Shown one piece after another: positions 1 to 64,000 of a stretch of DNA of 64,000 nucleotides. A program made the position numbers and the translations under genes. Below the pieces are notes generated by a model, which was not told the origin of the DNA, searched no databases, and saw only the letters and a list, made by a program, of their open reading frames with translations. Each line of letters opens with the position of its first letter. Within the stretch, counting starts at the first letter, position 1. The DNA comes from Candidatus Latescibacterota bacterium. Its GTDB lineage: Bacteria; Latescibacterota; UBA2968; UBA8231. The DNA lies in NCBI GenBank assembly GCA_965248355.1, contig OZ252098.1, positions 1,177,858-1,241,857 on the forward strand, in the 5' to 3' direction.

Positions 1-2
1 GC

Positions 3-1706
3 TTCCTGAAGCGCCACGCGGCGCTCATGGAGCTGGCGGGTCTCAACGCCTTCCGGGTGCGGGCCTTCGACAACGCGGCGCGCATGCTCGAGGAGCTGGA
101 GGTCGACATCGCCGGGATGTCGTCCGCCGGGCGGCTGACCGAGATCGACGGCATCGGCAAGGGGGTGGCGGAGTTCGTCGCCGAGTTCATCGACCGGGGC
201 ACCGCGGCGGCCTACGAGGACCTCACCGAGGTGGTCCCGGAGACCTTGCTCGACCTCCTGCGCATCCCCGGCCTGGGCCAGAAGAAGGTGAAGGCCCTGT
301 ACGACGCCCTCGGCGTCGCCACCTTGGAGGAGCTGGAGGCCGCCTGCCGGGACGGCCGGCTGGGGGAGCTGCCCGGATTCGGCCCCCGGACCCGGGAGAA
401 CCTCCTGCGCGGTATCGCCGGCCTGGCCCGGTTCCGCGGCCGCTATCGGTACGACCAGGCCCTGGCCGACGCGCGGACCCTGCTGCAGGCGCTGCAGGCC
501 CATCCGCGCACCATCCGCGCCAGCCTCGCCGGCAGCCTGCGCCGCCGCCGGGAGGTGGTCAAGGACATCGACATCGTCCTGAGCACCGAGTCCCCCGGAG
601 AAGTGGGGGGCCTCTTTGCCGGACTCCCCGGCGTGGTGGAGGTGATCGCCCGGGGGGAGCGCAAGGTCTCGGTGCGCCTGGAGAGCGGCCTGCAGGCCGA
701 CTTGCGGCTCGTCGAGGACTCCCGTTTCCCCTCCATGCTCCACCACTTCACCGGCAGCCGGGAGCACAACGTGGCCATGCGCTCCCGCGCCCTGGCCCGC
801 GGCCTGCACCTGAACGAGTACGGCCTGTTCCAGGGGCGGGAGGGCGACGGCGAGCCCGTACCCTGCGAGCAGGAGGCGGATTTGTTCCGGGCCCTCGGCC
901 TGAGCGAGGTGCCGGCGGAGCTGCGAGAGGGTCTCGGCGAGGTGGAGGCGGCGGCGGCCGGAGAGCTTCCCCGCCTGCTGACGGCCGCGGATGTTCGGGG
1001 CCTGCTCCACGTCCACACGCGCGCCTCGGACGGCGTCGACACCCTCGAGGGGATGGTCGACGCCGCGCGCCGGCGGGGCTACGAGTACGTCGCCATCTGC
1101 GATCACTCCAAGTCGGCGGGCTACGTGTACGGCATGAAGGAGGCCGACGTGGAGGCGCAGCACCGCGAGATCGACGCCCTGCAGGCGGAGCGCTCCGACA
1201 TACGCATCCTCAAAGGCATCGAATCCGAGGTGCTGCGAGACGGCTCCCTCGACTACGACGACGAGTTCCTGGGCCGCTTCGATCTGGTCGTGGCGGCCGT
1301 GCACAATGCCATGGGCATGGACGAGCTCGAGCTGACCCGCCGCGTCGTGCGGGCGGTGGAGCATCCGGCCACGTCGATCCTCGCCCACCCCACCGGCCGG
1401 ATCCTGCTGGAGCGCGACGGCCATCCCCTCGATCTGGAGGAGGTCCTGGCCGCCGCCGCGGCCCATGGCGTGGCCCTGGAGTTGAATACCCATCCCGCCC
1501 GGCTCGACCTCGACTGGCGCTGGTTGCGCCGGGCCCGCGATCTCGGCGCGCGCATCGCCGTCAACACCGACGCCCACAAGATCGCCGACCTCGACAACCT
1601 CGGCCTCGGTGTCGGCATCGCCCGCAAGGGCTGGCTCACGCCCCCGGACGTGATCAACACCCGGGCCGTGGACGACCTGCTGAGCTGGTCCCGCCGGAGC
1701 ACCTGA
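3..1706 (+). CDS. polX: DNA polymerase X / PHP-domain 3'-5' exonuclease (5' end lies before the window)
   Basis: HhH motifs (IDGIGKG, IPGLGQK, LPGFGPR), GSLRR..KDID catalytic motif, HFTGSREHN, PHP motifs HVHT, DHS, AHPTGR, NTDAH; frame is open back to the window edge. Confidence 0.93.
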   Translation, partial: FLKRHAALMELAGLNAFRVRAFDNAARMLEELEVDIAGMSSAGRLTEIDGIGKGVAEFVAEFIDRGTAAAYEDLTEVVPETLLDLLRIPGLGQKKVKALYDALGVATLEELEAACRDGRLGELPGFGPRTRENLLRGIAGLARFRGRYRYDQALADARTLLQALQAHPRTIRASLAGSLRRRREVVKDIDIVLSTESPGEVGGLFAGLPGVVEVIARGERKVSVRLESGLQADLRLVEDSRFPSMLHHFTGSREHNVAMRSRALARGLHLNEYGLFQGREGDGEPVPCEQEADLFRALGLSEVPAELREGLGEVEAAAAGELPRLLTAADVRGLLHVHTRASDGVDTLEGMVDAARRRGYEYVAICDHSKSAGYVYGMKEADVEAQHREIDALQAERSDIRILKGIESEVLRDGSLDYDDEFLGRFDLVVAAVHNAMGMDELELTRRVVRAVEHPATSILAHPTGRILLERDGHPLDLEEVLAAAAAHGVALELNTHPARLDLDWRWLRRARDLGARIAVNTDAHKIADLDNLGLGVGIARKGWLTPPDVINTRAVDDLLSWSRRST

Positions 1707-1795
1707 GCCCGAGGGACGCTTCCCGCCACGACGCCCTCGGCCCAGGAGGACGATCGCCGTCCACGGGATCGATCCCTCCGGGGAATTCATGGGTT

Positions 1796-1815
1796 ATATC
1801 AATATATCCTGATAT
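1796..1815. promoter_or_regulatory. 20-bp palindromic operator upstream of metH (SahR-like)
   Basis: ATATCA-ATATATCC-TGATAT, an AT-rich inverted repeat in a GC-rich background, overlapping the -35 element by 1 nt. Confidence 0.7.
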
Positions 1816-1843
1816 TGACATTAACCGGAACCGCCGCTAGCTT
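1815..1843 (+). promoter_or_regulatory. sigma70-type promoter of metH
   Basis: TTGACA(1815-1820)-N17-TAGCTT(1838-1843). Confidence 0.7.
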
Positions 1844-1897
1844 CGACCGTCGGCTCAAGGTGGCAACCTCCTCTCCCCCAAGACCCTGGCTCACTTC

Positions 1898-4800
1898 ATG
1901 ACGGCCCCATCAGGGACCACCCGGACGGACGCCGACCTCCACGGACTCCTGGCCGAGCGCATCCTCCTGCTCGACGGCGCCATGGCCACCCGGATCCAGG
2001 CTCTGGGGCTGACGGAGCAGGAGTTCCGGGGAGAGCGGTTCGCGGATCACCCCGCCGACCTGGCCGGTTGCAACGATCTGCTCTGCCTCACCCGGCCCGA
2101 CGACGTGCGCCGCATCCACGCCGAGTACCTGGCGGCCGGCGCCGACCTCCTCACCACCAACACCTTCAACGCCACTCCCGTATCGCTGCAGGACTACGGG
2201 CTCGAAGGCCAGGTGGAAGAGATCAACGAGGCGGCGGCCCGGCTGGCGCGGCAGGCGGCCGCCGACGCCACCTCCAGGGATCCTTCCCGGCCTCGCTTCG
2301 TGGCCGGGTCGATCGGCCCCACGCGCACCACCCTCTCCCTGTCCCCCGACGTGGAGGATCCCGCCTTCCGGTCCCACGGCTTCGACGAGATCGCCGAGGG
2401 CTACCGCCTCCAGATCGAGGGCCTCGAGGCCGGGGGTGTCGACGTGCTGCTGGCCGAGACCGTCTTCGACACCCTCACCCTGAAGGCCTGCCTCCACGCA
2501 CTCCAGGACTTCTACGAGTCGGGCGGCCGGCGCCTGCCCCTGATGATCTCGGTGACGGTCACGGACCGCAGCGGCCGCACCCTGTCCGGCCAGACCGTGG
2601 AGGCCTTCTGGCACTCGGTGGAGCAGGCGCCGGGGCTGCTCAGCATCGGCGTCAACTGCTCCCTCGGACCGGCCGATATGCGCGCCTACGTGGAGGAGCT
2701 GGCTCGACTCGCGCCGGTGTACGTCACCTGCCATCCGAACGCCGGGCTGCCGAACGAGCTCGGCCGCTACGAGGAGACCCCGGGCGAGGTCTCCTCCGTC
2801 CTCGGCCGGTTCGCGCGGGACGGTCTGCTCAACATGGTGGGCGGCTGCTGCGGAACAACGCCGAGGCACATCCGGGCCCTGGCCGAATCGGTGTCGGGGG
2901 TGGCCCCGCGGGAGCCGGCTGCGGCCATGGACCTCGCCCGCTACAGCGGTCTGGAACCGCTGGTGGTTCACCGGGACTCGAGCTTCATCCTGGTCGGCGA
3001 ACGGACCAACGTCACCGGCTCGCGCCGCTTCGCGCGCCTGCTCCGCGAGGGCGACTACGAAGGGGCCGTGGAGGTGGCGCGGCAGCAGGTCCAAGGCGGC
3101 GCCAACATCCTCGACGTGAACATGGACGAGGGGCTGCTCGACTCGGCCGCCATGATGCGGACCTTCCTGAACCGCATCGCCGGGGAGCCCGACATCGCCG
3201 CCCTGCCGGTGATGATCGACAGCTCCGACTTCGAGGTCATCGAGGCGGGCCTGCGCTGCGTGCAGGGCAAGGCGATCGTCAACTCCATCAGCCTGAAGGA
3301 GGGCGAGGAGGTCTTCCGCCGGCAGGCGCGCACCTGCCGGCGCTTCGGCGCCGCCGTGGTGGTCATGGCCTTCGACGAGCGCGGCCAGGCGGTCACCGTC
3401 GACCGCCGCCTCGAGATCTACGAACGGGCCTGGCGCATCCTCGTGGAGGAGGTCGGATTCGCCCCGGCCGACCTGATCTTCGATCCCAACATCCTCACCG
3501 TGGCCACGGGCATGGAGGAACACGACGAGTACGCCCGGGACTACCTCGAATCCCTTCGCCGGCTGCGCCCTCTCTACCCCGGGGTCAAGCTGTCGGGGGG
3601 CGTGAGCAACGTCTCCTTCTCCTTCCGCGGCAACGACACCGTGCGCCGGGCCATGCACTCGGCCCTGCTCTTCCACGCGATCCGGGCGGGCCTGGACATG
3701 GGCATCGTCAACGCCGGCGAGCTGGTCCTGTACGAGGACATCCCCTCCGACTTGCTCGGGCTCGTGGAGGACGTGCTGCTGGCCCGGCGGTCCGACGCCA
3801 CGGCCCGCCTGCTGGCCTTCGCCGCGGAGCTGAAGGAAGAAGGGGGCCCCCGCCCGGGGCCCGGGGAGGAAGCCTGGCGCCGGGAGCCGCTGGCGCAGCG
3901 CCTGGTCCACGCCCTGCTCCACGGACGCACGGAGTTCCTCGAGGAGGATCTCGAGGAGGCCCTGGACCGCTTCGACGAGCCCCTGAAGATCATCGAGGGG
4001 CCGCTCATGGACGGCATGAACCGCGTGGGAGACCTCTTCGGGGCGGGCAAGATGTTCCTGCCGCAGGTGGTCAAGTCGGCCCGGGTGATGAAGCAGGCCG
4101 TGGCCCGCCTGGAGCCCCTGATGGAAGACCCGCGGCGAAGCGGGCGGAAGGCCCCGAAGCGGCGCACGAAGATCGTGATGGCCACGGTCCGGGGAGACGT
4201 CCACGACATCGGCAAGAACATCGCCGGGGTCGTGCTGCGCTGTCACAACGTCGACGTCGTCGACCTGGGGGTGATGGTGCCGGCCGAGCGCATCCTCGAC
4301 ACGGCCCGGGACGAGGAGGCCGACCTGATCGGCCTCAGCGGCTTGATCACCCCCTCCCTCGACGAGATGGTCCACGTGGCCCGGGAGATGGAACGCAGGG
4401 GCTTCGAAGCTCCCCTGCTGATCGGCGGCGCCACCACGAGCCGCAAGCACACGGCGGTGAAGATCGCCCCCGCCTTCGGCGGCCCCACCCTGCACGTGGC
4501 CGATGCCTCGCGGGCCCCCGCCGTCGTCTCGGGGCTGGTCGGCCCCGAACGCCAGGCCCTCATCGAGGAGAACCGTTCCCGGCAGGCGAGGGCCCGCGCC
4601 GCCTTCGAGGCCGGTTCCGGTGGCGGCGACCTGGTCTCCATCGAGGAGGCCCGGGAGCGCCGCCTGCACCTCGATTTCGGAGCGGACGAGGTGGCGGTGC
4701 CGCGGTTCACGGGCCTGCGCACACTCGATCCGCCGGTGGAGGAGGTGGCCGGGTACATCGACTGGGGGCCCTTCTTCCACCTGTGGGACCTGCGCGGCCC

Positions 4801-5632
4801 CTATCCCGCCATCCTGGAGGCCGACGACGAGCGGGGAGAGCAGGCGCGGGTCCTGTTTCAGGACGCCCGCAGCCTCCTGCAGCGGGTGGCGGAGGAGTCC
4901 TGGCTGCGGACCCGGGCGATCTACGGCCTGTTCCGCGCCGCCTCCGATGGCGACGACGTCACCGTCTGCGCTGACGGAGAGACGTCGAGGTCCCGCTTCC
5001 GATTCTTGCGGCAGCAGCGGCGCAAGCGGAACGACGAGGCCCCCATGTACTGCCTGGCCGACTTCGTGGCGCCCGAGGGAGCGGCCCGGGACCATCTGGG
5101 CGCCTTCGCCGTCACCGCCGGAATCGGGGCGGCGGAGCGCGCCGCCCAGCTGGAGTCACAGCACGACGACTACTCGGCCATCCTCCTCAAAGCGCTGGCC
5201 GACCGCCTGGCGGAGGCCCTGGTCGAGATGGTCCACGAGCGGATCCGCCGGGACTGGGGCTACGGATCGGCGGAGCGGCTGTCCAGGGAGGACCTGATCC
5301 GGCAGCGCTACCGGGGCATCCGCCCGGCGCCCGGATACCCCGCCTGTCCGGACCACACCGAGAAGCGCCTGCTCTTCGGGCTGCTGGACGCGGAGACCGC
5401 CACCGGCATCCGCCTCACCGAGACCTGCGCCATGATGCCCGCCGCCTCGGTCAGCGGCCTCTGTTTCCAGCATCCGGCCTCCCGCTACTTCGCGGTAGGC
5501 CCGGTAGGACGGGACCAGGTCGGCGACTACGCGGCCCGCAAGGGGATCTCGCGGTCGGAGGCCGAGACCTGGCTCGGTCCGAGCCTGGCCTACGATCCGG
5601 CGCGGATAGCCCCCGAAGGAGCCGGGAGATGA
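1898..5632 (+). CDS. metH: Cobalamin-dependent methionine synthase
   Basis: [14 protein letters not shown] Zn site, [10 protein letters not shown]12-binding GDVHDIGKN and SGLITPSL, reactivation domain [12 protein letters not shown]; full length 1244 aa. Confidence 0.98.
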
Positions 5633-5687
5633 GGGGCGGCGCTCCGCAGCGGGTGCCCGCGAGGGCTGGAGCGGTGCTGCTCGTCCG

Positions 5688-6602
5688 TCAGCCGCCAGGC
5701 CCCGGCGACCTCTTGAGCCACGCGGGCAGGCGAATCCCCTCCGACAGCCGCCAGGCCGTCAGGTAGAGGGAGGCGGTGAAGGCCACCGCCCGCCGGCCGC
5801 GCTCCTCGGCGAAGGCCCGGGCCGGCGCCGATACCGGGTCGAGCCCCCCCGCCAGGTCGTAGACCCTGTCCACCTGCCCGTTGCTCTCCAGGACCTGATC
5901 GCGCACGGCGGCGAACAACTCCCCCTCCACGGGGGCCACCTGCACTCCCTTGGCCAGCTCCCCGGCGGTCAGGCCGATGCGCTCGATGAGGGAATCGACC
6001 TTCTCGTGAATGCCGGCGCCGGTCCGCGAGCCGTCATCGCCGACGCGGCCGTTGTAGTGGATGGTGGCGTGCAGGGGCTGGACGATGTCCTCGGCGTAGT
6101 GGGCGAGGAACCCGGCGTAGACCAGGCACTTGGCCTGGATCGCCTCGTTCTCCGGCCACTTGCGGTGCTCGGCGAAGGCCACGGCGAGGCGCTCGGCGTA
6201 CTCGGTGACGGCGTAGGGGGCGAAGCCGACCTCTTCGGGGGCGATGTCGAGAGTGTCGCAGAGGGCGACGAAGTCGTAGCGCTGGTCGGGCAGCTCCTGG
6301 CCCTGCAACAGCTCGATGTCGGCGAAGTGCTCGGGGAACTCCCCGTGCCGGACGTGCGGGGCGCCCCGGTTCTTGGCGATGTCGGGGTCGAAGGAGAGGT
6401 GGGCGGCCATCGGGCCGCCGGACCGGAAGAAGGCGGGCACCTCCCCGGGCAGGACCAGGACCGAGGCCCGCGTCAGCAGGGCGTGGGTGTCCCCCCACCA
6501 GGCCGCCGCCGGCTGCGCCAGGGCCAGTCCGGCCACGACCACCGAGGCCACGGACCAGGAGGCGGGACCCCTCCGCCGGCCCGTCCGGCCCTGCGTTGAC
6601 AC
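5688..6602 (-). CDS. Secreted S1/P1 nuclease / Zn-dependent phospholipase C family protein (start uncertain: GTG 6602 or ATG 6632)
   Basis: Signal peptide ending AAA then WWGDTH; EHFAD, AHYAEDIVQPLH and GIHEKVD Zn-ligand motifs. Confidence 0.8.
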   Translation of the reverse strand: MSTQGRTGRRRGPASWSVASVVVAGLALAQPAAAWWGDTHALLTRASVLVLPGEVPAFFRSGGPMAAHLSFDPDIAKNRGAPHVRHGEFPEHFADIELLQGQELPDQRYDFVALCDTLDIAPEEVGFAPYAVTEYAERLAVAFAEHRKWPENEAIQAKCLVYAGFLAHYAEDIVQPLHATIHYNGRVGDDGSRTGAGIHEKVDSLIERIGLTAGELAKGVQVAPVEGELFAAVRDQVLESNGQVDRVYDLAGGLDPVSAPARAFAEERGRRAVAFTASLYLTAWRLSEGIRLPAWLKRSPGPGG

Positions 6603-6623
6603 TCTTCGAGTGCTCCCTATAGT
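6596..6623 (+). promoter_or_regulatory. sigma70-type promoter of peroxiredoxin gene
   Basis: TTGACA(6596-6601)-N16-TATAGT(6618-6623); GGAGGAG ribosome binding site at 6654-6660. Confidence 0.65.
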
Positions 6624-6669
6624 AGAATTCATCGAACCTTCATCCTTTTGCCAGGAGGAGCAATACACC

Positions 6670-7305
6670 ATGGCGATTCGATTGGGCGACGAAGCGCCCG
6701 ACTTCAGCGCCGAGACCACGGAGGGAACGATCTCCTTCCACGAGTGGATCGGGGACGGCTGGGCCGTCCTGTTCTCACACCCCGCCGACTTCACCCCGGT
6801 ATGCACGACCGAGCTGGGCACGGTGGCCAAGCTGAAATCCGAGTTCGACAGGCGCAACGTCAAGATCATCGGGCTCAGCGTCGACCCCGTCGATTCCCAC
6901 GGCCGCTGGATCGGGGACATCAACGAGACCCAGAACACGACCGTCAACTTTCCCCTGATCGCCGATCCGGATCGAGAGGTCTCCAACCTCTACGATATGA
7001 TCCACCCGAACGCGCTCGACAACCTGACGGTGCGCTCCGTGTTCGTCATCGGCCCCGACAAGAAGGTCAAGCTCACCCTGACCTACCCCGCCTCGACCGG
7101 CCGCAACTTCGACGAGATCCTGCGCGTGATCGACTCCCTGCAGCTGACCGCCAAACACTCGGTGGCCACGCCGGCCAACTGGACGGACGGTGAGGACTGC
7201 ATCATCGTGCCGGCCGTAAGCGACGAGGATGCCAGGAGCATGTTCCCGAAGGGCTTCGACGCGGTGAAGCCCTACCTGCGGATCACGCCCCAGCCGAACC
7301 GGTAG
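6670..7305 (+). CDS. 1-Cys peroxiredoxin (Prx6 family)
   Basis: FSHPADFTPVCTTE and YPASTGRNFDEILRVIDSLQL motifs; ATG at 6670 with strong SD. Confidence 0.95.
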   Translation: MAIRLGDEAPDFSAETTEGTISFHEWIGDGWAVLFSHPADFTPVCTTELGTVAKLKSEFDRRNVKIIGLSVDPVDSHGRWIGDINETQNTTVNFPLIADPDREVSNLYDMIHPNALDNLTVRSVFVIGPDKKVKLTLTYPASTGRNFDEILRVIDSLQLTAKHSVATPANWTDGEDCIIVPAVSDEDARSMFPKGFDAVKPYLRITPQPNR

Positions 7306-7354
7306 TACCACCCGGCTCGCACCACCGTCCCCGGAGGAGCGGGAGGAGGCGGCC

Positions 7355-7822
7355 TCAGAACGGCAGGCCGTCGTCCTCCAGCGCTCCGGGGGGCTGGGCC
7401 GTCGTTTCGGGTTCCTCCGCCTCGTCGCGCCCGTAGAGGAGATCGAGCTCGCCGGGCCCCCCGGCGCCGTCGACCAACCGGATGTCGGTGACGACGATTT
7501 CGGTCACGCTTTGCCGGTGGCCGTGGTGATCCTCCCACCTCCGGGTCTGCAGGCGTCCCTCGACGTAGACCCGGGTCCCCTTGCACAGATGCTGGCTGGC
7601 GACCTCCGCCAACCGGCGCCAGAACACGAGCCGGTGCCATTCCGTGCGCCGGCGGCGGCCGCCCTTGCGGTCGGTCCAGGTCTCGTCGGTGGCGAGACGG
7701 GCGGTGGTCACCCGGGTCCCGGAGGGGGTGAACCGGGTCTCCGGGACGTCACCGAGGTTGCCCGCGAGAGTCACCTTGTTGAGGCACTTGCCCGGCGCCG
7801 TACGGGACAGGAGATCAGACAT
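7355..7822 (-). CDS. ssb: Single-stranded DNA-binding protein
   Basis: NKVTLAGNLG, TEWHRLVFW, KGTRVYVEGRLQTRRW, acidic C-terminal DDGLPF. Confidence 0.95.
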   Translation of the reverse strand: MSDLLSRTAPGKCLNKVTLAGNLGDVPETRFTPSGTRVTTARLATDETWTDRKGGRRRRTEWHRLVFWRRLAEVASQHLCKGTRVYVEGRLQTRRWEDHHGHRQSVTEIVVTDIRLVDGAGGPGELDLLYGRDEAEEPETTAQPPGALEDDGLPF

Positions 7823-7997
7823 CGTCCCTGTCCGGCCGCGTCCGGCGCTTGCGCCGCGCCTGCGGTGTCTCGATGCCGTAGCGGCGGCACAGACGGCCGA
7901 AACTCCCCGGAGCGATGCCGAGGGCCTGGCCGGCGTCGCGGTTGCTGGCGTAGATCCGCGCGGCCCTCTCGATCCGCTCTCGGTCGAACTGCTCCAT
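7815..7997 (-). CDS. Small (60 aa) basic helix-turn-helix-like protein
   Basis: NRDAGQALGIAPGSFGRLCRRYGI fits an HTH pattern; AGGAGG SD upstream; overlaps the ssb start by 8 nt. Confidence 0.75.
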   Translation of the reverse strand: MEQFDRERIERAARIYASNRDAGQALGIAPGSFGRLCRRYGIETPQARRKRRTRPDRDDV

Positions 7998-8053
7998 GAC
8001 TCGGAACCTCCTGGGATGGGGCTGACGTATCGGCGGGCCCTGTGGTGAACATC

Positions 8054-8082
8054 AGTATACTATTCATATGTGCATGTGTCAA
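8054..8082 (-). promoter_or_regulatory. Near-consensus sigma70 promoter of the HTH-ssb pair with a possible operator in the spacer
   Basis: Minus strand TTGACA(8082-8077)-N17-TATACT(8059-8054); imperfect palindrome TGCAC-ATAT-GAATA in the spacer. Confidence 0.75.
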
Positions 8083-9248
8083 CCCCCGCTCCCCGATCCC
8101 CGGTCCTGCTCCCCGAGATCCTCCAGCACCGAGAGCACCCGCTCGATGTCGGAGGTGCCGTTGTGGACGTGGCCCGAGATGCGCACGCGGCCGTACTCTC
8201 CCCAGACCAGGACGCCCCGGTCCGCGAGCCGCCGGGACAGTCCCGCGGCATCCTCTTCCAGGAAGCAGGTGTTGCCCGAGCGCGCCTCCCTCCGGGAGGG
8301 GGAGATCACGGTCCGGCCCAGGGAGCGCAGACCCGCGTCGACCGCTTCCGAGAGGTCGCGGGCATGATCCTGGACCGCTTCCAAGCCAATCTCCTCCAGA
8401 CGGGCCAACGCCTTCTCCAGAAACATGATAACGACCATGGCAGGATTTCCCGGCTCAAGTCGCTCGGGCATGGGCCGCACCGCCACCTCCGGAGTCCGGA
8501 CGGCTCCCTGAGCCGGCCAGACGGCCAGGTTGCGCCAGCCGAAGCAGCTGTCCCGGACGGCCTCGCCGGCTCGTTCGCCGAGGTAGCAGGGCGCCGTGCC
8601 GTGGGTGGCCAGCATCCACTTGTAGCTGCTGCTCACGCACAGGTCGGTGACCGCCGCGGGGACCTTGACGACGCCGGAGGAATGGGTGGCGTCGACGGCC
8701 AGCAGGCACCCGGGATGGGCGGCCAGACCTTGCGCCAGGGACTCGATATCGAGGTTCTGCCCCGTATAGAAGCCCACCTGGCTCACGGCGAGGACGCGGG
8801 TCCGGTCGTCGACCGCGGCCAGCAGCTCCTCCTCGGCCACGTTCCAGTCCCGGTGCGGTACCATCCGCACCTCCACTCCAAGGTCGGCGATGCTTCGCCA
8901 CGCATAGGCCACGGAAGGGAACTCGAGGTCATCGGTGACGACGTTGTCGCCGGGCCGCCAGTCCAGGCCCCGGGCCAGCCATCCCATGCCCTCGGCCGCC
9001 GAGGGGACGAAGGCCACGCGGTCATGCGGCACGCCCCACAGCCGCGCCACCCGGCCGCGGCAGCTCTCGCCCCGGCGGTAGATCTCGTCGCGTCCGGCGA
9101 GTCCACCGCTCTTGAGGCGGGCGAACTCCCCGTAGACCTGGTCGAACTCCTTCAACCACGGCGCTTCCCCGCCCGTGCACAGGTGCGCGATCCCCTCCAT
9201 GCCGGTGAACAGGGCCGGGTCGAGCAGCGGTGCGATCTCACGTGTCAT
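8079..9248 (-). CDS. Class V PLP-dependent aminotransferase (cysteine desulfurase/lyase-like)
   Basis: DLEFPSV, VDATHS, SSSYKW (PLP lysine), RISGHVHN. Confidence 0.88.
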   Translation of the reverse strand: MTREIAPLLDPALFTGMEGIAHLCTGGEAPWLKEFDQVYGEFARLKSGGLAGRDEIYRRGESCRGRVARLWGVPHDRVAFVPSAAEGMGWLARGLDWRPGDNVVTDDLEFPSVAYAWRSIADLGVEVRMVPHRDWNVAEEELLAAVDDRTRVLAVSQVGFYTGQNLDIESLAQGLAAHPGCLLAVDATHSSGVVKVPAAVTDLCVSSSYKWMLATHGTAPCYLGERAGEAVRDSCFGWRNLAVWPAQGAVRTPEVAVRPMPERLEPGNPAMVVIMFLEKALARLEEIGLEAVQDHARDLSEAVDAGLRSLGRTVISPSRREARSGNTCFLEEDAAGLSRRLADRGVLVWGEYGRVRISGHVHNGTSDIERVLSVLEDLGEQDRGSGSGG

Positions 9249-11362
9249 GGCTTCTCCCTCTCCTCGTCGACGGCGACCCGGGCCTCGGAGCGCGCCGCCT
9301 CGAGGAGATCCTCGTCGCGCACCAGATGAGCCACCCGAAGCTCCGGCATCCCCGCCTGTCTCGTCCCCATCATCTCCCCCGGTCCACGTATCTCCATATC
9401 CTTGCGTGCCAGTTCAAAACCATCCATGGATTCACACAATGAATCAAGTCGGGTCCGAGCCGGGCCGTCGGCATCTTCGGCGTGGGCCACGAGGATGCAA
9501 TAGGCCGCCAGCCTACCCCGGCCGACCCGGCCGCGAAGCTGGTGCAGCTGCGCAAGCCCGAAGCGCTCGGCGTGCTCCACGACCATCACCGTGGCGTTGG
9601 GGACGTCGACCCCCACCTCGATGACCGTGGTCGCCACCAGGACGTCGATCTGTCCGCAGGCGAAGCGGGCCATGATGCCGGTCTTCTCCTCGGCCGGCAG
9701 GCGGCCGTGAAGCAGCTCGACCCGCAACTCCTTCAGCGGTCCCCGGACGAGCTCCTCGTAACCGGCCCGGGCCGAGCTCAGATCGGAGCGCTCCGAGTCC
9801 TCGATGACCGGGTAGACCACGTAGGCCTGCCGCCCCGAGGCCACCTCGTCGACGACGAAGGCCAGGATCCGTTCCCGGTGGGAGGGATCCCGGAGGACGG
9901 TCCGCACCGCCTGGCGGCCCGGCGGCATCTCGTCGATGACGGACACGGCCAGGTCTCCGTAGAGGGTCATGGCCAGCGAGCGCGGAATCGGTGTGGCCGT
10001 CATGATCAGCAGATCGATCCCCTCCCCCTTGGCCGACAGGCGGGTGCGCTGGGCCACGCCGAACCGATGCTGCTCGTCCACCACCGCCAGGCCGAGCCGG
10101 GCAAAGGAGACGCCTTCCTCGATCAGGGCGTGGGTGCCGACGGCGACGCGGATCGTACCGCTGGCCAGCCCCGTCAGGATCTCCCGGCGAACCACCGCCC
10201 GAAGGCCGCCCTTGAGGAGGGCGATATCCTCGACCCCGACCGGCGCGGCCAGCCGGCGCAGACTGTGGAAGTGCTGCTCCGCGAGGATCTCGGTGGGCGC
10301 CATCAGGGCTACCTGAAAACCGCTCTCCACGGCTTGCAGGGCCGCGCACAGGGCGACGAGGGTCTTGCCCGAGCCCACGTCGCCGTGCAGGAGGCGGCGC
10401 ATGGGACGGGGACGTGCCATGTCGGCGCCGATCTCTTCGATCACGCGCAGCTGGGCCCGGGTGGGCTCGAAGGGCATGGCGGCGAGAAGGCGCGGCACAA
10501 GGTCGCGGCTGGCGGGGGTGGCGAGGCCCGGCCGGTCGTCCAGCCGGCGCCGGCGGCGCTCCAGCTCGCGCTGGAGCAGGTAGAGCTCCTCGAAGGCGAG
10601 GCGGCGCCGGGCCCGCTCCGCGGCCTCGACGTGGGCCGGGAAGTGGGCGTCCTGCAGGGCCGGCCCGAGGCCGATCAGCCCGTGCCGTTCTTCCCCTCCC
10701 GGGGGCAGCTGCGTGCGTACGGCGGGCACCGAACTCGCCAGGGCGCCCCGCATGAGGCGGCGGAAACCGCGGCTGCCCAGTCCGCGCTCCTTCATCTGCG
10801 CGCTCGAGCCGTAGAGGGGCACGACGGCCCCGGTGTGGAGGAGTCCGTCCAGTCCGGACCCGGCGTCCGAGAGGTGCTCGTACTCGGGGTGGCTCACCTG
10901 GCGCTGGCCGCGGTAGAGCTCGACCCGTCCGCTGAGGGCCAGCACGTCTCCGGCCTCGAAGGTGTGCCACCGGGCGCCCTGGAACCAGACGCATCGCAGG
11001 CGGCCGGTCCCGTCCTCGACCTCCACACTGTGCGGGGCCGATCGCCTTCCGCCGCGGACGGGGGGCGGCCGGGCAACGGACCGAACGGTGCCGACGAGGG
11101 TGACTTCCTCCCCCATGGGGGCCTCGGCGATGGAGACGATCCGGCTGCGGTCGAGGTAGCGCCGGGGCAGCCGGGCCAGCAGGTCGGCGACCGTGGCCAG
11201 GCCCTCCTTCCGCAGGGCCTGCGCCCGGCGGCGGCCGATGCCGGGCACCTCTTCGATCGGGGCTCGCGCCGGCTCACCGTCGAGCAGGGGCAGGGCCGGG
11301 GCCACGCCGGTCACCGCCTCGGCCCGCTCCGCGGCCGGCCGGTGACCGCTACGAGGGGACAC
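9245..11362 (-). CDS. recG: ATP-dependent DNA helicase RecG (start approximate)
   Basis: Wedge/OB domain, GDVGSGKT, MAPTEILAEQH, DEQHRFGV, MTATPIPR, QLHQLRGRVGRG, RGPGE..GTRQAG. Confidence 0.96.
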   Translation of the reverse strand: MSPRSGHRPAAERAEAVTGVAPALPLLDGEPARAPIEEVPGIGRRRAQALRKEGLATVADLLARLPRRYLDRSRIVSIAEAPMGEEVTLVGTVRSVARPPPVRGGRRSAPHSVEVEDGTGRLRCVWFQGARWHTFEAGDVLALSGRVELYRGQRQVSHPEYEHLSDAGSGLDGLLHTGAVVPLYGSSAQMKERGLGSRGFRRLMRGALASSVPAVRTQLPPGGEERHGLIGLGPALQDAHFPAHVEAAERARRRLAFEELYLLQRELERRRRRLDDRPGLATPASRDLVPRLLAAMPFEPTRAQLRVIEEIGADMARPRPMRRLLHGDVGSGKTLVALCAALQAVESGFQVALMAPTEILAEQHFHSLRRLAAPVGVEDIALLKGGLRAVVRREILTGLASGTIRVAVGTHALIEEGVSFARLGLAVVDEQHRFGVAQRTRLSAKGEGIDLLIMTATPIPRSLAMTLYGDLAVSVIDEMPPGRQAVRTVLRDPSHRERILAFVVDEVASGRQAYVVYPVIEDSERSDLSSARAGYEELVRGPLKELRVELLHGRLPAEEKTGIMARFACGQIDVLVATTVIEVGVDVPNATVMVVEHAERFGLAQLHQLRGRVGRGRLAAYCILVAHAEDADGPARTRLDSLCESMDGFELARKDMEIRGPGEMMGTRQAGMPELRVAHLVRDEDLLEAARSEARVAVDEEREKP

Positions 11363-11486
11363 GCGGCCCGAAGGGGTGGATCATCCGGTGGTTCCCCCAT
11401 GGTTGACGCCCCCGGAGCCGAGCCGGTAGACTTGAAGCCATTCCCTCCCCAGGCCCTCCCCCGCCCTTTCCGCACGCGCGGTCAAT

Positions 11487-11966
11487 TTGCCCGAACGCCC
11501 GTCCTTCGCCCAGTTCCTGATCGGGGCGGCCGCCCTCGAACGCCCGTCCTTCCTCTACGCCTACCTGGTGATGTGGCTGCACCTGCTCATCAGCGTGCCG
11601 GTCCTCGTCTTCCTGGTCGAGGTGCCGCTTCTGGACGCCCTGCCGCAGATGGCCATCAGCTCCCCGAGCCTGGGGATTCTCCTGTACGGCCTGGGTTCGA
11701 AGAGATACGGCTTCCTGGTGAACCTCCTGCCCTACGCCGTCGGCCTCCGCCGGGCCATCGATCCGGCCGCCCTGGACTACACGTTCCTGCTCCTGGCCGT
11801 CATCATCTGCCTCACCTCCACCTACCTGCTGCTGTCGGAGGAATACCGGCTCTACACCAGTGGACAGGTCGAGGATGAGCGCGGCCTGCCCCTTCGCGTC
11901 ACCCTCTCCGTGGGGGCCGCGGTCCTGCTGCTGCTGCTCTACGGCCTCCACCTCCAGGCCCGCTAG
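11487..11966 (+). CDS. Hypothetical integral membrane protein
   Basis: 159 aa with 4-5 hydrophobic segments; fills the gap between recG and mraY; candidate promoter TTGACG-N18-TAGACT at 11403-11432. Confidence 0.65.
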   Translation: MPERPSFAQFLIGAAALERPSFLYAYLVMWLHLLISVPVLVFLVEVPLLDALPQMAISSPSLGILLYGLGSKRYGFLVNLLPYAVGLRRAIDPAALDYTFLLLAVIICLTSTYLLLSEEYRLYTSGQVEDERGLPLRVTLSVGAAVLLLLLYGLHLQAR

Positions 11967-13073
11967 TCAGCGGATCTTCAGGGTCGCCAGTCCCATGAGC
12001 GCCAGAATGCCGGCGATGATCCAGAATCGGATGACGATCTTGGTGTCGGCCAGCCCGCACGCCTGGAAGTGGTGGTGCACGGGGGCGCTGCGGAAGAACC
12101 GCCGCCCCAGCCAGCGGATGCCGATCTTCTCCTGGATCACCACCGAGAGCGCCTCGCCGACGAACACCCCTCCGACGATGAGGAACAGGAACTCCTGCTT
12201 CACCAGCACGACCACGGTTCCCAGCAGCCCGCCAAGGGCCATGGATCCGGTGTCCCCCATGATGACGTTGGCCGGGTAGGAATTGAACCACAGGAAGCCG
12301 AGACAGGCGCCGAAGACGGTGCAGCAGATGATGGTGACCTCGCCGGCCCCGGGGGTGAAGGGAAAGATGAGGAAGTCCGAGATGCGCGCGTGACTGGCCA
12401 CGTAGGCGAAGACCCCGTAGACGGCCACGGCGAAGGCCGCGGGCACCACGGCGAGCCCGTCGATGCCGTCGGCGATGTTCACGGAGTTGGCGATGGCCAC
12501 GAGGGTGAAGGCGATGAAGGGGACGTAGCCGAGGCCGAGATCGATGACCGGGGTCTTGACGAAGGGCAGGAAGAGCTTGGTGGCCAGACCCTCGGGCATG
12601 GGCGACAGGGGCTCGATGACAAAGGCCAGGCCGAAGGCCAGGCCGAAGAGGGCCTGGAGCACGAGCTTGGCCGATTCCGAGAGCCCGCGGTCGCTCGTGC
12701 CGTGGCGGACTTTCAGATGGTCGTCGAGGTAACCGAGGCCCGCGAACCAGATCACCGCCCCCAGGCTCATGAGGACGAAGGTCTCGTGCAGGCGGCACCA
12801 CAGCAGACAGCCGGCGAGCACCGAGGCCACCAGCAGGGGGCCGCCATAGGTCTTGGGGGCGCGGGACTTGGCCGGAGGAAAGTCGAAGCTGCGGCGCGTA
12901 TCGCGGCGGCCGCCGCGGTAGAGGGCGAGGATGACCCGGTCGCCGAGGAGGATGGTGAGCACCAGGGCGGTGATGGCCCCGCCGATGGCGCGGAAGCTGA
13001 TCGAGTCGAGCAGCCGCAGGAAGGACAGGGCCTCGACGCTTTCGTTCAGGTAGGTTCCCAGATAGTAGAGCAT
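11967..13073 (-). CDS. mraY: Phospho-N-acetylmuramoyl-pentapeptide transferase (MraY family, divergent)
   Basis: GYLDD, NSVNIADGIDGLA, NSYPANVIMGDTGS, APVHHHF motifs; multi-pass membrane protein. Confidence 0.92.
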   Translation of the reverse strand: MLYYLGTYLNESVEALSFLRLLDSISFRAIGGAITALVLTILLGDRVILALYRGGRRDTRRSFDFPPAKSRAPKTYGGPLLVASVLAGCLLWCRLHETFVLMSLGAVIWFAGLGYLDDHLKVRHGTSDRGLSESAKLVLQALFGLAFGLAFVIEPLSPMPEGLATKLFLPFVKTPVIDLGLGYVPFIAFTLVAIANSVNIADGIDGLAVVPAAFAVAVYGVFAYVASHARISDFLIFPFTPGAGEVTIICCTVFGACLGFLWFNSYPANVIMGDTGSMALGGLLGTVVVLVKQEFLFLIVGGVFVGEALSVVIQEKIGIRWLGRRFFRSAPVHHHFQACGLADTKIVIRFWIIAGILALMGLATLKIR

Positions 13074-13077
13074 GGGA

Positions 13078-15132
13078 TCAGCAGGCCGATTGGCCCATGC
13101 GCTCCAGGCCCTCGCGGACTCGGCGGGACAGGGAGTCCAGGCTGTCCTTCAACGGGAAGGCCGGTTCGAAGTTCGGTGAGGTGGACAGGATCTGCTCCAC
13201 GTCGGCGGCCACCTCCTCCGGCTGCAGCACCCGCCGCTCCAGCAGGCCCTCCAGGGCGTGCACCGTCTCCTGGCGGCAGCGCCAGTCCGGATGCACGTAG
13301 AACCGGCGCAGGTCCGCCAGGCGCTCGGCGCGGCAGGTGACCCGGCCGAGGGCCCCCAGGGCGGCTGCGACCACGGAGCTCACGCCGTCGCCCAGGGACT
13401 CGACGAGGGCCGCTTCCACCTCCTCGTCCCCCGGAGTCGCCTGCTCGCCGAGGAGGCGGGCGGCGGCGACGCGCACCTCGAAGTAGGGATCATCGGAGAG
13501 GGCCTCCAGGACCGCGGACCGGCCCTGCGGACCGGCCCGCCGCAGCCCGATCATGGACAGGGGGAAGTCGATCGCGTTCCGCCGCAGGATGCCGGGGTGA
13601 CGGTAGTCGCCGCCGGCGAGGCGCTGCAGCGGGCTGGCCGGGGTGCGGTCGCCGATCAGGGCGAGCACCAGGGGCAGGCGTTCCTCCCAGGCCAGCAGGC
13701 CCACGAGCTTGACCCCCACGTTGCGGCGGCCGTAGGGGATCTCGTACCAGCTCTCCGACGCCAGGTTCCGGTCGGCCTGGTAACGCAGGAAGGCCAGCTC
13801 CATCGGGCACAGGGCCTCCACCCCTCCCGCCTCGGCGATCCGGCTCCGCACGTGGCGCAGCAGACGATTCGGATCGGCCGGCACCCCGGCAGACCCGGCC
13901 ACGGGGTACTCGAGTCTCAGGGGCGGCGGACGGAGGCCCTGCCTCAGGCTGTCGATCTCGCCGAGGATGGCCTCCAGGCTGTCGCGCCGCGGCGCCGAGG
14001 CGGCGGCGGCGGCCATGCGCCCGCGCTCGTCCGGTCCGTCGAGGAGCTCGAGGATGGCGCCGGCGAGACGGGACCCGCTGACCGCCAGATCGACGCGCCC
14101 ATCCATGCGCCAGCTGGCCTCCTCGAACAGAACCCGGGCGGCTCCGAGCCCCTGAAGGGCCATGGCGTTGACCGCCTGGTGATCCTCGGCCGCCGTCGAC
14201 AGCGGCAGGATCACCGCCGGCAGACCGCACACGCCGACCTCGGTGAGGGTGCTCATGCCGCCCCTGCAGACCACGAGGTCGGCAGCGGCGTAGGCGGTCT
14301 CGATCTCCTCCATGTAGCCGAACCGGCGGTACCACTGCTCGAGATCCTGGAGGCCGGTCCGCTCCAGGGCGCCGGCGGTGTCCGCCACGGGGTCGTAGTC
14401 CTCCGAGACGTGGGCCCCCGTGCCGTGCAGGATGAGCAGCTCGTCGGCCCGGTTCGCCAGCAGCGGCAGGGCTTCGACCACGGCCCGGTTGATGGTCCTC
14501 GACCCCTGCGATCCTCCGAATATGAAGACGACGAGGCGATCTCCCTCGATCTCCCAGACCGCCCTCGCTCCCTCCCGGTCGAGGCGGGTCAGCTCGCGGC
14601 GCACCGGGAACCCGACCACCGCCACCCGCTTCATGTCGAACCAGCGGGCGGCTTGCTCGAAGACGACGCCGATGCGGTCGGCGATGCGACCGACGGCCTG
14701 GTTCAGCAGCCCGGGATGGGCGTTCGGCTCGTAGGCGAAGACCCTCGCCCGGCTCAGTCCGACCTTGCGCAGCAGACCGCTGGCGAACAGGATCGGAGCG
14801 CTCACGAAACCACCGGTGGCGAAGATCACATGGGGCCGGAACCGCAGCAGGACGAGGACCGCTCCGGCGACGCCGGCGGCCAGGACGAGGCTGAAGCGGA
14901 GCAGCGGCCAGGCGCGACGGGTGCGCGGAAAGGGCCTGGAAGGCAGCCGCCGCAGCGGATAGCCCCGGGCCGGCACGACGCGCTCCTCCAGCCGCCCCCG
15001 GACCCCCACGTACAGGAATCGAGCCTCGGGCTGGCGGCGCCGGATCTCGTCGGCCACGGCCAGCGCCGGGTACACATGGCCGCCGGTACCGCCGCCGGTG
15101 AACAGGTATCTCACGGACGAAGGGCCGATCAT
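13078..15132 (-). CDS. murG: MurG-family glycosyltransferase fused to a C-terminal HEAT-repeat domain
   Basis: GGGTGGHVYP, EPNAHPG, GGSQGS, RGGMSTLTE, DHQAVNA in the first ~400 aa; HEAT-like units (DDPYFEVRVAAARLLG, DGVSSVVAAALGALG, HPDWRCRQETVHAL) in the tail. Confidence 0.9.
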   Translation of the reverse strand: MIGPSSVRYLFTGGGTGGHVYPALAVADEIRRRQPEARFLYVGVRGRLEERVVPARGYPLRRLPSRPFPRTRRAWPLLRFSLVLAAGVAGAVLVLLRFRPHVIFATGGFVSAPILFASGLLRKVGLSRARVFAYEPNAHPGLLNQAVGRIADRIGVVFEQAARWFDMKRVAVVGFPVRRELTRLDREGARAVWEIEGDRLVVFIFGGSQGSRTINRAVVEALPLLANRADELLILHGTGAHVSEDYDPVADTAGALERTGLQDLEQWYRRFGYMEEIETAYAAADLVVCRGGMSTLTEVGVCGLPAVILPLSTAAEDHQAVNAMALQGLGAARVLFEEASWRMDGRVDLAVSGSRLAGAILELLDGPDERGRMAAAAASAPRRDSLEAILGEIDSLRQGLRPPPLRLEYPVAGSAGVPADPNRLLRHVRSRIAEAGGVEALCPMELAFLRYQADRNLASESWYEIPYGRRNVGVKLVGLLAWEERLPLVLALIGDRTPASPLQRLAGGDYRHPGILRRNAIDFPLSMIGLRRAGPQGRSAVLEALSDDPYFEVRVAAARLLGEQATPGDEEVEAALVESLGDGVSSVVAAALGALGRVTCRAERLADLRRFYVHPDWRCRQETVHALEGLLERRVLQPEEVAADVEQILSTSPNFEPAFPLKDSLDSLSRRVREGLERMGQSAC

Positions 15133-15225
15133 GTCGTCGCCGCGGGGGGGCGCGGGCGACTGCGTCGGAGGGGGAGCTGCGAGGGAGGGAGGCCCCTCGC
15201 CCGGGGTGGCTCAAGGGTCTGGTCC

Positions 15226-15254
15226 AGTATACACAGCGGTCCCAGGTCCGACAA
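15226..15254 (-). promoter_or_regulatory. Candidate internal sigma70 promoter for murG-mraY
   Basis: Minus strand TTGTCG(15254-15249)-N17-TATACT(15231-15226). Confidence 0.5.
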
Positions 15255-15267
15255 GCTCCGCCACGGC

Positions 15268-16017
15268 TCAGATCATGGTCACCAGGTCCGCCGGCAGCCA
15301 TCCGCCGAGACCGTTGTCCAGGCGGACCAGGAGCCACTCCCCCTCGCGGCGCTCCACGGTCACCTTCGTGCCCTCGTGAACGACGAACACGGGGGTCTGC
15401 CCGAGGTCGGGGCCGCCTCTCGCCTGTCCCTGGATAGCGGTGACCACCGCCTCGGAGAGGGTGAGCTCGCGGTGCAGGCGCGTGCCGGCGAAGGCTCCGA
15501 ACCCCAGGATCCCGCCGAGGCAGAGGCCGAGGGCCACCACCGCGGCCGGACCGGAGCCGCGCAGCAGGCGCCAGCTGGCCGCGGCGGCCAGCCCGAGCAG
15601 GCTCAGGGAGAGTCCGGCGAAGAGCTCGTTCGAGGTCGGCCAGAGGTAGAGCTCGTAGAGGAAGGCGCCGTCCTCTTCCTCTTCGCGGTCCCGCTTGATG
15701 CGGCGCAGGAACCGCAGGTTGGCCAGCACGTCCTCGTCCCTGGGCGCCACTCTCCGGGCGCGCTCGTACCAGACGATGGCCTCGCCCAGGCGGCCGTCCT
15801 TGAAGCAGGCGTTTCCGAGGTTGTAGAACAGGCGCTCGTCCCGGACCCCGGTGCCGGACGCCGCCAGGTAGCGCTGCCGGGCGCCGGCGAACTCGCCTCG
15901 CCGGTAGAGATCGTTGCCCTCGGCGTAGAGCCCCGCGGCGGCGGACTGGGCGGCGGCCTCGCCCACGGCGAGAACCGTGAACAGTCCCGCCGCCAGGAGG
16001 CGCAAGGGCCGGATCAC
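15268..16017 (-). CDS. batE: BatE-like TPR + SH3 protein
   Basis: Signal peptide, TPR (FYNLGNACFKDGRLGEAIVWYERA), two TM segments, SH3b end (VHEGTKV..WLLVRLDNGLGGWLP); GTG overlaps the upstream stop (GTGA). Confidence 0.85.
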   Translation of the reverse strand: MIRPLRLLAAGLFTVLAVGEAAAQSAAAGLYAEGNDLYRRGEFAGARQRYLAASGTGVRDERLFYNLGNACFKDGRLGEAIVWYERARRVAPRDEDVLANLRFLRRIKRDREEEEDGAFLYELYLWPTSNELFAGLSLSLLGLAAAASWRLLRGSGPAAVVALGLCLGGILGFGAFAGTRLHRELTLSEAVVTAIQGQARGGPDLGQTPVFVVHEGTKVTVERREGEWLLVRLDNGLGGWLPADLVTMI

Positions 16018-17801
16018 GACAGCGCCTTCCGGAGGAGGGCCATCGCCTCCTCGGTCTCCGCGAGCAGTTCCTCCCGGGTCCCGCGGTCGGTGTTGGCGGG
16101 CGCGTAGCGGCCGAACTCGCAGCGCTCCAGTACGGCGTCCACCCGGTCGACGAGGGCGGGGTCGACGCCCCGGTCCTCCAGCTCCTGCCGGCAACGGTCC
16201 CGGGTCAGACCGGGCGCCGGCCGGTTTCCCTGGTCGGCGATGAAGGCGACCACGGCCTCCTGCAGGGCGCCGTGAAAGCCGTCGCCCTCCGCCGCTCTCC
16301 GGCCCGCTTCCCGCAGGCGGCCGGCCAGCTCGCCGCCGGACCGACGCCGGCGAGCGTAGGCCGCATCCTTCTCCAGCCTGCGGCGATGGCGGTGCCAGGA
16401 GACCAGGGCCAGGTAGCCCAGGGGCAGCAGGGCGTGGGCGAACCAGTAGTAGCCGCTGCGGTACAGGGGTGAGGCGGCGCCGATGTGCGCCACGTCGGGC
16501 TTGATGTGCCGGATGTCGCGTCCGAGCCGCTCGATCTCGCGCCGCGTCAGGTCGTACCCCTCCCCGGCGGCGGCTGCGGCGCTGTCCGGGCGGCTGTGAA
16601 TCGCCATGGGCGCGCTCGAGGCCGTGCGGTACCGGTGGGACGCGGGATCGAAGTAGGCCACTCTCAGGGCCGGGATCTCCAGACGGCCTTCGCGCCCGGG
16701 GATCAGGATGTACTCGAGCCTCCTCGCAGCCCTGTACCGGCCGTCGGCGGAGCGTCCTTCCTCCACCTCCACCTTGGGCTCGTAGACCTCGAAGCCCCGG
16801 GGATGCAAGGCCGGCTCCGGGATGCTCTGCACGTTGCCGGTGCCCGTGATCGACACCTTCAGGGTGACCGGATCGCCGACGCGCACATCCCGGGGCCGGG
16901 CCTCGACGGAGATGCCGAACTCGCCCACGGCCCCCGCGAAGTCTCCGGGCCTCCCCTGTTCCGGTAGAGGTCGGACGTGGATGGAGACGGGCTCGCTGCG
17001 GATCATCAAGGCTCGACTGCGTCCGAAGATGGGGTCTTCCAGCAAGGAGCAGGTCAGCCCCAGGGGATCGATGACCTGGGAGCCGGAAGCGGTGGGGAAC
17101 AGCACGACGTGGCGCAGGGGGGCCACCTGGAACGGCAGCCCCTGGATCACCTCGCGATGGGGGTCCAGCCGCGAGGCGGCGAACAACTCCTTGACCCAGA
17201 ACCCGGTGTACTCCGGCACCTCGGCGAGCCGGGGGCCGCGCAGGTGGTACCGGTAGCACAGATCGAAGCGCACGTTCACCTGCTCTCCCACGTACGCCGT
17301 GTCCCGGTCGGCCTGCACCCGCACGAAGAGGTCGTCCTCGAGCTCCCGCTCTCCGGCCTCGCCGTCTCGCTCCGGCGTCCGCGCGGCGGTCTTGCCGAGG
17401 ACGTGCACCTCCACCTCTTCCGTGGTCAGGACCTCGCCCTCCGCCTGCAGACGCGCGGGACCGAGCGTGAACCGGCCCGGGTTCCGGGCGTAGAGGGTGT
17501 ACTTCAGCTCCCGGGTGAACCGCGCCCCCCTGTGGTCGTGGGACTCCATGTCCATCACCGAGGGACCATGGACGATGAACTCCCGCAGGTCGATGGTGGG
17601 CGCCGCCAGGTGGCTCAGGGGGGTCTCCGCGCTCAGACGCAGGGTCAGCTGGATCGGTTGAGACGCGGAGACCTGGCTGCGGTCCACGGCCAGGGTGAAC
17701 TCGATCTCCGGCCGGGCGGGTCCTGCCGACAGGAGCACGAGGGCCGCCATGAATTGCAGTCGGCGGGCCGGAAGGCGGGCCGGTACAGGGTTACCAGTCA
17801 C
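16014..17801 (-). CDS. batD: BatD-like protein (start GTG 17801 or ATG 17750)
   Basis: Beta-rich repeats, AYVGEQV, FAGAVGEF, VGDPVTLKVSITGTGN, YFDP, C-terminal TM and cytoplasmic domain; position in bat cluster. Confidence 0.85.
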   Translation of the reverse strand: MTGNPVPARLPARRLQFMAALVLLSAGPARPEIEFTLAVDRSQVSASQPIQLTLRLSAETPLSHLAAPTIDLREFIVHGPSVMDMESHDHRGARFTRELKYTLYARNPGRFTLGPARLQAEGEVLTTEEVEVHVLGKTAARTPERDGEAGERELEDDLFVRVQADRDTAYVGEQVNVRFDLCYRYHLRGPRLAEVPEYTGFWVKELFAASRLDPHREVIQGLPFQVAPLRHVVLFPTASGSQVIDPLGLTCSLLEDPIFGRSRALMIRSEPVSIHVRPLPEQGRPGDFAGAVGEFGISVEARPRDVRVGDPVTLKVSITGTGNVQSIPEPALHPRGFEVYEPKVEVEEGRSADGRYRAARRLEYILIPGREGRLEIPALRVAYFDPASHRYRTASSAPMAIHSRPDSAAAAAGEGYDLTRREIERLGRDIRHIKPDVAHIGAASPLYRSGYYWFAHALLPLGYLALVSWHRHRRRLEKDAAYARRRRSGGELAGRLREAGRRAAEGDGFHGALQEAVVAFIADQGNRPAPGLTRDRCRQELEDRGVDPALVDRVDAVLERCEFGRYAPANTDRGTREELLAETEEAMALLRKALS

Positions 17802-18540
17802 GGGCCTCGTCGCCCCCCCCGCGGGCGCGGTAACGCCGCTCCTGGGCCTCCTGCTCCCGATCGCGGAAGGCGTCGAGCAGGCGCTCCGCCTCCTCGCGGT
17901 CCAGGCCGCCCTCCTCCGCCGGGGGCGGCGCCTGCGCCTCGCCGTCCTCGTCATCGGGCTCCGGTGGCCCCTCGTCGGGCTCCGGAGAGGAGGATGGCCG
18001 CTGCTGCTGTTGCTCCTCCCCTTCCGGGGGATCCCGCTGATCCCCGTCCGGGGAATCCTGCTCCCCTCCGTCCGGGGGATCCTCCTGATTCTCACCGCCC
18101 TGCGGCTGGGGCGGCGGCAGCCGCTGCAGGGCGAGCTCCAGGTTCGCCTTGGCGTCGGCGTCGCCGGGGACCCGCTGCAGGGCCTGCCGATAGGCTTCGG
18201 CGGCGGCCGGATAGTCCTGCAGCTGGAAGTGGGTGTTCCCCTTGTTGTAGTGACCGCTCGCCGACAGGGCCGGGTCGGCGGCGGCGGCCACCCTCTCGAA
18301 CTCGCGCAGGGCTCTCTCGAAGTCGCCGAGCCGGAACTGGGCGTCGCCCACATTGAGATGGAGGCGAGCCGACTCCGGCCGCTCCACGAGGGCCTCCTTG
18401 TACATCTGCAGCGCTTCCTCGTAGCGTCCCGCCTCGTACAAAGCGCGGGCGGCCTCGTTCCGGGAGACGGCTCGATCGCCGATGCTGCGCGCCTGCGCCG
18501 CAGAGGCCGCGAGCAGCAGGACCAGAGCCAGCGCTCTCAC
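17791..18540 (-). CDS. batC: BatC-like TPR protein with Gln/Asp/Glu-rich tail
   Basis: TPRs (HYNKGNTHF, DAKANLELAL), low-complexity linker, EEAERLLDA and terminal DW. Confidence 0.85.
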   Translation of the reverse strand: MRALALVLLLAASAAQARSIGDRAVSRNEAARALYEAGRYEEALQMYKEALVERPESARLHLNVGDAQFRLGDFERALREFERVAAAADPALSASGHYNKGNTHFQLQDYPAAAEAYRQALQRVPGDADAKANLELALQRLPPPQPQGGENQEDPPDGGEQDSPDGDQRDPPEGEEQQQQRPSSSPEPDEGPPEPDDEDGEAQAPPPAEEGGLDREEAERLLDAFRDREQEAQERRYRARGGGDEARDW

Positions 18541-19565
18541 GCGAACCTCCCCCGCCACTCCCTCCGGCCGCGGGACCGCTCGGAGAGCAACCCCTCGGCC
18601 AGGAAGCAGGCCAGGGCCAGGGCCAGGGGGATCTGGAAGCGTTCCTCGTAGCGGGTGAAGCGCTCGGCTCCGAGCTCCTTCTGCTGCAGGCCGGAGATCC
18701 GGTCGGCCACGTCCTCCAACTCCCGGCCCGTGAGACTGCTGCGCCAGTAGGCGCCCTCCCCGGCGGCGGCCACCTCGCGCAGGGCGGCCTCGTCGAGACG
18801 GGACTTCACATAGTTGCCGTCGCGGTCCTTGTGGTAGTCCAGGCGGCTCCCGTCTTCGGACCCCAGGGGAATCAGGTCCCCCTCCGGCGAGCCGACGCCG
18901 ATGCAGAACAGGCGGACTCCCCGGTCGGCCAGCTGACCCGCGGCGTCGGCGGCCGAGCCCGTGTGCGCCTCGCCGTCGCTGAAGAGGACGGCCACCTTGT
19001 CGTTCCGGTCCTCGGGGTCGAAGACCCCCCCCGCCAGCTCGAGGGCCCGGGCCAGGGAGGTCCCCTGGGACGGAATGGCGTTCACGTCCACCGCGCCAAG
19101 GAGCAGGCGCAGAGCCGCGGTGTCGAGGGTCAGGGGACACTGGACGTAGGCGTTGGCGGCGAACACGACGAGAGCGACACGGTCGCCCTGGAGGTCGTCC
19201 AGCAGCTTGCCCATGGCCTGCCGCGCCCGTTCGAGCCGGTTCGGACGCACGTCCTCGGTGAGCATGCTGCGCGACAGATCGAGAAGGAGGACCACGTCCA
19301 CGCCGCGCCGCTGGGCCATCTCCAGGCGCACCCCGAACCGGGGGCCCGTGAGGGCCAGCGCCAGCAGCCCCAGGCCGGCCACGAGGAGGGCGGACTTCAC
19401 GTGCTGCCGGGTGCGGCTCACGCTCCGGATGAGGCGGGGAGCCACGGCGGCATGGGCCAGGCGCTCGAGGTCGCGCCGGCGGCGGCTGTGGGCCCAGGCC
19501 GCGAACCAGGCCGCCAGCGGCACCAGGAGCAGCAGCCATTGGTTGTGCTCGGCGGCGAAGCGCAT
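18537..19565 (-). CDS. batB: BatB-like VWA domain protein
   Basis: MIDAS DLSRSM, PNRLERA, QCPLTLD, FSDGE, KSRLDEAAL. Confidence 0.88.
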   Translation of the reverse strand: MRFAAEHNQWLLLLVPLAAWFAAWAHSRRRRDLERLAHAAVAPRLIRSVSRTRQHVKSALLVAGLGLLALALTGPRFGVRLEMAQRRGVDVVLLLDLSRSMLTEDVRPNRLERARQAMGKLLDDLQGDRVALVVFAANAYVQCPLTLDTAALRLLLGAVDVNAIPSQGTSLARALELAGGVFDPEDRNDKVAVLFSDGEAHTGSAADAAGQLADRGVRLFCIGVGSPEGDLIPLGSEDGSRLDYHKDRDGNYVKSRLDEAALREVAAAGEGAYWRSSLTGRELEDVADRISGLQQKELGAERFTRYEERFQIPLALALACFLAEGLLSERSRGRREWRGRFA

Positions 19566-19569
19566 GGTC

Positions 19570-20541
19570 TCAGGGCAGGCTGCGGAAGCGGGTGCGCGAC
19601 AACAGGAAGTCCCCTGCCAGGGCCAGGAACCCCGGCCACAGGAACAGGGGGTACAACTCCGAGTACTCCAGGTGAACCTGGCTGGTGACCTCGGTCTTCT
19701 CCAGGCGGCCGATCTCGGCGTAGATCTCCTCCAGCTTCTCGCCGCTGGTGGCGTGGTAGTACTGGCCGCCCGTGGCGGCGGCGATGGAGCGCAGGGTCTC
19801 CTCGTCGAAGTCCACCCCCCGGCCGCGGACCTGCGGCGGCGCCCCGACGCCGATGGTGTAGACGCGCACGCCCACGGCGGCGGCGGCCTCGGCCGCCGTC
19901 TGCGGATAGATCTCCCCGGCGTTGTTCACGCCGTCGGTGAGCAGGATGGCGACGCGGCCCCGGCGCCCTTCCCCACCCGCGTCTCGCAGTCGGTTGGTGG
20001 CGTTGATCAGGGCCATGCCGATGGCGGTGCCGTCCCAGGTCTCGTGGGCGATCTCGATCTCCTCCAGGAACTGCAGGAGCACGTCGTAATCGAGGGTGAG
20101 GGGACACTGGGTGAAGCTCTCGGCGGCGAAGACGACCATGCCGATGCGGTCGGTGTGGCGGCCGTGGATGAAGCGGGCCACCACCTCCTTGGCCACCGCC
20201 AGCCGGCCCGCGGGACCCAGGTCCCGGGCCCGCATGCTGCCCGAGACGTCCAGAATGAGCATGATGTCCACGCCCTCGGCCGAGACGTCCACGATGCGCT
20301 CGCCGCTCTGCGGACGGGCCAGGGCGGCGACGAGACAGGCCACGGCCAGGAAACGGGCTACGGGCAGGGCCCGGCGGGCCACGGCCCAGGGACCGGCCGG
20401 CAGGCCCCGCAGGTCGCCGACCTGGGGATAGCGGACGGAGCCCCTCAGCCGCTGGCCGTGGCGCCGCTGCCGCCACCCCATCCAGGGCAGCAGCAGAAGA
20501 AGGAGCAGGAAGGCGGGGTCGGCGAATCGAAGCTCGTCCAT
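19570..20541 (-). CDS. batA: BatA-like VWA domain protein
   Basis: N-terminal FADP..LLLL, ALARPQ, MIDAS DVSGSM, DGTAIG, LLTDGVNN, TGGQYYHA. Confidence 0.9.
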   Translation of the reverse strand: MDELRFADPAFLLLLLLLPWMGWRQRRHGQRLRGSVRYPQVGDLRGLPAGPWAVARRALPVARFLAVACLVAALARPQSGERIVDVSAEGVDIMLILDVSGSMRARDLGPAGRLAVAKEVVARFIHGRHTDRIGMVVFAAESFTQCPLTLDYDVLLQFLEEIEIAHETWDGTAIGMALINATNRLRDAGGEGRRGRVAILLTDGVNNAGEIYPQTAAEAAAAVGVRVYTIGVGAPPQVRGRGVDFDEETLRSIAAATGGQYYHATSGEKLEEIYAEIGRLEKTEVTSQVHLEYSELYPLFLWPGFLALAGDFLLSRTRFRSLP

Positions 20542-20544
20542 GGG

Positions 20545-21513
20545 TCAGGAGCCGCCTTCGGAAGTCGCCGCCGCCCCGGCCGCCACCAGGGCCCGCAGCT
20601 GCTGCCCGGCGCCGGCCACCAGCCGCCGGCCCTCCTCCGGCGCCGCCGCCGCCTCGGGCCCTGGGGGCTCGGCCCGGGCGAACTTGACCAGGTCCGCCGC
20701 CTGCAGGAAGTCGATGATGCCTTCCCGGGTGTCGGCGTCGGGGGGAGACGGAGCCCGGCGCAGGTCGGCGGCGATCTCGGAGGTGGTGCGGTCCAGGCCG
20801 TCCACGGACAGCCGGTCCTCGAGGAAGCGGCGCATGACCTCGGACAGACGGGTGTAATAGACCTTCAGGGCCCCGCGCTGCAGCAGCCCCGACTCGGCGA
20901 TGAGGACGAACTCCCTCTCGTAGTCCACCGGAGCCGGCGGCGGGCTCGGGAGCTCGGTTGGCTCCTTGGGGCGGCGCAGCAGGAACCGGCCCGCCAGCCA
21001 GGCCAGGAGCACGGCCGCGGCCGCCGCCAGGATCCCGGCGAGCCACAGGGGGATGCCGCCGGGGATCGCCATGGGCGGCTTGATCTCCCGCAGCGCGTCA
21101 CCCTCCTCCGGATCACGGGCGGACACGATCTCCATGGGAATCGACGGCGACGTGAGACGCGCGGTGTCGGAGGCCGCCCCTACCACCAGGACCTCCAGGG
21201 CCGGGATGGCGCCGGTATCGAGGGTGAAGGCGGTCAGTTCGTAGCGGCGCTCGTCGACCTCGAGGCCGCCGGCTGCGGCCCTCGTGGCCGGCGCCGACTG
21301 GGAGCGCACGATCCACGAACCCAGCTTCTCCTGCAGCTCCGGGAACAGGGAACGCGAGGAGGCCGGACGCTCGACGCGCAGGAGCAGGGCCACGGGATCG
21401 CCGAGACGGACCCTCCCCGTGTCGACCTCCGCCCTCAGGAGCGGCCGGTCGGCGTGGACCGGGGAAGCGACGGCGGCGGCGACCAGGGCCGCGCCGCGGA
21501 GGAAAGCTGTCAT
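20545..21513 (-). CDS. Bat-cluster membrane protein (BatD/DUF4381-like)
   Basis: Signal peptide, Ig-like domain, LREIKPP, TM, YYTRLSEVMRRFLE, ADLVKFAR. Confidence 0.8.
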   Translation of the reverse strand: MTAFLRGAALVAAAVASPVHADRPLLRAEVDTGRVRLGDPVALLLRVERPASSRSLFPELQEKLGSWIVRSQSAPATRAAAGGLEVDERRYELTAFTLDTGAIPALEVLVVGAASDTARLTSPSIPMEIVSARDPEEGDALREIKPPMAIPGGIPLWLAGILAAAAAVLLAWLAGRFLLRRPKEPTELPSPPPAPVDYEREFVLIAESGLLQRGALKVYYTRLSEVMRRFLEDRLSVDGLDRTTSEIAADLRRAPSPPDADTREGIIDFLQAADLVKFARAEPPGPEAAAAPEEGRRLVAGAGQQLRALVAAGAAATSEGGS

Positions 21514-21526
21514 CGGGCCGGACCCG

Positions 21527-22969
21527 CTACCCGTCGGCCGGCTCCACGGCTTCCGAGGCCTCCTCCATCGGGTTGGACACGTCGTCCAGGCTCAGATCGA
21601 GGTCCTCCACCGAGTCCTCTTCGACGGTGACCACGGTGCCCAGGTCGGCGCGCATCGCGTAGGCCTGGCCGTCGCCCGTCGTCGAGCCGACGCGGACTTC
21701 CACCGTACGGCCTCCGGTGAGATCGACGCGCACGGACAGCCGCGGCGAGTCGAGACCGAAGGGAGCCAGGGGAAGGCTCCCGTCGGCCGCTCCATCCTGG
21801 ACGAAGCCCTCCGCCTCCAGATCGTTCAGGTCGTTCACCAGGCTGGTGAACCGCCAGGCCTTGGGCTCGCGCCCGGCGGCGTCCACCAGGCCCCAGGTGC
21901 CGGCGCTGTCCCGGGAGGCGGTGAAGACCCGCTCCCCCCGGCGCCGCAGCTCGATGCGGGAGATCTCCTCCTCGGACAGGGCCAGGAGCTTCCTCTCCCG
22001 CAGATCCGACAGCGGCTTGAGCAGCTCGTTGACGACGGTGGAGTCGACGACGAACACGTGGGGCCGGCTGGAGTCGCGGGCGAAGCGGTCGCCCCCGCCG
22101 GCCTCGGCGCCGACCTGCAGGCGCTTCTCGGCCCGGTCCTCGCCGATCCACAGGGTCACCTCCGCCAGGGCCGAGCCATCCTGCAGGCCGGCCGCCGACA
22201 ACTCGTCGGCGGTGGGCTGCTCGAAGGCGATCCGGCTGGTCTCGGAATTCCGCAGCCGCGACAGGACGTCGTCCACCTCGTCGTCGTCGGCTTCCCTGGC
22301 CAGGGGCTGGTCGAGACGCCAGCCCCCATCCTGCCGGTAGAGCTCCACCCGGCCGCCGGGCCGGTCGAGCCTCAGGCCCCTGACCTCGTCCTCCTCGAAG
22401 GCCAGCAGCCGCCGGTCGCGCAGGTCGAAGAGGCCCTTGTCGAGGTTGTCGAACCGCCAGGCGCGGACCCTCAACACCTCCGGGTTGTCCCCCGAGCGCT
22501 GCAGGTAGGTGAAGCGCTCGGTGGGCGTGTCGTCGCCGAAGCGCAGGGTGTCGAAGACCGCGGGCGACTCCCCGGCGAGCTCGAGCAGCACCTGCAGGCG
22601 GGGCCGCTCCAGGCCGTAGGCGGTCAGCCGCCCCGCGTCCCCGGCCACGGCGGCGCTGTCCTGCAGAGGCTCGCCCTCGATCTCGGTCTCCCGCAGGTTC
22701 CTCAGGTAGCGCTCCACCGCCTGGGCATCGGCGTCGGTGGAGACGGGGCTCGTCAGGCGCCAGGACTCCTCCCCCTTCTCCAGGACGGCCACCGTGTCGC
22801 CGCGGTCGATGGTGAGGCGCCGGGCCTCGTGATCGCTGAAGTCCAGGAGCTGGCGGGAGCGTTCCGCTTCGACCTGCCGCTGCTCCCCTCCCTTGATCTC
22901 GTAGAAGTAGACGAAGCCCAGCAGGGCCACGAAGATCCCGCTGATGATGAGGTTCGTCTTCAGTCCCAT
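21527..22969 (-). CDS. DUF4340-type exported protein with internal repeats
   Basis: N-terminal TM; repeated YGLERP/FGLDSP and DLRDRRLL/DLRERKLL motifs; follows GldG-like gene. Confidence 0.8.
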   Translation of the reverse strand: MGLKTNLIISGIFVALLGFVYFYEIKGGEQRQVEAERSRQLLDFSDHEARRLTIDRGDTVAVLEKGEESWRLTSPVSTDADAQAVERYLRNLRETEIEGEPLQDSAAVAGDAGRLTAYGLERPRLQVLLELAGESPAVFDTLRFGDDTPTERFTYLQRSGDNPEVLRVRAWRFDNLDKGLFDLRDRRLLAFEEDEVRGLRLDRPGGRVELYRQDGGWRLDQPLAREADDDEVDDVLSRLRNSETSRIAFEQPTADELSAAGLQDGSALAEVTLWIGEDRAEKRLQVGAEAGGGDRFARDSSRPHVFVVDSTVVNELLKPLSDLRERKLLALSEEEISRIELRRRGERVFTASRDSAGTWGLVDAAGREPKAWRFTSLVNDLNDLEAEGFVQDGAADGSLPLAPFGLDSPRLSVRVDLTGGRTVEVRVGSTTGDGQAYAMRADLGTVVTVEEDSVEDLDLSLDDVSNPMEEASEAVEPADG

Positions 22970-22994
22970 GTGCGGTGCCTCTCGTGCATGTGGC

Positions 22995-25900
22995 TCAGGC
23001 CGCGGCGGCGGCCGGGTGGAAGTCGCGGCGAATCCATACGAGGATGCAGGCGTTGGCGATGCTCAGCCCCGCCAGCACCAGTTGCAGCGTCGGCTCGGGG
23101 ACGACGACGAAGGCCAGCCCGGCGTTGGCGGCCAGGGTCGCCAGGGCCGGCAGCCAGGCCCGGGAATCTCGCTTGTAGAGGCCGTAGCTCAGCCCCCAGC
23201 AGAGCAGGCCCAGGACCACGCAGCCCTCGCCGCGCCAGAGGCTGGCCTCGCCGAGTCCGATGACGCCGAGGATGTAGTACCAGGTCCCCAGGGCCAGGAA
23301 GTTGTAGACCAGCCAGCTCACGAAGCCGCTGACATGGGTCCCGTAGCCGCGGCGCAGCATGATGACAAAGCCGGAGAGGGCCACGGCGAAGGGCAGGACG
23401 AAGACGGAGATCCAGAGGATCACGCTGCCCGCCGTGCCCACGAGGTTGATCGGGTTGAAGCGCGGCTGCTTCGGCGGGATCGTGAGGCTGCCCTCCCCCT
23501 CGGCGAGCCAGCGGACCGCGGCGGCCATGAGCTCGCCGTTGGCCTGTTGTCCGAAGTACTGGTTTCGGGCGAAATCGGCATCTCCGAAGACCACGATCCT
23601 CGTCTCGTCGCCCTCCGCCGCCGAGTCGGCCTCGGCGCTGACCGCCACCGCCAGGGACAGGGGACCGGGCCGGTCGGTCTCCGGATCGAAATCGATCGAT
23701 CCTCCTTCCTCGCCCGACAGCACGGCCAGGTCGGACTCCCCCCAGGCGTTGCGGTCGGTGAAGGCGAGGGCCTCCACCCCGAAGCCGCCCGAGGCGGCGC
23801 TGACCGAGCGCGCCATGGGGAAGTAGCTCATCTGGCCGCGGACGGCGCCCTCGGTGATCGGGTGGTCGCCGTAGCGCAGGACCACCGGCACCGAGACGTC
23901 GGTGCCGAGGAGCTGCCCGAGGCCGCTCAGGTCGACGACGAAGTCATGGCCGATGTCGATGTCGTACTCGTCGAGCAGGAGGTCCTCCAGACCGCTGTCC
24001 GGGACCGGGTCGACCAGCAGCAGCAGGTCGCCTCCCCGCTCCAGGAACCGGCGCACGCCCTCCACCTCCGCCGCGCTCAGCGGACTCTGCGGCCCCAGGA
24101 CGGCCAGCACCTGCACCAGGGTCAGATCCTCCGTACCGGGACGCACGGCGTCCCGGATCTGCAGGTTCATCTCCTTCAGCCGCCCGTTGAGGATGCTGAA
24201 GCCCTCGCCGTCGACGTCGGTGAGCCCACCCTCCCCATGGCCCCCGACGAAGCCGATGACGCGCTCGTCGGCCGCCAGGGCCCGGCGGATGGCGTTGCTC
24301 AGAGCTTCCTCGCTCTGCTCGGTGAAGCGCTCGGTGACCACCTTGCCGGCGCCCGTGACCTCGACGATGGAGGTGCCCCGTTCGCGGATGCCGTACCGCC
24401 GCACCAGGAGGGCGTCCTTCTGGGGGTCGACGGTCTCGAAGTCGAAGCGGCGGGAGCGGTATCCGTACTCCTCGGCGATCTCCTGGAAGCGCCCGCCCTC
24501 CATGTCCGACATGAAGGTGCGGACCTGGATGTACTTGCCCGTGTCGCCGGCCTCTCGCAGCAGCTCCAGGCTCTCGGGGGCCAGGGTGAACAGCTCGTCC
24601 TCGGTCAGGTCGATGCGCCAGTGGTAGCGGTCGCCGAGGTAGTTCAGCAGGACGAGAACACCCAGGGAAAGGACCACGCCCAGACCGGCGGCGGCCAGGT
24701 CGCGCAGGCTCCAGCGGCCGGACCGGGAGACGACGACGAAGCCGGCCAGGGCGATCGCCGCCGGGTACAGGATCACGGTGATCCAGAAGATCCATTCCGA
24801 TTGCGTATCGGTCAGGGCGATGGGGTTGAAGCCCGGCGCCTTGGGACGGATGGAGATCAGGGCCTCGTCCTCGGCCAGCCAGCTCACCGCGTTCAGGGCC
24901 AGGTCTCCGTTGCCCTGGGAGTCGAAGTAGCGGTTGCTCGCGAAGTCGGCGTCGCCGAAGACCACGAGCCGGCCCCCCGAGGCGGTGTCGGCCACCGCCG
25001 CACCGACGCCGACGGGTCCGCGCCGGTCGGCCTCGTCGAGGCGGACGGTGCGCTCGCCCCCCGCGCCTTCGCCCAGCACGGACAGGTCGGTCTCCGCCCA
25101 GCTCTCCGAGCTGGTCCGGGCCAGGACCGCGGCGCTGGACCCGTTGGCGGTTACCACGGAGGAATCGAGAGCGACCGAGCGGGCCAGCTCGTAGAAGGTC
25201 ATGACCCCGCCGCGGTGGCGCCGGGCGATGGGGTGGACGTCGTCGTAGGTGGTGACCACGGGGATGGTGAAGTCGAGGCCGAAGAGAGATCCGATACCGC
25301 TGGTATCGATGACGAAGTCGTCGCCGGTGACCACGCCCCACTCCCCCGCCAGGGCCTCGAGACCGGTCTCCTGCAGGGCGTCGGCCAGCAGCAGCACGGA
25401 GCCGCCGCTGTCCAGGTAGCGGCGGACGGCGTCGACCTCGTGGTCCAGGAAGGGCGACCGGGGGCCGGCTATGATCAGCACGCGGCAGTCCCCGGGGACC
25501 CGGGCCTCCCGCGCCAGGAACAGGGAATCGCTCACCACGTAGTCGATCTCCCGGAGGCGCTCGGCCAGCCGCCCCAGGTCCGACTCGAGGCTGCCGCTGC
25601 CCCGCTCGCCGTGGCCGACGGTGAAGTAGACCCGATCCCGCCGGTCCCGGAGGACCTTCAGCATGGCGTTGGTGATCTCCTTCTCCGTCAGCTCGGTGAG
25701 GCTCAGCCGCTCGTCGCCGGCGGCCACCACCAGGGTGTTGTAGGCGCGCACCCCGTACTCCTGGGTCCGCACCGGATCGCGGTCGGGATCGACGAATTCG
25801 AAGTCGAAACGCCCGCCGCCGTGCACGGCGTACTGCTCCAGCAGCCCGCGCAGCTCCTCGTCCTCGCCCCCTTCCATGAAGGCCAGGGCCTCCACTTCCT

Positions 25901-26234
25901 TCTCCAGCGCCTCCAGGCTCTCCACGGTCAGGGGCGCCAGGCTGTGCAGCCCCCCTTCGGTCAGGTCGAGCCGCTGCGGATAACGGTCGGCGAGGAAGTT
26001 CACCATCCCGAGGATGGCCAGCACCAGGAGGCCTCCCCAGAAGGCGTTGAGCCAGCGACCGTACCGGCGGAACAGCTCGGGGTCGAGCACCGCCGAGGCG
26101 GCCACCAGAAGCGCCCCGAGGGCGGCGTTGGCCGCGGGCAGCCAGGTGGCCTCGGGCTCGAGGAGCATGGCCAGCCCGGCGGCGGCGAGAAGAGCCGCTC
26201 CGGCCAGGCTGGCGAAGGTCGAATAGGCCTTCAT
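22995..26234 (-). CDS. GldG-like ABC-transporter auxiliary protein with two tandem modules (1079 aa)
   Basis: Two copies of DLT..SL/TL, GHGE, HPI, VVFGDADF..N, WLAE motifs; ATG 26234 overlaps the permease stop (ATGA). Confidence 0.85.
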   Translation of the reverse strand: MKAYSTFASLAGAALLAAAGLAMLLEPEATWLPAANAALGALLVAASAVLDPELFRRYGRWLNAFWGGLLVLAILGMVNFLADRYPQRLDLTEGGLHSLAPLTVESLEALEKEVEALAFMEGGEDEELRGLLEQYAVHGGGRFDFEFVDPDRDPVRTQEYGVRAYNTLVVAAGDERLSLTELTEKEITNAMLKVLRDRRDRVYFTVGHGERGSGSLESDLGRLAERLREIDYVVSDSLFLAREARVPGDCRVLIIAGPRSPFLDHEVDAVRRYLDSGGSVLLLADALQETGLEALAGEWGVVTGDDFVIDTSGIGSLFGLDFTIPVVTTYDDVHPIARRHRGGVMTFYELARSVALDSSVVTANGSSAAVLARTSSESWAETDLSVLGEGAGGERTVRLDEADRRGPVGVGAAVADTASGGRLVVFGDADFASNRYFDSQGNGDLALNAVSWLAEDEALISIRPKAPGFNPIALTDTQSEWIFWITVILYPAAIALAGFVVVSRSGRWSLRDLAAAGLGVVLSLGVLVLLNYLGDRYHWRIDLTEDELFTLAPESLELLREAGDTGKYIQVRTFMSDMEGGRFQEIAEEYGYRSRRFDFETVDPQKDALLVRRYGIRERGTSIVEVTGAGKVVTERFTEQSEEALSNAIRRALAADERVIGFVGGHGEGGLTDVDGEGFSILNGRLKEMNLQIRDAVRPGTEDLTLVQVLAVLGPQSPLSAAEVEGVRRFLERGGDLLLLVDPVPDSGLEDLLLDEYDIDIGHDFVVDLSGLGQLLGTDVSVPVVLRYGDHPITEGAVRGQMSYFPMARSVSAASGGFGVEALAFTDRNAWGESDLAVLSGEEGGSIDFDPETDRPGPLSLAVAVSAEADSAAEGDETRIVVFGDADFARNQYFGQQANGELMAAAVRWLAEGEGSLTIPPKQPRFNPINLVGTAGSVILWISVFVLPFAVALSGFVIMLRRGYGTHVSGFVSWLVYNFLALGTWYYILGVIGLGEASLWRGEGCVVLGLLCWGLSYGLYKRDSRAWLPALATLAANAGLAFVVVPEPTLQLVLAGLSIANACILVWIRRDFHPAAAAA

Positions 26235-27016
26235 CGGCGCCAGCGCCTCGACTCGAGGACGCGCGTGGTGAGGAACAGGCAGAAGAAGATGAAACTCAGG
26301 TAGAAGAGAACGTCGGCGGTGTCGATGACGCCGCGCTGGAAGTCCTGCAGGTGCTGGATGATCGACAGGTAGGAGAGCAGCTTGGCCGCCGTGGGACCGG
26401 CGAAGCTCGCCGACCAGTCGATCAGCCACAGGAGCAGCAGCGCTCCGAAGGAGAGCAGCACGGCGACGATCTGGTTCTCCGTGAGGGACGAGGCCAGGAC
26501 GCCGACGGCGACGAAGGTGCCTCCGAGGAGCAGGTAGCCGAGATAGGCGGAGCCGATGGGCCCCCAGTCCGGGTCGCCGTAGACCTCGAGGATGAGGCAG
26601 AAGACGAGGGTCAGGGCGACGATGATGGTGTAGAGGGTGAGGGCCGCGAAGAACTTGCCGAGCAGGACCTGCACCGTCGAGATGGGTGAGGTCATGAGCA
26701 GCTCGATGGTGCCGCTCTTCTTCTCCTCCGCGAAGAGCCGCATGGTCAGCATGGGCACCACGAGGAGCCAGATGAAGTCCATGACCGCGAAGAACTGGGT
26801 GACCACCATCTCGTTGAGGTTCAGGCTGGGCATGGCCCCCTGCATGAACTGCTGGCGCTGACTGAACTGAAGGCACCAGAAGTTGAACTGCATCAGGATG
26901 TTGCGGAACAGGTACCCGGACAGGAACAGGAAGACGCCGGCGATCACGTAGGCCACGGGCGAGACGAAATAGGAGCGCAGCTCCTTGGTGTACATGGCGA
27001 GGAAGTTGCGCATCAC
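26231..27016 (-). CDS. ABC-2 type permease (GldF-like)
   Basis: KELRSYFVSPVAY, TMRLFAEEKKSGTIELLMTSP, SSLTENQIVA. Confidence 0.9.
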   Translation of the reverse strand: MMRNFLAMYTKELRSYFVSPVAYVIAGVFLFLSGYLFRNILMQFNFWCLQFSQRQQFMQGAMPSLNLNEMVVTQFFAVMDFIWLLVVPMLTMRLFAEEKKSGTIELLMTSPISTVQVLLGKFFAALTLYTIIVALTLVFCLILEVYGDPDWGPIGSAYLGYLLLGGTFVAVGVLASSLTENQIVAVLLSFGALLLLWLIDWSASFAGPTAAKLLSYLSIIQHLQDFQRGVIDTADVLFYLSFIFFCLFLTTRVLESRRWRR

Positions 27017-27975
27017 TGGACCTCTTCGGCTTCGGAGGTGAGACGCAGGAAGATGTCTTCCAGGGTCATGTCGAGGCTGCGCAGCTCGCGCAGGCCGTAA
27101 CCGCCGTCGACGACCGCCTTGGCCAGGGGATCGCGCAGGTCCTGCCCCGGAGCGGCGGTCACCACGTAGGCCCCTTCGTCGGCAGGGCCCTCGGGGCCCT
27201 CCGCGCCGGTCTCCTCCTTGGCCTCGAGCACGCCCGGCAGCCCCCGAAGCAGGCCGAGGACGTCCTCCCGGGGCCCGGCCACGCGGGCCCGCAGCAGCTC
27301 GCCCTCTTTCAACTGCTCCGTCAGGCTCTCCGGCGATCCCTGGCCGACGATGCGGCCCTTGTCGATGATGACCACCTGCTCACAGGTCATGGACACCTCC
27401 GGCAGGATGTGGGTGGAGAGCACGATCGTATGCTCCCCCCGCAGCGACTTGATCATCTCGCGGATCTCGATGATCTGCTTGGGGTCGAGGCCCACCGTCG
27501 GCTCGTCCAGGATCAGCACGCTCGGGTTGTGCACCAGGGCCTGGGCCAGGCCCACGCGCTGGCGGTAGCCCTTGGAGAGATGGCCGATCAGGCTGCGCCG
27601 CACGTGGGCGACGCCCGTCTTCTCCATGGTCTCGTCGATGCGGGAGGACATGACCGCCGAGGGCACGCCCTTGATGCGGGCCACGAAGCCGAGGTAGGCC
27701 TCCACGGTCATGTCGCTGTAGAGGGGCGGCAACTCGGGCAGGTACCCGATCCGCCGCCGCACCTCCATCGACTCCTCGGTGACGTCGAAGCCGTCGACGG
27801 TCGCCGTCCCCGAGGAGGGAGGCAGATAGCAGGTGACGATGCGCATGGTCGTCGTCTTGCCCGCCCCGTTGGGGCCGAGAAAGCCCATGATTTTCCCGGT
27901 CTCGGCGCGGAAGGTGACGTTGTCGATGGCCGTCACCTCCCCGTAGTGCTTGGACAGCTCGCGAACTTCGATCAC
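27013..27975 (-). CDS. ABC transporter ATP-binding protein (GldA-like)
   Basis: GPNGAGKTT, LSKGYRQRVGLAQA, ILDEPTVGLDP, STHIL. Confidence 0.93.
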   Translation of the reverse strand: MIEVRELSKHYGEVTAIDNVTFRAETGKIMGFLGPNGAGKTTTMRIVTCYLPPSSGTATVDGFDVTEESMEVRRRIGYLPELPPLYSDMTVEAYLGFVARIKGVPSAVMSSRIDETMEKTGVAHVRRSLIGHLSKGYRQRVGLAQALVHNPSVLILDEPTVGLDPKQIIEIREMIKSLRGEHTIVLSTHILPEVSMTCEQVVIIDKGRIVGQGSPESLTEQLKEGELLRARVAGPREDVLGLLRGLPGVLEAKEETGAEGPEGPADEGAYVVTAAPGQDLRDPLAKAVVDGGYGLRELRSLDMTLEDIFLRLTSEAEEVQ

Positions 27976-27989
27976 GGATATGGCTCCCT

Positions 27990-28868
27990 TCAGTTGCGGC
28001 TCATGCGGCCCTGGAAGAAACGGGCCAGCGGTTTCACGTGGTCCCGGGTGGCGTCGATGCGGATCTCGTCGACGCCGAGCCTGCGAAAGGCGTGGGTGCG
28101 CTGCCGGGCGGCCTCCCGGCGCAGCGCGGCGAAGCGGTCGCGGGCCTCGGCGTGACCGCTGTCGACGATCAGCTGCTCGCCGGTCTCCGCGTCCCGCAGG
28201 GTGACGAAGCCCACGTCGGGCAGCTCCATCTCCCGGGGGTCCTCCACGGTCACGGCGATCACGTCGTGGCGCCGGGCGGCGCGCTGCATGGCGCGCTCGT
28301 AGCCGGTGTCGAGGAAGTCGGAGATGACGAAAACCACCGCGTGCCGGGATATGACCCGGTCGAGGGTCTCCAGGGCGGTGGCGATCGAGGTGCCCCGGCC
28401 ACGGGGGCGGTGGTAGAGCAACTCGCGGATGACGCGCAGCACGTGGCGGCGGCCCTTCTTGGGGGGCACGAAGACCTCCACGGCGTCGGTGAAGATCAGC
28501 AGGCCGGCCCGGTCGTTGTTGCGGATCGCCGAGAAGGCCAGCAGAGCGGAGATCTCCACCGAGACCTCGCCCTTCATCCGGGGGCCCGAGCCGAAAGCGC
28601 CGGAAGCGCTGGCGTCGACCACGAGAAGGACGGTCAGCTCGCGCTCCTCGTCGAAGACCTTCACGAAGGGCTTGCCTCCGGCGCGGGCGGTCACGTTCCA
28701 GTCGATGGTGCGCACGTCGTCCCCCGGCTGGTACTCCCTCACCTCGGCGAACTGCATCCCGTGACCCTTGAAGACGGAGTGATACTCGCCGGCGAAGAGG
28801 TCGCTCACCAGGCGGCCGGCCTGGATCTCGATGCGGTGAACCTTGTCGAGGATCTCCTTGGGGACCAT
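27990..28868 (-). CDS. DUF58 (VWA-like) protein
   Basis: GMQFAEVREYQPGDDVRTIDWNVTAR, VKVFDEERE, VISDF. Confidence 0.93.
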   Translation of the reverse strand: MVPKEILDKVHRIEIQAGRLVSDLFAGEYHSVFKGHGMQFAEVREYQPGDDVRTIDWNVTARAGGKPFVKVFDEERELTVLLVVDASASGAFGSGPRMKGEVSVEISALLAFSAIRNNDRAGLLIFTDAVEVFVPPKKGRRHVLRVIRELLYHRPRGRGTSIATALETLDRVISRHAVVFVISDFLDTGYERAMQRAARRHDVIAVTVEDPREMELPDVGFVTLRDAETGEQLIVDSGHAEARDRFAALRREAARQRTHAFRRLGVDEIRIDATRDHVKPLARFFQGRMSRN

Positions 28869-28872
28869 GGCC

Positions 28873-29868
28873 TCAGGGCACCTCGACGTGATCGAAGAGC
28901 TGTTCCACGATGCGGTCGGAGTCGATCTGTTCGGCCTCGGCCTCGTAACTGGTGGCCACGCGATGGCGCAGCACGTCGGGGCCGACGGCCTTCACATCCT
29001 CGGGGGTCACGTAGCCGCGGCGCCGGATGAAGGCGTGGGCCCGGGCGGCGCGGGCCAGGAACAGCGTCGCCCTCGGCGAGGCGCCGTACTCGATGAGGGG
29101 CGCGAGCTCCTCGAGGCCGGCCGCGCCCGGCTCTCGGGTGGTCTGCACCAGATCGACGATGTAGTCCTTGATCTTGTCGTCCATGTAGACCAGGCGGATC
29201 GATTCGCGCAACCGCAGAATGTCGTCCAGACCGGCTACCGCCTCGATGGGAATCTCGCGGTCCTCCATCATGCGCTCGAGGATCTGCCTCTCCTCGTCGC
29301 GAGCCGGGTAGTCCACACGGACCTTGAGCATGAAGCGATCGATCTGCGCTTCGGGCAGGGGATAGGTCCCCTCCTGCTCGATCGGGTTCTGGGTGGCCAT
29401 GACCAGGAACGGATCGTCGAGGGCGTAGCTCTCGTCCCCGATCGTCACCTGGCGTTCCTGCATGGCTTCGAGCAGCGCGCTCTGCACCTTGGCCGGGGCG
29501 CGGTTGATCTCGTCGGCGAGGATGAGGTTGGCGAAGATGGGCCCCTTGCGGGCCACGAACTCGCCCGAGTGCTGCTGGTAGATCAGCGTGCCCGTGAGAT
29601 CCGCCGGGAGCAGATCGGGTGTGAACTGGATGCGGTTGAAGCGGCCTCGAATGATGCGCGCCAGACTGCTGACCGTCAGGGTCTTGGCCAGGCCCGGCAC
29701 GCCTTCGAGCAGGATGTGCCCGCCGCACAGGAAGCCGATGAAGATCCGCTCCACCATCTGCCGCTGGCCGACGATGACGCGGTCCATCTCGGCCAGGATG
29801 CGGCCCAGGAGCAGACTCTCCTCCTCGATGCGCGCCGTGAGGGCGCCGATGTCCGGGTTGGCCTGCAC
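28873..29868 (-). CDS. moxR: MoxR family AAA+ ATPase
   Basis: LEGVPGLAKT, RIQFTPDLLPAD, DEINRAPAKVQSALLEAM, ATQNPIEQEGTYPLPEAQ. Confidence 0.96.
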   Translation of the reverse strand: MQANPDIGALTARIEEESLLLGRILAEMDRVIVGQRQMVERIFIGFLCGGHILLEGVPGLAKTLTVSSLARIIRGRFNRIQFTPDLLPADLTGTLIYQQHSGEFVARKGPIFANLILADEINRAPAKVQSALLEAMQERQVTIGDESYALDDPFLVMATQNPIEQEGTYPLPEAQIDRFMLKVRVDYPARDEERQILERMMEDREIPIEAVAGLDDILRLRESIRLVYMDDKIKDYIVDLVQTTREPGAAGLEELAPLIEYGASPRATLFLARAARAHAFIRRRGYVTPEDVKAVGPDVLRHRVATSYEAEAEQIDSDRIVEQLFDHVEVP

Positions 29869-29933
29869 GGAATCTCAGCACCCTCCCCGGGCGGTCGTGG
29901 TCTCGAGCGGTGTCATTTCCCCGTCGTGAGAAC

Positions 29934-30458
29934 TCAAGGCGAGGCGGTGCTGTCCCCTTCCTGGAAGCTCACCCATTCCTCCGGAGGGCGTCCCACGTGG
30001 GGCAGCAGTTGACGGGCGTTGGCAGCCAGCTCGGAGCTCGGATAGTTGTCGATGACGGCCTGGTAGGCGGCGCGCGCGGCATCGAGGTCGCCGAGATGCT
30101 CCTCGAGGATGAAGGCGATCATGAACTGCGACTCATCGGCCTCGTCGCTGTCGGGATACTCGGCCAGGATGCGCTCGTACTGGGCCAGGGCGCCCATCAT
30201 GTCGCCGCCCTGCTGGCGCAGAATGGCCAGCTGCTTCAACGCCTGAGGCCGGCCCCCATCCTCCGGGTGGACCTGCAGGTAGGCTTCGAGAAGCTCGACC
30301 GCCGCGGACGCTTGGGTCGAGTCCCGCGCCGCCGCCCGGGCCGCCTGGAGGGCTTCGTCCAACTGTTGATCGGCCGAGGGCCCGCTGCATCCGGCCCCGA
30401 CCCACAGCATGGCGGCCCCGATCATCGGGGGGATCCTGGCGGCCCATTGGCTGCTCAT
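29934..30458 (-). CDS. TPR lipoprotein (CpoB/BamD-like repeats; start approximate)
   Basis: Lipobox-like GAGC; TPR units (YERILAEYPDS, YQAVIDNYPSS). Confidence 0.75.
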   Translation of the reverse strand: MSSQWAARIPPMIGAAMLWVGAGCSGPSADQQLDEALQAARAAARDSTQASAAVELLEAYLQVHPEDGGRPQALKQLAILRQQGGDMMGALAQYERILAEYPDSDEADESQFMIAFILEEHLGDLDAARAAYQAVIDNYPSSELAANARQLLPHVGRPPEEWVSFQEGDSTASP

Positions 30459-30558
30459 CTCACTGCACACCTGCTGTCTCTCCGGTCTGGCGCGGCTGGC
30501 ACCAACGACCCTCACATCGAGAAAAAGACGCCCCGAGTGGCCGCCGGTTCCCTCGCCT

Positions 30559-30885
30559 TCAACTGTCTTCCGACTTGGAGGAGGCCGGCTTCCTGGCCGA
30601 GTCGCCTTTGCCGCCCTCGCCCGACTTGGAGGACGCAGGCTTCGAGTCGGGCGTGTCGGCCTTGGCCGCCTTCTTGTAGTTGTCGCTCCGGTAGTCGGTG
30701 ATGTAGAACCCGGAGCCCTTGAACAGCAGGCCCCCACCGGTCCCGATCAGCCGGCGCACCCGGCCCCGGCCCGAGCCCTCCGGGCATTCGCTCCGGGGAC
30801 ATCTCTCCAGCGGCTCGGCGGTGATTCTCTGGAGCGCCTCGAACTGGTGTCCGCACGTCTTGCATTCATATTCGTAGGTCGGCAT
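30559..30885 (-). CDS. FmdB family zinc-ribbon protein
   Basis: MPTYEYECKTCGHQFE..CPRSEC..FKGSGFYITDY. Confidence 0.9.
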   Translation of the reverse strand: MPTYEYECKTCGHQFEALQRITAEPLERCPRSECPEGSGRGRVRRLIGTGGGLLFKGSGFYITDYRSDNYKKAAKADTPDSKPASSKSGEGGKGDSARKPASSKSEDS

Positions 30886-30925
30886 GTGACATCTTCCCGG
30901 TGCTGCGCGGCCGAGGGAAACTAGA

Positions 30926-30954
30926 ATACTACGCAGGTATGTTGGAATGGGCAA
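30926..30954 (-). promoter_or_regulatory. Candidate sigma70 promoter upstream of FmdB-like gene
   Basis: Minus strand TTGCCC(30954-30949)-N17-TAGTAT(30931-30926). Confidence 0.45.
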
Positions 30955-30982
30955 CGCCTGCACCCGCCCTGCGGACCCGTCC

Positions 30983-33085
30983 CTACCCTCCGCCGGGGAG
31001 GCCCGCCTCGGCCGGCAGGTCATCGGTCTCCTCGAGCACCAAGACCGGCAGATCCTCCCTCTTCAGGGGCCGGACTCGACCCCGGCCGTCGATCCTCAGA
31101 AGGGTCAGCTCGGAATTCACGCGGCGAGAGGGGCCAAAACTCACCCGTCCGGAGGCTCCTTCGTAGTGGCGCAGATCGGCGAGGTATCGCCGCAGGCCGG
31201 TGCGGCTGTGGTGGCCGGCCCGCCAGCCCTCCATGACGAGGCGCGCGGCATCGTATCCCGCGCTGGCGTAGCCCGGATCCCGCCCGGTCCGCGAGCGGAA
31301 GGCGTCGACGAAGTTCCGCTCGTGCTCCGATCCCTGGCGCCGGGAGACGAAGATGCAACCCTTCACGTGCTGGCGCTCCGTGGACGGCAATTCCGAGATC
31401 GCCTCGGGATCGTACCACCTATCGTTGCCGAGCAACTGCGTCTGGATTCGGTGGAAGCGCAACTGCGGTGCGATGGTGCGGGCGTCTTCGAAGAGCTCGA
31501 TGATCACGGCCGCGCCGTCGATGGACTCGATGAAGATCTCCGCCGAGTCCGGTGGTTCCTCGACGGGAACCACCGCCTGATCGACGAGTTCCCGGAAGGT
31601 CGATTCGCCCTCCAGGCTCGTGTCCAGAAGGGCCCCCTCGAGGGAGTCGAGCAGCTCGGGGCGGATCCTCTCCGGGAGCTCGAGGGAGAAACCGATCTGA
31701 CGCAACTCCTGGAACTGCGCCTGAAAGTCCTTCTGCTCCCCGGGATAGTACCATTCGCTGTGGACGATCCGTCCGCCGTTGGCCACGGCGGCCGCGGTGA
31801 AGGCCTTCTCGAAGGCGTGCCCGTCGTCGCTGAGCGGCGAGAGGATGGCGAGGGTGTGCAGGCCGAGCACGAGGGTGGCGTACTCGGCCAGGGCCTGGCC
31901 TTGAACCTCGGGAATCGGGTTCAGCTGGAAAATGTGTCGCCCCAGGGTATCCAGACCGCTCTGCTGGGCCAGTGGGGCGATGAGCGGCACTCCCGCCGCT
32001 TCGGCCACGGCGGCGGCGGCGGCGCAGGAGGGGGAGAACACGGGACCGACGATCGCTTGCACATCCGCCTCCCCGGCCAGGAAGCGGGCACCGGAGACGA
32101 CGCGAACGAGCCGGTCGCCGTCGCTCTGGTAGATGGGCACCTCCTCTTCCTCGAAGTCCTCGTACTCCGCGCCGGTGTCGACGACGACGATGTCGAAGGG
32201 CTTTCCGAGCTCGTCGTTGGCCAACTCGACACCCTCGAGCAGATCGACCCCGATGGCCCCCTCGCGGCCGGAGAAGGGCGCGAGCACCCCGAGCCGCGGC
32301 ACTCCCCGACGACGGGCCGGCTTGCCGGCTGCCGGCTCACGCGGAGGCCGGTCAGGCGCTCCTCCCTCCAGCGCGGAGCGCGCGAGACGGTGGAACATCC
32401 CTGTCTCACCCGCGCTGTCGATGTACGCCGACAGCCGGCTGCGGGCGAGCTCGACCCAGCCGAGCCGTCCGTACCAGCGCGCCTCGCCATAGAGCAGGGC
32501 ATGGCGCATTCCCCGGGACCCCAGGCGGCGGATGCGGTCCTGCATCTCCGTATCGAGCGACCGGTTCCTCACCATTCCGGCCAGACGCTCGGCGGCGCTG
32601 GCCTGGAGCGCCACCGGGCCCGACCCTTCGAGAAGCCGGGCGTACTCGAGGGCGGCCTCGTCGTGGCGGCCCAGCACGTAGTACCCGTCGCCCGCGACCA
32701 TCCGGGCATCGCCGGCATAGCGCCCGCCCGGGGACTCCCGAAGGAGGCGCCGAGCCGCCCGCACCGCACCCGCGGCGTCGTCCAGACGCAACCGGCTGCG
32801 GCCGAGCATCAGCAGCGCCGCCATCGAGCGATGATTGGCCGGCAACTCGGTGACGGCGGCAAAGCGCTCGCTCGCCGCCCGCCAGTGACCCTCTTCGCAG
32901 GCAGCAAGGCCCTGCGAGAACAGGCGCTCCGCCGCGCGCGAGTAGCGTCCATCCTCGACGGCCTGGGAAGCATGGGGCCCGCTCAGGAGGGCCAGCGCGC
33001 ACAGGGCGCTGACGAGCCGGGAGATGCCTTGTCCCCGCTGCGGGGCCCGGTTACATTCGCCGAGGGCTCGCGCCTCCATCCTCAC
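30983..33085 (-). CDS. TPR + periplasmic-binding-protein fold protein (LpoA/LppC-like)
   Basis: Signal peptide, N-terminal TPRs, then LGVLAPFSG, IVGPVFS, GVPLIAP, GYDAARL, YEGASGRVSF. Confidence 0.75.
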   Translation of the reverse strand: MRMEARALGECNRAPQRGQGISRLVSALCALALLSGPHASQAVEDGRYSRAAERLFSQGLAACEEGHWRAASERFAAVTELPANHRSMAALLMLGRSRLRLDDAAGAVRAARRLLRESPGGRYAGDARMVAGDGYYVLGRHDEAALEYARLLEGSGPVALQASAAERLAGMVRNRSLDTEMQDRIRRLGSRGMRHALLYGEARWYGRLGWVELARSRLSAYIDSAGETGMFHRLARSALEGGAPDRPPREPAAGKPARRRGVPRLGVLAPFSGREGAIGVDLLEGVELANDELGKPFDIVVVDTGAEYEDFEEEEVPIYQSDGDRLVRVVSGARFLAGEADVQAIVGPVFSPSCAAAAAVAEAAGVPLIAPLAQQSGLDTLGRHIFQLNPIPEVQGQALAEYATLVLGLHTLAILSPLSDDGHAFEKAFTAAAVANGGRIVHSEWYYPGEQKDFQAQFQELRQIGFSLELPERIRPELLDSLEGALLDTSLEGESTFRELVDQAVVPVEEPPDSAEIFIESIDGAAVIIELFEDARTIAPQLRFHRIQTQLLGNDRWYDPEAISELPSTERQHVKGCIFVSRRQGSEHERNFVDAFRSRTGRDPGYASAGYDAARLVMEGWRAGHHSRTGLRRYLADLRHYEGASGRVSFGPSRRVNSELTLLRIDGRGRVRPLKREDLPVLVLEETDDLPAEAGLPGGG

Positions 33086-33114
33086 GACGATCGACCTCCT
33101 TCGGCCATACCACG

Positions 33115-34635
33115 ATGATTCACCTCGAGAGACCGGGGCTCGACCCGGAGCAGGTCCGCAGAATCCTCGCCGAGCAGAGCCGGGGCGAAGGGCAGCCCAC
33201 GGAATCCGCGGGCTCCGAGACCGTGGGCACCGGCGCCGGCACGGAATCCGACCCCCCCCAAGGCCGCCGGCTGGAGTTCCATCTCAAGCCCCGGGAGTTG
33301 ATTGCCCACCTCGACAGCTACGTCGTCGGTCAGCCCCGGGCCAAGGCGATTCTCGCCACCAAGATCTGCACCCATTTCAACCGCTTGAGCCTGCCCCCCG
33401 ACGATAACGAGGAGGTGGTGGGCCAGATCAAGAACAACGTCCTCATGGTCGGTCCCACGGGGGTGGGCAAGACCTACCTCATCCGCCTCATCGCCCGCCG
33501 CCTCGGCGTCCCCTTCGTCAAGGCGGACGCCACCAAGTTCAGCGAGACCGGGTACGTGGGAGGGGACGTGGAGGACCTGGTCCGCGAGCTGGTGACCGAA
33601 GCCGACGGCGACATCGAGCTGGCCCAGAACGGCATCATCTACATCGACGAGATCGACAAGATCGCCGCCAGCGGCCGCACCAGCGGCCCCGATGTCTCGC
33701 GCACCGGTGTCCAGCGCAACCTCCTCAAGCTGATGGAGGAAACCGAGGTCGATCTGCGCTCGCCTCACGATCTGCCGTCGCAGATGGAGTCGGTGATGCA
33801 GATGCAACGCACCGGCAAGGTGGAACGCAAGAAGGTGAACACCCGCCACATCCTGTTCGTCGTGAGCGGCGCCTTTGCCGGTCTCGAGGAGATCATCCGC
33901 CGCCGGCTCAACCGGGGGGCCATGGGTTTCCGGTTGTCGAGCCGGGAGAGCCCCAGGGCGGCCATCGACGATTCGGCCCTGCTGGGGGAGGTTCGGGCCG
34001 AGGATCTGCTCGAGTTCGGTTTCGAGTCCGAGTTCATCGGCCGGCTCCCCGTGGTGGCCGTCCTCGCGGAGCTGTCCCGGACCGACCTCCTCGAGATCCT
34101 GCGCAGCCCCATGAGCAGCGTCGTCCTCTCCAAGATACGGGACTTCCTCGCCTACGGCATCGAGCTGCAGATCTCCGACGAGGCGCTCCAGCTCCTGGCC
34201 GACCGCGCCTTCGAGGAGCGGATCGGCGCCAGGGGCCTGGTGAGCGCGGTGGAAAAGGTCCTTCTGGACTTCGAGTGCCGGCTCCCCTCTCTCGATGTCG
34301 ACGCCTTCCACGTGACCTCCGAGGTCGTCGAGGATCCGGCCGGGGCTCTGGAGCGCCTGGTGGCCGAGCATTCGATCGAGGCCTTCCGGTCCGGTTTCGA
34401 GAAGGACCACGGGATCCGCTTCGAGTTCACCACCCGGGCCCTGTCCTGCCTGCGCGACCGGGCGGCCTCGGAGGGCCGCCTGCCGGGAGAGATCTGCACC
34501 GACCTGTTCTCCGACTACGGTCACGGTCTGAAGCTTCTGGAGCTCGACCGGTTCGAGATCACGCCCCAGGTCCTCGCCGATCCGCAGAAGGCCCTCGATG
34601 GAATGATCCGCAAGCTATACGGCGGCACGGGTTAG
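33115..34635 (+). CDS. ClpX-like AAA+ ATPase lacking the N-terminal zinc-binding domain
   Basis: LDSYVVGQ, GPTGVGKT, DATKFSETGYVG, YIDEIDKI, MGF loop, EFIGRLPV, GARGL. Confidence 0.85.
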   Translation: MIHLERPGLDPEQVRRILAEQSRGEGQPTESAGSETVGTGAGTESDPPQGRRLEFHLKPRELIAHLDSYVVGQPRAKAILATKICTHFNRLSLPPDDNEEVVGQIKNNVLMVGPTGVGKTYLIRLIARRLGVPFVKADATKFSETGYVGGDVEDLVRELVTEADGDIELAQNGIIYIDEIDKIAASGRTSGPDVSRTGVQRNLLKLMEETEVDLRSPHDLPSQMESVMQMQRTGKVERKKVNTRHILFVVSGAFAGLEEIIRRRLNRGAMGFRLSSRESPRAAIDDSALLGEVRAEDLLEFGFESEFIGRLPVVAVLAELSRTDLLEILRSPMSSVVLSKIRDFLAYGIELQISDEALQLLADRAFEERIGARGLVSAVEKVLLDFECRLPSLDVDAFHVTSEVVEDPAGALERLVAEHSIEAFRSGFEKDHGIRFEFTTRALSCLRDRAASEGRLPGEICTDLFSDYGHGLKLLELDRFEITPQVLADPQKALDGMIRKLYGGTG

Positions 34636-34638
34636 TCC

Positions 34639-36024
34639 TCACCGTCGGAGTCCGTACTCCCTCTCCTTCCGGTAGAGGGTGCTCAGGCCGATCTCGAGCA
34701 CCTTCGCCGCCTTGCGTCGATCGTAGTCGACGGCCTTCAGGGTCTGCTCGATGGCGAGCCTCTCGACCTGCTTCATCGTCATTCCCGGCCGCAGGCCTCC
34801 CTCGTCGCCCCCACCCGGGACACCGCGTATGTGAGCCGGCACGTCGGAGGTGGTCAGCTCCCGGCCGGGCGCCGACATGACCACCATTCCCTCCATGCAG
34901 TTCTTCAACTCGCGGACGTTTCCGGGCCAGCCATAGTCCATCAGGGCGTCCATGGCGGCCCCGTTCAGCGCGTGGATCTGGCGTCCGTTCTCCCGGGAGA
35001 ACTGGCGCAGGAATTCGTTCACCAGGATGGGGATGTCCTCACGGCAGTCGCTCAGCCGGGGAATGCGGATGGTGACCACGTTGAGCCGGTAGTAGAGGTC
35101 CGCACGGTAGGTCCCCTCCTCGACCATGGCCTCGAGATTCCGGTTCGTGGCCGCGATGAGGCGAACATCGGCGCGCAGGGTGGCGGTGCCTCCCACCCGT
35201 TCGAACTCGCCGCTCTGAGTGACGCGCAGGAGCTTGACCTGGGTCGCCGGGGAGAGATCCCCCACCTCGTCGAGGAAGAGGGTTCCCATGTCGGCCAGCT
35301 CGAACCGACCCTTGCGCGAGGTGCTGGCGCCGGTGAAGGCTCCGCGTTCGTGTCCGAAGAGCTCGCTCTCGACGATGCTCTCGGGCAGGGCGCCGCAGTT
35401 GGTCTCCACGAAGGGGCGGTCCCGGCGAGGGCTCTGCTGGTGGACAGCCTTGGCCACCTCTCCTTTGCCCGTGCCGGTCTCGCCCACCAGCAGGACGGTG
35501 GCCCGGGACCTGGCCACCTGCTCGATCTGGGCGTAGATGCGCTGCCAAAGGGAGGACCGGCGGGCGATCCCACCGTAGCGATAGCGTTCGTCCAGGCGGC
35601 GCTGGAGATCCGAGACTTCTCCCACCAACCGCTGGTAGGAGAGGCCCCGATCGAGAACGGCCCTCACCTTGCTCAGATTCAGGGGACGGACCTGGAAGTC
35701 GTAGGCTCCCTGGCGCATGGCTTCGGTCCCCAGCTCGATCTGGTCCGAACCCGTGGACACGATGGCGCAGATCTCCGGGTTCCGTTCCCGGGCCAGCCGC
35801 ACCAGCCGCAGGCCGTCGATGCGGCTGTCGGCGAGTGGGCAGATGAGGGCGTCCACCGGTTCGGAATCGAGGATGTCGTAGGCCGCCGCCCCCTCGCGGG
35901 TGGGCAGCACCTCGAAGCCCTCCCGGCGCAAGTAGGAGACCAGTTGGTGCGTGGCCTCCTCTTCCGGCGCCACGACCAGGATCCGCGGGGAGGCGTCTTT
36001 CTCCGGAGGTCTGGCGACGCTCAC
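34639..36024 (-). CDS. Sigma-54 dependent activator (NtrC family) with degenerate receiver domain
   Basis: GETGTGK, ESELFGHERGAFTGA, LFLDEVG, WPGNVREL, C-terminal Fis-type HTH; GTG start with AAGGGA SD. Confidence 0.92.
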   Translation of the reverse strand: MSVARPPEKDASPRILVVAPEEEATHQLVSYLRREGFEVLPTREGAAAYDILDSEPVDALICPLADSRIDGLRLVRLARERNPEICAIVSTGSDQIELGTEAMRQGAYDFQVRPLNLSKVRAVLDRGLSYQRLVGEVSDLQRRLDERYRYGGIARRSSLWQRIYAQIEQVARSRATVLLVGETGTGKGEVAKAVHQQSPRRDRPFVETNCGALPESIVESELFGHERGAFTGASTSRKGRFELADMGTLFLDEVGDLSPATQVKLLRVTQSGEFERVGGTATLRADVRLIAATNRNLEAMVEEGTYRADLYYRLNVVTIRIPRLSDCREDIPILVNEFLRQFSRENGRQIHALNGAAMDALMDYGWPGNVRELKNCMEGMVVMSAPGRELTTSDVPAHIRGVPGGGDEGGLRPGMTMKQVERLAIEQTLKAVDYDRRKAAKVLEIGLSTLYRKEREYGLRR

Positions 36025-36044
36025 GCTCGAGGCTCCCTTCCGTG

Positions 36045-37433
36045 TCAATCGGGACGGAGGCCCGTCCAGCGAGAGGAACGCAGGAGACGAACCACCACCT
36101 CGCAATGGGGGGTGTGGGGGAAGAGGTCCACCGGCCTGGCCCGCTCCAGGTCGTAACCGGCGGCGCACAAGGCCGAAAGGTCCTCGGCCAGGCTCTCCGC
36201 ATTGCAGGAGATGTAGAGGATCGTGGGGGCGCCCAGGCAGACCATCCCCTCGATGACCTTCCGGTGCAGCCCGGCCCTGGGTGGATCGGCGATGACGGCC
36301 TCGAAGCGCTCCGTCCTCTCCTCGCAGAGATCGGCCAGGGCCTCCTCGGCCGGGCCCGCGATGAAGGCGCAGTTGTGGATCCCGTTGCGCTCCGCGTTCC
36401 GGCGGGCGTCGGTCACCGCCTCGCGTACCTGCTCGACGCCGACGACGGCTCGCGCCCTGGAGGCCACGTGAAGGCTGATGCCGCCGGTCCCGGCATAGAG
36501 ATCCAGCACGTCCCCATCGAACCCGGGGCCGAGGAACTCCCGCACGATCTCGTAGAGCCGTCCCGCCCCCCGCGTGTTGGTCTGGAAGAAGGACTGGGGG
36601 GAGATCTCGAACTCGAGGTCACCGCAGCGCTCGGTGATGCGCCCGGCGCCCTTGATCAGGAAGCTCTCCTCCCCGGCGGCGACCTGGGCCTTGCCGCCGT
36701 GGCGGGTGACGACGCAGGTGGTGATGCCCTCCCCGACCTGGCCCAGCACGCCCGCCAGCATTCGGTCGACGCCATCGTGCGGGTACTCGCGGACGACGAG
36801 GTTGACCATGGTCTGACCCGTGTCCTTTCCCTCCCGGACCACCAGGAAGCGCAGCAGACCCTCGTGGCTCTTGAGGTCGTAGGCCGGCAGGGCCAGCCGG
36901 GTGGCGTGGGTGCGGAAGGCGTCCACGATCCTGTTGGAAGCCTCGGACTGGAGGTGGCAGGCCTCCAGGTCGAAAATCCGGTTGAACCGTTCGCGCACGT
37001 GCAGTCCCAGCCACGGGTGCCCTTGGCGGTCGCTCCCGAAGGAGAACTCCATCTTGTTGCGATAGTAGAACGGATCCGGGCTGGGGGCGATCGTCTGCCA
37101 GCGTCCGACCCGGATCTCGCGGCGCTCGAAGGACTGGCGGACCATCTGCTCCTTGAGCCGCAGTTGGTCCTCGTACCCGAGATCCTGCCACCGGCACCCA
37201 CCGCACAGTCCGAAGTGCGTACAGGGCGGGTCGACGCGCGCCACTCCCTCTTCGATCAGATCGTCGACGACGCCCTCGAAGCGCCCCTTGCGCTTGCGCC
37301 TGAGGTAGACCTCCACCCGGTCCCCCGGGACGCTGCGCGGGACGAGCACCTCCCGGCCGTCCTGAATCGCCAGGCCGTCGCCCCTCGGGGTGAGGGCCTC
37401 GATGTCGACGATGACACGTTCCCCTCGTTTCAT
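36045..37433 (-). CDS. rlmD: 23S rRNA m5U1939 methyltransferase (RlmD/TrmA family)
   Basis: TRAM domain, CTHFGLCGGC Fe-S motif, YRNKMEF, FFQTN, DPPRAG, YISCN, DLFPHTPHCE. Confidence 0.92.
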   Translation of the reverse strand: MKRGERVIVDIEALTPRGDGLAIQDGREVLVPRSVPGDRVEVYLRRKRKGRFEGVVDDLIEEGVARVDPPCTHFGLCGGCRWQDLGYEDQLRLKEQMVRQSFERREIRVGRWQTIAPSPDPFYYRNKMEFSFGSDRQGHPWLGLHVRERFNRIFDLEACHLQSEASNRIVDAFRTHATRLALPAYDLKSHEGLLRFLVVREGKDTGQTMVNLVVREYPHDGVDRMLAGVLGQVGEGITTCVVTRHGGKAQVAAGEESFLIKGAGRITERCGDLEFEISPQSFFQTNTRGAGRLYEIVREFLGPGFDGDVLDLYAGTGGISLHVASRARAVVGVEQVREAVTDARRNAERNGIHNCAFIAGPAEEALADLCEERTERFEAVIADPPRAGLHRKVIEGMVCLGAPTILYISCNAESLAEDLSALCAAGYDLERARPVDLFPHTPHCEVVVRLLRSSRWTGLRPD

Positions 37434-37465
37434 CCCTCCTCGACGGCGGCGCGACGTGGCGTTGA

Positions 37466-37509
37466 CAAAACGACGGGCGAGGTGGGAGCCTTCCCACCTC
37501 GCCCGTCGT
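37466..37509 (-). terminator. Rho-independent terminator after rplQ
   Basis: Perfect 18-bp stem (37470-37487 with 37492-37509), 4-nt loop, short U run on the minus strand. Confidence 0.85.
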
Positions 37510-37544
37510 CATTCCCAGTTGTCCGAGGGCGGCCGCCCAGGTGG

Positions 37545-37958
37545 TCAGCCTTCCTTCCCGTCGGGCTCCTCGGCCTCGGCCGCCGCAGGAGCCGCGACAC
37601 CGGGTCGGTCGAGAAGCTCGACGATGCACATCTCGGCGCCATCCCCGCGGCGGCTGCCGGTCTTGACGAGGCGGGTATATCCTCCGTGCCGCTCCGCGTA
37701 ACGCGGAGCGATCTCGTCGAAGAGTTTGGCCACGATGGACTTGTCCGGAATCTGACGCAGCACCTGGCGGCGGGCATGGAGGTCGCCGCGTTTGGCAAAG
37801 GTGATCATGTGCTCCGCCGCCCGCCGCAGAACCCGTCCGCGGGCGTCGGTGGTGCTCACCTGTTCGTGAGCGAACAGACTGCTCACCATGTTGGCGATCA
37901 TCGCCTTCCGGTGGCTCGCCTGCCGCCCGAGCTTGGGTGTTCGCCGGCGGTGTCGCAT
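37545..37958 (-). CDS. rplQ: 50S ribosomal protein L17
   Basis: MRHRRRTPKLGRQASHRKAM, GGYTRL, RRGDGAEM. Confidence 0.97.
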   Translation of the reverse strand: MRHRRRTPKLGRQASHRKAMIANMVSSLFAHEQVSTTDARGRVLRRAAEHMITFAKRGDLHARRQVLRQIPDKSIVAKLFDEIAPRYAERHGGYTRLVKTGSRRGDGAEMCIVELLDRPGVAAPAAAEAEEPDGKEG

Positions 37959-37963
37959 CTCTC

Positions 37964-38974
37964 CTAGTATTCCTCGGCCAGGGAGGCCGGCTCCTCCTCG
38001 ATCTCCACGTCCTCGTACTTGCTCACGTCCAGGCCCCAGGTAAGGTCCAAGGAGACGAGGATCTCTCCGAGCTCGTTCAGGGACTTGCGCCCGAAGTTCC
38101 GGAACTTGAGCATCTCCGCCTCGCTCTTGGATACCAACTCCTTGAGGGTGGAGATGCCCGCCGCCCGCAGGCAGTTGGCCGAGCGCACGGAGAGCTCCAG
38201 TTCGTCGATCTGCGTGGCCAGCAGCCTTGCGATGCGCTTGGTCTCCTCGTCGACTTCCTTCTCCAGCCCGGCCCCGGAGGGTTCCTCCTCGAAGTTGGCG
38301 ATCAGGCCGAGGTGCTCGATGAGGATGCGCGCCGCCTGGGCCACGGCGTCCTCAGGCCCCATGGACCCGTCCGTCCACACCTCCAGCATGAGGCGGTCGT
38401 AGTCGGTACGCCGACCAACGCGGGCGTTCTCGATGTCGTAGTTGACCTTCAGCACCGGCGAGTAGTTGGTGTCCAATGGGATCGTGCCGATGGGCTGGTC
38501 GGCGCTCCGGTTCTCCTCGGCGAATACGTAGCCCCGCCCCGTGCCAACGGTGAGGTCCATGTTGAGGCTCACGCCCTTGCCGAGGGTGGCGATGTGAAGA
38601 TCGGGGTTCATGATTTCCACGCTGGGGTCGACGGCCAGGTCCTTGGCGGTGACCTCACCCTTGGCTTCTACCCGCAGGGTGCGGTCCTCCTCGCCGTGGT
38701 ACCGGATGGCCACTTCCTTCAGGTTCAGCACGATCTCCGGGACGTCTTCGCGCACGCCCTTGACGACCGAGAACTCGTGCTGCACGCCTTCGATGCTCAG
38801 GGACTTGACGGCAGCGCCCTGAATCTGAGAAACCAGAACCCGGCGCAGCCCGTGCCCCACGGTGACCCCGAATCCGCGCTCCAGCGGCTGGAAGGTGAAC
38901 TTCCCGTAGGTGTTGGTGAGGCTCTCCCGATCGATCTCGAGGAGCCTCGGCATCTGGATGCCTTCGAGAGCCAT
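37964..38974 (-). CDS. rpoA: RNA polymerase alpha subunit
   Basis: PLERGFGVTVG, HEFSVVKGVREDV, LELSVRSANCL, NFGRKSLNE; ATG at 38974. Confidence 0.97.
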   Translation of the reverse strand: MALEGIQMPRLLEIDRESLTNTYGKFTFQPLERGFGVTVGHGLRRVLVSQIQGAAVKSLSIEGVQHEFSVVKGVREDVPEIVLNLKEVAIRYHGEEDRTLRVEAKGEVTAKDLAVDPSVEIMNPDLHIATLGKGVSLNMDLTVGTGRGYVFAEENRSADQPIGTIPLDTNYSPVLKVNYDIENARVGRRTDYDRLMLEVWTDGSMGPEDAVAQAARILIEHLGLIANFEEEPSGAGLEKEVDEETKRIARLLATQIDELELSVRSANCLRAAGISTLKELVSKSEAEMLKFRNFGRKSLNELGEILVSLDLTWGLDVSKYEDVEIEEEPASLAEEY

Positions 38975-39050
38975 GTGCTTCGCTATCCCTTGTGAAAGTC
39001 GTCGTTGCGATGCCGAACGGGCGGCGGTGTCCCGGTCGGAACCGGTTCTC

Positions 39051-39677
39051 CTAGACGCGGCTGTAGAACTCGATGACCAACTGCTCCTCCGCCGGCGTCG
39101 GTATGTCCTCGCGGCTGCCGCGCTCCACGACCGTGCCCGTGAGGTTGGCCTTGTCCACCGACAGCCAAGGCACCAACTCCCGGGAACGGCGGAGGGACTC
39201 GTGGATGATCTCCAGCTTCTTGCTGCCCTCGACCACGGCGATGACGTCGCCCGGGGCGGTGAGGTACGACGGGATATTGACCCGCTTGCCGTTGACGGTG
39301 AAGTGGTTGTGACGCACCAGTTGCCTGGCCGCCTTCCGCGATGGCGCCAGGCCAAGTCGGTAGACGATGCTGTCGAGGCGGCTTTCGAGCAGGCGCAGGA
39401 GATTCTCGCCGCTCACGCCGGGGACGCGCGTCGACTCGCGGTAGTACTTGCGGAACTGTCCCTCGCGCACCCCGTAGATCCGCGCCAGCTTTTGCTTGGC
39501 TCGCAGCTGCACGCTGTACTCGGACTGCTTCAGGCGCCTGCCCTGGCCGTGCTGTCCGGGACCGTAGCTGCGGCGCTCGAAGGCGCATTTCTCGAGCGTA
39601 CACCTCTCGCCCTTGAGGAACAGCTTGGCTCCCTCCCGGCGGCAGAGCCTGCAGTTGGGACCGGTATACCTGCTCAT
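39051..39677 (-). CDS. rpsD: 30S ribosomal protein S4
   Basis: [34 protein letters not shown]. Confidence 0.98.
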
Positions 39678-39698
39678 TCTCGTCGACCTCCGTGGGCC

Positions 39699-40091
39699 TC
39701 AGACACGGCGCCGCTTCGGGGGGCGGCAGCCGTTGTGGGGGACCGGTGTCATGTCGCGGATGGCAGCGATCTCGAGCCCCGCGTTCTGCAGGGAACGGAT
39801 CGCCGAGTCACGCCCGACGCCCGGACCCTTGACCCAGACCTCGACGCGGCGCAATCCCATGCTGATCGCCTCCTGGGCGGCCCTCTCCGCGGCCAGCTGG
39901 CCGGCGAAGGGCGTGGATTTGCGGCTGCCGCCGATGCCCACCTTGCCCGGTGTGGCCCAGGAGATCACGTTGCCCTCGACATCGGTCAGGGTGACGATGG
40001 TGTTGTTGAAGGTGGACAGGATGTGGGCGATGCCCAAAGCCTCCACCTTCTTCGATTTCCTGCGGCGGCGACGGCCTTTTTCGGGTGGCAA
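39699..40091 (-). CDS. rpsK: 30S ribosomal protein S11
   Basis: [33 protein letters not shown]. Confidence 0.98.
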
Positions 40092-40135
40092 ATCGGATCA
40101 ATCCCCTGTCGAAGTCAGTCTCTGACGGATTCGGT

Positions 40136-40513
40136 TCACTTTGTAGCCTTCTTCTTGCCGGCAATGGCTCGCCTCGGGCCCTTCCGTGTGCGGGCGTTGG
40201 TCTGCGTCCGCTGGCCTCTCACCGGCAGGCCCCGTCGGTGACGGAGACCCCGGTAGCAGCCCAAGTCCATGAGACGCTTGATGTTCATGTTCACCTCGCC
40301 GCGCAGGGAGCCCTCGACGCGGTACTTGCCCTCGATGATATTGCGCAGCTGCGTAACCTGCTGCTCCGAGAGGGAGCCCACGCGCGTGTCGGACGTGACC
40401 TGCGACTCGGACAGGATCGCCTCGGCCGAGGACCGGCCGAGGCCGTAGATGTAGGTCAGCCCCACGTCGATGCGCTTGTCCCGCGGAAGGTCGACCCCTG
40501 CGATTCGTGCCAT
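40136..40513 (-). CDS. rpsM: 30S ribosomal protein S13
   Basis: [36 protein letters not shown]. Confidence 0.98.
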
Positions 40514-40566
40514 TCGAGCTCTCTCCTCTTCGTGGGACCGGGATCCCACCCCTTGGCCGGTGCGCT

Positions 40567-40683
40567 CTACCCCTGGCGTTGCTTGTGCCGGGGATTGCGC
40601 TTGCAGATGACGCGCACCACGCCGTGACGGCGGATGACCTTGCAGTCGGCGCAACGCTTGGATACGGATGCTCGGACCTTCAT
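40567..40683 (-). CDS. rpmJ: 50S ribosomal protein L36 (not in the ORF track)
   Basis: Manual translation [38 protein letters not shown]. Confidence 0.96.
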
Positions 40684-40708
40684 GGCGAACCCCTTGTTGC
40701 GCGAGCCG

Positions 40709-42043
<1,335 letters not shown>

Positions 42044-42050
42044 GCCGGAC

Positions 42051-42515
42051 TCAGCTCGCCTTCTCGGCCAGGGTTTCGAAGGAACCGCCGGCGGATTCGA
42101 TCTTCTCCCGCGCCGCCCGGGAGGCGGCGTGGGCCCGCAGGACGAGCGGATTGGTCAACTCGCCGTCGCCGAGGATCTTCACCCGATCGGTTGCCTTGCG
42201 GACCAGCCCCGCCCGGGCGAGCTCGGCTGTACCTATCTCCCCGGAGAGTCCAGCCCCCTGGATGGCTCCCACGTTGACGATCTGGTATTCCACCCGGAAT
42301 CTCTGGTTCGAGAATCCGACCTTCGGCAGACGGCGGTGCAGGGGCATCTGCCCTCCCTCGAAGCCTGTGCGACGGCCTCGACGGGCGCCGGAACGAGAGC
42401 GCTGGCCATTGTGGCCGCGGCCGGCGGTCTTGCCCCTGCCAGAGCCCGGGCCTTTCCCCTTCCGGGTGGCCGACCGGCGGGAGCCGGGCGGGGGACTCAG
42501 TTCTCCTAGTCGCAT
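42051..42515 (-). CDS. rplO: 50S ribosomal protein L15
   Basis: GSGRGKTAGRGHNGQ, FEGGQMPLHRRLPKVGF. Confidence 0.97.
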   Translation of the reverse strand: MRLGELSPPPGSRRSATRKGKGPGSGRGKTAGRGHNGQRSRSGARRGRRTGFEGGQMPLHRRLPKVGFSNQRFRVEYQIVNVGAIQGAGLSGEIGTAELARAGLVRKATDRVKILGDGELTNPLVLRAHAASRAAREKIESAGGSFETLAEKAS

Positions 42516-42528
42516 GGTCGCCGCTCCT

Positions 42529-42714
42529 TCAGGGCCCTTCCTGTTCCACTACCTCGACGAGGTGCACCACCTTCGCGAGCATACCGCGGATCTGCGGAGT
42601 GTCCTCGTGGAGGACGACCTGGTGCAGCCGCCGGATGCCCAGGGCACGGATCGTGCGCTGCTGCTTGCGGGAACGCCCTATGGCGCTGCGCCGCTGCGTG
42701 ATGGCGAGCTTCAC
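42529..42714 (-). CDS. rpmD: 50S ribosomal protein L30
   Basis: [25 protein letters not shown]. Confidence 0.95.
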
Positions 42715-43217
42715 CGCAAGCTCTCCACGGCCACTCCCCGAATGCGGGCCACCTCCTCGGCATCGCGCAGGTGGCGCAATCCGTCGAGGGTGGCCTTGAT
42801 GGTATTGTGCGAGTTGCCCGATCCGAGGGACTTGGTGAGGATGTCACTGATACCCGCCAGGTCGAGAACGATCCGGACGCCGCCGCTGGCGATCACCCCG
42901 GTTCCGGGAGAGGCCGGCTTCAGCAGCACGCGGGCGGCGCCGAATCGACCGATGATCTCATGGGGGATCGTTCCCAGGGCGACGGGGATGCGGAGGATCT
43001 CCTTCTTCGCCTCCTCCGTGGCCTTGCGGATGGCCTCAGCCACCTCCCCCGCCTTGCCTGCACCCACGCCCACGTGTCCAGCGCGGTCCCCGGCCACGAC
43101 CATGGCGGTGAAGGAGAAGTTCCTGCCTCCCTTGCGCACGTGGGAGACACGTCGCACGCTGTTCTGAACGACCACCTCTGTGAGCTCAAGGTTGCTTGCG
43201 TCGATTCGGGATGCCAT
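42711..43217 (-). CDS. rpsE: 30S ribosomal protein S5
   Basis: [31 protein letters not shown]. Confidence 0.96.
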
Positions 43218-43239
43218 TCTCTCTCTCGATCTCAGTCGC

Positions 43240-43602
43240 TTAGAACTTCAGGCCGCCCTCGCGAGCGCCTTCGGCGACAGCCCGCACGATGCCGTGATAG
43301 TGCAGTCCGGCCCGGTCGAAGACGACTCGCTCGACCCCCTTCTCCCGCGCCTTCGAGGCCAACAGACGGCCCAGCGCCTTGCCCTGCTCGAGGCGAGGAC
43401 CGGAGCGCTCGAAATCCTTCGCCAGCGTCGACAGGCCGACGACGGAATGACCGGCCAGATCGTCGATGATCTGCGCCTCGATGTTCCGCAGGCTCCTGTG
43501 AACCACCAGACGGGGCCGCTCCCGGGTTCCCACCACCTTCTTGCGGATTCGAAACCGCCGCCGCTGACGAGCGGCGCCCTTCCTCTGTTGCTTGGTGGCC
43601 AT
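43240..43602 (-). CDS. rplR: 50S ribosomal protein L18
   Basis: [33 protein letters not shown]. Confidence 0.97.
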
Positions 43603-44159
43603 CAGGCAACCGCCGACTTTCCGGCCTTCCAGTGAATGACCTCGTTCTCGTAGCGAATCCCCTTCCCCTTGTAGGGATCGGGCTTGCGCTTCTGGCGGAT
43701 CTCCGCGGCCACTTGCCCCACCTTCTGCTTGTCGATGCCGGTGACGACGATGCGCGCCTGGGCGCCGGCCACGGGGTTGGTGATGGCTAGGTCCACTCCC
43801 GGGGGCGGCTCGTAGTCGACCTGGTGCGAGTAGCCCACGTTCAGCCTCAACGTTCCTCCCTGGACCTCGGCGCGGTAACCCACGCCGAACAACTCCAGGT
43901 TCTTTGAGAACCCCAGGGTGACGCCCTCCACGGCGTTGGCCACCAGCGACCGGGTCAATCCGTGCAAGGCCATGGCCTCCTTGGTCTCCCTCTCGCGCCC
44001 GACCACCACCTCCTGGCCGGTGACGGCCACCTCGATGAAATCGGTGCGATAGTCGAGAGCCAGTGCTCCCTTTGGTCCCTTCACCTTCACCTGCCCCCCC
44101 TGGACACTCACCTCGACCCCCTGGGGAAGGGGGATGGGTTGTTTGCCTACGCGTGACAT
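43602..44159 (-). CDS. rplF: 50S ribosomal protein L6
   Basis: MSRVGKQPI, VKGPKG, PDPYKGKGIRY. Confidence 0.98.
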   Translation of the reverse strand: MSRVGKQPIPLPQGVEVSVQGGQVKVKGPKGALALDYRTDFIEVAVTGQEVVVGRERETKEAMALHGLTRSLVANAVEGVTLGFSKNLELFGVGYRAEVQGGTLRLNVGYSHQVDYEPPPGVDLAITNPVAGAQARIVVTGIDKQKVGQVAAEIRQKRKPDPYKGKGIRYENEVIHWKAGKSAVA

Positions 44160-44175
44160 GGTCGGCTCCGAGTCG

Positions 44176-44574
44176 CTACCACACGCTGCACAGGACTTCG
44201 CCGCCGATCCCGGCCCGGCGCGCGTCGCGGTCGGTCATGACACCTCGCGAGGTGGAGAGGATGGCCACGCCCAGACCCCGCCGGACCCGCGGCAATCCAT
44301 CCTTCGCGGCGTACTGCCGCAAACCCGGTCTGCTGAGACGGCGAATCCCCTGGATGATGCTCTCGTTGGACCCGTCGTAGCGCAGATAGAGGCGCAACTG
44401 GCCCTGCTTGCCGTCGTCGTAAAAGGCGAAGTTGTCGATGAAGCGCTCCTCCGCCAGGACGCGGGCGATTTCTCGCTTGAGTCGCGAGGCGGGGATCTCG
44501 ACGCTGCGGTGCCCGGCCTGGGCGGCATTGCGGATCCGGGTCAACAGGTCGGCGATGGGGTCGGTCATGCTCAT
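44176..44574 (-). CDS. rpsH: 30S ribosomal protein S8
   Basis: [30 protein letters not shown]. Confidence 0.98.
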
Positions 44575-44584
44575 GGCCGGCTGC

Positions 44585-44770
44585 CTACCAACTCGCCTTG
44601 GTCACACCGGGGATCTCGCCCCGCAGTGCCAACTCGCGGAAGCAGATCCGGCACAGGGCGAACTTGCGGTAGACGGCTCGAGGTCGACCGCAGCGCTGGC
44701 ACCTCGTGTACTTCCGGACCTTGAATCTCGGCTCGCGGGCCGCCTTGATCATCAGGCACTTCTTGGGCAT
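44585..44770 (-). CDS. rpsN: 30S ribosomal protein S14, zinc-binding type
   Basis: [28 protein letters not shown]. Confidence 0.97.
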
Positions 44771-44787
44771 TCGCTCTCCAAGTCCGT

Positions 44788-45333
44788 TCAGTTGCTGAAG
44801 GGCACGCCGAACTGGCGAAGGAGTTCCTTGGCTTCCTCGTCGGTGCGCGCGCTCGTGACGAAGGTGATGTTCATGCCGCGGATCTGGTCGACCCGGTCAT
44901 AGACGATCTCGGGAAAGATGATCTGTTCCCGGATGCCCAGATTGTAGTTGCCGCGGCCGTCGAACCCCTTGGAGGGAACACCGCGGAAGTCGCGCGACTG
45001 AGGCAGGGCGAAATTGACGAGACGATCGAAGAACTCGTACATCCGCTCGCGGCGCAGGGTCACCACGGCGCCGATGGGCATCCCTTGGCGCAGCTTGAAG
45101 TTGGAGATCGCCTTTTTCGAGCGCCGCAACGCCGGCTTCTGACCGCTGATAGCCGTCAACTCGCCCAGCACCGTATCGAGGACCTTCGGTTCCTGTACCG
45201 CCTCTCCCACGCCCGCATTGATGACGATCTTCTCCAGCTGCGGGACCTCCATTGGGTTCGCGTATTCGAAGCGCTCGCGCAGGGCGGGGGCGACCTGGCT
45301 CCTGTAGTGTTCCTTGAGTCGTGCCGTGGCCAT
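44788..45333 (-). CDS. rplE: 50S ribosomal protein L5
   Basis: [30 protein letters not shown]. Confidence 0.98.
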
Positions 45334-45345
45334 TCCGTGGACCCT

Positions 45346-45663
45346 CTATTGAGAATCGATCATCTCGCCGCTGCGAGCGGCGACGCGGACAGTGCGGCCA
45401 TCGTCGAGGGACCGCCGACGGACACGCGTTGGCGCATCGGTCTTCGGATCGACGACCATGACGTTGGATACGTGGATCGGGGCCTCGCGCTCGACGATTC
45501 CGCCCTGAGGATCGCGCTGGGTGGGCTTGGTGTGCTTCTTCATCATGCGCACGCCTTCGACGATAACGCGGTCCTGGTCGGGATAGACGCGCAGCACGCG
45601 GCCCCTCCGGCCCTTGTCGTTGCCGCCGATGATCAGGACCATGTCGTCTTTCTTGACCTTCAT
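45346..45663 (-). CDS. rplX: 50S ribosomal protein L24
   Basis: KOW motif, GGIVEREAPIHVSNV. Confidence 0.97.
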   Translation of the reverse strand: MKVKKDDMVLIIGGNDKGRRGRVLRVYPDQDRVIVEGVRMMKKHTKPTQRDPQGGIVEREAPIHVSNVMVVDPKTDAPTRVRRRSLDDGRTVRVAARSGEMIDSQ

Positions 45664-45667
45664 CGCT

Positions 45668-46036
45668 CTAGACCACCTCGGGCGCGAGGGAGACGATCCG
45701 CATGAACTGTCGGTCCCGAAGCTCGCGCGCCACGGGTCCGAAGATGCGCGTACCCCGGGGCTCGTTGTTCTGATCGACCAAGACGGCGGCGTTGTCGTCG
45801 AAGCGGATGTATGAGCCGTCCGGGCGCCGGAACTCCTTCTTCGTGCGCACCACCACCGCCCGGGCCACTTCCCCCTCCTTGAGGGGGCCGTTGGGGATCA
45901 CGTCGTGGACGGCCACGACCACCAAGTCGCCCACGCCCGCATAGCGACGCTTGGAGCCGCCGAGCACACGGATGCACTTGGCTCTGCGCGCGCCGGCGTT
46001 GTCGGCCATGCGCAGGATGGAGTATTCGTGGACCAC
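45668..46036 (-). CDS. rplN: 50S ribosomal protein L14
   Basis: [35 protein letters not shown]. Confidence 0.97.
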
Positions 46037-46039
46037 GGC

Positions 46040-46306
46040 TCAACCGGCCTTCTGAATGATCTCGACCAAGCGCCAGCGCTTGGTCTTGCTCAGGGGCCGG
46101 CACTCGCGGATACGGACCATGTCTCCCACGCCCGACTCGTTGCGCTCGTCGTGGGTCACGGCCCTTGTGGTGCGCGAGATGCCCTTGCCGTACAGCCGGT
46201 GGGAGGACCGGATCTCGATGGCCACAACGCGCGTCTTCTCGGTGCTGGCCTTGACGACGCGACCCTCCGCCAGGCGACCTCCGAATGTTCTCTTCCCCTC
46301 CTCCAT
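46040..46306 (-). CDS. rpsQ: 30S ribosomal protein S17
   Basis: HDERN..GD.VRIRECRPLSKTKRWRLV; operon position. Confidence 0.93.
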   Translation of the reverse strand: MEEGKRTFGGRLAEGRVVKASTEKTRVVAIEIRSSHRLYGKGISRTTRAVTHDERNESGVGDMVRIRECRPLSKTKRWRLVEIIQKAG

Positions 46307-46313
46307 GAATTCC

Positions 46314-46550
46314 TCAGGCTGGTTGTATGTCGCCGGCGTCGGCACCCGCCACGGGCCGAATCCCCGTCCTGCTCTCGTGGAGCAAGGTGTGCACCCGGGC
46401 GATCTCCCGGCGCACTTGGCGCAGCCGGATGGGGCTGCTCAACTGACCGAGGGTGTGTTGGAAGCGCAGGTTGAAGCTCTCCTCTTCGAGTTCCTCGAGT
46501 CGCGTGTTCAATTCTTCGACGTTCTGCTCTCTCAGCTCACTCGCCTTCAT
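46314..46550 (-). CDS. rpmC: 50S ribosomal protein L29
   Basis: [24 protein letters not shown]. Confidence 0.95.
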
Positions 46551-46557
46551 GGGATCC

Positions 46558-46968
46558 TCAACCGAGGCGCTCGACGAACTTCGTCTTGATGGGCAGCTTG
46601 TGACCAGCCCGGCGCAGGGCCTCCTTGGCCATCTCGGGGGTGACACCCGACAACTCGAACATGACGCGACCCGGCTTGACCACGGCCACCCAGTCCTCGG
46701 GGGCTCCCTTGCCCTTTCCCATGCGCGTCTCTGCCGGCTTCTTCGTCAACGGCTTGTCGGGGAAGATGCGAATCCACAGCTTGCCCGTGCGGCTCATGGC
46801 TCGGCTGATGGCCACCCGGGCCGCCTCGATCTGGCGGCTGGTGATCCAGCCCGGCTCGAGGGCCTTGAGGCCGAACTCCCCGAAGGAGACCAGCGCCCCG
46901 CCCTTCGTCTGGCCGCGCATGCGGCCTCGGGACTGCTTGCGCCACTCGACCTTCTTCGGCATCAACAT
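46558..46968 (-). CDS. rplP: 50S ribosomal protein L16
   Basis: [22 protein letters not shown]. Confidence 0.98.
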
Positions 46969-47005
46969 GGAGTGTCCGCTCCTTGTTGCGCGTCATTCCT
47001 CGGTC

Positions 47006-47635
47006 TCAATCGACCATCTCACCGTGACAGATCCACACCTTGACACCCACGGTACCCGAAACGGTGAAGGCCGTCGACCTGGCGAAGTCGATGTCGGACC
47101 GGAGGGTGTGGAGCGGCACCCGGCCCGCCGGCTCCGAGCGCTCCCGGCGCGACATCTCGGAACCGCCGATGCGTCCGGCGCACTCGATGCGGATGCCCTC
47201 CGCCCCCATGCGCATGGACGAGGCCACGGATTTCTTGATCGATCGGCGGAAGGCCACCCGCTGCTCGAGCTGCCGGGCCAGGTTGTCGGCCACCAGTTGG
47301 GCGTCGAGCTCGGGTTTCTTGACCTCCTGGATATTCAGGGTCACGTCCTTCTGCGTCAGCGTCTTCAACTCGTCCCGAAGCTTGTCCACCTCGGCGCCGC
47401 GGCGGCCGATGGCGATGCCCGGGCGCGCCGTATGCACCTCGATGGTGACCCGCTTCGGGTGGCGCTCGATGTTGACGCGGGAAACCCCGGCCCGCTGCAG
47501 GCGCTGGCGGATGTAACGGCGCAGGGTGATGTCCTCTCCCAGAAGTCCGGAGAAATCCCGCTCAGCGAACCAGTTCGAGCTCCAGGTCTTGATGATGCCC
47601 AGGCGCAAACCGTAGGGATGCGTTTTCTGACCCAA
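47006..47635 (-). CDS. rpsC: 30S ribosomal protein S3 (TTG start)
   Basis: [33 protein letters not shown]. Confidence 0.97.
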
Positions 47636-47646
47636 GTTTCCCTTCC

Positions 47647-48063
47647 TTACTCGTCCACGGGGGGAGCGGTCTCTTCGGGCTCCTCGTCCGGGGCCACCGG
47701 CACCCCGTCGGGACGGCCATCGGAGACGACGATGGTGAGGTGGCTCTGGCGCTTCAGGATCCGGTTCGCGGCCCCCCGGGCGCGCGGGCGAAGGCGTTTC
47801 ACGGTCCGGCCCTGGTCGGCGTACACCCGGTGGATGAAGAGCTCCTCCACCTGCGGGGCGGCGTCGGCCTCCTCGTCCTCCCGGACCGTGGCGTTGGCGA
47901 TGGCGGATCGCAAGGTTTTCTCGGCAACGCGGGCGGCGAGTCGGGGGGTAAACTGCAATAAGGCCAAGGCCTCCTCCACCGGCTTGCCGCGGATCAGGTC
48001 AATGACTTGGCGCATCTTTGTGGCCGGGATGCCGATGTGCCTGTGTATGGCGCGCGCTTCCAC
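47647..48063 (-). CDS. rplV: 50S ribosomal protein L22
   Basis: [40 protein letters not shown]; GTG at 48063. Confidence 0.95.
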
Positions 48064-48064
48064 G

Positions 48065-48352
48065 TTATCGGACGCCGGTGGTGCGCTCGCTGGACCGCCC
48101 CCCGTGACTGCGGAAGGTCCGGGTAGGGGCGAACTCGCCGAGCTTGTGTCCCACCATGTTCTCCGTGATGTATACCGGGATGAATTTGTTGCCGTTGTGC
48201 ACCGCAAGGGTGTGTCCCACAAAGTCGGGGGTGATAGTAGAACGCCTCGACCAAGTGCGCAGGACCTTCCTGTCCCCGGTCTTGTTCATGACCTCGATCT
48301 TCTCGGCGAGATGGTCATCCACGAAGGGACCTTTCTTGATCGACCGTGCCAC
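48065..48352 (-). CDS. rpsS: 30S ribosomal protein S19
   Basis: [28 protein letters not shown]. Confidence 0.98.
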
Positions 48353-48371
48353 TTCGTCTTCCCTCCCTTGC

Positions 48372-49208
48372 TTACCTGCGGTTCCGTCGGCGCACGATCC
48401 AGGCGTTGGACGCCTTCTTGCGCTTCCGGGTCTTGTAGCCCTTTGTCGGCTTGCCCCAAGGCGTGACCGGATGGCGCCCGCCGGAGGACTTCCCCTCGCC
48501 TCCGCCGTGGGGATGGTCCACCGGGTTCATGACCACCCCGCGGACCTTCGGCCGCCGGCCGAGCCAGCGAGCCCGGCCGGCCTTGCCCAGCACCACGTTC
48601 TGATGGTCGACGTTGCCCACTTGGCCGATCGTGGCCTGACAGATGCTCAGGACCTCCCGGATCTCACCCGAGGGCAGGCGGAGCTGAACCCGGCCATCCT
48701 CCTCGTCCCGTCCCATGATCTGAACCTCTGAGCCCGCACTGCGGGCCATGCGGCCACCCTGGCCGGGGTTCAACTCCACGTTGTGGACGGTGGTGCCCAC
48801 CGGAATCCGCAACAGGGGCAGGGCATTGCCCAGGGCGATGGGGGCCTCCGCTCCGGCCTGTACCGTGGCGCCCACGGACAGGCCGTTGGGGGCGAGGATG
48901 TACCGCCTGTCGCCGTCGCGGTAGATGACCAGGGCGATGAAGGCGGAGCGGTTGGGATCGTACTCGATGCTGGCGACGCGACCCGGCACGCCGTGGTTGT
49001 TGCGGCGGAAATCGATCCTGCGGTAACGCCGCTTGTGCCCGCCACCCCGCCGCCGGGCGGTGATCCGTCCGCGGCTGTTGCGTCCGCCGGACTTGGAGAG
49101 GGGCGCCGTAAGGGACTTCTCGGGGCCCTCGGTGGTGACTTCGGCAAAGGCGTTGACCGATTTGAAGCGCTGTGTCGGCGTGACGGGTCGGAACCTCTTG
49201 ATCGGCAT
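48372..49208 (-). CDS. rplB: 50S ribosomal protein L2
   Basis: [22 protein letters not shown]. Confidence 0.98.
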
Positions 49209-49223
49209 CTTGGATCTCGCGAA

Positions 49224-49511
49224 CTAGAGGTTCTCGATGAGCTCGATGGAGTCGCCGGCCCGCAACTTGACGTAGGCCTTCTTCCAGGCCGAAGTGTAGC
49301 CCTTGTAGACGCCCTGGCGCTTCGGCTTGCGCCGGACGGCAACCGTACGGACAGCCTCGACCTTGACGTCGAAGATCGACTCCACGGCCCGGCGGATCTG
49401 CACCTTGTTGGCCCGCGGGTCGACACGGAAGGTGTAGACATTGGCATCGCGCAGGGCCGTGGCCTTCTCGGTGATCACCGGAGTCCTGAGGATGCCGCGC
49501 ATCCCTGCCAT
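49224..49511 (-). CDS. rplW: 50S ribosomal protein L23
   Basis: PVITEKA, ANKVQIRRAVE, WKKAYVKL. Confidence 0.97.
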   Translation of the reverse strand: MAGMRGILRTPVITEKATALRDANVYTFRVDPRANKVQIRRAVESIFDVKVEAVRTVAVRRKPKRQGVYKGYTSAWKKAYVKLRAGDSIELIENL

Positions 49512-49513
49512 CC

Positions 49514-50182
49514 CTACCCCCTCTCCCCTGACTCGCCGGCCTCGGGGCCCGGCTCGCCGTGCACGGTGACCAGGGCGTCGACGGCGCCGCGAGTCAACAG
49601 CAGAGCCTCGGCGGCCAGCACCTCGTAGGTACCGAAAGTCGAGGCGGAGCGCACTTGAACGCCTGGGATGTTGCGACCGGACATGGCCAGGACCGGCTCG
49701 TTGGCGGCGGTGATGAAGAGAAGCTTCCGCCCCTGGAGACCGCAGGCCTTGAGCATGGCGGCGAAGGACTTCGTGCTCGGCTCTGCAAGCTCGAAGCCGT
49801 CCACCACCTGGACCTGCCCTTCCCGGCCCTTGGCGGTCAGCACCGAGCGCAGGGCTTGGCGGCGGACCGAACGCTGCAGCCGCATGCCGTAGGAACGCCG
49901 CTTGGGCAGACCGAAAGCCACCCCCCCGCCGCGCAGGAGGTTGGTCGTCACCGAGCCGCGGCGGGCCTGGCCGGTGCCCTTCTGCCGGTGGTGCTTGCGC
50001 TTGGAACGGCTGACCTCCGAACGACCCTTCACCGAAGCGTTGCCTTGCCGCTGGTTGCTCTCGTAGGTGACCACCGCCCGGTGGACGGCGACCTCGGAGA
50101 TAGGCGCCTCGAAGAGCTCCTCGGGAAGATCCACCGAACCCGACCTTTCGCCCTTGGCGCTGAGGATATCGACGGAAGGCAT
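49514..50182 (-). CDS. rplD: 50S ribosomal protein L4
   Basis: RQGNASVKGRSEV, RQKGTGQARRGS, RGGGVAFG; ATG at 50182. Confidence 0.95.
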   Translation of the reverse strand: MPSVDILSAKGERSGSVDLPEELFEAPISEVAVHRAVVTYESNQRQGNASVKGRSEVSRSKRKHHRQKGTGQARRGSVTTNLLRGGGVAFGLPKRRSYGMRLQRSVRRQALRSVLTAKGREGQVQVVDGFELAEPSTKSFAAMLKACGLQGRKLLFITAANEPVLAMSGRNIPGVQVRSASTFGTYEVLAAEALLLTRGAVDALVTVHGEPGPEAGESGERG

Positions 50183-50184
50183 AC

Positions 50185-50493
50185 TCAGACCTTGATGTCG
50201 ATGCCGATACCCGCGGGCAAATCGAGCTTCATAAGCGAATCCACCGTCTGCGGCGTCGACTCGTAGATGTCGATCAACCGCTTGTGGACGCGCGTCTCGA
50301 ACTGCTCCCGGGACTTCTTGTCCACGTGAGGCCCCCGCAGCACGGTATACACGGTGCGCTGCGTGGGCAGCGGAACAGGACCCGCGATCCGGGCGCCACT
50401 GCGCCGCACGGTCTGGACGATCTCGTCCACCGAACGATCGAGAGCCGCATGGTCGTAGGCCTTCAGCCGGATGCGAATCCTGTCGACAGCCAC
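50185..50493 (-). CDS. rpsJ: 30S ribosomal protein S10
   Basis: [30 protein letters not shown]. Confidence 0.98.
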
Positions 50494-50510
50494 CGAAGCG
50501 TCCTCCCCGA

Positions 50511-51701
<1,191 letters not shown>

Positions 51702-51760
51702 CTGGGCTTATCCTCTCTGGGGTCTGCGTGCGCGCTCGGGGCGCGCTGGTCTGCTGTCGT

Positions 51761-53857
51761 CTATGCCTTGGCTTCCTGGGTACCGCGAATCCGGGTGAAG
51801 ATTTCGTCCATCACCGAGCGGGAGACCTCGCGGAAGTTGGCAAACTGAAGGGTGAACACACCGCGCCCCTGGGTGAGGGAACGCAGTCGCGTGGCATATC
51901 CGAAAGTCTCTGCCAGCGGCACCTTGGCGCTGATCACCTGCGCGTCGGAGCGAGGATTGATGCCCGCCACATCGGCGCGGTGGGCATTGAGGTCGCCGAT
52001 GACATCTCCGAGGTATTGCTCGGGCACGACGACCTCCAGATCCATGATCGGCTCCATGAGGAAGGGGTGGGCCTTGGAGGCGCCATCCTTGAAGGCCATG
52101 GAGCCGGCCACCTTGAAGGCTATCTCCGAGGAGTCGACCTCGTGGAAGGAACCGTCCAGGAGCTGTACCCGCACGTCGTCGATGGGGTAGCCGGCCACCG
52201 GACCGTTCAGCATGGCCTCCTGGATGCCTTCCTTCACCGCAGGGATGTACTCTCGAGGCACGGCGCCCCCGACGATCTTGTTCTCGAAAATCAGGCCCGT
52301 CCCGGGCTCACCCGGATCCAGCTGGAGCTCGACGTGGCCGTACTGGCCGCGCCCCCCCGACTGCCGGACGAACCGGCCCGAGGACCGCACGGAGCCGCGC
52401 AGGCCCTCCTTGTAGGCCACCTGCGGACGACCGACGTTGGCCTCGACCTTGAATTCGCGGAACAGGCGATCCACCAGGATCTCCAGGTGCAGTTCGCCCA
52501 TGCCGGAGATCACCGTCTGGGCCGTCTCCGGATCAACCCGCACCTGGAAGGTCGGATCCTCTTCGGCTAGCTTGGACAGGGCCCCCTGAAGGGATTCCTG
52601 ATCGGCGCGGGTCTTCGGCTCGATGGCCACATGAACGACCGGTTTGTCGAACTCGATCTTCTCGAGGACCACCGGGTCCGCCTCATCGCACAGGGTGTCC
52701 CCCGTGGTGGTGTTCTTCAAGCCCACGACGGCGACGATGTCACCGGCGTGCACCTCCCTCTTCTCAGTGCGATCATTGGCGTGCATCTCGAGAAGGCGGG
52801 AGGCCCGCTCCCGGCGGCCGGTGCTGACGTTGTAGACGTAGGTGCCGGCCCCGAGGGTGCCGGAATAGACCCGGATGAAGGACAGGCGACCCACGAAGGG
52901 GTCGGTCATGATCTTGAAAGCCAGAGCCGAGAACGGCTCTTCGTCGCGGGCCTGGCGCTCCACCTGCTCCTCGGAGTCGGGCCGATGCCCGGTGACGGCG
53001 GGAACGTCCGCCGGCGAGGGCAGATAGTCGACGACCGCGTCGAGCAGCCGCTGCACGCCCTTGTAGCGGAAGGCGGAGCCGCAGGTGACAGGCACCGCCC
53101 GGAGGGCGATGGTCGCCTTGCGCAGGGCGGCCATGATCTCCTCCGGTGCGATCTCGCCGCCCTCGAGGAACTTCTCCAGGAGTCCGTCGTCGAAGTCGGC
53201 CACGGCCTCCAGGAGATTCTCGCGGTACTGGAGGGCGGGCTCCAGGAGATCTTCGGGGATCTGGTCCTCGTGGAAGTTGGCCCCCAGAGAGGTTTCCTCG
53301 TAGGTGATCGCCCGCATGGAGACCAGATCGATGAGGCCGTTGAAGGTCTCGCCCGTACCGATGGGAAGCTGAATGGGAACGAAGTTGCTCCCCAGGCGCT
53401 CCTCGAGCATCTCCAGGACGCGGAAGAAGTCGGCCCCGTTGCGATCCATCTTGTTGACGAAGGCGATGCGCGGAACCTCGTAACGGTCGGCCTGCCGCCA
53501 GACCGTCTCCGACTGAGGCTCCACTCCGCCCACGGCACAGAACACTCCCACGGCGCCGTCAAGGACGCGCAGGGAGCGCTCTACCTCGGCCGTGAAGTCC
53601 ACGTGCCCCGGGGTATCGATGATGTTGATGCGGTGGCCGTTCCACTCGCAGGCCGTGGCTGCCGAGGTGATCGTAATCCCCCGCTCGCGCTCCTGGTCCA
53701 TCCAGTCCATGACCGTGTTGCCGTCATGGACCTCTCCCATGCGGTGCAGGCGGCCCGTGTAGTACAGAATGCGCTCGGTCGTCGTCGTCTTGCCCGCGTC
53801 GATATGGGCGGCGATGCCGATGTTGCGCGTCAGGTCGATACGGTGGGGGCGGGCCAT
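51761..53857 (-). CDS. fusA: Elongation factor G
   Basis: [34 protein letters not shown]. Confidence 0.99.
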
Positions 53858-53931
53858 GAGGGCAGCGGGTCGGATTCGGGGGATGGGAGGGGGATCGAAT
53901 CGAAGAGAGAGTCAGCTCGGCGAGACGGTCG

Positions 53932-54402
53932 CTAAAACCGGTAGTGCGCGAAGGCCTTGTTGGCCTCCGCCATTCGGTGCACGTCGTCACGGGCGCGTAT
54001 GGCGCCGCCCTCGCCGTTGGCTGCGGCAATCAACTCGTTGGCGAGGCGCTCGGCCATGGTGCGCTCGGAGCGCTCACGGGCGTAACGGATCAACCACTTG
54101 ATCGAGCGCGTGGTACGTTCCTCGGGGCGCACCTCGAGTGGCACCTGGAGGGTCTGCGAACCGACGCGGCGGGACTTGGTGATGACCATTGGCTTGCAGT
54201 TCTCGACCGCCTTGAGAAAGATGTCGAGCCCCTGCTGCTCGGAACGGCCGGTGACCATGTCGATGGCAGAGTAGAAGATCTGTTCCGCCGTGCTCTTCTT
54301 GCCCTGCTTCATCAGGCAATTGATGAACCGCGTCGCCAGAGGATTGTGATACTTGGGATCCGGGAGGATCTGGCGCTTCACCGCGCGGCGTCTGCGAGAC
54401 AT
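53932..54402 (-). CDS. rpsG: 30S ribosomal protein S7
   Basis: GKKSTAE, SRRVG..QVP, HRMAEANKAFAHYRF; ATG at 54402. Confidence 0.97.
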   Translation of the reverse strand: MSRRRRAVKRQILPDPKYHNPLATRFINCLMKQGKKSTAEQIFYSAIDMVTGRSEQQGLDIFLKAVENCKPMVITKSRRVGSQTLQVPLEVRPEERTTRSIKWLIRYARERSERTMAERLANELIAAANGEGGAIRARDDVHRMAEANKAFAHYRF

Positions 54403-54413
54403 GGGGGCCCTGC

Positions 54414-54788
54414 CTATCCCTGGCCCCGGCGGGCGCCGTACTTCGACCGCCCCTGCTTGCGCTCGGCTACGCCGCTGGCGTCGAGGACGCCGCGGATGAT
54501 GTGGTAGCGCACCCCCGGCACGTCCTGCAGGCGCCCGCCCCGAACCAGGACGATGGAGTGTTCCTGGAGGTTGTTGCCCTCGCCGGGGATGTAGGCCGTG
54601 ACCTCCTGACCGGTGGTCAGCCGTACGCGGGCCATCTTCCGCAGGGCGGAATTGGGCTTCTTCGGGGTCGTCGTGTAGACGCGCGTGCAGACCCCGCGCC
54701 GCTGAGGACATCCTCTCAGGGCCGGGGAGTCGGTTCGCGACTTGGCCTTGCGGCGCCCCTTGCGGACTAGCTGGCTGATTGTGGGCAA
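54414..54788 (-). CDS. rpsL: 30S ribosomal protein S12 (TTG start)
   Basis: [31 protein letters not shown]. Confidence 0.98.
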
Positions 54789-54899
54789 GAACGGAACCCC
54801 GGGTTGACTTGCGTGACAATTCCTTCGGCGAGAAGCGCTTGCGGCTGGCCGCCTGAGCGGGGCTCAAGGAGCTGCATCGCCAAATTACGACAGTCTTAG

Positions 54900-54928
54900 A
54901 TTATAGGTATTGGGCCACGGATCGTCAA
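54900..54928 (-). promoter_or_regulatory. sigma70 promoter of the str operon
   Basis: Minus strand TTGACG(54928-54923)-N17-TATAAT(54905-54900). Confidence 0.85.
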
Positions 54929-54958
54929 CACCACAAGATGTGGCGGGATCGTCGACGT

Positions 54959-59053
<4,095 letters not shown>

Positions 59054-59092
59054 ATCCCTCTCATGCTCGAGTGCGGTGGTTTTCCGTGCGTC

Positions 59093-62000
59093 TCAGTACG
59101 TCTCGACAGCCAGGCTGTCTTCCAAGATCACGTCCAGGCAGAGGCTCTGGAGCTCCTTGACGAGGACGTTGAAGGATTCGGGGATGCCCGGCTCGGGAGG
59201 GTTTTCCCCCTTGACGATGGCTTCGTAGATCTTCGAGCGGCCAGCCACGTCGTCGGACTTCACCGTGAGCATCTCCTGCAGTGTGTAGGCCGAACCGTAG
59301 GCTTCCAGGGCCCACACCTCCATCTCGCCGAACCGCTGACCGCCGAACTGCGCCTTTCCACCCAGCGGCTGCTGGGTCACCAGCGAGTAGGGGCCGATGG
59401 AACGGGCGTGGATCTTGTCGGACACGAGGTGGGTGAGCTTCAGCATGTAGATGTAACCCACCGTGACCCGCTTCTCCAGCTCCTGACCGGAGCGGCCGTC
59501 GTGCAGTACGGCCTTGCCGTCCTCCGCCAGGCCGGCCTGTCGCAACATCCCCATGACCTCGTCGTGCGTGGCGCCGTCGAAGACAGGCGTCGCCAAGTGC
59601 AGACCGAGCTCCCTGGCCGCCCATCCGAGGTGGGTCTCGAAGATCTGGCCGAGGTTCATGCGCGACGGGACCCCCAGGGGATTGAGAACCATGTCCACGG
59701 GCGTGCCGTCCTCGAGATAGGGCATGTCCTCCTCGGGGACGATGGCGGCTACGACACCCTTGTTGCCGTGGCGCCCCGCCATCTTGTCGCCCACTGACAA
59801 CTTGCGCTTCTTGGCGATGTAGACCTTGACGAGCTGGATGATACCCGGGGGCAGCTCGTCGCCCCGGGAGAGGCGCTCCACCTGGCGTTCCGTCTGCTCC
59901 TGCACGAGCTGAATCTGCTCGCTGGCGTAGCGCAGGAGCTCGTCCACCTTCGCGTCGATGGCTGGCCGGTCACACCAGCTCTCCTCGGGCTCGAGGGAGC
60001 TGAAGTCGATGCGCTCGAGGAGACGCTCGCTGATCTGAGTCCCCTGACGCACGGCGACGCTGCCGTCTTCCTTGCTGCACAAGGATCCGAGCTTGCTGTC
60101 GCCGAGCAATTCCATGAGCTGCCGATCGCGCTCCCTCCGGAGGGCCTCGCTCCGGGCCTCGGCCTCGGCTCGCAACTCCGAAATCGACTCCTTCTCCTCC
60201 TTTATCGCCTCGCCCCGGTTCTTGCGGGAGAACACCTTTCGGCCGATGACGACCCCCTCCATGCCCGGCGGGGCCTTCAGGGAGGCGTCCCGAACGTCTC
60301 CCGCCTTCTCCCCGAAGATGGCGCGCAACAGGCGCTCTTCGGGTGAGAGCTCGGTTTCGCCTTTCGGCGTGACCTTGCCCACGAGGATATCCCCGGGGCC
60401 GACCTCGGCGCCGATGCGGACGATGCCCTCCTCGTCGAGGTTGCGCACCGCCAGCTCGCTCACGTTCGGGATCTCGTGGGTGATCTCCTCTTGGCCGCGC
60501 TTGGTGTCGCGCACCTGGAGCTCGAACTCCTCGATATGGACCGAGGTGAACACGTCCTGGCGCAACAGACGTTCGGAGATGACGATGGCGTCCTCGAAGT
60601 TGTACCCGTTCCAAGGCATGAAGGCGCACAGGACATTCATGCCCAGGGCGAGGTCGCCGGACTCGGTGGCCGGGCCGTCGGCGATGACCTGCCCTTTCTG
60701 CACCTTGTCGCCCACCTGCACCACCGGCCGCTGGTTCATGCAGCAGTCCTGATTGGAACGGGCGAACTTGGTCAAGGAGTATTCATCGCTGTCGGCGGTG
60801 TCCAGCGGCGACAGCGGGGTGGAGCGGCGCTTGTCGCGCCGTACGAGCACGCGCTCGGAGCTGACCGACACGACCTCGCCCGGATTGCGGGCCAGGATGA
60901 CGGCGCCTGAATCGACGGCGACCTTGCGCTCCATGCCCGTACCCACGTACGGCGCCTCGGTGAACAGCAGGGGCACCGCCTGACGCTGCATGTTGGAGCC
61001 CATGAGGGCCCGGTTGGCGTCGTCGTGCTCCAGGAAGGGGATCAGGGCGGCCGCCGCGCTCACCAACTGTTTCGGGGAGACGTCCATGTACTGGCACTCC
61101 TCGGGCGTCACCATTGGGTAGTCATCGCGCTGGCGCGCCTTGACCAGGGCATTGACGAAGGAACCGTCCTCCTTGAGGAGCTCGTTGGCCTGGGCGATGG
61201 TGAAGCGATCCTCCTGATCGGCCGAAAGGAACTCGATCCTGTCTGTCGCCTTGCCGTCCACAACCTGGCGGTACGGCGTCTCCAGAAAACCGAACTCGTT
61301 GACACGGGCGAAGGTGCTCAAGGAGGAGATCAGGCCGATATTCGGACCTTCCGGTGTCTCGATCGGACAGATTCGGCCGTAGTGGGTGTAGTGAACGTCC
61401 CGGACCTCGAATCCGGCGCGGTCCCGGCTAAGCCCCCCCGGGCCCAGAGCGGAGAGGCGGCGTTTGTGGGTGAGCTCGTCGAGCGGATTGTTCTGCTGCA
61501 TGAACTGGGACAACTGCGAGGAACCGAAGAAGGCCTGCACCACGGTCGATACGGTTCGGGCGTTGACCAGGTCGTGAGGTGTGGGGCGTTCGTCGGTGTG
61601 CAGGCTCATGCGCTCGCGAATGGTACGCGCCATGCGCGTCAGGCCGCTGCTGAACTGGTTGGCCAGCAGCTCGCCCACGAGGCGGACACGTCGATTGCCG
61701 AGGTGGTCGATGTCGTCGGTAAACCCCTGCCCCATGCGCAGCTCCACCAGGTAACGCAGGATCGCCATGAAATCCTCCAGATGGAGGATCGTGCTCTGGG
61801 CGGGGACGTCGAGATCGAGACGGCGGTTGATGCGGTGACGTCCGACATCGCCCAGATTGTAGCGCTTGGGGTTGAAGAACAGGCGGTCGAGCAGGCCGCG
61901 GGCGGTCTCGATGTTGGGCGGATCACCGGGACGCAGGAGGTTGTAGATCCGGGTCAGCGCGTCTTCCTCGTTCTCGCTCGGATCCTTCTTGAGGGTGTTC

Positions 62001-62923
62001 TCCAGGATCCCCGGGTCATTGGGCGACGGGCCCCCCAGGAGGCGCACCTTCTTGAAGGGCGAGCCCTTGAGCGCCTCGAGAACCTCTTCGCTGATCTCCG
62101 TGTATCCTTCGGCGAGAATCTCTCCCGAACGCTTGTTGACCACGTCCTCGGACCCAAGCGTCCGTCCGAGGATCTCATCGGAGATCTCCGCCTCCTCCTC
62201 TTCCCGGAAGAGGGCCATCACCTCGCCGTTGCGCGAGAAACCCATGGCCCGCAGCAGCAGCGACACGGGCATCTTCCTGCGGCGGTCGATGTGCACGTAC
62301 ATGATGTCGTTGATATCAAGACTGAACTCGAGCCAGGGACCCTTGGAAGGCAGAATGCGGGCCGAGAACAGCCGCTTGCCGTTGGGGTGCAGGGTCTCGT
62401 CGAAGAACACGCCCGGAGAACGGTGCAACTGACTGACGACGACACGTTCGGCCCCGTTGATGACGAAGGTGCCCTCCTCGGTCATGATGGGCAGTTCCCC
62501 GAGAAAGACGGACTGCTCAACCACGTCCTTCACGGGCTTGTCGGGACTCTCCTTGTCCCGCGTGACCAGCCGCAGTGTGGCGCGCAGGGGCGCGGCGAAG
62601 GTCATGCCCCGCTCGCGGCACTCCTCAACACTGTACCTCGGGTTGCCGCAGGAATAGTCGACGTACTCGAGGGAGTAGATGCCGTGGACATCCGAGATGG
62701 GAAAGATGCTCTCGAAGACCAAGTGGAGGCCGCGACGCTGTCGGCGCTGCGGGGGTGTTTCGAGTTGCAGAAACGACTTGTAGGACTCGATCTGAACTTC
62801 GAGGAGGTTGGGCATCGGCACGATCTCGGCGATCTTGCCGAAGGAACGCCGCTCGATGCTCCCGCTGCAGCTTGCCACCCCGTCCCCGTTCGTGCTGGGC
62901 ATTGTTGCGCTCAAGGCCTGCAC
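59093..62923 (-). CDS. rpoB: RNA polymerase beta subunit (start approximate)
   Basis: [49 protein letters not shown]. Confidence 0.99.
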
Positions 62924-63138
62924 TCCTTCTTGTGCCGGTTCGGCAAGGCGGTCAGGGCCTGCCGCGATTCATGCGCGAGATCACGGATGCCCGCCCTGAT
63001 CGAGGGGCATGCGTAAACCGGCGCTTCAAGGGTTGAAAAATCGATTGGGAATGAGCCTGTACCGGCGCCGCCCGGGCCGGGCCAGCGTGGACCCCTCGAC
63101 CGACAAGCCGGTCGGAAGGCAGCCGTGGAAGACGGCTG

Positions 63139-63546
63139 TCACTTGATTTCGACAGTGGCTCCCGCCTCGGTCAATTTGGCCTGGATCTCCTCTGCCTCCT
63201 GCTTGGGCACAGCTTCCTTAACCGCCTTGGGCGCCTCGTCGACCAAGGCCTTGGCCTCCTTGAGCCCCAGGCTCGTGATCTCGCGAACCACCTTGATCAC
63301 CTGGATCTTCTTGTCGCCCGCGCTCGTGAGGACGACATCGAACTCGACCTGCTCCTCCACCGCCTCGCCGCCCTCGCCGCCGCCGGGCACCACCCCGGCC
63401 ATCATGACCGGAGCCGCGGCCGAAACACCGAACCTGTCCTCCAGAGCCTTGACCAGCTCGGCCAGCTCGAGTACGGTCAGGCCGCCGATGGTCTCGATGA
63501 TCTCGCCCACCTTGGGGCTGACGCTGACTTCCTGTTCCTCGCTCAT
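63139..63546 (-). CDS. rplL: 50S ribosomal protein L7/L12
   Basis: [32 protein letters not shown]. Confidence 0.98.
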
Positions 63547-63603
63547 GGCTTTCTTGTCCTCCGCATGGTTTCTTGCTCGTTTCGAGAATCGAATCAGGAG
63601 CCT

Positions 63604-64000
63604 TCAGGACCCGGTGCCGGCATCGGCCTCCGATCGTTGCTCAGCGATCGCCGAGAGGGCGGCCACCAGACTTCGCAGCAGTCCGTTGAGAACCGCCGAC
63701 AGCCCATAGAGCGGCGCCTGGACGGAGCCGACCACCTGGCCTATCAACCCCTCGCGGGAAGGCAGCTTGGCCAATTGCGCCACGGCCTCGGCCGTCAGGA
63801 TCTGTCCGTCCACCAGGCCTGTCTTGATGGCCAGCTTGCCGCCCCTGTCGATGAACTCCTGCAGGATCTTCGCCGGAGCCACGGGGTCGTCATGGGCAAA
63901 GGCCATCGCCGTGGGACCTTCGAGGTACTGCTCCAGGCCCTCCAGCCCGGCGTCGCTGGCAGCCCTCTTGGCCAGGCGGTTCTTCACCACCTGATACTCG
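63604..64000 (-). CDS. rplJ: 50S ribosomal protein L10 (5' part outside the window)
   Basis: VVKNRLA, GPTAMAF, DPVAPAK, LAKLPSRE; frame open to the window edge. Confidence 0.95.
   Translation of the reverse strand, partial: EYQVVKNRLAKRAASDAGLEGLEQYLEGPTAMAFAHDDPVAPAKILQEFIDRGGKLAIKTGLVDGQILTAEAVAQLAKLPSREGLIGQVVGSVQAPLYGLSAVLNGLLRSLVAALSAIAEQRSEADAGTGS

Follow-up and report, generated by a model that had tools for sequence, protein, structure and literature searches.

The closest described counterpart of the locus analyzed here is the Bat operon. The phenotypes reported for bat genes are in conflict: as summarized in PMC3557215, bat mutants of B. fragilis lose aerotolerance (Tang 1999), whereas bat deletions in L. 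biflexa cause no oxidative-stress phenotype (PMC3557215). In Riemerella, moxR and batA mutants display altered oxidative-stress survival (PMC11834572), and the export of reducing power was, according to the account in PMC3557215, among the roles suggested in the original Bat proposal. Closely arranged bat genes of Leptospira are nonetheless transcribed independently (PMC3557215), and the VWA domain of the BatB-like protein BB0173 from Borrelia is reported to be periplasmic (PMC5700661).

The MRP-type MoxR operon RL3499-RL3502 of R. leguminosarum is reported to contribute to cell morphology and to the integrity of the membrane (Vanderlinde 2011, as cited in PMC3893208), which fits an envelope role for MoxR/DUF58/VWA operons; it comprises four genes and no ABC module, unlike the cluster investigated here. 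In archaea, operons of arCOG01314 (DUF4350) are reported often to hold MoxR and vWA proteins (Makarova, Galperin and Koonin 2015; PMC5898192), and we found one direct example in Haladaptatus, where a DUF4350 gene adjoins MoxR. This archaeal system, itself a prediction, resembles our locus in combining a MoxR-type ATPase, vWA proteins and a membrane-anchored GldG-like ectodomain with a flavodoxin fold in one predicted operon. However, as outlined in the published description, it is devoid of an ABC ATPase, a permease, DUF4340 and BatA-E and instead includes Ig-like S-layer-type proteins.

Organization of the cluster

The sequence-only reading of the window, a 64,000-nt stretch of Candidatus Latescibacterota DNA, had noted 17 co-directional minus-strand genes at positions 11967-33085, and domain searches against Pfam and NCBIfam bear out both this arrangement and the identities given to the genes (all coordinates of cluster genes below refer to the minus strand). 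Reading frames were picked by GC3, domains were assigned with profiles from the same two collections, and it is uncertain where translation of GldG, BatD and the LpoA-like protein starts. The array lies between a plus-strand ORF for a membrane protein (11487-11966), which converges on it, and a divergent AAA_2 ATPase gene (33115-34635). Since its order recurs in 56 loci from 55 MAGs, the arrangement is far beyond chance.

In the window, the genes overlap at GldA/GldF (-4 nt), BatD/BatE (-4 nt) and BatB/BatC (-22 nt) and are separated by gaps of 3-25 nt at MoxR/DUF58, DUF58/GldA, GldG/DUF4340, DUF4340/Mem322, Mem322/BatA, BatA/BatB and MurG/MraY. Wider gaps lie between the LpoA-like gene and FmdB (97 nt), FmdB and the TPR lipoprotein (~100 nt), the TPR lipoprotein and MoxR (65 nt), and BatE and MurG (135 nt). 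A promoter scan returned three sigma-70-like sites in 11400-31300, compared with 0.7 +/- 1.1 in shuffled sequences. One of two candidate promoters proposed previously (15226-15254) was recovered, with 9/12 matches; the other (30926-30954) was absent from the output, reaching 8/12 by eye and thus remaining below the threshold of 9/12. The same scan showed no excess of terminators (3 found, 3.7 expected). The region is probably organized as three or four adjoining transcription units rather than as one 17-gene machine. The explanation that we favor overall, and to which we assign about an even chance, is a Bat operon with an embedded ABC module, the products of which act together in the envelope, with murG and mraY as separate neighbors. 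The anatomy described below, including the separate status of murG and mraY, is very probably correct in its own right.

A Bat operon with an embedded ABC module

The core of the cluster is a closely packed 12-gene unit from MoxR to BatE, a Bat operon with an ABC module inside. Its Bat members (MoxR, DUF58, a DUF4381/BatD-like protein, BatA, BatB, BatC, BatD and BatE) match the Bat operon in gene set and order, and their MIDAS motifs are intact. The core opens with a MoxR AAA+ ATPase of the AAA_3 type (28873-29868; AAA_3 217 bits, AAA_lid_2 79.5 bits), which is present in 46/46 loci at 68-96% identity, followed by a DUF58 VWA-like protein (27990-28868; 275 bits; 49/49 loci) with a MIDAS-type DASAS motif at residue 85 and no TM-like segment in its sequence.

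Beyond the ABC module lies the gene for Mem322 (20545-21513), previously annotated as a Bat membrane protein. The relationship to Bat proteins holds, and the protein can now be specified as DUF4381/BatD-like: in the profile search that gave no family match for the window copy itself, 10/20 orthologs matched DUF4381 and 4/20 matched BatD; its atlas neighbors are DUF4381/BatD clusters; and an alignment of orthologs reveals a signal peptide, a periplasmic beta domain, a TM segment and, in the cytoplasm, a helical domain that carries the motif ADLVKFAR, an architecture as in BatD. A BatD-like domain common to BatD and the third Bat gene has also been reported for bf2420 and bf2416 of B. fragilis. 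BatA (19570-20541; 51/51 loci) combines a BatA_N membrane anchor (BatA 27 bits, cut-off 25.9) with a VWA domain (77.5 bits) and a DVSGS MIDAS motif at residue 98, and BatB (18537-19565; VWA_2 69.8 bits; 49/49 loci) is a membrane-anchored VWA protein with DLSRS at residue 96 and TM-like segments at 55-79 and 310-328. BatC (17791-18558; TPR_16 79.5 bits; 46/46 loci) is a secreted protein with TPRs whose tail is acidic and rich in Pro; it scores 92.5 bits against TPR_BatC_Lepto, under the cut-off of that NCBIfam profile. BatD (16014-17750; BatD domain 94.9 bits; 44/44 loci) has a helical domain at its C-terminus as well as a TM segment and a stretch rich in Arg, and BatE (15268-16017; TPR_2 33.5 bits, SH3_3 28.5 bits; 41/41 loci), which closes the conserved core, has a signal peptide, TPRs, a two-TM hairpin and an SH3_3 domain.

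Unlike the canonical Bat operon, the copy in this lineage is interrupted after DUF58 and before the DUF4381-like gene by an ABC module of four genes, which encode a GldA-like ATPase, a permease resembling GldF, a GldG protein in tandem form and a protein with three DUF4340 repeats. The ATPase (27013-27975; 50/50 loci) belongs to the type V/ABC-2 class and scores 311.6 bits against TIGR03522 (cut-off 402.6), and the ABC-2 permease (26231-27016; ABC2_membrane_2 56.7 bits; 51/51 loci) scores 159.9 against TIGR03518 (cut-off 288.5) and has no solved structure related by sequence. The tandem GldG-like accessory protein (22995-26168; 55/55 loci) matches ABC_transp_aux in two stretches (145 bits) as well as DUF4350 (67 bits) and IFT52_GIFT (68 bits), with IFT52 as its sole PDB match; its two ABC_transp_aux/DUF4350/GIFT ectodomains are each flanked by TM segments (TM-like at 9-61, 458-513, 906-940 and 1004-1047), and its score against the NCBIfam GldG profile is 102.3 (equivalog cut-off 389.85). 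The DUF4340 protein (21527-22969) consists of an N-terminal TM helix and three tandem DUF4340 repeats (188.8 bits in three stretches); its AF2 model has a pLDDT of 87.9 for the whole protein and 91.1 for a single repeat, and it gave no significant fold match in the PDB.

The same four families occur in the same order on a Bradyrhizobium plasmid, where the ABC ATPase, permease, GldG and DUF4340 genes lie together without MoxR or Bat genes. There, GldG has 511 aa rather than the 1057 aa of the tandem protein, and DUF4340 has 175 aa rather than the 480 aa of the triplicated form. This occurrence also bears on the idea that the module is the gliding-motility transporter GldAFG, with the cluster as a whole working in gliding or in type IX secretion. 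Although GldA, GldF and GldG are indeed the best NCBIfam family matches, all three scores lie far below the equivalog cut-offs, no further gld, spr or T9SS gene was found among the window genes scanned, and Bradyrhizobium carries the same module, making such a role extremely improbable. Among the type V ABC machines, the ABCA lipid exporters, NosDFY and LptB2FGC have large extracytoplasmic domains. Their nucleotide-binding domains are, among solved structures, nearest to that of the GldA-like ATPase (ABCA7/4/1/3, 2e-65; NosF, 2e-39; LptB, 1e-36), and a further similarity is the ABC-2-type permease with a large separate ectodomain protein. The comparison is an analogy only.

Conservation of the combined unit

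The previously proposed union of the Bat and Gld-type modules in one conserved, packed unit is upheld by the related loci, 56 in number from 55 MAGs, whose lineage is labeled Gemmatimonadota or Latescibacterota and whose DUF4340 proteins share 36-83% identity. Between the LpoA-like gene and BatE, both included, all 15 genes are colinear and on the same strand at the 56 loci wherever the contig reaches. With presence scored only where the contig extends to the position of a gene, values range from 41/41 to 55/55 per gene, with Mem322 (52/53) as the sole exception. Both junctions of the inserted module are tight, with a median of 16 nt at DUF58-GldA (n=49 loci) and of -4 nt at DUF4340-Mem322 (n=41 loci; at most 30 nt in 95%); in many loci of the sister clade, the stop codon of DUF4340 overlaps the start codon of Mem322 by one base.

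Outside this lineage, the two modules occur apart: the reference Bat operons inspected in Parabacteroides, Leptospira and Persicobacter are free of the ABC insert, just as the Bradyrhizobium module stands alone. It is therefore possible, though somewhat doubtful, that the modules are co-transcribed yet functionally independent, the ABC/GldG/DUF4340 cassette having entered the Bat operon once, in the ancestor of the lineage, and having stayed in place because its clean removal is unlikely. Consistent with this idea, the Bat-ABC arrangement does not recur independently among the 56 loci, all of which come from one lineage, so that the linkage may reflect a single historical insertion kept by descent; given that the scan used patterns from this DUF4340 subfamily, other phyla were effectively outside the sample. 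No domain fusions link the modules either, although the lack of proteins joining DUF4340 to a Bat domain carries little weight. However, order and close spacing persist down to 36-45% DUF4340 identity, whereas flanking genes turn over, and no locus has lost just one module, save L007, where the genes Mem322 to BatC are missing and those for MoxR/DUF58 are shortened, with the loss at a contig end. Moreover, archaea, as far as the published prediction describes them, show an independent association of MoxR/vWA proteins with a GldG-like protein.

Based on gene order, we infer that the two modules are coupled, physically or functionally, and the chance that they work together appears only slightly below even. 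From the topology of their sequences, MoxR and DUF58 are predicted to be cytoplasmic. BatA and BatB probably expose their MIDAS-bearing VWA domains to the periplasm on inner-membrane anchors. BatC, the TPR and SH3 domains of BatE, GldG, DUF4340 and the N-terminal portions of both BatD and Mem322 are likewise predicted to be periplasmic. The products may form one inner-membrane-anchored, periplasm-facing complex with a role in envelope maintenance, in which the tails that BatD and Mem322 extend into the cytoplasm would be the target of MoxR/DUF58. For the ABC module, two roles are conceivable: it could use ATP to energize the VWA/TPR scaffold in the periplasm via the large GldG/DUF4340 ectodomains, or it could transport a lipidic or lipid-linked substrate that is then handled by the scaffold. 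In its specifics, this mechanism is unlikely to be correct.

Alternatively, the cluster could be an oxidative-stress (aerotolerance) system whose ABC module exports reducing equivalents or a protective compound. The phenotypes of the B. fragilis bat and Riemerella moxR and batA mutants, as well as the reducing-power export of the original Bat proposal, speak for this possibility. It is nevertheless improbable, given the lack of such a phenotype in L. biflexa, the absence of redox domains from the cluster in Pfam and NCBIfam searches, and the fact that the peroxiredoxin gene of the window (~6682-7305) is unlinked to the cluster.

Flanking genes and the link to lipid II synthesis

Three genes are constant upstream neighbors of the core, with looser spacing of their own: their linkage, already proposed from the window, extends to 42/42, 42/42 and 43/43 loci for the LpoA-like, FmdB and TPR-lipoprotein genes, respectively. 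This trio is absent from the three reference Bat operons. The outermost gene (30983-33085) encodes a secreted protein with TPRs and a type I periplasmic-binding-protein fold (Peripla_BP_6 93 bits, ANF_receptor, TPR_16 in Pfam). The label LpoA-like applies to its architecture only: the N-terminus resembles a signal peptide without a canonical lipobox, there is no LpoA-family match in Pfam, NCBIfam or PDB chains, and its best PDB match is a LivJ-type binding protein (4gnr, 8.6e-16). FmdB, a zinc-ribbon protein of 108 aa, exceeds the cut-offs of both profiles (Zn_ribbon_8 49.8 bits in Pfam; TIGR02605 53.3 bits in NCBIfam), and the third gene encodes a TPR_6 lipoprotein (49.5 bits) with YbgF/CpoB/BamD-like repeats that stays under every family cut-off (tol_pal_ybgF 41.7, NCBIfam cut-off 90.1). 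For both, the earlier identities are retained with corrected boundaries, FmdB spanning 30559-30885, with its zinc ribbon beginning at the ATG at 30885, and the lipoprotein 29934-30458, with a lipobox Cys ending the signal peptide (...WVGAG|C).

At the other end of the core, MurG with a C-terminal HEAT-repeat domain (13078-15132; GT28 N and C domains, HEAT_2) scores 203.5 against TIGR01133, below the cut-off of 250.25, and has a GGTGGH loop, and MraY (11967-13073) scores 267.9 against TIGR00445, above the cut-off of 192, with DD at residue 117 and HHH at residue 333. MurG-HEAT has at least 120 relatives of 629-714 aa and 52-99% identity, and among the matches listed all combine GT28 with HEAT; because the fusion is lineage-wide, it is probably a housekeeping enzyme. 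The 135-nt gap between BatE and murG (15133-15267) contains the recovered sigma-70-like site (TTGTCG-17-TATACT, 15254-15226), and the homologous gap has a median of 127 nt and is 30 nt or shorter in 0/14 loci; a separate unit of murG and mraY likely starts here.

The sequence-only reading proposed that the two modules may act as one chaperone/export machine tied to peptidoglycan building. These data bear on this proposal in its full form, a single machine made up of all 17 genes, with lipid II supplied by MurG-HEAT and MraY and a PBP under the control of an LpoA-type activator. Several features agree with it: the genes are co-directional, with MurG-HEAT and MraY as the next genes after BatE both in the window and in 14 loci; BatE carries SH3_3; the repeats of the TPR lipoprotein resemble those of CpoB/YbgF; the LpoA-like protein combines TPRs with a binding-protein fold; and Parabacteroides has, 3' of BatE, a gene for a PAP2 lipid-phosphate phosphatase, another polyprenyl/lipid-phosphate enzyme beside a Bat operon. 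However, the survey of this lineage separates the two ends of the array: the LpoA-like gene stays linked, whereas murG-HEAT and mraY follow BatE in 14/41 loci only. Their adjacency to the core reflects one change on the tree, confined to one subclade (SH-aLRT 99). Together with the loose gap, its promoter-like site, the lineage-wide MurG-HEAT fusion, the missing LpoA hallmarks and CpoB and BamD scores far under the NCBIfam cut-offs, this pattern supports neither the tie to lipid II synthesis nor the inclusion of murG and mraY in one unit with the core and renders the 17-gene machine highly improbable. Under the preferred explanation of a Bat operon with an embedded ABC module, murG-HEAT and mraY would be the ordinary lipid I/II enzymes of the lineage, forming a separate unit brought next to the cluster by a single rearrangement in one subclade. 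Where murG-HEAT is found after BatE, mraY always comes next (14/14 loci); the other 27 loci invariably carry a Gfo/Idh/MocA oxidoreductase gene 3' of BatE (27/27), and past this gene, loci L020 and L012 differ.

Results

The region between positions 11967 and 33085 holds 17 genes, every one of them on the minus strand. Since the window has a G+C content of about 70%, reading frames were chosen by codon-position GC, and Pfam and NCBIfam returned the same 17 genes that the sequence-only reading had listed, with the gene models for FmdB and the TPR lipoprotein requiring correction from the sequence. In the order of transcription, they encode a secreted TPR and Peripla_BP_6 protein (LpoA-like, 30983-33085), an FmdB zinc ribbon protein (30559-30885), a TPR_6 lipoprotein with a lipobox (29934-30458), MoxR, a DUF58 protein, a GldA-like ABC ATPase, a GldF-like ABC-2 permease, a 1057-aa protein with two GldG-type ectodomains, a DUF4340 protein, a 322-aa membrane protein (Mem322, 20545-21513), BatA, BatB, BatC, BatD, BatE, MurG fused to HEAT repeats (13078-15132) and MraY. 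The cluster is bounded past MraY by a convergent membrane ORF (11487-11966, plus strand) and past the LpoA-like gene by a divergent AAA_2 ATPase gene (33115-34635).

The convergent ORF, which abuts the mraY stop codon, encodes 159 residues with four transmembrane segments, matches no Pfam family and is conserved (41-72% identity) in nine of the 14 related loci carrying murG and mraY. At the opposite edge, the longest ORFs of the LpoA-like and AAA_2 (HslU/ClpX-like) genes are only 29 nt apart (33086-33114), so at least one of their start codons probably lies further in; the same AAA_2 gene is also found upstream of the LpoA-like gene in the related locus L007. Just past the cluster, a sigma-54-dependent response regulator with receiver, Sigma54_activat and HTH_8 domains is encoded at 34639-36168 (minus strand). 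The sigma-54 promoter pattern occurs 39 times where 49 occurrences are expected, and not once in the relevant gaps of the cluster, and a candidate internal promoter previously placed at 30926-30954 was not returned by the promoter scan. No Rfam families and no tRNA genes were detected in the window.

The 5' end of a Bat operon is represented by MoxR (AAA_3, 217 bits), followed after a 4-nt gap by the DUF58 protein (275 bits). Further downstream, BatA and BatB match the VWA and BatA_N models above their cut-offs, carry the MIDAS motifs DVSGS and DLSRS and are membrane-anchored, and BatC (TPR), a BatD domain protein and BatE (TPR and SH3_3) follow in the same order as in Parabacteroides. The succession from MoxR to BatE is interrupted by the four genes of the ABC module, which lie between the DUF58 gene and the DUF4381-like gene encoding Mem322, an arrangement seen in none of three reference operons.

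The placement of the ABC module relative to the Bat operon, within it or beside it, depends on the identity of Mem322, whose window copy matches no family, Pfam included. An alignment of 20 orthologues reveals a signal peptide, a beta domain and a conserved LRDIKPP..GGIPLW stretch, followed towards the C-terminus by one transmembrane helix, then a stretch rich in Arg and a helical domain that bears the motif ADLVKFAR. Ten of these orthologues match DUF4381 (best 2.4e-6) and four match BatD, DUF4381 or BatD also occurs in the closest clusters of the ESM Atlas, and BatD of the window has the same layout as Mem322. Moreover, the gene between the DUF58 and VWA genes of Persicobacter is annotated as DUF4381, and bf2420 and bf2416 of B. 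fragilis each have a BatD domain according to the accessible text of PMC5700661. Because of these orthologue matches, Atlas neighbours, shared layout, annotation and precedent, Mem322 is, judged by its sequence relatives, probably the normal third gene of the Bat operon, predicted to encode a DUF4381/BatD-like protein. The ABC module would thus be located inside the operon rather than next to it.

Within this module, the genes for the ABC ATPase, the ABC-2 permease, GldG and DUF4340 are adjacent in this order, which recurs on the Bradyrhizobium plasmid p195_1. An identity with the GldAFG proteins of gliding motility was rejected, as the NCBIfam scores stay under the equivalog cut-offs for GldA (311.6 vs 402.6), GldF (159.9 vs 288.5) and GldG (102.3 vs 389.85), and no other gld, spr or T9SS genes were found among the genes scanned in the first 42 kb of the window. 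In sequence searches of the PDB, the GldA-like nucleotide-binding domain is nearest to ABCA lipid exporters, then to NosF and LptB, the GldF-like permease has no solved relative, the sole match of GldG is IFT52, and the DUF4340 profile retrieves nothing meaningful. The structural model of the DUF4340 protein (pLDDT 87.9) is confident and consists of a helix at the N-terminus and, after it, three beta/alpha repeats that resemble one another. PDB fold searches returned no matches at E <= 0.001, either with the whole model (TM-scores <= 0.14) or with a single repeat (pLDDT 91.1), whose best matches, the uncharacterised 4q0y (TM about 0.44) and YycH 2fgt (TMq 0.38), are too weak to name a fold. 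A tblastn search of plasmids with DUF4340 gave no match, and a search for longer fused DUF4340 proteins yielded two, both consisting of DUF4340 only. A complex prediction pairing DUF4340 (alignment A1) with residues 23-190 of Mem322 (alignment A2) reached a score of 0.12 with the mark at 0.32, which counts neither way on binding.

The alignment of DUF4340 served as the query for a scan of GTDB species genomes, which recovered 56 loci from 55 MAGs, two of them (L045 and L049) on separate contigs of one MAG. DUF4340 identity across the loci ranges from 36 to 83%, and the MAGs are labelled as Latescibacterota (40), Gemmatimonadota (14), Planctomycetota (1) or unclassified (1). These NCBI labels clash for near-identical loci, with the sisters L003 ('Latescibacterota') and L004 ('Gemmatimonadaceae') separated by about 0.02 substitutions per site; another locus, L043, is labelled as a MAG of Gemmatimonas phototrophica, and this label and the high G+C content would favour Gemmatimonadota as the phylum of the window.

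When the window proteins were mapped onto these loci by tblastn, all 15 genes of the stretch that starts with the LpoA-like gene and finishes with BatE were recovered in conserved order and on one strand wherever a locus reaches, with per-gene counts from 41/41 to 55/55 and L007 as the sole exception. In L007 (about 4362-5005 and 11452-11549), the MoxR and DUF58 matches are shortened and DUF4340 is followed directly by BatD, with Mem322, BatA, BatB and BatC missing; either the cluster is decaying here or the contig, from a low-coverage MAG, is misassembled. Projected intergenic distances are tight all the way from MoxR to BatE, including both boundaries of the ABC module: the median is 16 nt between DUF58 and GldA and -4 nt between DUF4340 and Mem322, where stop and start codons often share a base. 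Looser medians are found between the LpoA-like gene and FmdB (89 nt), the TPR lipoprotein and MoxR (112 nt), and BatE and MurG (127 nt); the values for BatA-BatB and FmdB-TPR were disregarded as artefacts of paralogue cross-hits and an over-long query. Collectively, these data identify the cluster as a lineage-specific Bat operon of deep conservation, in which an enlarged GldAFG/DUF4340 ABC module is embedded and which is constantly preceded by a trio of LpoA-like, FmdB and TPR lipoprotein genes. Two loci show split matches, namely L003 for Mem322 (11453-12400, ORF of only 215 aa) and L040 for GldA (4718-5660), each recovered in two tblastn pieces, which may reflect frameshifts or sequencing errors.

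The two genes following BatE behave differently. Of 41 loci long enough to include this position, 14 have murG-HEAT and mraY there, whereas the other 27 all carry a Gfo/Idh/MocA oxidoreductase gene, which is found in none of the 14 and not in the window. Segments of MoxR, DUF58, GldA, GldF and DUF4340 were concatenated for a maximum-likelihood tree (52 rows, with loci L023 and L029 left out for having too few markers), in which the two states are split by a single branch (SH-aLRT 99) and hence by one change, so that the linkage of murG and mraY reflects one historical event. The peptidoglycan link proposed earlier is unsupported, and the products of murG and mraY are most simply viewed as the housekeeping enzymes. 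MraY scores above the TIGR00445 cut-off (267.9 vs 192) and shows DD at residue 117 and HHH at residue 333, both of which we take to be MraY motifs. MurG contains N- and C-terminal GT28 domains (81 and 94.5 bits) and, at residues 14-19, the sequence GGTGGH, presumably the characteristic MurG loop, and it stays under the TIGR01133 equivalog cut-off (203.5 vs 250.25), with the last ~40 positions of the model unmatched. Its fusion to HEAT repeats is common in the lineage: the best 120 matches listed measure 629-714 aa, share 52-99% identity and all combine GT28 with HEAT.

The C-terminal HEAT extension of MurG spans roughly 340 aa (about residues 341-684) and is kept in the same best 120 matches listed. 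The Gfo/Idh/MocA gene of the sister clade, exemplified by L020 (17705-18760), encodes 351 aa, is co-directional with BatE and shows 80-100% identity among the loci of this clade. In Parabacteroides distasonis (L058, NZ_OY725834.1), a PAP2-family lipid-phosphate phosphatase gene (19381-20073) starts 3 nt past BatE, a single case of another polyprenyl/lipid-phosphate enzyme directly after a Bat operon, like murG/mraY in the window.

The name of the LpoA-like protein describes its architecture only. Its earlier interpretation as an LpoA-type protein is not borne out: the N-terminus is signal-peptide-like and lacks the canonical lipobox of an outer-membrane lipoprotein, the Pfam match is to Peripla_BP_6 with no LpoA model matched in Pfam or NCBIfam, as would apply to the LpoA/LppC family, and the PDB matches are LivJ-type proteins, with no LpoA chain among them. 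Likewise, an assignment of the TPR lipoprotein to CpoB/YbgF was rejected, with scores under the cut-offs of TIGR02795 (41.7 vs 90.1) and PRK10803 (41.2 vs 383).

Discussion

Two widespread orphan systems that lack a known mechanism, Bat operons and GldAFG/DUF4340-type ABC modules, are combined in the cluster described here, which offers a lead to their function. Throughout a deep clade the ABC module has stayed within the Bat operon, and at the module boundary stop and start codons overlap. A specific hypothesis that can be tested follows from this, namely that the two may cooperate in the cell envelope. As predicted from the protein sequences, MoxR and DUF58 would be cytoplasmic, whereas BatA and BatB with their VWA domains, BatD and Mem322 with their N-terminal parts, and BatC, BatE, GldG and DUF4340 would face the periplasm from the inner membrane, with the SH3 domain of BatE probably placed there by a two-TM hairpin. 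Borrelia BB0173, whose VWA domain is described as periplasmic in the available portion of PMC5700661, fits this topology. Through their cytoplasmic helical tails, BatD and Mem322 could contact MoxR or DUF58. It is conceivable, if rather doubtful, that the Bat proteins and the GldAFG-like ABC transporter form one inner-membrane-anchored, periplasm-spanning machine with two ATPases, in which MoxR would act on the cytoplasmic face and the ABC module would power or feed the periplasmic VWA/TPR/GldG/DUF4340 scaffold. The earlier interpretation is partly supported: the Bat and ABC genes form one conserved unit with a constant upstream trio, and the attractive but unsupported connection to lipid II is removed. 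Newly on record are the lineage-wide MurG-HEAT fusion and the triple-repeat DUF4340 fold, which lacks a solved relative.

If the Bat proteins and the ABC transporter do form such a machine, the fused operon would for the first time connect Bat, which has lacked an explanation since 1999, with GldAFG-type transporters through a concrete link in function. Bat function is still described as elusive in the accessible sections of PMC3557215, with bat mutants of L. biflexa showing no oxidative-stress phenotype. Mutations in moxR and batA alter stress survival in Riemerella (PMC11834572, in part) and RL3499 of R. leguminosarum matters for membrane integrity (as cited in the available text of PMC3893208). 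The accessible text of the Latescibacteria genome paper (PMC4454575) does not mention the cluster. In the literature within reach, which excludes bioRxiv supplements and subscription journals, we found no description of a Bat operon with a Gld-type ABC module, and none of the publications listed by one of these literature searches names DUF4340.

Gene contexts outside the lineage were taken from annotated plasmid and chromid records (PLSDB), whose gene tables are incomplete, so that absence constitutes soft evidence. The ABC ATPase, permease, GldG and DUF4340 genes of the Bradyrhizobium plasmid stand alone, and, unlike the window cluster, the Bat operons of Parabacteroides, Leptospira and Persicobacter have neither an ABC insert nor an upstream LpoA-like/FmdB/TPR trio. 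None of the six MoxR neighbourhoods inspected in these incompletely tabulated records contains the ABC/GldG/DUF4340 set. In one of them, that of Haladaptatus, a DUF4350 gene is located directly upstream of MoxR, matching the archaeal arCOG01314 (DUF4350, GldG-like) operons, most of which, according to the accessible text of Makarova et al. (2015; PMC5898192), contain genes for a MoxR ATPase and a vWA protein as well and are predicted to specify a secretion or membrane-remodelling system. The window cluster shares with this type of system the tight combination of AAA_3, DUF58/VWA and membrane-anchored DUF4350 (67 bits, cut-off 30.4), but it lacks the Ig-like S-layer components and can therefore be said to work like the arCOG01314 system without being a member of it. 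The hypothesis of envelope cooperation is in agreement with this independent archaeal association of MoxR/vWA and GldG-like proteins, and a single Bat and ABC machine, if real, would echo the archaeal operons and so suggest an ancient and general partnership. On the Haladaptatus halobius plasmid (L061), the DUF4350-MoxR pair (7851-9990) lies beside a stretch of glycosyltransferase and nucleotide-sugar genes (10233-18909), including GT2, GT4, WecB and a dehydrogenase.
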